Of a stretch of 18,061 bases of DNA, positions 1 through 18,061 are shown in pieces. The position numbers were made by a program, and so were the translations under genes. Each line of letters begins with the position of its first letter. Position 1 is the first letter of the stretch. The DNA is taken from contig CBFGJN010000040.1 in assembly GCA_965649115.1 (NCBI GenBank), forward strand, positions 1 through 18,061. The letters are read 5' to 3'. This DNA comes from a candidate division WOR-3 bacterium (GTDB taxonomy: Bacteria; Hydrothermota; Hydrothermia; LBFQ01; DSFT01). The notes under the pieces are model-generated. The model did not search any database. It was not told the DNA's origin and worked only from the letters and a program-made list of their open reading frames with translations.

Positions 1-51
1 CTTCCAAAGCTTGAAAATTTTAAAGGGTAATTTTTTTGAAACGAAATATGA

Positions 52-108
52 GCATTTTAGAGCCAAAGCTTTAAAAAATAAGTAATTTTAGAATTACTAG
101 ACACAGCA
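52..108 (+). repeat. Partial copy A of the MITE-like repeat (right end)
   Basis: GCATTTTAGAGCCAAAGCTTTAAA...TTTTAGAATTACTAGACACAGCA matches the hairpin-2 region and right end of copy B. Confidence 0.75.
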
Positions 109-136
109 ATAACTTAAATTTTTTAGACTTTAAAAT
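98..136 (+). promoter_or_regulatory. Putative leaderless promoter of atpA: TAGACA-N27-TAAAAT-N7-ATG
   Basis: Hexamers at 98-103 and 131-136; no Shine-Dalgarno before ATG 144. Confidence 0.65.
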
Positions 137-143
137 TTTCGCT

Positions 144-1943
144 ATGGCTGAAATTACAAGAATAGCTGGTGTTCTTGTTGTTGGAAAAGGATTAAGAGGA
201 GCAAGAATGAATGAGATTGTTAAGGTTGGAAAGGAAAAACTTGTAGGTGAAATAATAAGATTAAAAGGTGATACTGCTTATATTCAAGTTTATGAAGATA
301 CTTCAGGACTTTTCGTGGGTGAGCCAATTGAGAGAACAAATGAATCATTAGCAGTTGAACTTGGTCCTGGTTTACTTGGAAAAGCATTTGATGGAATACA
401 AAGACCATTAGATGTTATAATGAATAAAGTTGGTCCTTTCATAACAAGAGGTATAGATATTCCTGCACTTGATTATGAGAAAAAATGGTTTTTCAAACCA
501 ATTCTTAAAGTTGGTGATAAAGTTAAATTGGGTTATATAATTGGTGAGGTTCAAGAAACACCATCAATTGTCCATAAAATAATGATTCCACCAAATTTAA
601 AAGGTAAAACTGAACTATCAAAAGAGGATTTAGAAGAAACTTTTACAATTTTAGATATTAAGGAAGGTGAATTTACAGTAAAAGAAACAATAGCAATTAT
701 AAGAAGTGATATTGAAAAGAAAGATTATGAGATAAAACTTTCTCATAAATGGCCAGTAAGAATACCAAGACCTGTTATAAAGAAAGAACTGCCAATTATT
801 CCATTATTAACAGGCCAAAGAATTCTTGACACACTATTCCCAATTGCTCTTGGTGGAAATGCTGGTCTTCCTGGTGGTTTTGGAACTGGAAAAACGGTAA
901 CAGAACAAACTCTAGCAAAATATGCTCTCGTTGATGTTGTAGTATATATAGGTTGTGGTGAAAGAGGAAATGAAATGACAGAAGTTCTAACAGAATTTCC
1001 ACACCTTGAAGACCCTTCAAGGCCAGGAGCACCTCTAATGGACAGAACAATATTAGTTGTTAATACATCAAATATGCCCGTTGCTGCAAGAGAAGCATCT
1101 ATATACACAGGTATAACACTTGCGGAGTATTATAGAGATATGGGATATAATGTTTTACTTTTAGCTGACTCAACAAGTAGATGGGCTGAAGCATTAAGAG
1201 AATTATCTTCAAGACTTGAAGAAATGCCTGGAGAAGAAGGTTATCCAACTTATTTATCATCAAAATTAGCTGCGTTTTATGAAAGAACTGGAAGAGTTAA
1301 AACATTAAGTAATTTTGAAGGTTCTGTAACTGCTGTTGGAGCTGTATCTCCACAAGGTGGAGATTATTCAGAACCTGTAACCCAATCAACACTTAGAGTT
1401 GTAGGAGCATTTTGGGCACTTGATTCAAACTTAGCAAGAAGAAGACATTATCCTGCAATAAATTGGTTAAGAAGTTATACACTTTATTATCCATTAATTG
1501 AAAAATGGTACAAACAAAATGTAAATGAGAGATGGAGTGAGCTTAGAAACTTCATCAGCAGTATATTACAAAAAGAAGCAGAATTACAAGATATTGTTCA
1601 GTTAATAGGTCCTGATGCTTTACAAGAAATGGAAAGATTAATTCTTGAAATTGGAAAAATTATAAGACTTGGTTATTTACAACAAAACGCATTTAATCCT
1701 ATTGATGCAAGTTGTTCATTAAAAAAACAATTTTTAATGATGAAAGCAATTTACGATTTCTACAATATCCTTAAATCTGCTATTGAAAGTGAACTTATAT
1801 CTGCTGATGAAATTGAAAAATTGCCACAAGTTGAAAGAATTATAAGATTAAAGGAAGTAGAGGAGGACAAAGTAGAAGAAGAAATAAACAATATCCTAAA
1901 TTCTTTAAAAGAAGAACTAAATCAGAGGGAAAAAGCTGCTTAA
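144..1943 (+). CDS. atpA: V/A-type ATP synthase catalytic subunit A
   Basis: Walker [50 protein letters not shown] and [10 protein letters not shown] motifs; 599 aa including the V/A-type non-homologous region. Confidence 0.98.
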
Positions 1944-3597
1944 TATAATTCTTTCTCAAATACTAATAATTAAAGAAATAAATATCAACGGAAATAATTT
2001 TTTTAACAAAAAAGAAATTTTTGAAATACTAAAAATAAAAGAAAATTCAGAGTTTAGTAAAGTTAGACTAAAAAGTGCAATTTCAAGACTATATAGCAAG
2101 TACTATTCTTTCGGTTTTTTCAATGTTAAAATAAATTACAATTATGAGTTTTTGGAGATGGGAAATGTTGTTATAAGTATAAACATAGATGAAGGTAAAA
2201 GATTTTATATAAAGGAAATTCAATTTGAAGGAGACAGCTTATTAGATACTCTTATTCGCATTATCCCGAAAAAATTACCAATTGCTTATTCTGATGAATT
2301 TGTTAATAATTTTGAAAGTCAAGTTTATTACCTTTACTACAATAATGGATTTCCTTTTGTTAATATATTAAGAGATACCATTCTTGAAAGTGATAGTTTA
2401 ATAACGATTAAGGAGAAAATTAGTGCAGGTAAAAGGATAATAATAAAGCAAATAAAAATTGAAGGAAATAAAAAAGTAAGAGATGCTATATTTTTTAAAG
2501 AAATCACAATAAAAGTTCCAAGCTATTTTAACTATAATCAAATCATTCAATCAATTCAAAGAATATATTCTTTGAGGTTATTTAAAAGTGTAAATTATAA
2601 AATTGAAAATGATAGCATTTTAGTCTTTCAAGTGGTTGAATCACCTGAAAGATATTTAGAAACAAATTTTGGTTTTACATATCCTTACTTTTTAAATATC
2701 AGTTTTCTTATCGGACACTTAAATATATTTGGAAATGTCCAGAATTTAGAACTTATAACAAATGGACTTTTTAGTTGGACAGATAATAAAATTTTATTAA
2801 ATGATAGGTTAATTAGTTTAAATTTTAGAGAACGATATTTTCTTGATATGAAAAATTTATTTCTTAACTCAAATATCATTTATAGTAAAACAGGTCAAAT
2901 TGGGCAGATTGAAGACTACGGTAAAATTGAAGAAATTGGATTAAATGCTGAAATTTTAAGACAATTCTCAAATTACTTTTATAGTGCTTTTAGCATATTG
3001 TTAAAAAATAGTATAACGCTTGGATATGAAGATAGAAGAATTATATTAACATTATCTCAAAGAGTTGTTTATGATGATAGAAATAGCTATTTAGATGCTA
3101 CAAAAGGTTTTGTTTCAAGTTTTTCAATTTCAGAAGCTTTCATTCAAGCAAAATTTATAAAACTTAACGAATTGTATTCAAAGTACTTTTATAGTTTTGC
3201 ATTTAGGATAAGGATGGGTCAAATTTTTGGCAGTGATATTCCGTATTCTGAAAAATTCTTTCTTGGAGGTGAAGGAAGTGTTAGAGGTTATTTAAACAAT
3301 TCAATTGGAGAAACTTTTGATAACTTGCAACCTGCAAGTAATCATTATATAAATGGTAATTTTGAATATAGATGGAGATTTAGCGATTTTTTTGGAATTA
3401 CATTTTTTTATGATTTTGCTATCGTTTCAAACGAATTTATTAATTTAATAAGAAACAATGTTTATAGTGGCTATGGAATTGGATTTCGTTTTTATATTAA
3501 CTTTATACCCATCCGCTTTGATTTCGCGTTAAATCCAGATTCAAAAATTTTACCAAAAGATTTATTTATCTATTTTAGTATAGGACAAATGTTTTAG
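1936..3597 (+). CDS. Omp85 (BamA/TamA) family outer-membrane protein with POTRA domains; start extended upstream of the ORF-track call (2152) to a CTG
   Basis: POTRA-like repeats ([27 protein letters not shown]), [12 protein letters not shown] loop motif, C-terminal FSIGQMF. The frame is open from 1921 (TAA at 1918-1920); CTG at 1936 follows AGAGGGA at 1924-1930. Family is confident, exact start less so. Confidence 0.9.
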
Positions 3598-3616
3598 AAA
3601 TTTGTTTTAATGAACC

Positions 3617-3822
3617 TGCTTTGTCCAATAATTATTGTTAAGCGATTGATAATCAATAATTTATAAAATTTTTAAGGAAATTGTTGATTTATTGGGGGGA
3701 TTATTAGGGGGGCTTCGCCCCCCAAAAGCAAAAAACGGGTATTTTAAAGCCGAAGGCTTAAATTTAGGGTGGGTGGGGAAAATATAGAAATAATCATATT
3801 TTTAGAATTACTAGACAAAACA
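3617..3822. mobile_element. Intact MITE-like element (copy B, 206 bp)
   Basis: Terminal inverted repeats TGCTTTGTCCAATAATT (3617-3633) and AATTACTAGACAAAACA (3806-3822) match at 14/17. Flanked by the exact direct repeat TAATGAACC (3608-3616, 3823-3831). No coding capacity. Confidence 0.85.
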
Positions 3823-3850
3823 TAATGAACCTTATTTTTTGCTTTAAAAT
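3812..3850 (+). promoter_or_regulatory. Putative leaderless promoter of ptsH: TAGACA-N27-TAAAAT-N7-GTG
   Basis: Hexamers at 3812-3817 and 3845-3850; start fixed at 3858 by His15/Ser46 numbering. Confidence 0.65.
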
Positions 3851-3857
3851 TTTAGAA

Positions 3858-4127
3858 GTGTATTACAAAAGGGTAGTAATTGTTAATAAACTTGGAATCC
3901 ATGCAAGACCTGCTACAAAAATTTCGGAAATTGCAAATAAATTTAATTCTGAAATATATATAGAAAAAGATGGAATTTGTGCAAATGCCAAAAGTATCTT
4001 AGGGATATTGATGCTTGTTGCTCCTAAGGGAACTGAACTTATAATAAGAGCAGAAGGACCAGATGAAGTTGAAGCTGTTGAAAGCATAGCAAAACTCATA
4101 GAAGAAGGATTTGGTGAAGAAATATGA
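3858..4127 (+). CDS. ptsH: Phosphocarrier protein HPr
   Basis: GIHARPA and NAKSILG motifs. Starting at GTG 3858 places the phospho-His at residue 15 and the regulatory Ser at residue 46, the canonical numbering, so 3858 rather than 3825 is the start. Confidence 0.96.
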   Translation: MYYKRVVIVNKLGIHARPATKISEIANKFNSEIYIEKDGICANAKSILGILMLVAPKGTELIIRAEGPDEVEAVESIAKLIEEGFGEEI

Positions 4128-5650
4128 ACGAGAAAATAAAGAAATTGGAAGAATTGAAAAAGAAAGCATATGAAGGTGGAGGAAAAAGCAAAATCGAAGA
4201 ACAACACAAAAAAGGCAAATTAACAGCAAGAGAAAGATTAGAGATATTATTAGATGATTTTGATGAAGTGGATTTATTTGTTGTCCATCAAGCTCATGAT
4301 TTTGGAATTGATAAAAAGAAATTCTTAACAGATGGGGTAATAACGGGTTTTGGAATTATTGATGGTAGAAGAGTAGCAGTATTCTCACAAGATTTCACAA
4401 TATTTGGAGGGACAGTATCAAAAACAAATGCTCAAAAAATTGTAAAAATTATGCAAATGGCTCTTAAAGTTGGAATTCCTATAATAGGTTTAAATGATTC
4501 AGGAGGAGCAAGGATACAAGAAGGTGTATCAGCACTTGGAGGATATGGAGATATATTTCTACATAATGTTTTAGCAAGTGGTGTTGTTCCTCAAATATCA
4601 GCAATACTTGGACCTTGTGCAGGTGGAGCGGTTTATTCACCAGCCTTAACTGACTTTATATTTATGAAAAGAGAAACAAGCTATATGTTCATAACAGGTC
4701 CAGATGTTGTAAAAGCAGTAATGCACCAAGATGTAAGTTTTGAAGAGCTTGGAGGAGCAGATGTTCATGCAAGCATATCAGGAATAGCTCATTTTGTTTA
4801 TGATAAAGAAGAAGAATTATTATTATCAATTAGAAAACTTTTAACTTATTTACCTTCAAATAATTTAGAAAATCCACCTTTTGTTCAAACTGATGATGAT
4901 CCAAATCGTGAAATTCCCGAATTAGATGATATTATTCCAATAGAACCAACTGAACCATATGATGTAAAGGAAATTATTAAAAAAGTTTTAGATGAAGAGA
5001 CATTTTTTGAAGTTCAAGAAAATTTTGCTCAAAATATTGTAATTGGATTTGGAAGAATTGGAGGACATGTAGTAGGAATTGTAGCAAATCAACCTTTACA
5101 TTTATCAGGTGCATTAGATATTAAGGCATCTGTAAAAGCTTCAAGATTTGTTAGATTTTGTGATTGCTTCAACATACCAATTATAACATTTGTTGATGTT
5201 CCTGGATTTATGCCAGGTGTTGAGCAAGAACATGGTGGAATTATTAAGGAAGGAGCTAAATTGATTTTTGCTTATGCAGAAGCTACTATTCCAAAAATAA
5301 CAATTGTTTTAAGAAAAGCTTATGGAGGAGCTTATGATGTAATGGGAAGCAAGCATTTAAGAGCGGATATCAATTTAGCTTGGCCAAGTGCGGAAATAGC
5401 AGTTATGGGACCAGAAGGAGCAGTTAAAATTCTATATAAAAAGGAAATAGAAAAACTTGAAAATTTAAATGAGTTTATAAAAGAATATAGAGAAAAATTT
5501 GCTAATCCTTATTATGCTGCAAGTTTAGGATTTATAGATGATGTTATAAGACCTTCTAAAACAAGAAAAATTATTTACAATTATCTTCAACTTCTTGAAA
5601 ATAAAAGACAAACATTACCATATAAAAAACATTCAAACGAACCCCTGTGA
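4124..5650 (+). CDS. Acyl-CoA carboxyltransferase subunit (propionyl-CoA carboxylase beta / methylmalonyl-CoA decarboxylase alpha family)
   Basis: GKLTARER, DSGGARIQEG, GPCAGGAVYSPALTD, DVPGFMPG, RKAYGGAY and C-terminal KKHSNEPL; ATGA overlap with the HPr stop. Confidence 0.95.
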   Translation: MNEKIKKLEELKKKAYEGGGKSKIEEQHKKGKLTARERLEILLDDFDEVDLFVVHQAHDFGIDKKKFLTDGVITGFGIIDGRRVAVFSQDFTIFGGTVSKTNAQKIVKIMQMALKVGIPIIGLNDSGGARIQEGVSALGGYGDIFLHNVLASGVVPQISAILGPCAGGAVYSPALTDFIFMKRETSYMFITGPDVVKAVMHQDVSFEELGGADVHASISGIAHFVYDKEEELLLSIRKLLTYLPSNNLENPPFVQTDDDPNREIPELDDIIPIEPTEPYDVKEIIKKVLDEETFFEVQENFAQNIVIGFGRIGGHVVGIVANQPLHLSGALDIKASVKASRFVRFCDCFNIPIITFVDVPGFMPGVEQEHGGIIKEGAKLIFAYAEATIPKITIVLRKAYGGAYDVMGSKHLRADINLAWPSAEIAVMGPEGAVKILYKKEIEKLENLNEFIKEYREKFANPYYAASLGFIDDVIRPSKTRKIIYNYLQLLENKRQTLPYKKHSNEPL

Positions 5651-6744
5651 AAATTGCTATATTTTCTGAAAGTTTTCTACCCTTAAAAACAGGTGTTGCA
5701 AAATTCACATATGATTTATGCTATTACTTAAAGAAAAGAGGACATGATGTTATTTTGATAACAGGAGATTTTGGAATTAATTACAATTTTGATTTTGAGG
5801 TTGTAAGAATTGGAAAAATTTCAAAAATTTATGCTAATGGAAGTTGGACTTATTTTATATTACAAAATCCTATTTCTTTCTATGAGAATTTAAAGAAAGT
5901 TTTAAATTATTATAAAATTGAAATTTTTCATAATCAGGGACCTCTTGGACCACCATATTCTGTATTAAGTTCATTTTTTGCTAAAAAAATAAACAAAAAC
6001 ATAAAAACAATTGGAACATTTCACTCAAAACAAATGAAAATAACCACTAGCTTAAAGCTATATTCAAATTTTGTTAAAAAATTCATAAATTACAACGATA
6101 TTTTAACCGCTCCAAGTAAATCAACTGCTAATGAAATGAAATATATATTTAATGTAAATCCTATTGTAATTCCAAATGGTATAAATTTAGAAAAATTTAA
6201 TTGTAATTGTAAAAAATTTGAAGATAATTCATTTAAAATTTTGTATGTTGGAAGACTTGATTATAGAAAAGGTGTTGATATTCTTTTAAAGGCATTTGAA
6301 AAAATAAATAATGATAAATTTGAGCTTTGGATTGTAGGAAGTGGTCCTTATAAAAAAATTGTTCTTGAATACATTGAAAAATATAAAAATATAAAACTTT
6401 TTGAAAATGTTGAAGATGAAGAATTAGTTAATTTTTATAGTAATTGTGATATTTGTGTTTTTCCAACAAGAGGAGGTGAGGCTTTTGGCATTGTCTTGCT
6501 TGAAGCATTTGCTTGTGGTAAGCCTGTAATATGTTCAAACATAGATGGTTATAATGAGGTTGCTAATGAAGATTGTGCTTTATTTTTTAAGAATATGGAT
6601 TATGAAGATTTAGCAAACAAAATTCTTTTGTTATATAATAATAAAAATTTAAGAGAAAAACTTTCAAAAAACGCCCTTCAAAGAGCTAAAAATTTTGATT
6701 GGAACAAAATTGTTTTAGAATTTGAGAAGACATATCTTATATAA
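5647..6744 (+). CDS. Glycosyltransferase family 4 (GT-B, PimA/RfaB-like)
   Basis: MKIAIFSESFLP..GV N-terminus, VIPNGI, YVGRLDYRKG, and GGEAFGIVLLEA (EX7E motif); GTGA overlap with the upstream stop. Confidence 0.93.
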   Translation: MKIAIFSESFLPLKTGVAKFTYDLCYYLKKRGHDVILITGDFGINYNFDFEVVRIGKISKIYANGSWTYFILQNPISFYENLKKVLNYYKIEIFHNQGPLGPPYSVLSSFFAKKINKNIKTIGTFHSKQMKITTSLKLYSNFVKKFINYNDILTAPSKSTANEMKYIFNVNPIVIPNGINLEKFNCNCKKFEDNSFKILYVGRLDYRKGVDILLKAFEKINNDKFELWIVGSGPYKKIVLEYIEKYKNIKLFENVEDEELVNFYSNCDICVFPTRGGEAFGIVLLEAFACGKPVICSNIDGYNEVANEDCALFFKNMDYEDLANKILLLYNNKNLREKLSKNALQRAKNFDWNKIVLEFEKTYLI

Positions 6745-6844
6745 TTTTCTATATTTTGCTCACCCACCCTGAATTTAAGCCTTCCGCTTATAAATGCCCA
6801 TTTTTCGGCAGAGGGGGGCTTTGCCCCCTGAATTCCTCCATAAA
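6741..6844 (-). repeat. Internal fragment copy C of the MITE-like repeat, inverted, between convergent genes
   Basis: TTTCTATATTTTGCTCACCCACCCTGAATTTAAGCCTTCCGCTT...GGGGGGCTTTGCCCCC is the near reverse complement of 3690-3795. Confidence 0.85.
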
Positions 6845-6852
6845 GTCCATAT

Positions 6853-7279
6853 TCAGTCGTTTGGGTCAAGTGGAGGACAAGTACACTCGTAATAACAGGC
6901 TCCACTTGTACAACCTGCAAGGGGGCAGGTTATCCAATGATGACAATATCTTTCATAACTATAACAAGTCACAATGTACAGAGAGCAATGAGAACAACCC
7001 TTTTTTCAAAATTTTGAAATTGTTTATTTCTTTAACCTTACAAGATGCATTATTCAAAAATATTGAAAATTGATAGTTGTAGATTTTGTTTTTTGAGATA
7101 AAAGCAAGCGTATAAGACTCGTTATTTTTAGCAATAGTAAATAGGTCTTTATTTTCATGACTAAAAAGCTTATCTTCAATAAGATAAAACATTTATTTAT
7201 AAGTTGTACCTTGCAAAGACTTATTAAGGGGATTTACAAATAAACTGATTTGTGTGTAATAAAGTCCCCCAACCTCAAA
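6853..7279 (-). pseudogene. Interrupted ORF: 77-aa ORF (7192-6959) preceded by an in-frame stop and followed, after a +1 shift, by a 48-codon frame with 9 Cys
   Basis: Minus-strand translation of 6999-6853 gives GCSHCSLYIVTCYSYERYCHHWITCPLAGCTSGACYYECTCPPLDPND*. It joins the upstream ORF if one base is removed from the A6G3 run at 7006-6998. 28 further open codons precede the TAA next to ATG 7192. Confidence 0.45.
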
Positions 7280-7280
7280 A

Positions 7281-10130
7281 TTATTTCACATAAAATTTTG
7301 TCCTTTGATCTTCAACATCAACAATATATGCTCCCGACTTTAAATTATTATCAATCGTTATTTCATTTATACCTTTCAATTTAACATCAAATTCCTTTTC
7401 AAGGACGATTCTTCCTGAAAAATCAAAAATTCTTATTTTGTAATTTTTTATCTCATCTGCATAGAATCTAATTGTAAATTTTTGACTTTGCTTAATAGGA
7501 TTCGGATAAACTAAAATGTTAATTTTTTTAATACTTGGAAAATCTGAAATCTCATTATAATTTAAAAATGAATAAAATAACCGATTATTTGAGATTAAAG
7601 ACCAAAAATAAATGTTATTTTTAATATCAGAATAAGCAAAAGTACTATCTGTTATTATTGGATAAACTTCATTAAAACCTTTTGAGTAGTTAAAAATGAA
7701 TGAATTGAAAATGATATTTGTATCTGAACTTAAAGCAAATGAAGTTCTTTCACTTATAAAGCCCATCAAAGCACCGTTGAAATCATATTTATAAATTCCA
7801 TTTTTTGTAATTACTAAAATTCCATTTTGAAAATAACTTAAAGCAATAGGCTTACTTTTTAAACGGACTTGATTTAAAACATCTAAATTTCTATTTAGTA
7901 TCCAAAGATAATTATTTGTAGCTGTAAAAATTCTATCTTTTAAGATAATAGGCATTATTTCAATAGGATTTGGTAAAATTTCAAGTTCTTTTGATTTTAT
8001 TATATTTAATTCACCATCAATAATATAGAATGTTCCATCAATTCCTTGAAGATAAATTGTATCATTTTTAATTAAGAAACATGTTGAAATAGGAAAGCTT
8101 AAATAAACTGACTTATAAATTGTTTGACTTACTGGATTAAATAAAATAAGTTTTCCTTCATCTGTTCCAAAAAGGATATAATTTTTTAGTTTTCTTAAAC
8201 AACTTCTAATTGGAAAATTAACATTCTTTGTCCAATTATTTGAAAATGTGTTTGAAATTAAAAAACTATATAAATTACCATCAGTTCCTCCTAAATAAAC
8301 CTCATAAGTTCCATTATTATCAAAGTCTTCAATAATCGGTGGATATTTAAATAAATAGGGATAGAATGTGAAATCTCTAAATTGAATGAATGTTTTAACC
8401 AATGGTTGATTATAATAGCTTTGACCATTCTTTTTAAAAAGATAAAGTTCAGAGTAAATTCTAACGCTATTTGTATTTTTATCAAGTGTATCAATATGAC
8501 CATCAAAAAGAACAATAATTAAGCTATCTTTTAAATTAAAAAATTGCCTTTGAAACTTATAATTTTCATTACCAAAATAAATTTTTGATAATTTTTCATT
8601 TTTAATTTTAAAACTCATAATGTTTGAAACACTCGATATATCGTAAATTTCAAAACCTGTCAATTTATTTTCATTTGATTTGATTGAAGGATAAGTGAAA
8701 TCACTTATGCTATTTCTATTACCATTATAAAATGGATCATATTTTGAACCTTTCCAACCTTCTGGAAACTTTATAAAATATTGAAAATCTGGAACGCCAT
8801 CTGCTTCAATTAAAACAACACCCATTGGTCTATTACTTTGAAAATCAGGCCCTAAACTATCTATGATATTCCTATCAACATGCCATATTAAAATTCCTTC
8901 ACCAGGTAAGGCATAATCCCATTCCTCATCATATATACCAAATATTAACGAACTATCATTATTGTAAATAAAATTAACTTTTTTATCTTCAATTTTTTCT
9001 CTTTTTCTAAACTCAATTAAAAGATATTCTTTATTATCAAATTCAATTTTATAAAATTGTGGATAAAATGAAGATGGAAGGATATTAAATACTTGTTCAT
9101 TTTTAGAAGGTTGAATTTTTACAAGTTCATTAGGCATAATAATTCTTTGACATGATGGACAAATTAAATTTAATATGCTATCCATATAAATTTTTGTATA
9201 TGCACCTGGTAATGTCGGTAAATAACCCTCTGGAATGTTATCAATATCTCCACCATAACCACCAACAGCCATTAAATCAAAATAACCTGCTCCTGTCCCA
9301 AGTCCCGAATAATCATATAAATCATCAACAAAGAAAATTAAGTGATTTAATTCATGAACAGCTGTTCCTTGAAGTCCTATATTTAAACCATCTTGTCTTA
9401 GTGTTTGTGGAATTAATGTTGCATCATAAATTGTATCATTTCCATTATTCACAATAATATAAGGTTCTCCAAGATAATAATCTAATGCTCCTGCAAAAAT
9501 TGTAAGAGCTGGCAAATCATAAGGTGTATCACCATTTACATCAGTTTGATAAGCTGAACCTGCATAAAATATAACAATTCTTCTAAATATAAGCTCACCA
9601 GGTTGTGGATTACAATAAGCTAAATTATTATTTGAAAATATACCCATTTGATCAGCACTTCTAATAGCATCTCTAAAAAATGATGTTATACCTTGTGCGA
9701 AAAATCCTAAATCTCCATAATATCTAATTTTATGTGGAACTTTAACAATAGGAGAAACTGAATATTTAAATTTAATTCTATGATAAGTTGCAGAGAGAAA
9801 GTAATTTTTTGAAAACTCTAAAATTGAAGAAAAATATAAGCTATCATAAGGTGGTTTGAAATCAAAAGTTCCCTTAATACCATAACTTGTTGTATCAAAT
9901 GTTCCATCACCAGTAGTAAGTGGATCATCGGGGATTTCTTTTTGAAATTCAACTCTTAATGCCAATATACAAATTGTTAAGGTATCGTTTTGAAAAGTAC
10001 CAAATTTATTTTTATAAAATTTAAGTTGGTTTATCCTTTTATTGAAAAATAGCATTTGCTTTTCAACATAAGAAAATTTTTCAAATAGCTTTTTATTTAA
10101 ATCCAAATTGCTAAAAAGAAATAAAATCAT
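7281..10130 (-). CDS. Secreted M6 (immune inhibitor A)-like zinc metalloprotease with beta-propeller-like region and T9SS/Por-type C-terminal sorting domain
   Basis: ILALRVEF, HELNH..DDLYD zinc motif (9356-9342), FDLMAVG Met-turn-like, EYLLIEFR, GILIWHVD, LIEADG; C-terminal VYPNP...IRIFDFSGRIV...LKSGAYIV. Confidence 0.88.
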   Translation of the reverse strand: MILFLFSNLDLNKKLFEKFSYVEKQMLFFNKRINQLKFYKNKFGTFQNDTLTICILALRVEFQKEIPDDPLTTGDGTFDTTSYGIKGTFDFKPPYDSLYFSSILEFSKNYFLSATYHRIKFKYSVSPIVKVPHKIRYYGDLGFFAQGITSFFRDAIRSADQMGIFSNNNLAYCNPQPGELIFRRIVIFYAGSAYQTDVNGDTPYDLPALTIFAGALDYYLGEPYIIVNNGNDTIYDATLIPQTLRQDGLNIGLQGTAVHELNHLIFFVDDLYDYSGLGTGAGYFDLMAVGGYGGDIDNIPEGYLPTLPGAYTKIYMDSILNLICPSCQRIIMPNELVKIQPSKNEQVFNILPSSFYPQFYKIEFDNKEYLLIEFRKREKIEDKKVNFIYNNDSSLIFGIYDEEWDYALPGEGILIWHVDRNIIDSLGPDFQSNRPMGVVLIEADGVPDFQYFIKFPEGWKGSKYDPFYNGNRNSISDFTYPSIKSNENKLTGFEIYDISSVSNIMSFKIKNEKLSKIYFGNENYKFQRQFFNLKDSLIIVLFDGHIDTLDKNTNSVRIYSELYLFKKNGQSYYNQPLVKTFIQFRDFTFYPYLFKYPPIIEDFDNNGTYEVYLGGTDGNLYSFLISNTFSNNWTKNVNFPIRSCLRKLKNYILFGTDEGKLILFNPVSQTIYKSVYLSFPISTCFLIKNDTIYLQGIDGTFYIIDGELNIIKSKELEILPNPIEIMPIILKDRIFTATNNYLWILNRNLDVLNQVRLKSKPIALSYFQNGILVITKNGIYKYDFNGALMGFISERTSFALSSDTNIIFNSFIFNYSKGFNEVYPIITDSTFAYSDIKNNIYFWSLISNNRLFYSFLNYNEISDFPSIKKINILVYPNPIKQSQKFTIRFYADEIKNYKIRIFDFSGRIVLEKEFDVKLKGINEITIDNNLKSGAYIVDVEDQRTKFYVK

Positions 10131-11602
10131 CCACTAATAAACCTATTTAAAACATTATTAACAAAATCAAGGACAATTGAAGGATAAATTCCTATAAAAA
10201 TTACAAGAACTAAACATAAAGCAGTTATGAACAATGGTAAATAAGCAAATTTAACCTCCTTTTCGCCATCAGAGAAAACATAATAAACTACTCTTAAATA
10301 ATAATAATAAGAGATAACACCATTAATAAAGAGCCAAATTGCAAGTCCAATATCACCAACATTGACAATAGAATAAGCAATATAAAATTTCGCAAAGAAA
10401 CCTGCAAGGGGAGGGATACCTGCAAGTGAAAGCATAAATAAAGCAAAGCTAATTGCTATAAATGGACTTTTCTTATATAAACCTTTTAAATTTTCTATGC
10501 TTGTGTCATCTTCAGCTACCATTTGAACAATTGAAAATGCTCCGAATGTTGTTATTGTATAAATGAATAAAAATAATATAATTGATTTAAAACCTTCAAT
10601 TCCTCCCGAATAAATTGCTGTTAATCCATAACCAGCATTAGCAATCGTTGAAAATGCTAATAATTTTTTAATACTATTTTCTCTTATAGCAGCCAAATTA
10701 CCAATAATCATAGTAAAAACACTAATCCATAAAATTAAATCTTCCCATAGCTTTGGATATGAACTAAAAACACCTTGAAACAGTTTTAGAACAATTGCAA
10801 ATGCAGCCGCTTTTGATATTGTTGAAATATAACTTGCAGTTGGAGATGGGGAACCTTCAAATACATCAGGTGTCCAGAAATGAAAAGGAACAGCAGATAA
10901 TTTAAAACCAAGACCCACAATTAGAAATCCTATTGCGATAATTGATAAGAAATCCTTTGATTTAAGTAATCCAAAGAAACTTCTAAAAGCATAATTTTGA
11001 AATAAACTCTCAAATGACAAACTACCACTAACAAAATATAGAAATGCTATTCCTACTATCAAAAAGGAGCTTGAAAATGCCCCAATAAAAAAGTACTTTG
11101 TTGCTGCTTCATAAGAAAATAAACTTCTTTTATATCCTACAAGAGCATATAATGAAAACGAAAGAATTTCAAGTGATAAAATAAAAACTGCCCAATTCTC
11201 ACTTTTTGGAAGCAACATTGAACCAAGAAGAGCAGAAAATATAAGGAAATAATAATCACCACCAGACCTATTTTTATAATAATCATAAGATAGCATTACA
11301 AAGAAAATTGTTCCAATTAAGAAAATTAAATCAAATAATCTTTCAATTGGTCCAAATTTTAAACTTTCAATTATATATTTTGCATATTCATAATTTTGAG
11401 CAGTTTTAAGTAATTCTTGAAAAAACTCCTTATTCATTTTAAGTAACTGTTCAAAAACAAAATAGGTTGAAATAAATAAAAGAATTAAAGAAATCAAAAA
11501 AGCTATTAAACCTTTCCTTGGAAAAAGAATTTCTATAATTAAAAGTAATATAATACCAATTGAAACTGTTATTTCAGGTGAAAAGAAGTAAAAGATGTTC
11601 AT
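10127..11602 (-). CDS. nuoN: NADH-quinone oxidoreductase subunit N
   Basis: Polytopic membrane protein with EAATKYF, GFKLSAVPFHFWTPDVFEGSP, SLAGIPPLAGFFAKF and YYYLRV. Confidence 0.96.
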   Translation of the reverse strand: MNIFYFFSPEITVSIGIILLLIIEILFPRKGLIAFLISLILLFISTYFVFEQLLKMNKEFFQELLKTAQNYEYAKYIIESLKFGPIERLFDLIFLIGTIFFVMLSYDYYKNRSGGDYYFLIFSALLGSMLLPKSENWAVFILSLEILSFSLYALVGYKRSLFSYEAATKYFFIGAFSSSFLIVGIAFLYFVSGSLSFESLFQNYAFRSFFGLLKSKDFLSIIAIGFLIVGLGFKLSAVPFHFWTPDVFEGSPSPTASYISTISKAAAFAIVLKLFQGVFSSYPKLWEDLILWISVFTMIIGNLAAIRENSIKKLLAFSTIANAGYGLTAIYSGGIEGFKSIILFLFIYTITTFGAFSIVQMVAEDDTSIENLKGLYKKSPFIAISFALFMLSLAGIPPLAGFFAKFYIAYSIVNVGDIGLAIWLFINGVISYYYYLRVVYYVFSDGEKEVKFAYLPLFITALCLVLVIFIGIYPSIVLDFVNNVLNRFISG

Positions 11603-13059
11603 TTTTCACCTCCTTTTTTTATAATACTCACAATATGTTCAGAAGGTTTTTGTAAAAATTTAAAAATGAAATTTGGATATATTCCAATAGAAAAAATAAG
11701 AATAATTAATGGCGTTAAGATAAACCATTCTCTTATGTTCAAATCTTTGATTTTTTCAAATTTAATTTCAAGATATGATATTTTCTGAAATGCAGGAAGC
11801 ATATAAATAACAGAAATAACAATTCCTAAAACTGCAAATATAGCCCAAGAAAAATTCTTCAAACTTACACCAAGAAGAATAAGAAACTCTCCAATAAATC
11901 CATTAGTTCCAGGAAGACCGACTGATGATAACATAAATAAACCAAAGAAAACAATTAAAACAGGAACTGTCTTAGCAAGACCTCCAAATTCAGAAATACT
12001 ATTCGTTTTAAATCTTTCATATAGAAATCCTGAAACTAAAAATAAAGCAGATATTATTATTCCGTGATTTAGAATTTGGATACTTGCTCCATTTATTCCA
12101 TAACTATTTAGTGAAAATATTCCAAGTGTAATAAAGCCCATATGTGAAAATGAAGAAAAAGCAATTAACCTCTTAAAGTTATCTTGAACATAAGCCATAA
12201 ATCCACCATAAATGATTGAAATTATTGATAAAATAGCAAAAATATAAGCATAATCAATTGAATAACTTGGAAATAGAGGAATTAAAAATCTTAAAAAACC
12301 ATAACTTCCAATTTTTGCCATAATACCTGCAATAATTAATGCCACACTACTTGGAGCGTTAGTATAAGCATCAGGAAGCCATGCATGGAAGGGGAAAATT
12401 GGTGTTTTTACAGCAAAAGCAATTGCAAAGGAAACAAAAATTAGTAATCCTAAATTATCTTTTAGTAGTGGAATTTGTTCTAATAAATCCAAATAATTTA
12501 AAGTCCTAAATTGTAAGTAAATGATAATTATTGAAACAATAAGTAAAACAGAAGCAAAAGCTGTATATAATAGAAATTTAAAACTTGCTTTAACTTTATC
12601 ATTATCACCCCAAATTAAAATTAAAAAATAAGCAGGAATTAAAGAAAATTCGTAAAAAACAAAAAATAAGAATAAATTTAGTGAAGAAAAAACACCAACT
12701 AATGAACCAGTTAAAAACAAATACCAAAACGCAAATTCATTTTCTCTATTTTTAATTAAATTAATTGAAGAAAGAAAGCCTAAAAAAGATAAAAATGTTG
12801 TTAAAACAATAATTAGATAACTTAAACCATCAACGCCAAGATAGTAATCTATATTTAGACTTTCTATCCATTTATATCTCTCAATAAATTGGAAATTCTC
12901 AGAAAAATTAAAATTTCCAAGAGGTAAAAGACTTAACAAAAATTCAAATAATAGAACAACAGACGACCAAATCCAAACAAAGTTCCTATTCTTTATAAGC
13001 AGTAAAAGCAAAGATGAAAAAATAGGGAAAAATATAAGAATAGTTAAAATCCCATTCAT
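11599..13059 (-). CDS. nuoM: NADH-quinone oxidoreductase subunit M
   Basis: LGVDGLS, FFVFYE, AFAVKTPIFPFHAWLPDA, KRLIAFSSFSHMG and GLPGTNGFIGEF motifs; AGGAGG ribosome-binding site at 13071-13066. Confidence 0.96.
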   Translation of the reverse strand: MNGILTILIFFPIFSSLLLLLIKNRNFVWIWSSVVLLFEFLLSLLPLGNFNFSENFQFIERYKWIESLNIDYYLGVDGLSYLIIVLTTFLSFLGFLSSINLIKNRENEFAFWYLFLTGSLVGVFSSLNLFLFFVFYEFSLIPAYFLILIWGDNDKVKASFKFLLYTAFASVLLIVSIIIIYLQFRTLNYLDLLEQIPLLKDNLGLLIFVSFAIAFAVKTPIFPFHAWLPDAYTNAPSSVALIIAGIMAKIGSYGFLRFLIPLFPSYSIDYAYIFAILSIISIIYGGFMAYVQDNFKRLIAFSSFSHMGFITLGIFSLNSYGINGASIQILNHGIIISALFLVSGFLYERFKTNSISEFGGLAKTVPVLIVFFGLFMLSSVGLPGTNGFIGEFLILLGVSLKNFSWAIFAVLGIVISVIYMLPAFQKISYLEIKFEKIKDLNIREWFILTPLIILIFSIGIYPNFIFKFLQKPSEHIVSIIKKGGEK

Positions 13060-13065
13060 TTTCTT

Positions 13066-13095
13066 CCTCCTTTTGAAAAGTTCAAAATTTTATAG
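13066..13095 (-). promoter_or_regulatory. Putative -10 box (CTATAAAATTTT) and AGGAGG ribosome-binding site of nuoM
   Basis: Minus-strand TAAAAT at 13092-13087 in the same context as the other -10 boxes, followed by a short leader with a strong Shine-Dalgarno. Confidence 0.55.
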
Positions 13096-13156
13096 CTTAA
13101 AAAATTTTCATAAGAACACAAAAGCCGCCAGCAGAAAAATGAGTATTCTAATGATT

Positions 13157-13217
13157 TAATTTATAAAAATTTTTTTGAAATTATGGGCGGGAAAATAAAG
13201 AATTATTGGACACAGCA
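13157..13217 (+). repeat. Internally deleted copy D of the MITE-like repeat
   Basis: TAATTTATAAAAATTTT (as at about 3657-3673) joined to TGGGCGGGAAAATA..AGAATTATTGGACACAGCA (right end). Confidence 0.75.
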
Positions 13218-13243
13218 AAAAATCCAAATTTAAACTTTAAAAT
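13207..13243 (+). promoter_or_regulatory. Putative leaderless promoter: TGGACA-N25-TAAAAT-N8-GTG
   Basis: Hexamers at 13207-13212 and 13238-13243; GTG at 13252; no Shine-Dalgarno. Confidence 0.6.
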
Positions 13244-13251
13244 TTCGCAAA

Positions 13252-13974
13252 GTGATTACTTTTCTTTTTTCTACAATTGTAAGGCAGGAAACTTTTGGTA
13301 TTTCAAGTTTTCTAATTCCTGATGAAAATGAAAGAGTAGTTTTCCCATCTTCACAAACATTATTTTCTAATGTTATTCAATTTGAAATTACATATAAAAG
13401 TGCATTTTTTACATTTCCAATCCTTGAAAATTTAAATTATAGTTTTTATTTTGATACAATTTATGGAATTGGCACAGCTTATAAATTTGAAAATTTTTCA
13501 TTAGGCTTTAATGGTTTTAAGTTAGATAGTGAATTTTTGTTTAATTTTGGTGCTTATGTAAATTACAATAATTTTGAAAGTAAGTTTTCTTTAAATTATA
13601 AAAATAATCAGAACTTTGGTTTAAGAAGTTTTTTTAAATTGTCATTCTTTGAGCAATATAGCTCAAGATTATATTTAGAATACCAAAATAATTTAGATGC
13701 TATTATTGGAATTTTTTATGAACCTTCTAAATATAGATTTTTAAGTTTTGGATTATCAAAAATTGATAATAACTATTTTTCTTTTAGTAGTTTAGAAGTC
13801 TTAATTTTTAGAGATTTTTTAACACTTAGAGGGAGTGTTTATGAAGACCTTAAAAACAATAAGTTATTCTTAAATTATGGCTTTTCAATAAGTTATGAAA
13901 ACTTGAGAGGTGATTTTATTGTAAATAAAGATGCTTTCAAGTTGGGAATTTATTATAAATTTAATATGTTTTAG
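13252..13974 (+). CDS. Hypothetical protein, probable outer-membrane beta-barrel
   Basis: 240-aa ORF rich in aromatic residues and Gly with alternating amphipathic strands (FSLGFNG, FNFGAYVNY, LNYGFSISY, FKLGIYYKF) and a terminal Phe. Confidence 0.65.
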   Translation: MITFLFSTIVRQETFGISSFLIPDENERVVFPSSQTLFSNVIQFEITYKSAFFTFPILENLNYSFYFDTIYGIGTAYKFENFSLGFNGFKLDSEFLFNFGAYVNYNNFESKFSLNYKNNQNFGLRSFFKLSFFEQYSSRLYLEYQNNLDAIIGIFYEPSKYRFLSFGLSKIDNNYFSFSSLEVLIFRDFLTLRGSVYEDLKNNKLFLNYGFSISYENLRGDFIVNKDAFKLGIYYKFNMF

Positions 13975-14014
13975 TTTATTTTAATAGTTGAATGATTGCT
14001 GGATTTTTAAGAAA

Positions 14015-14087
14015 TAAAGCTGAAAGCTTATTTTCAGGGTGGGAAAAATAAGAAATAATGATATTTTCAGAATTATTGGACATAGCA
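14015..14087 (+). repeat. Partial copy E of the MITE-like repeat (right half)
   Basis: TAAAGCTGAAAGCTTATTTTCAGGGTGGGAAAAATAAGAAATAATGATATTTTCAGAATTATTGGACATAGCA aligns with 3745-3822. Confidence 0.85.
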
Positions 14088-14115
14088 CCCCCAAAGCATA
14101 GTTATCGTTTAAAAT
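14077..14115 (+). promoter_or_regulatory. Putative short-leader promoter: TGGACA-N27-TAAAAT-N11-ATG
   Basis: Hexamers at 14077-14082 and 14110-14115; ATG at 14127. Confidence 0.6.
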
Positions 14116-14126
14116 TTTCTATACTT

Positions 14127-14441
14127 ATGATTTTGCTTTTTATAAATTGTATATGTCAAAATTTAAATTTCTTTCAAGCTCTTGAAAAAGCAGATATGGT
14201 ATTTGAGGGGATTTTAGTAAAAAGTGATAGTTTATTGACTTTTAAAGTTATAAATTCTATAAAACAAACAAGTGATACACTTTTAGTAATTTATAATGAT
14301 AATGAATGCCCCTATAACTTTGAATTGAATAAATTATATAGGGTTTTTGTTAAAAAGGAGGGAAATAAATTAATAACAGATAAATGTTTTGGTAATGAAA
14401 AGATTGAAGATTATGAGGAAATTAGAGACTATTCAGAATGA
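14127..14441 (+). CDS. Small exported protein of TIMP/NTR-like (OB-fold) type
   Basis: CxC near the N-terminus followed by ADMVFEG, ECPYNF...YRVF and a fourth Cys (DKC), the pattern of prokaryotic N-TIMP homologues. ATG 14127 is preferred because ATG 14058 lies inside the repeat, upstream of the -10 box. Confidence 0.7.
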   Translation: MILLFINCICQNLNFFQALEKADMVFEGILVKSDSLLTFKVINSIKQTSDTLLVIYNDNECPYNFELNKLYRVFVKKEGNKLITDKCFGNEKIEDYEEIRDYSE

Positions 14442-16038
14442 AGTTATTTTGGAAGTTCTAAGAAAAAGAGGAATTGATGAAAATTATTTAGAATTTATGT
14501 TAAATGCAAAAATAGAAGATATTGAGGACCCTTTCAATTTAGAAAACATTGATTTGGCAATAGATTTAATAATAAAAAATATAAAAGAAGGAAAACCAAT
14601 TTTGATACATGGTGATTATGATGCGGACGGAATAACATCCTTAGCACTTCTTTATAGAGCATTAGAAAAAATTTATGATAAGAATAAAATTATTCCATAT
14701 ATTCCTAATAGGTTTAAAGAAGGTTATGGATTTTCAGAAAATTCAATAAAAATTGCAAAAGAATACAATTCTAAACTTATTATAACTGTTGATTGTGGCA
14801 TAACAGGACTAAATGAAGTAAAAAAAGCAATAGATGAAAACATAAATGTTATAATAACAGACCATCATGAGCCATTAGATATCCTACCAAATGCATCCGC
14901 TATAATTCATCCTAAAATAAGTCCAAAATATCGTTTTAAGCAACTAACAGGTGTAGGTGTTACATTTAAATTAGTAATGGCTCTTTTTAAAAAATTTAAT
15001 GTTAATATAAACAATTTACTTTGGGACTTGGATTTGGTTTCTCTTGGGACAATAGCAGATATGGGTGAATTAACTTATGAAAATAGAATTCTTGTTAAAT
15101 ATGGTCTTGTTGTTTTAGAGAGAAGTAAGAAAGCAGGAATAAAAGCAATAAAATATATTTCTGGTATTAAGGAAAAAATTTCACCATGGCATATTTCATT
15201 TATTATTGCTCCAAGAATAAATGCTGCTGGAAGAATGTCTGACCCGATTTATTCTTTTAAATTACTTACCTCAAAAAGCGGTAAGGAGGTTCTTGAAATT
15301 TCAAAAATTTTAAATGAATTAAACAGAAAAAGGCAAAATGAAGAGAGAAAAATAATTGAATCTATAAATAAACAAATAAAAGAAAAATTAAATAACTATG
15401 TTCTTGTCTTAGATGATTGGGGATGGCACGAAGGTGTAATTGGTATAGTTGCAAGTAAAATTTGTGAAAAATTCCATAGACCTACAATTATTATTTCTAA
15501 ACTTGGAAAGTTTTCAAAAGGCTCTTGTAGAAGTATTGAGGGTTTTCATATTCAAAAGGCACTTATGGAATTATCTCATTTACTTGAAGAATTTGGTGGT
15601 CATAGTATGGCAGCGGGATTTACTATTAAAACGGAAAACATAGAATCATTTAAAAAGGAAATTGAAAAAATAGCAAGAAGAGAATTGAAAGAATATCATT
15701 TAAGGAAAATTTTTAATTATGAAGCTGAACTTAAACCAAGTGATATAAATAAACAATTCATAATAGACTATACAAAATTATCACCATTTGGTATAGGTAA
15801 TGAACACTTTACTTTCCTCCATAGAAATTTAAAGGTTATTTCAATTGAAAAGTACAAGAGAAGTCTTGAAATTTTATTCTCAAATGGGAAGATTAAGTTC
15901 AAAACGAAAATTTTTCAACCTGAAAATGATTGGTTTGAATTGAAAGTTGGTGATATTGTAGATTTAATTTTCAAATTCACTGATAACTTTATATCAAAAG
16001 AAGGCTTTAACATTAAAGCTTTAAAATTTATAAAATGA
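14413..16038 (+). CDS. recJ: Single-stranded-DNA-specific exonuclease RecJ
   Basis: GDYDADG, PNRFKEGYG, ITVDCG, ITDHHE (DHH), LGTIAD, PRINAAGR and GGHSMAAG (DHHA1). Start uncertain between 14389 and 14413. Confidence 0.96.
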   Translation: MRKLETIQNEVILEVLRKRGIDENYLEFMLNAKIEDIEDPFNLENIDLAIDLIIKNIKEGKPILIHGDYDADGITSLALLYRALEKIYDKNKIIPYIPNRFKEGYGFSENSIKIAKEYNSKLIITVDCGITGLNEVKKAIDENINVIITDHHEPLDILPNASAIIHPKISPKYRFKQLTGVGVTFKLVMALFKKFNVNINNLLWDLDLVSLGTIADMGELTYENRILVKYGLVVLERSKKAGIKAIKYISGIKEKISPWHISFIIAPRINAAGRMSDPIYSFKLLTSKSGKEVLEISKILNELNRKRQNEERKIIESINKQIKEKLNNYVLVLDDWGWHEGVIGIVASKICEKFHRPTIIISKLGKFSKGSCRSIEGFHIQKALMELSHLLEEFGGHSMAAGFTIKTENIESFKKEIEKIARRELKEYHLRKIFNYEAELKPSDINKQFIIDYTKLSPFGIGNEHFTFLHRNLKVISIEKYKRSLEILFSNGKIKFKTKIFQPENDWFELKVGDIVDLIFKFTDNFISKEGFNIKALKFIK

Positions 16039-17492
16039 ATTATATAAGCTTAATTGATATTATTATTACAATTTACAAAAGATTAAAAATTTTTTTGATA
16101 TTTTTGTTGATTCCAATTTTTCTCTGCTTAATTTATATTCTTATTACAAAACCAATATATAATCCCACTGCTATTGTAAAGGCTAATATATATGAAACTG
16201 TTCCTACTTGGATAGCAGATTTATTACAACAGAGACTTGTCCCTTCAACACCTGTTGACAGAATGGCAAGTCAAGTGGAACTTATAAAAGTTTTATCTAA
16301 AAATGTTTTAAAGGAAAACGGTGTTAATGTTGATTTTAAATTCAATAAAAACTACTTCAAAGTTATTCATAAGAGAGCAATTGTTGATACAATTAGGAAA
16401 AATTTAAGTTTTAAAATTATTTTTTATCCTGAAAGTATTTTGGTTTTTGAAAAGAGCAAAATTTTATGCTCTGGAAAATTTGAAGATACAATAAATTGTA
16501 ATTATTTTTCATTTGTTATTAAAAAATTGAAAAATTTCAATAAACCTTTTGAAGGCAAAATTACTTATAAAAATCCACAACTTACTATTGATGAATGGGT
16601 GAAAAATAGAATAAATGTTAATCAAATTGGTATTAGTGATTTAATTAAAATAAGTGTTGAAAGTGATAATCCTGAATATGCTGTAAAATTAGTAAATAGT
16701 ATAGCAAAGGAATATGTTAATTACTCACTTGAAGAGGAAAAACGATTAGCAAGAGAAACAAGGAAAAGACTTGAAGTGTTTTATGAGGAAGCCCAAAAAA
16801 GGGTTGATTCTTTGAAGAAAATTATAAAAGCCTTAAAAGTAGATACCTTATCACTTGTGACTTATATTTTAGATTTTGGTCTTGGTAATGAACCTATGGC
16901 AAGAATTGTTGAAAGATATTTTAGTAATCCTGGTGATGAGATTCTTAAAAAGGTTTCAAGAGAGTATGTAAATAAGTCTTTAACACTTGAAGAGATATTT
17001 AGTGCATATAATATGCTTGTTGGTCAAAGAAATGGCCTTATGTCTGCTATTGAAAATACAAAGCTTGTAGAAGCAAAAAGTGTTTCAGTTGCTCAAGTCC
17101 TTGAATATGCCATAATTCCTTCCAAACCAAAATGGCCAAAAAAATTTTTACTCTTAATTCTTTCATTTATTTTTGGAATAGTTTTTTCTACAATTTTAAC
17201 ACTAATTTTTGATAGACTTGATAAAAATGTATTTACCACTACTAAATTAAAGTCAATTTTAAATGAAAATGTTAGGGTATTTTATAACTTTTCAAGTTTA
17301 AAGTTTTATCTTATTTCAAATGGTTTTTCAAAAATATATTCAAATGAAAAAATTGATAATTTTGAAAGTGCTAATTTGCAAGAGGCAGACTTAGTCTTAA
17401 TTGTTTTAAGAAAACCAATAAGTGAAGATGAATTTATTAAACTTATAAAACTTTCAAAAAATAAAGAAAAAGTTATTTTTATTCCAATTTAA
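16035..17492 (+). CDS. Polysaccharide co-polymerase (Wzz/Wzc/GumC-like) without a recognisable kinase domain
   Basis: N-terminal TM followed by KPIY, a periplasmic coiled-coil region, Pro-rich PSKPKWPKK before a second TM, and a short cytoplasmic tail. Confidence 0.8.
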   Translation: MNYISLIDIIITIYKRLKIFLIFLLIPIFLCLIYILITKPIYNPTAIVKANIYETVPTWIADLLQQRLVPSTPVDRMASQVELIKVLSKNVLKENGVNVDFKFNKNYFKVIHKRAIVDTIRKNLSFKIIFYPESILVFEKSKILCSGKFEDTINCNYFSFVIKKLKNFNKPFEGKITYKNPQLTIDEWVKNRINVNQIGISDLIKISVESDNPEYAVKLVNSIAKEYVNYSLEEEKRLARETRKRLEVFYEEAQKRVDSLKKIIKALKVDTLSLVTYILDFGLGNEPMARIVERYFSNPGDEILKKVSREYVNKSLTLEEIFSAYNMLVGQRNGLMSAIENTKLVEAKSVSVAQVLEYAIIPSKPKWPKKFLLLILSFIFGIVFSTILTLIFDRLDKNVFTTTKLKSILNENVRVFYNFSSLKFYLISNGFSKIYSNEKIDNFESANLQEADLVLIVLRKPISEDEFIKLIKLSKNKEKVIFIPI

Positions 17493-17494
17493 TT

Positions 17495-17562
17495 TGCTTT
17501 GTCCATAGCCTTATTTTCAGAGTGGGCGGGGAAAATAAGGAATAATCATATTTAATTTGACA
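17495..17562 (+). repeat. Internally deleted copy F of the MITE-like repeat directly upstream of the rRNA promoter
   Basis: Left end TGCTTTGTCCA followed by CTTATTTTCAGAGTGGGCGGGGAAAATAAGGAATAATCATATTT; the right end is degenerate. Confidence 0.8.
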
Positions 17563-17595
17563 ATTTGAATCATTTTTGAACTTGTGCTTTAAAAT
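17557..17595 (+). promoter_or_regulatory. Putative rRNA promoter: TTGACA-N27-TAAAAT
   Basis: Perfect TTGACA at 17557-17562 and GCTTTAAAATTTT with the hexamer at 17590-17595; no TAnnnT at 16-18 bp spacing. Confidence 0.6.
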
Positions 17596-17657
17596 TTTGA
17601 CACTTACCAACTGGCTATATACAGCTCGGTAGCATACCCTGAAGATTTATAAATTTT

Positions 17658-18061
17658 TTTATGGAGGGTTTGATCCTGGCTCAGGGTTAACGCTAGCAGC
17701 GTGCCTTAGCCATGCAAGTCGTGCGGGCTGGGGGCAACCCCAGTCAGCGGCGGACGGCGGAGTAACACGTGACTAACCTGCCCCTAGGAGGGGGATAACC
17801 CACCGAAAGGTGGGCTAATACCCCGTACTGTGGATGGGTGAAATTCCCATCCATGAAAGAGGGCCCTCTGGGCTCTCGCCTAGGGAGGGGGTCGCGGCCC
17901 ATCAGCTAGTTGGTGGGGTAAAAGCCCACCAAGGCTATGACGGGTAGCCGGCGTGAGAGCGCGGCCGGCCCGAGGGGCACTGAGACACGGGCCCCACCCC
18001 TACGGGGGGCAGCAGGCTGGAAATTTGGGCAATGGGGGAAACCCTGACCCAGCGACGCTGC
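17658..18061 (+). rRNA. rrs: 16S rRNA gene, 5' part (runs off the window)
   Basis: AGGGTTTGATCCTGGCTCAG at 17665-17684, CATGCAAGTC, GAGTAACACGT, CAGCTAGTTGGTGGGGTAA, CACTGAGACACGG and CCTACGGGGGGCAGCAG; 5' end approximate. Confidence 0.99.

Follow-up and report, generated by a model that had tools for sequence, protein, structure and literature searches.

Probable promoter-anchored, orientation-specific integration of an IS903-like insertion sequence and its MITEs in a candidate division WOR-3 bacterium

MITE copies and putative promoters in the window

We analysed a stretch of 18,061 nt from a candidate division WOR-3 bacterium, referred to here as the window. The window starts inside MITE copy A, whose right part lies at 1-108 on the plus strand and whose right terminal repeat ends at 108 (repeat family D1, 83-108). 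It is followed by a putative host promoter (109-143, plus strand) with a 22-nt host spacer (109-130), the hexamer TAAAAT (131-136) and 7 nt before the ATG at 144. The downstream gene encodes the catalytic subunit of a V/A-type ATPase (Pfam matches PF00006, PF22919, PF16886 and PF02874 on 144-1940).

Copy B (3617-3822, plus strand, family D1) is a complete element of 206 bp, with a left repeat beginning TGCTTTGTCCAATAATT and a right repeat ending in AATTACTAGACAAAACA. The same 9-bp target duplication, TAATGAACC, was found on both sides of it without mismatch (3608-3616 and 3823-3831, plus strand). The right copy of the duplication opens the putative HPr promoter (3823-3857, plus strand), where it is followed by 13 nt of host DNA, TAAAAT (3845-3850) and 7 nt before the GTG at 3858 of the HPr gene (PF00381 match on 3858-4124). 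We looked for a terminator in copy B and found none, and its predicted fold was not significant (z -1.4).

Two further plus-strand copies are truncated, with only the right part recognisable and the left boundary undefined. One (13157-13217, repeats D1 and D15) has its right end at 13217 and is followed by a host spacer of 20 nt and a putative promoter (13218-13251, plus strand; TAAAAT 13238-13243, then 8 nt and the GTG at 13252). The other (14017-14087, repeats D1, D2 and I10) has its right end at 14087 and is followed by a spacer of 22 nt and a putative promoter (14088-14126, plus strand; TAAAAT 14110-14115, then 11 nt and the ATG at 14127). A first-pass annotation of this DNA had reported that right ends of the form ...GACA(C/A/T)A(G/A)CA stop at 108, 3822, 14087 and 13217, that they lie 22, 22, 22 and 20 nt before TAAAAT with the same end always facing the downstream gene, and that the duplication of copy B (3823-3831) fills the first part of the gap. 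We re-read these features in the sequence, and all of them are present. A fifth copy, short and degenerate (17496-17567, plus strand), had escaped that annotation. Its left repeat is TGCTTTGTCCA, its interior holds a GGG...AATAATCATATTT block and repeat D2 (17528-17553), and its right end has decayed (GACA, 17559-17562). It stands 22 nt before the TAAAAT (17590-17595) of a putative 16S rRNA promoter (17568-17595, plus strand), with the 16S gene starting at 17658. An internal MITE fragment on the minus strand (6746-6833; repeat I1, 78% complementary to 3703-3790) has no recognisable terminal repeats. It follows the stop codon of the 5647-6744 gene and is not at a promoter.

Spacing and orientation across the genome

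We counted the element-end motif in genome G000 (1.85 Mb, AT-rich), using the reversed genome as a control, and found 926 occurrences against 11 in the control. For the 913 ends with a full flank, the pattern TTTAAA[AC]TT places TAAAAT at 22 nt in 133 cases, at 21 nt in 41 and at 13-16 nt in 65; 617 ends have no box within 80 nt. Right-type MITE ends number about 460 in G000. Among them, 154 lie at 21-22 nt from the box, where about 1 of 460 would be expected (binomial p about 1e-285), 55 lie at 13-16 nt, and 118 adjoin another element at 8-9 bp. By contrast, only 1 of 262 left-type ends was found at 21-22 nt (Fisher p 7e-34). The collection of all genomic copies, which the first-pass annotation had suggested as a check, thus shows that neither distance nor orientation is random.

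We also approached the spacing from the side of the genes, defining a promoter-like site as a box with a start codon 6-11 nt later and an ORF of at least 60 aa. Among the 573 such sites in G000, an element end lies at 21-22 nt in 160, at 13-16 nt in 58 and at another distance within 80 nt in 43, and 312 have none. More than one third of the sites (218/573) are therefore occupied at the two fixed registers.

The box, CTTTAAAATTT, stands 6-11 nt before start codons and also precedes tRNA and rRNA genes (31 of the 45 tRNA genes have it just upstream). From these positions we infer that it is a host -10 element, and its distance from start codons implies probably leaderless mRNAs. The 10-mer TTTAAAATTT occurs 1154 times, compared with 417-432 times for 10-mers of the same composition, and 392 of its copies have a start codon 6-11 nt later with an ORF of at least 60 aa. 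In the 312 unoccupied promoter-like sites, we found no information upstream of the box, and a TTGACA match of at least 5/6 at 17-19 bp spacing in only 16. Assuming a transcription start about 7 nt downstream of the hexamer, the junction would fall at about -35/-34 and host DNA from about -34 downstream would be kept. The earlier suggestion placed insertion where the -35 region of a normal promoter lies; these promoters have no -35 element that insertion could disrupt.

Target duplications and empty sites

Perfect 9-bp duplications flank 100 of the 247 paired elements, and a further 19 have duplications with one mismatch; the shifted control gave no duplication with 0-1 mismatch. The order at the sites is right end, duplication, variable host DNA and box. 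The duplications thus separate the right end from the box, which makes the box part of the host target and not of the element, as had been claimed from copy B. Of the 116 elements with verified duplications, 65 are in the 21-23 nt register and 20 in the 13-16 nt register. The targeting has exceptions: no box is visible for about 15 of these 116 elements, and 7 more could not be assigned. For 18 solo insertions whose left flank is not element sequence, information was found only in the downstream box, and none in the left flank or the 9-mer.

The empty sites that the first-pass annotation had proposed looking for exist in related genomes, with the box kept and the element absent. At the V/A-type ATPase promoter, the congeners G001, G003 and G004 have the same box and start and no element, and G002 carries an independent insertion in the 14-nt register. 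The orthologous sites of the HPr promoter are empty in G001 and G003. We compared 781 kb of the element-free congener G004 and could locate orthologs for 77 of the 218 occupied promoters: 64 keep the box without an element, 13 have no box, and none has an element. The box is similarly enriched in G004 (470 copies versus 159-191 for 10-mers of the same composition). We found the composite pattern at 133 places in G000 and at 30 in G002; 62 other genomes of the class and the backwards control gave no occurrence. The same spacing was seen in a sister MAG. Related ISs in metagenome contigs, with transposases 61-88% identical, have 6 of 7 right ends at 21, 22 or 14 nt from TAAAAT, TATACT, TATAAT or TAAACT.

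Constant spacing and orientation would follow trivially if the box were part of the mobile unit, that is, if the element were a promoter cassette with an internal spacing. However, the duplication stands between the right end and the box, the 10-13 nt from duplication to box are different at every site, and the same boxes are found at the same genes in element-free congeners. We regard the cassette as refuted by the duplications and the empty sites, and its probability as practically nil.

The autonomous insertion sequence and its MITEs

The first-pass annotation had also suggested searching for an autonomous IS with the same ends. A candidate for this IS was identified, and its right end occupies the same position before the box. 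Judged by its sequence, this parent is an IS5-family, IS903-like IS with one predicted DDE transposase of 300 aa. Its interior is absent from the assembly, and 26 contig ends of G000 stop within it. Of the 16 that stop in its right end, 11 lie by eye at 21-22 nt from the box (8 near the box by a stricter regular expression), 3 adjoin MITEs and 2 lie elsewhere; of the 10 that stop in its left end, none is near a box. None of the repeat pairs 400-4000 bp apart in G000 holds a transposase. The two ends and the 300-aa ORF suggest a length of about 1.05 kb. At 8 of 10 contig ends the copies agree to 100% over 122-127 nt, and all 16 right ends are identical. Because their ends are identical, the copies look recent.

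The database transposase P0002 (300 aa), which is tied to the G000 IS only by a 56-aa N-terminus (92% identity) and matching C-terminal residues, matches PF01609 (88.9 bits), PF13737 (73.5 bits) and NF033579 (245.5 bits, cut-off 140). Standard IS5 domains cover it fully and leave no extra domain. It aligns with the IS903B transposase over 96% of its length at 26-27% identity, and the terminal repeats of the IS are identical to those of IS903B (read from L101) at 14 of 18 positions. Among related DNA copies, L031 (922 bp) is the only one of full length, and it is degenerate and broken.

We counted 245 paired MITEs, which are 60-330 bp long with a mode of 200-209 bp, amount to 45.9 kb in total and have the left and right terminal repeats and the 9-bp duplication in common with the IS. 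They are short, non-coding and present in high copy number (926 ends), as is typical of MITEs.

Elements also form tandem arrays, with 121 junctions of exactly 9 bp (96 right-to-left, 2 left-left and 2 right-right). In 49 of the 69 intact multi-element chains the last element stops 21-22 nt before the box, in 12 it stops 13-16 nt before it, and in 36 chains all spacers are the identical 9-mer, though the members differ in length. In the second, minor register at 13-16 nt (about 14), the box is preceded by TGCTT, a sequence like that at the terminal-repeat tip, in 28% of cases, compared with 12-14% elsewhere. This excess hints at a second targeting rule beside promoter anchoring, under which the transposase would prefer to insert 9 bp from a TGCTTT resembling the tip of its own repeat and so generate both the arrays and the 13-16 nt class. 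The 121 right- and left-end junctions of exactly 9 bp speak for such a rule, as do the duplications of the 14-nt class that adjoin TGCTT+TAAAAT. However, the arrays share the promoter-proximal 9-mer and 61 of the 69 end at the box, as repeated promoter targeting predicts; TGCTT is absent from 72% of the 14-nt class, and first insertions and the main class are not explained. We consider this second rule unlikely.

Proposed mechanism and alternatives

Site- and orientation-specific, promoter-anchored integration is well supported. The claim that insertion is directed to a set position before host -10 boxes is upheld by the spacing, the duplications, the empty sites and the autonomous IS. It is highly probable, in our view, that the IS903-like IS and the MITEs of about 140-210 bp that share its repeats integrate in this way beside host promoters. 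The anchor would be the host -10 element CTTTAAAATTT(T), driving leaderless mRNAs, tRNAs and rRNA. A staggered cut would place the duplicated 9-mer over nt 22-14 before the T of TAAAAT in the main register, or about 14-6 in the minor one, with the right end always towards the promoter. Since there is no -35 element to be disrupted and host DNA from about -34 onwards stays intact, the site would be a safe harbour that can be hit repeatedly, giving head-to-tail arrays with identical 9-bp spacers.

As to how the distance is measured, we infer several possible readers of the anchor. Direct contact of the duplex motif by the DNA-binding domain of the transposase has a little less than an even chance. 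As a separate observation on this reader, the IS encodes only a transposase of standard length. It is clearly less probable that the transposase docks on sigma-A/RNA polymerase or some other host protein bound at the box of a -10-only promoter and cuts where this complex ends on the upstream side, much as Ty3 integrase makes use of TFIIIB. Such tethering would suit a determinant that is one-sided and stands 15-26 bp away from the middle of the 9-bp target, since the usual target contacts of DDE transposases lie closer in, and it would also suit the lack of information in the left flank and the 9-mer. TAAAAT, TAAACT, TATAAT and TATACT are all used at the same distance, tRNA, rRNA, leaderless and leadered promoters all serve as targets, and the junction at about -35/-34 is where sigma region 4 would end (region 4.2 of sigma-A is intact). 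On the other side, the 300-aa transposase consists entirely of standard IS5 domains, with no additional one; a promoter-bound polymerase would occupy -34 to -26, exactly where the cut falls; and tRNA promoters are not hit more than average (about 9/31 by eye versus 218/573). Intrinsic distortion of the A4T4 tract is an improbable reader, and something else again is even less probable. Occupancy is similar by hexamer (CTT+TAAAAT 95/227, CTT+TAAACT 8/18, CTT+TATAAT 4/12) and higher with a C before the box, which is found at 95% of occupied and 81% of unoccupied sites. These figures are compatible with both DNA read-out and protein tethering.

The first-pass annotation had named selection for hybrid promoters as its alternative: insertion would be more or less random, and selection would keep right ends that form a hybrid promoter or an UP-like module in fixed phase with the -10 box. 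The terminal repeat does contain a TTGACA-like hexamer (TAGACA or TGGACA), and in the 13-16 nt class its distance to the box is a near-canonical 18-21 bp; a -35 element would be readable by sigma-A, the right end is kept in the truncated copies of the window, and survivors alone are visible. However, this alternative is weak because hexamer and box are separated by 27 bp (5 nt + 22 nt) in the main class, which is outside the 16-19 bp working range of sigma-70 promoters. Moreover, 312 promoters of G000 and 64 of the 77 orthologs in G004 work without an upstream element, 218 of the 261 ends within 80 nt lie at 13-16 or 21-22 nt while only 43 are spread over other, equally harmless positions, one 9-mer is reused in each of 36 arrays, and recent-looking IS copies are already at the site (11/16). 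As a sole cause, selection is unlikely, and we give this explanation very little weight. All visible copies have nevertheless passed selection, and computation does not fully separate insertion bias from survival bias, for the strict orientation especially.

Comparison with known systems

We could not find a description of promoter-anchored target choice for bacterial insertion sequences. One of the closest known systems is IS903. The predicted transposase (about 300 aa, matching PF13737 and PF01609), its end-to-end alignment with that of IS903B and the 14/18 repeat positions indicate this likeness, and IS903B has 1057 bp (L101) compared with about 1.05 kb inferred here. The 9-bp target duplication of IS903 was also counted for this IS. 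IS903 shows only a weak target preference, roughly palindromic and with the duplication at its centre, whereas the determinant described here is one-sided and fixes the orientation; it is a promoter element situated 13 bp past the duplication.

Tn7, directed by TnsD to attTn7, inserts at a fixed distance and in one orientation beside a conserved host sequence, at a harmless site. This IS resembles it in distance, orientation and neighbouring host sequence. Unlike Tn7, with its dedicated target-selector protein and one site per genome, it uses a single standard transposase and hundreds of short-motif sites; the roughly 1.05 kb between its ends would have room for one 300-aa gene and not for a multi-gene module. 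Ty3 and the Dictyostelium element TRE5-A integrate within a few nucleotides of a fixed point at the Pol III promoter complex, a safe harbour in gene-dense genomes, and this IS likewise inserts at a fixed point relative to a promoter. Those elements are eukaryotic retroelements tethered to TFIIIB, whereas this is a bacterial DDE element for which polymerase tethering is only a candidate.

With the ISs that form hybrid promoters (such as IS1, IS2, IS30, IS257 and ISAba1), this IS shares an outward TTGACA-like hexamer in the terminal repeat, 18-21 bp from the -10 element in the minor class. A spacing of 16-19 bp from the resident -10 is reached only at 13-14 nt (18-19 bp). Hybrid promoters are rare selected events at single genes; here 218 of 573 sites are occupied in two registers, with the hexamer 27 bp away in the main one. 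Finally, IS1397/ISKpn1 and IS110/IS1111 elements (ISPpu9 among them) target REP sequences, which are short intergenic motifs of the host present in many copies, and this IS is likewise specific for a motif of that kind. REP-targeting ISs insert inside the repeat, those of the IS110 type with a guide RNA and a DEDD enzyme, whereas this IS inserts beside a promoter motif with a DDE enzyme.

Insertion copies in the window

Re-reading of the window sequence bore out all of the coordinates reported in the first-pass annotation. The MITEs, short non-autonomous copies of an IS903-like insertion sequence (IS), share a right end of the form ...AATTA(C/T)T(A/G)GACA.A.CA, which stops at 108, 3822, 14087 and 13217, leaving gaps of 22, 22, 22 and 20 nt to TAAAAT, respectively. 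The downstream genes start 7-11 nt past this hexamer (ATG at 144, GTG at 3858, ATG at 14127 and GTG at 13252), and two of them encode the V/A-type ATPase catalytic subunit and HPr. Copy B is a MITE at 3617-3822 whose terminal repeats are inverted, and it is flanked by a perfect 9-bp duplication (3608-3616, 3823-3831). We also found a decayed fifth copy at 17496-17567, located 22 nt before TAAAAT at 17590 and upstream of the 16S rRNA gene, and an internal MITE fragment on the other strand at 6746-6833, away from any promoter.

This fragment adjoins a G+C-richer stretch (6834-6990), where open reading frames overlap on both strands (6756-7073 plus, 6678-6920 minus and 6959-7192 minus). The 16S rRNA (17658-18061) is very G+C-rich compared to the genome (27.6% G+C), which is thermophile-like. 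The MITE as a terminator or structured RNA was rejected as unsupported: we found no terminator-like site and no Rfam family except rRNA, and the fold z-score was -1.4.

Spacing and orientation across the genome

We searched the genome (G000; 1.85 Mb, 99 contigs, of which the window is C40) for the end motif with at most 2 mismatches, and found 926 matches compared to 11 in the reversed genome. Over all ends, the distance to the box, the host motif around TAAAAT, has a sharp peak at 21-22 nt, with 133 ends at 22 nt and 41 at 21 nt; 65 ends form a second mode 13-16 nt away. The 617 ends that lack a box inside 80 nt include many that adjoin another element. The ends were then sorted into right- and left-type from their inner sequence. 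Collected and aligned on the right end, the genomic copies showed the non-random spacing and single orientation that had been proposed from the window: 154 of 460 right-type ends were at 21-22 nt, where about one is expected by chance, compared to 1 of 262 left-type ends (Fisher p 7e-34). Another 55 of the 460 right-type ends were at 13-16 nt. The register counts for right ends are minima because scoring missed variant boxes: 100 right ends were scored as having no box, and by eye many of them show variants (CCTTAAAAT, CTTTATAAT, CATTAAAAT) at 21-23 nt. Element placement is at the nucleotide level and in a single orientation, relative to a host motif wholly on one side of the target.

No association was found between the right-end sequence variant and the 22-nt or 14-nt (13-16 nt) register. 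In a scan of 64 genomes of the class, G000 (133) and its congener G002 (30) were the only ones with the composite pattern, and a backwards control gave 0. A Candidatus Hydrothermia bacterium MAG carries the same elements.

The box belongs to the host

Among 247 paired elements (up to 400 bp), 100 had perfect 9-bp duplications and 19 had one mismatch; a shifted control revealed none with 0-1 mismatch. The order at the sites is the right end, the duplication directly after it, about 10 variable nt and then the box. For 18 solo insertions with a non-element left flank, information was located solely in CTTTAAAATTTT on the right, and none was detected in the left flank or the 9-mer.

Both window promoters compared, those of the ATPase and HPr genes, are element-free in the congeners G001 and G003, with the box and start codon kept. 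The ATPase-gene promoter of a third congener, G004, has the same box and start codon and no element, and that of G002 carries an independent insertion in the 14-nt register. In the 781-kb sample of G004, the 10 end matches are at chance level, and enrichment of the box is on a par with that in G000 (470 copies versus 159-191 for 10-mers of matching composition). A BLAST match in this sample was obtained for 89 of the 218 occupied promoters of G000, and 77 were evaluable; 64 of these orthologs have the box without an element, 13 have no box and 0 have an element. The empty-site comparison thus supports the earlier proposal that the -10 box is the host target and lies outside the element, since the duplication separates it from the right end and empty congener sites keep it.

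At the V-ATPase locus, each of the five congeners has a different gene upstream of the operon, with the promoter and the ATPase gene conserved (window 1-143, L022-L025), and gene order seems to break exactly at promoters. Many intergenic regions of G004 (L105-L144) hold back-to-back boxes (AAATTTTAAAG ... CTTTAAAATTT) 10-30 bp apart, as divergent promoters in very short spacers.

The box as a putative promoter element

In G000, TTTAAAATTT has 1154 copies compared to 417-432 for 10-mers of equal composition, and CTTTAAAATTT has 573. A start codon (ORF of at least 60 aa) lies 6-11 nt after the box at 392 TTTAAAATTT sites (131-146, 3845-3860 and 13238-13254 in the window), and the box is directly upstream of 31 of 45 tRNA genes (e.g., C6:17644-17717 and C2:48301-48376) and of the 16S gene. 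From its position, we read the box as the putative -10 element of the main promoter class, which would mostly drive leaderless mRNAs. Because start codons follow the hexamer so closely, this implies that most mRNAs of the organism would be leaderless. One metatranscriptome contained 14% of sampled words.

In the unoccupied promoters (n=312), there was no information beyond about 9 nt before the hexamer, and a -35 element was essentially absent (TTGACA match of at least 5/6 at 17-19 bp in 16/312). Sigma-A (541 aa; contig C12, L102 589-2214) keeps a canonical region 4.2 despite these -35-less promoters. Assuming a start about 7 nt past the hexamer, the main junction falls at about -35/-34 and the duplication covers about -34 to -26, and therefore the whole core promoter is kept.

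For 17 of the boxed tRNA genes, only 7-11 nt separate the end of the hexamer from the predicted tRNA 5' end, which would give a leader of 0-3 nt. In a comparison that took in the relatives G001-G030, none of the 7 genomes from the window's family (87-96% complete) yielded an RNase P RNA (RF00010), compared to 24 of 24 from the other families of the class, which looks like a lineage-specific loss or replacement.

Arrays and repeated insertion

At 121 junctions, the gap between neighbouring elements is exactly 9 bp; 96 of the junctions are right-to-left. We identified 94 multi-element chains; 69 are intact, with 49 ending 21-22 nt and 12 ending 13-16 nt from a box. One 9-mer, that of the promoter-proximal duplication, fills every spacer in 36 chains. 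Members of these arrays are unequal in length (e.g., 202, 150 and 158 bp), indicating separate insertions and ruling out tandem duplication as their origin. Some other chains, with two elements, have A-B-A spacers, in which the outer 9-mers match and the inner one differs (e.g., on C1 minus, C4 minus and C5 plus), as if a MITE dimer had moved as one unit via its outer repeats. Of 116 elements with verified duplications, 85 target one or the other register once chains are traced to their ends; the rest comprise at least 5 variant boxes (by eye), 7 unresolved cases and about 15 elsewhere.

The parent insertion sequence

We found that 26 of 198 contig ends lie inside the IS: 16 stop about 100 nt inside one identical sequence that has the right repeat at its end, and 10 stop inside another, which has the left repeat at its end. 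The assembly, whose smallest contig is 2807 bp, evidently lacks the IS interior, probably through the removal of short contigs. No autonomous copy was found in the assembly, where 19 repeat pairs lie 400-4000 bp apart, none with a duplication or transposase. A search of 40 relatives for IS left-end DNA gave only repeat-tip matches, in G002 alone, and no transposase relatives were found among other genomes' contigs.

Inward from the IS left end, a box-like promoter is followed by the start of an ORF (P0001). Its 56-aa N-terminal fragment had no match in Pfam, and the one longer relative in the database is P0002 (300 aa), 92% identical over that stretch. The C-terminus of P0002, which we took as the IS protein, equals the residues encoded just inside the IS right end. 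P0002 is an IS5-family transposase without an extra domain; 96% of its length can be aligned with the IS903B transposase, and the terminal repeats share 14 of 18 positions with those of IS903B.

Inspection by eye placed 11 of 16 IS right ends 21-22 nt from a box and 3 next to MITEs, and 0 of 10 left ends face a box. An autonomous IS with the same ends, as the first-pass annotation had anticipated, is thus represented by contig-end fragments with the same placement. Related ISs in metagenome contigs show this placement at 6 of 7 right ends, and the boxes at these copies include TATAAT, TATACT and a leadered EF-Tu promoter.

Selection of the insertion site

Selection alone, with only copies that form useful hybrid promoters being retained, is an unlikely cause of the placement. 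Harmless upstream positions are hardly used (of 261 ends inside 80 nt, 43 fall outside the two registers), the promoters function without an element, 27 bp separate the -35-like hexamer of the repeat from the box in the main class, and recent-looking IS copies already occupy the site. Instead, a plain IS903-type DDE transposase appears to position its element beside promoters with single-nucleotide precision and in a single orientation.

As to how this transposase would read the box, direct read-out of the DNA is our tentative choice, at slightly less than an even chance; tethering by a protein is rather unlikely, and recognition of DNA shape is improbable. The TAAAAT, TAAACT and TATAAT hexamers are occupied about equally often, which separates none of these mechanisms; occupancy is higher with C before the box. 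It is doubtful that the host transcription machinery (sigma-A/RNA polymerase, or another protein on a -10-only promoter) positions the transposase. The predicted complex of P0002 with sigma-A residues 455-541 had a score of 0.00 in a run without controls, which counts neither way. TGCTT, the tip of the terminal repeat, was found at 28% in the 14-nt register compared to 12-14% elsewhere. A second box 8 nt downstream was considered as the cause of the 14-nt class and, by eye, was not convincing.

If the host machinery guides insertion, this would be the first case in bacteria comparable to Ty3-type, polymerase-guided integration. An IS family would then have colonised more than one third of a genome's promoters and left them intact, and nature would offer a single protein able to place DNA at a fixed base position ahead of promoters. 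If the anchor is DNA, it would be a compact integrase of programmable distance. The system allows direct tests of how so minimal a transposase gauges its distance from an asymmetric anchor, and it shows how a compact genome can carry about 460 elements without gene damage. The elements are natural tags marking promoters in an uncultured lineage, and promoter-adjacent rearrangements may be explained by promoter-targeted elements.

Comparison with known systems

We found no precedent for promoter-anchored IS or MITE insertion, or for MITEs in this lineage, in PMC12542636, PMC12285271 or the other, freely accessible sources, which were covered at the level of abstracts. By family, the elements are an ordinary IS903-like IS with its MITEs. 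Bacterial insertion sequences are generally regarded as weakly selective; where they are precise, this comes from a dedicated selector protein in Tn7, a guide RNA in IS110 and CAST, or single-strand motifs in IS200/IS605. Although the machinery is shared with neither, the target rule described here resembles in its outcome what is generally known of Tn7 at attTn7 and of Ty3 at Pol III genes.

Follow-up and report, generated by a model that had tools for sequence, protein, structure and literature searches.

Homing to promoters is known from mobile elements with Mutator-like transposases, for which a link to RNA polymerase has been put forward as a proposal (PMC3942029). The elements described there (the TnGBS ICEs, ISLre2 (p-MULT 3) and the ISKra4 group) have this habit in common with the element reported here, but theirs are Mutator-like transposases whereas the present one is of IS5/IS903 type, and their insertion point is 15–17 bp upstream of the −35 whereas that of the present element is 22 nt from the −10, in the place expected of a −35. 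Elements in that account whose repeats form near-perfect pairs lose orientation, whereas the present element combines nearly identical ends with a strict orientation. As described for the IS903 group, it has a DDE transposase of about 300 aa, probably the single ORF of an element close to 1 kb in length, together with short terminal repeats and a 9-bp duplication (PMC3281130); it differs from that group in its fixed-distance promoter homing and in its large MITE family. It also recalls the IS-derived hybrid promoters of the same source, in which the element end supplies a −35-like hexamer beside a host −10 (PMC3281130), yet here the two are separated by 27 or about 19 nt instead of 17, and an element end at the distance giving 17 nt was found at three of 210 gene starts. 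The present case shows that an unrelated IS5-type enzyme of 300 aa, with no extra domain, shares the homing habit of the Mutator type in a different register. A literature search, which covers few subscription journals, returned no paper on a promoter-homing IS5-type element or on the native promoter box described below.

Element ends upstream of four promoters

The window (the whole stretch of DNA analysed, 18,061 nt) comes from a candidate division WOR-3 bacterium, whose genome (G000) was compared with those of four congeners (G001–G004). A sequence-only reading had described five promoters in the window, each with a −35-like hexamer about 27 bp, rather than 17 bp, from the −10 box. All ten hexamers lie exactly where it placed them, with spacers of 27, 27, 25, 27 and 27 nt, and there are five sites of TRGACA/TTGACA type where 500 local shuffles averaged 0.22 and never gave more than two. 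It was also right that none has a −35-like hexamer at 17 nt (at most two of six matches to TTGACA there) or a TGn extended −10 (0/5). The genome-wide histogram that it proposed was run, and T[TAG]GACA-N-TAAAAT peaks at spacers of 27 nt (156) and 26 nt (49), against about 8 at others; the 27-nt peak in G000 is made up of TAGACA (80) and TGGACA (74), while TTGACA precedes TAAAAT twice at 27 nt and three times at 17 nt genome-wide.

These five sites very probably pool two different things, four element ends and one native box at the 16S gene. Four of the hexamers (98, 3812, 13207 and 14077) lie inside a 17-bp repeat, the right terminal inverted repeat of a MITE of about 205 bp. The sequence-only reading had taken the spacers to be otherwise unrelated; these four sites, however, share a 17-mer with 0–1 mismatches that runs 5 nt beyond the hexamer, whereas the 16S site has eight mismatches to it. 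The hexamer stops 5 nt inside the element and the element's end lies 22 nt from TAAAAT, so that 5 + 22 gives the spacing of 27.

All features given here are on the + strand except where stated. The first is the right terminal inverted repeat (92..108, no mismatch to the 17-mer, repeat family D1) of a truncated element whose remnant begins at about 62; it contains TAGACA (98–103) and stops 22 nt before the −10 box of the extended −10 motif CTT-TAAAAT-TTT (128..139), which precedes the ATG (144) of the gene for V/A-type ATPase subunit A by 7 nt. In G001, G003, G004 and G005 the same −10 box is present and no element end accompanies it. A complete 206-bp MITE (3617..3822), with terminal inverted repeats at 3617–3633 and 3806–3822 and TAGACA (3812–3817) inside the right one, is flanked by identical 9-bp copies of the target-site duplication (3608..3616 and 3823..3831) and ends 22 nt from the HPr −10 box (3845..3850), itself 7 nt before a GTG (3858). 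The right terminal repeat of a third, remnant copy (13201..13217, no mismatch, TGGACA at 13207–13212) lies 20 nt before a −10 box (13238..13243) that precedes by 8 nt the GTG (13252) of a 240-aa ORF with no Pfam match. A right-end remnant at 14015..14087 (79% over 73 nt) finishes in a terminal repeat (14071–14087, one mismatch, TGGACA at 14077–14082) 22 nt before the −10 box at 14110..14115, followed 11 nt later by an in-frame ATG (14127). The window also holds an internal MITE fragment on the − strand without intact ends (6746..6828; 79.5% over 83 nt to the 3617–3822 copy; inverted repeat I1) and, as an internal control, an element-free −10 box (16022..16027) 7 nt before the ATG at 16035, with no upstream hexamer.

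The alternative reading, in which the spacing results from insertion of a mobile element at a constant distance from the −10, is supported at four of the five sites and at 141 of the 156 sites with 27-nt spacing genome-wide, which are element terminal repeats. The pattern occurs 199 times in G000 and 83 times in the MITE-rich G002, and 1, 0 and 3 times in G001, G003 and G004. G000 contains 928 element ends, against 16–17 in shuffles. Among the 274 paired ends (MITE copies), 102 have an exact 9-bp duplication, 10 have one of 8 bp and 153 are without an exact duplication. The family has the traits of a MITE: it is non-coding, clustered in length (120 of the 274 pairs measure 200–209 bp), high in copy number and has ends common to an IS; it covers at least 4.3% of the genome.

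The element lands the same way round, right end first and mostly 22 nt upstream of TAAAAT. Of 187 free right ends, 110 lie 20–23 nt from TAAAAT (78 of them at 22 nt), 35 at 13–16 nt and none at 24 nt or more, and 42 are without a nearby box; free left ends at 20–23 nt number four of 137 (Fisher test of end register, p = 2e-28, with five left ends, one of them at 24 nt). The autonomous IS behaves likewise, 11 of 16 right ends lying at 21–22 nt and three more adjoining another element, against none of ten left ends. The terminal 14–17 bp or so of both ends are nearly identical, yet the orientation is strict. Anatomy, register, orientation and distribution are observations, and we infer that targeting takes place during transposition: the element would insert right end first, its 9-bp duplication starting 22 nt upstream of TAAAAT. 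On balance, promoter-bound RNA polymerase is most likely to position the transposase; that the transposase itself reads the extended −10 DNA is a possibility to which we give roughly one chance in three. Insertion beside end-like sequence is the probable origin of a further register, at about 14 nt, and of the tandem arrays with 9-bp spacing. An element of this kind may be of use as a tool for inserting cargo without breaking genes.

Transposase and homing clade

G000 has no complete assembly of the IS, and the transposase (P0002) was taken from another assembly; it matches local N-terminal fragments in G000 at 90–100%. P0002 carries the Pfam domains PF01609 (E 5e-25) and PF13737 (E 2e-20), and its nearest named relative is ISHysp1 (43% identity). 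The parent of the MITE thus appears to be an IS5/IS903-group element, and common ends, orientation and register suggest that it mobilizes the MITE in trans. The 17-bp terminal repeat falls within the IS903-group range (15–27 bp), and the 9-bp target duplication matches a trait of that group; close relatives of the element span roughly 0.9–1.03 kb, and IS903-group elements are given a length of 1,050–1,054 (PMC3281130). A Mutator/ISLre2 transposase was considered as mobilizer and rejected, since the PF00872 profile was not found in G000 and P0002 has no Mutator-like domain. A 44-aa fragment had no Pfam match, an exact search of metagenomes for the IS-end pattern gave no matches, and P0002 alone against genome contigs gave none either, although an alignment query did return relatives.

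Among transposase relatives at 60–74% identity, the right end stands at 22 nt in six of seven, and this near set forms one clade (support 100/100 in the tree of relatives fetched here). None of 22 more distant, distinct elements with the same TTGGACA end is in the 22-nt register when scored with this host's −10 pattern; hosts of the distant clade may use other promoters, and host and transposase effects are therefore confounded in that comparison. Homing is seen in a single transposase clade, and a sister clade whose elements have the same ends seems to be without it. Alignment columns specific to the clades fall at about residues 220–250 and in the C-terminal tail. The two make a small natural pair for the study of how transposases find promoters.

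Host promoter and origin of the 27-nt spacing

The main host promoter appears, on indirect support, to be an extended −10 motif, VCTT-TAAAAT-TT, mostly without a −35 and mostly leaderless. TAAAAT at 6, 7, 8, 9, 10 and 11 nt before ATG was counted 72, 116, 33, 79, 54 and 32 times, against about 8, and it stands 7–20 nt before 32 of 46 tRNA/tmRNA genes and less than 7 nt before none. The full motif is genus-enriched, and −10/ATG motif counts run from 210 to 308 in all five genomes of the genus. A scan for the sigma70 consensus gave 113 sites against 109 in shuffles. In the leaderless promoters of Deinococcus-Thermus the −10 likewise lies a few bases before the ORF and the −35 is dispensable, as described in PMC12340547; the −10 motif predicted here is longer and stricter. 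Element-free promoters are without the hexamer, the exception being the native box described below, found at five of them in G000. One RNA run contained 21% of the words, as contigs.

Were TAAAAT merely the DNA target motif of the element and not a promoter box, its nearly palindromic form and its role as anchor of the insertion distance would be accounted for; its peak 6–11 nt before ATG, its spacing before tRNA/tmRNA genes and its equal frequency in congeners with few elements leave this with practically no weight. Scarcely better placed is the reading in which the lineage's RNA polymerase holoenzyme takes a −35-like hexamer at 27 bp, one turn further out, as a general promoter element. In its favour are the sharp genome-wide peak and genus-specific substitutions in sigma region 4.2; four genomes of the genus also carry a perfect TTGACA at 26–27 nt in their 16S promoters, and two genomes from another family have TTGACA at 29 nt. 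We consider this reading exceedingly improbable, since the 294 gene starts free of elements show no motif at any upstream position, with 0.06 bits at most, since G001, G003 and G004 share the −10 motif and have the 27-nt pattern at background, without the hexamer, and since exact TTGACA in 377 element-free promoters is commoner at 17–19 nt (six) than at 26–27 nt (two); a 17-nt 16S promoter is found in 11 genomes of the class. RpoD, for which the sequence-only reading had proposed a check for insertions, aligns without a gap to E. coli sigma70 from region 2 through region 4 (residues 248–527) and has no insertion between these regions. The other suggestion of that reading, an activator reading an upstream element, survives at the 16S site alone, where a native box is kept without the element, and fails at the other four. 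Motif searches in element-rich genomes, it should be cautioned, can invent promoter elements.

Insertion might also be untargeted, selection keeping those copies that spare promoters or that hold the hexamer in a useful register. Right ends exceed left ends about 2 to 1 (488 vs 250), no −10 motif copy inside genes carries an element end (0/40, a count confounded by selection) and IS903-group ends can, according to PMC3281130, carry outward promoters. Promoter sparing would, however, permit any larger distance, yet not one of the 187 right ends is as far as 24 nt from the box nearest to it, and the same hexamer occurs in both ends but right ends alone face promoters. Selection on the hexamer itself was rejected, as its conservation beside promoters is not above that inside arrays (p = 1.0), and we regard this explanation as very unlikely. 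Among element-end hexamers, TTGACA occurs in none of 148. A host factor, possibly a holoenzyme with altered sigma region 4.2, could conceivably read, at strong promoters, a TTGNCA that precedes the −10 by 24–27 nt, with an RNA polymerase-tethered transposase landing TRGACA in that register as a partial upstream element; we think this unlikely, and, if true, it would mean that about 40% of host promoters are not only homed to but also retuned by the element.

Native box at the 16S promoter

By comparison across the genus, the hexamer at the 16S site belongs to a native, element-independent 19-bp box, TTTAATTTG-A-CAATTTGAA (17551..17569, centre 17560, about −42), and not to an element end. The box includes TTGACA (17557–17562), and its right arm continues into a −35-like TTGAAT (17565–17570), 19 nt from the −10 box (17590..17595) of the 16S rRNA gene, of which the 5' part (17658..18061, Rfam RF00177) lies in the window. 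This promoter has no −35 at 17 nt, but TTGAAT at 19 nt matches at four of six positions. Upstream of the box lies an internally deleted element remnant (17495..17553), consisting of the start of the left repeat and right subterminal sequence, the right repeat being gone; it is missing at the orthologous site of G002.

The pattern TTTAATTTG-N-CAAnTTGAA was found at 22 element-free promoters in the five genomes of the genus, which collapse to about 11 locus groups, and in no genome outside this one genus in the sample; the 16S box is kept in G001, G002 and G004. There are 17 matches in G001–G004 against one in the control and five in G000 against 0.09 expected, although four of the seven best genome matches are without an adjoining strict −10 motif. 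A decayed element end was rejected as its origin, as the box is kept where no element is present and has eight mismatches to the repeat, as was the footprint of an old duplication, which its position off the 22-nt register would not fit. Three box-like matches in genus g5 were, by eye, plain TTGACA-N17-TATAAT on the other strand and were dropped.

The box is symmetric at positions 1–3, 5–6 and 8–9, whereas complementarity fails at positions 4 and 7, and it fits an 8-bp direct repeat equally well. All 17 matches conserve the three positions that the search pattern did not fix, and these mirror the other arm. Mirrored flanks around a variable base are typical of a dimer site. Its centre falls at −40 to −42 (taking TAAAAT as −12 to −7), and its downstream arm at the same time supplies a −35-like TTGAAA, 16–19 nt from the −10. 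The box is most likely a candidate site for a putative dimeric regulator in class II position, which would boost rRNA, tRNA and a few other promoters; to our knowledge its sequence matches no operator that could be named. CAP-type class II sites (−41.5), as described in PMC10853779, are similar in lying at −40 to −42, in abutting or overlapping the −35 and perhaps in their rough symmetry. A serious though less likely alternative is that the site is a repressor operator, or else a −35 in duplicate whose two sigma-4-type hexamers, set 8 bp apart, are read by the holoenzyme or, like an UP element, by alpha-CTD. The first hexamer is TTGACA, TTGCCA or TTGTCA and the second mostly TTGAAA, both −35-like; the box is also readable as a direct repeat of AAnTTG; and in two genomes of another family TTGACA precedes a weaker −35 by 12 bp, as judged by eye. 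The mirroring of the free flanking positions and a centre where class II activators bind (−41.5; PMC10853779) speak against this possibility, and repression of rRNA and initiator-type tRNA promoters through so conserved a site would be less expected. The presence of this native box at rRNA promoters suggests a putative regulator of stable RNA synthesis in this uncultured lineage, and the 16S box is the third-best G000 match of a matrix trained on the other genomes.

The 27-nt spacing and the element behind it

The sequence-only reading placed five −35-like hexamers (at 98, 3812, 13207, 14077 and 17557) upstream of TAAAAT in the window; all ten of its hexamer coordinates proved exact, and against these five sites 500 shuffles gave 0.22 on average and never more than 2. 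Across the 1.85 Mb genome to which the window belongs (G000; 27.6 % GC), T[TAG]GACA precedes TAAAAT by 27 nt at 156 sites and by 26 nt at 49, with about 8 at other spacings. The 27-nt pattern is real, and its peak is made up of TAGACA and TGGACA, TTGACA showing no peak genome-wide. The 26/27-nt pattern occurs 199 times in G000 and 83 times in the MITE-rich congener G002, but is practically absent from congeners G001, G003 and G004 (1, 0 and 3) and reaches at most 6 per genome among 56 other relatives. Of the two explanations originally offered, a general 27-bp promoter in G000 is not supported: no upstream motif was found at 294 element-free gene starts, the pattern fails in those three congeners, and RpoD, searched for an insertion, aligns with Escherichia coli sigma70 without gaps over residues 248–527. 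The other, that the spacing is a by-product of a mobile element, fared better, since terminal repeats account for 141 of the 156 27-nt sites, and a promoter-homing IS903-type element is well supported as a pattern. One of the remaining sites is that of the 16S gene and 14 are neither (background about 5), several of these resembling truncated element ends.

A profile over 145 sites reads AGAATTAYTRGACAMAGCA, 22 unconserved bases, then CTT-TAAAAT-TTT, the hexamer being a portion of a longer conserved unit. The 17-bp terminal repeat occurs 928 times in G000 (two or fewer mismatches) versus 16–17 times in three shuffles, and forms 274 outward-facing inverted pairs, 120 of them spaced by 200–209 bp; exact target duplications are of 9 bp in 102 pairs and 8 bp in 10, with none in 153. 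A single element copy used as query matches 4.3 % of G000. Because many contig ends sit in element copies, the true element counts may be higher than those given here, which are minimum values, and some arrays are perhaps misassembled. Head-to-tail stacks with 9-bp spacers, some unlike the flanks, are also seen genome-wide. Within the window a complete copy spans 3617–3822, with duplication copies at 3608 and 3823, and the sites at 98, 13207 and 14077 are remnants of the right (promoter-facing) end with 0, 0 and 1 mismatches to the 17-mer. The 16S site, with 8 mismatches, differs in kind from these four.

A longer parent element is seen in G000 by its ends alone (16 identical copies of the right end and 10 of the left, all at contig ends), its middle being absent from the assembly. 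The frame opened by its left end has a full-length match in P0002, a 300-aa transposase from another assembly with domains PF01609 and PF13737, whose nearest named relative is ISHysp1 (43 % identity). Repeat length and 9-bp duplication are consistent with the IS903-group rows of PMC3281130. Both termini are common to MITE and IS, and we infer that the MITE is mobilised by a P0002-type transposase. The transposase gene of the element itself (G000:C50:14008-14223) has TAAAAT a few bases 5′ of its ATG, and so uses the host leaderless promoter type. Two other repeated contig-end sequences (contigs C1, C66 and C74; C28, C75 and C82) are possibly further collapsed mobile elements.

Host promoters and the insertion register

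Indirect evidence identifies TAAAAT as the host −10 box. Its distance to ATG peaks strongly at 6–11 nt in G000; it lies 7–20 nt upstream of 32 of 46 tRNA/tmRNA genes, never closer than 7 nt, with 13 lacking a box, and 5–12 nt upstream of 504 of 1,598 called ORFs. An element end lies within 60 nt in 210 of those 504 (at 21–22 nt in 135), the remainder being the 294 element-free starts. Exact TTGACA across 377 element-free strict boxes (VCTT-TAAAAT-TT) stands at 17–19 nt in 6 and at 26–27 nt in 2. The −10/ATG motif numbers 210–308 in each of five genomes of the genus, and G000 promoters resemble the −10-only leaderless promoters of Deinococcus–Thermus (PMC12340547). RpoD region 4.2 reads L[DE][DE][IV]AxELxISRERVRQ in all five genus genomes (G000:C12:23549-24277, L184; L185–L188), in contrast to LEEVGxxFGxTRER in the consensus of 22 relatives; the altered region coincides with a genus of mostly −35-less promoters. 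Minus-strand −10 boxes at 13087–13092 (−) and 17–22 (−), divergent from the boxes at 13238 and 131, have no element end facing them.

Among 252 oriented copies, 110 of 187 free right ends lie 20–23 nt from a box, 35 lie at 13–16 nt, 42 lack a box and none stands at 24 nt or more, while free left ends occur at 20–23 nt in 4 of 137. IS ends behave likewise: on the right 11 of 16 stand at 21–22 nt and 3 adjoin a further element, on the left 0 of 10 do so. Where the right end is free, copies with an 8-bp duplication peak at 21 nt (6 of 9) and box-associated 9-bp copies at 22 nt (41 of 65), suggesting a fixed distance of 13 nt between the box and the cut on the promoter side. TGC directly follows the duplication in 18 of 41 copies of the 14-nt class versus 1 of 157, and more than 100 right and as many left ends adjoin another end at 9 nt. 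These two observations agree with a second preference, for sequence resembling an element end.

Beyond the observed anatomy, duplication, register, orientation and distribution, the element would be targeted to promoters during transposition, because selection alone would give no one-base peak and would not pick one of two like ends. Hexamer conservation is equal beside promoters and within arrays (p = 1.0), and TTGACA occurs in 0 of 148 promoter-side ends. The transposase is, on balance, probably tethered to RNA polymerase; that it reads promoter DNA directly is the less likely alternative. The closest precedent, TnGBS/ISLre2/ISKra4, involves another transposase family and another distance (PMC3942029).

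Comparison between genomes

The box of the ATPase promoter recurs element-free in G001, G003, G004 and G005, and has an element end at 14 nt in G002; at the HPr promoter the element stands at 22 nt in G002 and the site is empty in G001 and G003. At least one full element copy is present in G003. Transposases 60–74 % identical in other assemblies have the right end 22 nt from a −10-like box in 6 of 7 cases, with one further right end at 14 nt (read by eye), and this near set is a single clade (support 100/100). The register was found in 0 of 36 rows of more distant relatives, including 22 distinct elements sharing the TTGGACA end. The hexamer is thus inherited along with the terminal repeat; the register belongs to one transposase clade or to its hosts, two effects that are confounded here.

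ATPase A (144–1943) and HPr (3858–4127) have their own promoters and upstream neighbours that differ per congener (L029–L038), which points to extensive rearrangement of gene order. The window also encodes, at 7281–10130 (−), a protein of 949 aa that ends in a secretion tail (PF18962); its HELNH motif suggests a metalloprotease.

The 16S promoter and its native box

At the 16S promoter TTAATTTGACAAYTTGA is kept at 26–27 nt in G001, G002 and G004, where no element is present; in G000 an element remnant lies upstream of it. This remnant (within 17495–17560) seems, by its position, to have inserted about 41 nt, not 22 nt, from the −10 box (17590–17595), leaving the native box intact (one case). 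The 19-bp native box (17551–17569 in the window) is found at 5 promoters in G000 versus 0.09 expected, at 17 in G001–G004, at 0 in G005 and at 1 in the control. Its targets form about 11 locus groups and include 16S, 23S, tRNA-Met and several other genes. The unit numbers 26 in five genus genomes versus 4 in 56 others. Among 25 16S loci, a 17-nt promoter is seen at 11 outside the genus, a spacing of 26–27 nt at 3 within it, and TTGACA 29 nt away at 2; the remaining 9 gave none or had too little upstream DNA.

The box reads as a putative regulator site beside a −35; the main rival is a doubled −35 read by polymerase. The second TTGAWW always follows the first hexamer by 8 bp, and the first hexamer stands at 22 (n=1), 24 (2), 25 (8), 26 (2) or 27 nt (9). 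Three positions that were unconstrained in the search do not vary among the 17 sites outside G000 and mirror the opposite arm, a symmetry that breaks down at positions 4 and 7. A matrix from these sites has as its top three G000 hits promoter sites centred at −40, −42 and −42, the window site third, and gives 7 hits of at least 19 bits versus 1 in shuffles, 4 of the 7 not beside a strict box. The centre falls close to the class II activator position, −41.5 (PMC10853779). The register common to the native-box hexamer and the element end is probably chance, and the box offers a new, testable lead.

Upstream of 16S at L239 (G021) and L230 (G033), TATAAT is preceded by TTGACA at 29 nt and by the weaker TTGATC at 17 nt. 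This is a second family in which a perfect hexamer lies beyond the −35 position. The 23S gene of G001 (C7, L171) has its own native-box promoter, so that the rRNA genes appear unlinked (window 16S at 17658); the native-box site at G000:C8:41966 is probably the matching 23S promoter. The native-box promoters on G000 contigs C91 and C18 and at L172, L175, L177, L181 and L182 are followed by conserved leaders of 200–400 nt, which have no Rfam match and are possibly non-coding RNAs.

Follow-up and report, generated by a model that had tools for sequence, protein, structure and literature searches.

Four envelope proteins encoded in the window (the whole 18,061-nt stretch of DNA analysed here, which is one entire contig of a Hydrothermia (WOR-3) genome, 1.85 Mb in size and assembled from a hot-spring metagenome) begin with ultra-short uncharged leaders, each composed of Met and five to six I, L or F residues. 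These four genes appear to be members of a genome-wide class of some 100 non-lipoprotein envelope proteins, the leaders of which we consider, with a probability of roughly 60%, to be genuine Sec-type signal peptides reduced to the h-region, delivered by SecA without SRP and cleaved by LepB. The general form of such a leader is Met, five to seven I/L/F/V residues and a small or polar residue, after which Gln often comes; it amounts to seven to nine residues in total, lacks a charged n-region and has next to no c-region. The carriers in the window are a BamA-like protein, an M6-like T9SS cargo protein, an outer-membrane β-barrel and a TIMP/NTR-like protein; the cytoplasmic genes of the window, V-ATPase A, carboxyltransferase and RecJ, have no short leader.

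In-frame stops, gene overlaps, a promoter-like motif or a ribosome-binding site define where translation of the four genes begins. The BamA-like gene (1936..3597, plus strand) encodes POTRA and Omp85 domains, both above their Pfam cut-offs (1.2e-17 and 2.1e-22, respectively), along with a match to TIGR03303 below cut-off. Its frame is open from 1921, directly after an in-frame TAA (1918-1920), and from that stop to 2152 sequence reading finds no ATG, GTG or TTG in frame. Translation probably starts at the CTG at 1936, which lies 6 nt downstream of an SD-like AGAGGG (1924-1929) and overlaps the stop of V-ATPase A (1941-1943); a relative with 88% identity retains both the CTG and an in-frame TAA upstream of it. 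The putative leader (1936-1956) would accordingly read (M)LNIILS, followed by Gln. Pfam places the first POTRA at residues 11-87, and whichever start codon is used the POTRA is preceded by at most 12 residues.

On the minus strand, a metalloprotease that has a C-terminal sorting domain of T9SS type A (7281..10130) carries the leader MILFLFS (10130-10110). The start codon, an ATG at 10130, shares letters with the stop of nuoN (ATGA), and a TAG (10136-10134) stands two codons upstream. The sorting domain scores above threshold (Por_Secre_tail in Pfam, 37.7 bits with a cut-off of 27; TIGR04183, 33.8 with a cut-off of 23), while the M6 label is tentative, being drawn only from matches below the cut-offs of M6-like models and from an HELNH motif. 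Many homologues of this protease are longer at the N-terminus by 14-34 residues and have classical signal peptides there. The β-barrel gene (13252..13974, plus strand; 240 aa, ~16 strands) starts at a GTG with the leader MITFLFS (13252-13272), and the region ahead of it (13231..13251) holds, by sequence reading, a TAA (13231-13233) and the promoter-like CTTTAAAATTT (13235-13245), the TAAAAT of which (13238-13243) ends 8 nt upstream of the start. In an AF2 model (pLDDT 71) strands extend over residues 41-236 and residues 1-25 are unstructured. A Foldseek search of the PDB with this model gave 29 matches at E<=1e-3, every one of those listed being a transmembrane β-barrel and nearly all of them bacterial outer-membrane proteins; the predicted fold confirms the β-barrel identity. 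Orthologues with 49-54% identity start MLLITIS, MFLITVS and MLFYLIS, with S7, T8 and I9 invariant and a C-terminal Phe in eight of eight.

The small TIMP/NTR-like protein (14127..14441, plus strand) begins with MILLFIN (14127-14147), followed by an invariant C-x-C. An alternative in-frame ATG at 14058, unmentioned in the original prediction, is disfavoured as a start on two counts. A promoter-like TTTAAAATTT motif lies inside the extension, its TAAAAT (14110-14115, within the upstream region 14110..14126, plus strand) ending 11 nt before the ATG at 14127, such that the 'RLKFSIL' of the longer ORF is the promoter motif in translation; moreover, the gene calls of all five orthologues start at the position equivalent to 14127 and give proteins of 103-106 aa. 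These orthologues begin MI[LMI]LLI(SL)N-C-[IV]-C, in other words with seven to nine residues before the C-x-C, and have four invariant Cys. An AF2 model (pLDDT 55) has as its top matches the N-domains of TIMP-1 and TIMP-3 and NTR modules (Z 7.0-7.5), and residue 8 of the model, a Cys, aligns with Cys1 of mature TIMP-1, from which the TIMP/NTR-like label is moderately supported. Sequence reading also identifies an upstream element, GAATTATTGGACACAGCA (13200..13217, plus strand), with a second copy, GAATTATTGGACATAGCA (14070-14087); the genome contains 295 occurrences of the core, TTATTGGACA, often ~25-30 nt ahead of a TAAAAT motif. The original prediction therefore stands for the window in its main particulars: the four N-termini are present as it described, and its in-frame stops at 1918-1920, two codons before 10130 and at 13231-13233 were all re-read in the sequence. 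Of its family labels, Omp85, the T9SS domain and the β-barrel are upheld, whereas M6 and TIMP-like retain the lesser support given above.

Across the genome as a whole, a short uncharged leader is found on 89-122 of the 1642 ORFs, counts which are conservative since the filters missed the barrel and TIMP-like genes of the window itself. Under the strict pattern, 89 of 1642 N-termini qualify against 20 of 3848 internal Met positions, an approximately tenfold difference, and in the N-termini the hydrophobic run most often ends at residues 6-9, whereas its end point is flatly distributed in the internal-Met control. Most of the leaders (84 of 115) have an in-frame stop within five codons upstream. 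The TAAAAT hexamer, present 6-10 nt upstream of the start in 435 of the 1642 ORFs, is as frequent in leader genes (30 of 122) as in other genes (405 of 1520), as are SD motifs (35 of 122 and 329 of 1520), from which it follows that the leader is a feature of the protein and not of initiation. Of the 48 short-leader proteins encoded in 20 tiles of the genome, 41 were compared with Pfam and 26 gave a match; at least 16 of the 26 are of envelope or secreted families: S8 (two), SurA-type PPIase, TonB-receptor-like barrel, OmpA, YfiO/BamD, FG-GAP, NHL, GSDH, DsbA-like thioredoxin, LVIVD, CBM_4_9, GWxTD and FlgT_N, with Por_Secre_tail on three, one of them also S8. Three of the 26 are cytoplasmic enzymes, that is, false positives, and the set is to this extent not pure.

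As for the T9SS cargo, there are 45 matches to the C-terminal domain. Of the 42 away from contig edges, 24 come out as short and uncharged under a fixed rule and six are clearly classical; the remaining 12 do not satisfy the rule or were given a wrong start upstream, several being visibly of the short type. Following the leader, the first charge is acidic in 69 of 108 cases, the net charge of residues 8-22 is -0.37 as against +0.38 for all ORFs, and Gln occurs at positions 8-10 in 37 of 108 as against an expected 8%. Directly before this Gln, 21 of the 37 leaders have S, G, A or T and 13 have L, F, I or V, with L or I at -3 in 31; since a hydrophobic -1 is poor for SPase I, cleavage before the Gln is not general. 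A small residue is present at positions 6-8 in 78 of 122 leaders. The Gln enrichment and these small residues, like the alignment of Cys8 in the TIMP-like protein, nevertheless hint at cleavage. Among orthologues, length and hydrophobicity are conserved while the sequence itself turns over.

Classical signal peptides persist in the same genome. By hand count, ~57 lipoproteins have a charged n-region and leaders of 15-20 residues beginning MKK or MRK, and ~18 non-lipoproteins also keep signal peptides of the MKK type, Gln following some classical examples as well (..NAQ, ..YAQ, ..WAQ). The earlier proposal that this lineage uses minimal signal peptides is strongly supported at the genomic level, by the envelope carriers, the conserved length and a relative with 57% GC, but does not extend to these proteins. 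That relative (G078, of the same order) has short leaders in 10 of 98 and 19 of 172 genes in two samplings, including orthologues of carriers in the source genome, and since it shows the trait, AT bias does not explain the leaders. Indeed, the leaders are independent of both GC content and mode of translation initiation. Weaker forms occur across WOR-3.

A modified Sec or SPase system, raised earlier as a possibility, is not what the genome shows: SecY, SecA, YidC, LepB and LspA are present in one copy each with canonical scores to their family models (LepB, TIGR02227, 147 bits). The visible change lies in the targeting apparatus. Ffh, FtsY and SRP RNA were undetected in the source genome and in all 31 genomes of the class searched, such that the whole class appears to lack SRP, a particle generally regarded as universal; we found no prior report of seven-residue leaders or of class-wide SRP absence. 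SRP status is, however, no predictor of the trait, since the SRP-bearing genomes G004 and G052 have short uncharged leaders too and the SRP-lacking genomes G058, G006 and G063 have few or none. Any causal link between the short leaders and the loss of SRP would be conjectural.

The textbook Sec signal peptide has a basic n-region and is 18-30 residues long. The present leaders depart from it in both respects, and a seven-residue helix is too short to span a bilayer. In the mechanism that we propose from these sequence patterns, short-leader proteins would be brought to the single SecYEG by SecA, post- or co-translationally and without SRP, and translocated there, with orientation set by the acidic early mature region in place of the positive charge that the N-terminus lacks. 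The single LepB would then remove the leader after about residue 7. Lipoproteins would keep their full-length charged signal peptides, as Lgt and LspA plausibly need a stably membrane-spanning anchor. The coexistence of classical and short leaders indicates that the machinery handles both kinds of signal; equally, nothing in it forces the short leaders onto the same route.

It is less probable, though the strongest of the alternatives, that the leaders, though genuine export signals, escape cleavage by SPase I and either stay in the outer leaflet of the inner membrane as weak anchors or are removed by another protease, or that the proteins reach the translocon without classical SecA recognition, through YidC or by ribosomes docking directly on SecYEG. 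L, F, I or V at -1 in about one-third of the Gln-bearing leaders and a small residue at positions 6-8 in only 78 of 122 are in keeping with this, the missing SRP makes targeting unusual in any case, and the long signal peptides of lipoproteins suggest that short ones behave differently in the membrane. On the other hand, neither T9SS cargo nor outer-membrane barrels (the BamA-like protein, the TonB-receptor-like protein and the 240-aa barrel) can stay in the inner membrane. The S7-T8 and N-C-x-C junctions, both of them invariant, resemble processing sites, and Cys8 of the TIMP-like protein, aligned as it is with mature Cys1, fits a free N-terminus. The YidC route has the further difficulty that the YidC of this genome ends six residues past its domain, without a ribosome-binding basic tail.

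That ORF calling overlooked longer, normal signal peptides, whether because of non-canonical starts, read-through, frameshifts or errors in the assembly, is very improbable. The source is a metagenome-assembled genome in 99 contigs, the BamA-like gene has no canonical start codon and the TIMP-like gene has its upstream ATG; but the nearby upstream stops, the SD or promoter-like motifs placed at the short starts, identical starts from independent assemblies and gene calls, and the same pattern in relatives recovered from different samples, some with genomes closed to three to four contigs, all argue the other way, and translation table 4 does not lengthen the leader frames. Hardly credible, finally, is a compositional by-product, in which ATT, TTT, CTT and TTA after the start of genes in a very AT-rich genome (27% GC) would yield leaders dominated by I, L and F with no role in export. 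The pattern is ten times rarer at internal Met, its carriers are mostly envelope families and exclude the cytoplasmic genes of the window, and relatives with 57% and 54% GC have versions rich in L, V and A, such as MVLLLAMS, MLLLVVQS and MILVLLTA.

On the preferred reading of reduced Sec signals, comparison with known systems is instructive. Like Sec SPase I signal peptides, the leaders are N-terminal on envelope proteins, have a hydrophobic core, are often followed by a small or polar residue and by a mature part poor in positive charge, and evolve rapidly in sequence while keeping their character; unlike them, they lack a basic n-region, have an h-region of five to seven residues in a total of ~7-9, often have a residue other than A, G or S at -1, and belong to a lineage without SRP. 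The Gln enrichment right after the leader and the prominence of T9SS cargo recall the Bacteroidetes Q-rule (PMC5837995, PMC10653852), under which substrates of SPase I have Gln at +1. The source genome yielded no type-I glutaminyl cyclase (PF05096) and has two M28-family proteins. The leaders are short with a conserved end residue, as in lipoprotein SPase II signal peptides, and that of the TIMP-like protein ends ...N-C, but a lipobox-like motif occurs in only 3 of 111. Streptococcus mutans compensates for SRP loss with a second YidC bearing a basic tail, unlike the source genome with its single YidC and six-residue tail. Biogenesis of membrane and secretory proteins continues without Ffh and FtsY in S. 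mutans mutants (PMC8546722) and in E. coli suppressor strains (PMC7844537, 10.1101/2021.01.06.425660); unlike these laboratory knock-outs or suppressors, the apparent absence of SRP here is natural, class-wide and found in free-living two-membrane hot-spring bacteria.

The genome of the window (G000; 1.85 Mb in 99 contigs, 94.5% complete, about 27% GC) encodes a class of envelope proteins that begin with Met and about six uncharged residues drawn from Ile, Leu, Phe and Val, termed short leaders in what follows. A crude ORF call, which took the longest ATG-, GTG- or TTG-initiated frame with a minimum of 90 residues and removed overlaps greedily, gave 1642 ORFs. A strict pattern, requiring Met and six uncharged residues with a mean hydropathy of at least 2.5, then a non-hydrophobic stretch, and no membrane segment further on, matches 89 of the 1642 N-termini, as against 20 of 3848 internal Met positions. 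Allowing the start to lie anywhere in the first 16 codons gives 122 leaders, or 111 once internal starts in classical signal peptides are dropped; these counts are conservative, since the β-barrel and TIMP-like genes of the window both escaped the filters. The first hydrophobic run ends mostly at residues 6-9 (24, 40, 33 and 39 ORFs, respectively), where the internal-Met control is flat, and in most leaders it is 5-8 residues long, that is, at or under the lower bound of the norm of about 7-15 for an h-region.

In the leaders, positions 2-6 are nearly all Ile, Leu, Phe or Val, position 7 is most commonly Leu or Ser, and position 8 most commonly Gln. Position 2 is Ile, Leu or Phe in 76 of 115 leaders and Lys in 16 of a looser set, the short-leader set itself being defined without Lys or Arg in residues 1-7. 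A small residue occurs at positions 6-8 in 78 of 122 leaders, and Gln at positions 8-10 in 37 of 108 (8% expected). Beyond the leader an acidic residue is the first charged one in 69 of 108 cases, and the net charge over residues 8-22 is -0.37, compared with +0.38 over all ORFs. The total leader length is 7-9 residues, with POTRA, DUF4159 and CarboxypepD_reg domains beginning at residues 9-11.

Those carriers that have a Pfam match belong mostly to envelope families. T9SS sorting domains are matched 45 times in G000, three of them at contig edges, and 24 of the other 42 proteins have short uncharged leaders by a fixed rule, while six are clearly classical (for example MKKFIFTFLVFLSLANA). The remaining 12 failed the thresholds or were assigned a wrong upstream start, several of them being visibly of the short type (MLYFILNLPQ, MLLYFFSSQ and MGWLIFNQ, for example). 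Of 48 short-leader proteins in 20 genome tiles, 41 were searched with Pfam, seven evident lipoprotein or classical artefacts having been left out; 26 were matched, at least 16 of them in envelope or secreted families, which include subtilases (S8), a SurA-type PPIase, a TonB-receptor-like barrel, OmpA, BamD/YfiO, FG-GAP, NHL, GSDH, a DsbA-like thioredoxin, LVIVD, CBM_4_9, GWxTD, FlgT_N and Por_Secre_tail. Three of the 26 are cytoplasmic enzymes in which the first β-strand mimics the pattern. Longer signals coexist with the short ones in the same genome: about 57 lipoproteins (by hand count) have MKK or MRK n-regions with Cys at around residue 15-20, classical signal peptides, often ending A|Q, occur on about 18 non-lipoproteins, and three separate proteins have Tat-like signals (RRxFLK-type). 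Gln at +1 is also common after the classical signal peptides of G000 (..LNAQ, ..AYAQ, ..GWAQ), a ‘Q-rule’ outside Bacteroidota; two earlier papers confine this rule to Bacteroidetes (PMC5837995, PMC10653852). No match to the type-I glutaminyl cyclase family PF05096 was found in the 94.5% complete genome, in which two M28-family genes are present.

The window, which is contig C40 in its entirety, contains four such proteins. Its gene order runs V-type ATPase A, BamA-like protein, HPr, carboxyltransferase, GT4 glycosyltransferase and M6-like T9SS protease (minus strand), then nuoN and nuoM (minus strand), a 240-residue protein, a 104-residue protein, RecJ, a Wzz-like protein and the 5′ end of a 16S rRNA (17658-18061), besides which no tRNA or other RNA was found in the window. 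Genetic code table 11 fits the reading frames, which the alternative code (table 4) does not meaningfully lengthen. Some 530 bp (6750-7280) separate the ends of the GT4 and protease genes; this stretch contains just two short ORFs, which overlap and lack Pfam matches, and no Rfam family. Sequence words of the window occur in 13 DNA datasets, mostly hot-spring metagenomes, with no RNA dataset listed beside them, and the only named close relative found is the metagenome-assembled ‘Candidatus Hydrothermia bacterium’, whose BamA-like protein is 88% identical.

All four N-termini of the original prediction are present in the sequence as it gave them, and so are the in-frame stops by which it had excluded longer forms of three of them, namely TAA at 1918-1920 (BamA-like), TAG two codons before 10130 (protease) and TAA at 13231-13233 (240-residue gene). 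The BamA-like frame is open from its TAA onwards, with ATG, GTG and TTG absent until 2152; the putative start is a CTG at 1936, preceded at 6 nt by AGAGGG and overlapping with the stop codon of atpA. Both the CTG and the upstream TAA are kept in the 88%-identical relative, and the gene probably starts at this CTG, coupled to the atpA stop. Orthologues in two other genomes of the class, G048 and G063, run through their first 75 or more codons without a canonical start. In the stretch 144-3597 the gene that comes straight after that of V-type ATPase A, overlapping it, is the BamA-like one and not one for a B subunit; the 88%-identical relative shows this arrangement too. At 10130 the secreted protease's gene begins with an ATG that shares bases with the nuoN stop as ATGA (10127-10130), an apparent case of translational coupling with the last part of the nuoM-nuoN unit. 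The 240-residue gene starts with GTG at 13252. For the 104-residue gene, which the original prediction started at 14127, there is a second in-frame ATG upstream at 14058 that it did not mention; the extension contains a TTTAAAATTT motif 11 nt ahead of ATG 14127, and all five orthologues are called from the equivalent of 14127.

The product of the 1936 gene matches PF01103 (Omp85; 80.5 bits, cut-off 24) and PF07244 (POTRA; 64.8 bits, cut-off 21.3), its first POTRA domain beginning at residue 11, and it is called BamA-like rather than proven BamA because it scores 149.9 bits against the equivalog TIGR03303, under the cut-off of 297. The protease has a T9SS type-A sorting domain (PF18962, 37.7 against a cut-off of 27; TIGR04183, 33.8 against 23) and the sequence HELNH, with M6 models falling below their cut-offs (TIGR03296, 42.9 against 110.8; NF052323, 144.7 against 600). 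The 240-residue protein is predicted (pLDDT 71) to form about 16 strands in residues 41-236, with residues 1-25 disordered, and its fold has 29 PDB matches at E ≤ 1e-3, those listed being all transmembrane β-barrels, nearly all from bacterial outer membranes. All eight members of its family end in Phe. A terminal Phe is the usual outer-membrane β-signal.

The 104-residue protein has no sequence-family match in profile searches (Pfam and others), and its label of TIMP-like had come with the original prediction. VIA-align ranks the N-domains of TIMP-1 and TIMP-3 as the best matches to its model (Z 7.0-7.5; 86-88 residues at rmsd 2.9-3.4), with other NTR modules next, and Foldseek gives E-values of 0.04-0.1. 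The label is plausible because the best matches are consistently TIMP/NTR, because Cys at model residue 8 aligns to residue 1 of mature TIMP-1, and because four Cys are invariant in the family, a C-x-C among them; the model is weak (pLDDT 55), so the label is unproven. The protein may be a bacterial metalloprotease inhibitor. It may alternatively be a lipoprotein, for which the Asn at -1 (...IN-C) is atypical. The family occurs only among close WOR-3 relatives (six proteins), and the gene lies 4 kb from that of the M6-like metalloprotease.

Relatives of G000 were sampled as unbiased stretches of 80-180 kb run through the same ORF caller, and orthologues of the window proteins were compared individually. 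Those of the β-barrel (49-54% identity) begin MLLITIS, MFLITVS and MLFYLIS, with S7-T8-I9 invariant, and those of the TIMP-like protein begin MI[LMI]LLI(SL)N, followed by the invariant C-x-C. The protease has 974 homologues at E ≤ 1e-3; among the top 55, whose N-termini were inspected, many are 14-34 residues longer N-terminally, with classical signal peptides, and a 53%-identical relative begins MEILIVSF. Over 81 WOR-3 genomes the orthologues of the BamA-like and DUF4159 proteins form a gradient, with leaders of 7-8 residues in the order of G000 and of 11-16 residues, still uncharged (for example MGLLLFILILLGQFQ-IARLKY), in many other families, some families being classical. From this gradient, the predicted signal peptide without an n-region is a tendency of the phylum, of which the order of G000 is the extreme.

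The original prediction had suggested a modified Sec/SPase system. In this regard the machinery of G000 offers nothing grossly unusual: LepB (contig C51, 2593-3252; TIGR02227, 147 bits, cut-off 47), SecY (339 bits over the full model length), SecA (1016 residues, DEAD domain 365 bits), YidC and LspA are each present in one copy, and a search of G000 for a second SPase I, SecY or SecA found none. What G000 does appear to lack is the signal recognition particle (SRP). Profile searches of the genome gave no match to the Ffh M domain (PF02978) and, for the SRP54-type GTPase family that detects both Ffh and FtsY (PF00448), a best match of 22.5 bits, to the P-loop only; tblastn with three Ffh and three FtsY sequences from SRP-bearing WOR-3 genomes gave a best E of 0.07. 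Across 31 sampled genomes of the class, from 11 families and 15 genera, there were only three weak PF00448 matches (27-29 bits), and the large SRP RNA (RF01854) was found in 0 of 31. In the phylum sample of 81 genomes, PF02978 occurs in 46, PF00448 in 55 (mostly as two copies) and the SRP RNA RF00169 in 49, the gaps coinciding in the same families. All three components are missing from the 15 class genomes of this sample, some of which are 99-100% complete in 3-4 contigs, and likewise from families f8, f20, f21, f23 and f29; in families f14, f18 and f22 a single weaker GTPase match was obtained, with M domain and SRP RNA not found, and most other WOR-3 families have the components. Among named genomes serving as positive controls, both protein families were detected in 14 of 14 and RF00169 in 12 of 14. 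The genomes are samples and mostly metagenome-assembled, such that absence here means not found in any genome searched. Since the three components agree across lineages, a natural, clade-wide SRP-pathway loss within the class is the likeliest reading of these patterns.

SRP loss is not supported, however, as a simple rule for leader shortening, since short leaders are found with and without SRP. By a permissive classifier, which is noisy in that Rossmann-type N-termini leak in, they number 0-12.6 per 100 ORFs in 13 SRP-less genomes and 0-9.0 in 10 SRP-bearing ones, and convincing examples occur in the SRP-bearing G004 and G052. YidC is single-copy in 80 of the 81 genomes. Compensation for SRP loss by a basic YidC tail was considered and rejected for G000, where the tail is only six residues (FLLKGG); among six SRP-less genomes examined, longer basic tails occur only in G028 (39 residues, +6) and G055 (23 residues, +4). 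The combined proposition that the class, made up of free-living, two-membrane bacteria of hot springs, lost SRP and that the order of G000 shrank most of its SPase-I-type signal peptides to an h-region without charge, about seven residues long, is put forward tentatively, at somewhat less than even odds. On that proposition Sec targeting and signal-peptide processing would follow a mode that dispenses with SRP, with a basic n-region and with a leader that spans the membrane.

The reading preferred here, to which a probability of roughly 60% is attached, is that the short leaders are genuine Sec signal peptides cut down to the h-region, SRP-independent and removed by LepB near residue 7; their Sec dependence, cleavage and cleavage site are inferred. 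In such a scheme very high hydrophobicity and an acidic flank would substitute for the basic n-region, targeting would necessarily be independent of SRP, and LepB would cut at a small residue near position 7, frequently leaving Gln as the new first residue. Lipoproteins would retain long, charged signal peptides, plausibly since Lgt and LspA need a stably anchored, membrane-spanning segment. As for the enriched Gln, the residue preceding it is Ser, Gly, Ala or Thr in 21 of the 37 cases, with Leu or Ile at -3 in 31, and Leu, Phe, Ile or Val directly precedes it in 13. The main rival reading, judged unlikely, is that many short leaders are not SPase I substrates, as the last figure suggests, or that they take another route.

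Artefacts of annotation and of nucleotide content are largely excluded. That start calling by so crude an ORF caller created them is highly improbable; an in-frame stop lies at most five codons upstream in 84 of 115 leaders. A purely compositional origin in a genome of about 27% GC is scarcely credible, given that G078, a member of the same order at 57% GC, has short leaders in 10 of 98 ORFs (19 of 172 with the more permissive classifier), which are L/V/A-rich versions, some of them on orthologues (MLILLALLK-IARLQYEGGGDWY, compared with MLFLLFSFQ-IARLQYEGGGDWY in G000).

Nor is the short leader an initiation effect, because promoter-like and Shine-Dalgarno (SD) motifs are as frequent as before other genes. 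In 435 of the 1642 ORFs the start codon is preceded, at 6-10 nt, by a TA[AT]A[AC]T hexamer (30 of 122 short-leader genes and 405 of 1520 others), and SD motifs precede 35 of 122 and 329 of 1520, respectively. The placing of the hexamer so close to the start suggests that about a quarter of mRNAs may be leaderless or nearly so. The -10-like hexamer is mostly found within CTTTAAAATTT, with window copies at 13238-13243 and 14110-14115, and when translated the motif yields a recurrent ‘NFK’ or ‘LKF’ just ahead of Met. G000 also contains 295 dispersed copies of a repeat whose core reads TTATTGGACA(A/C)(A/G)GCA, including 13200-13217 and 14070-14087 in the window. In the form TTGATAATCAAGGACTTAACA..TTATTGGACAAAGCA it looks like a small intergenic repeat element, and in the form ..AGAATTATTGGACA.. 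it precedes the TAAAAT motif of many genes by about 25-30 nt.

If about 100 proteins are indeed exported by way of uncharged leaders of 7-9 residues, the lower limit for Sec/SPase I would lie far under the textbook value. By definition signal peptides have a tripartite (n-h-c) design, 18-30 residues long, and it is this design that predictors learn in training. For WOR-3 and comparable uncultured groups the secretome would then be badly underpredicted, with T9SS cargo, proteases and carbohydrate-active enzymes among the proteins missed, and leaders this short could find use as minimal tags for secretion. The SRP pathway is supposed to be universal; the concordant lack of Ffh, FtsY and SRP RNA in the class genomes searched would be a natural counter-example, would offer a system in which to ask how membrane proteins are targeted without SRP, and is relevant to those marker sets for genome quality that include ffh and ftsY. 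In full-text searches of literature outside subscription journals, no report was found of lineage-wide ultrashort signal peptides or of natural SRP loss in WOR-3.

Set against the known classes of export signal, the short leader differs from the Tat signal peptide in that the twin-arginine motif is missing, there being no Arg in the leader at all, and from the lipoprotein signal peptide in that a lipobox ending in Cys is matched by only 3 of 111 leaders. With the Sec/SPase I signal peptide it shares its place as an N-terminal extension on proteins of extracytoplasmic families. Unlike that signal, it has no positively charged n-region, and it is 7-9 residues long where the Sec/SPase I signal peptide has about 18-30 overall.
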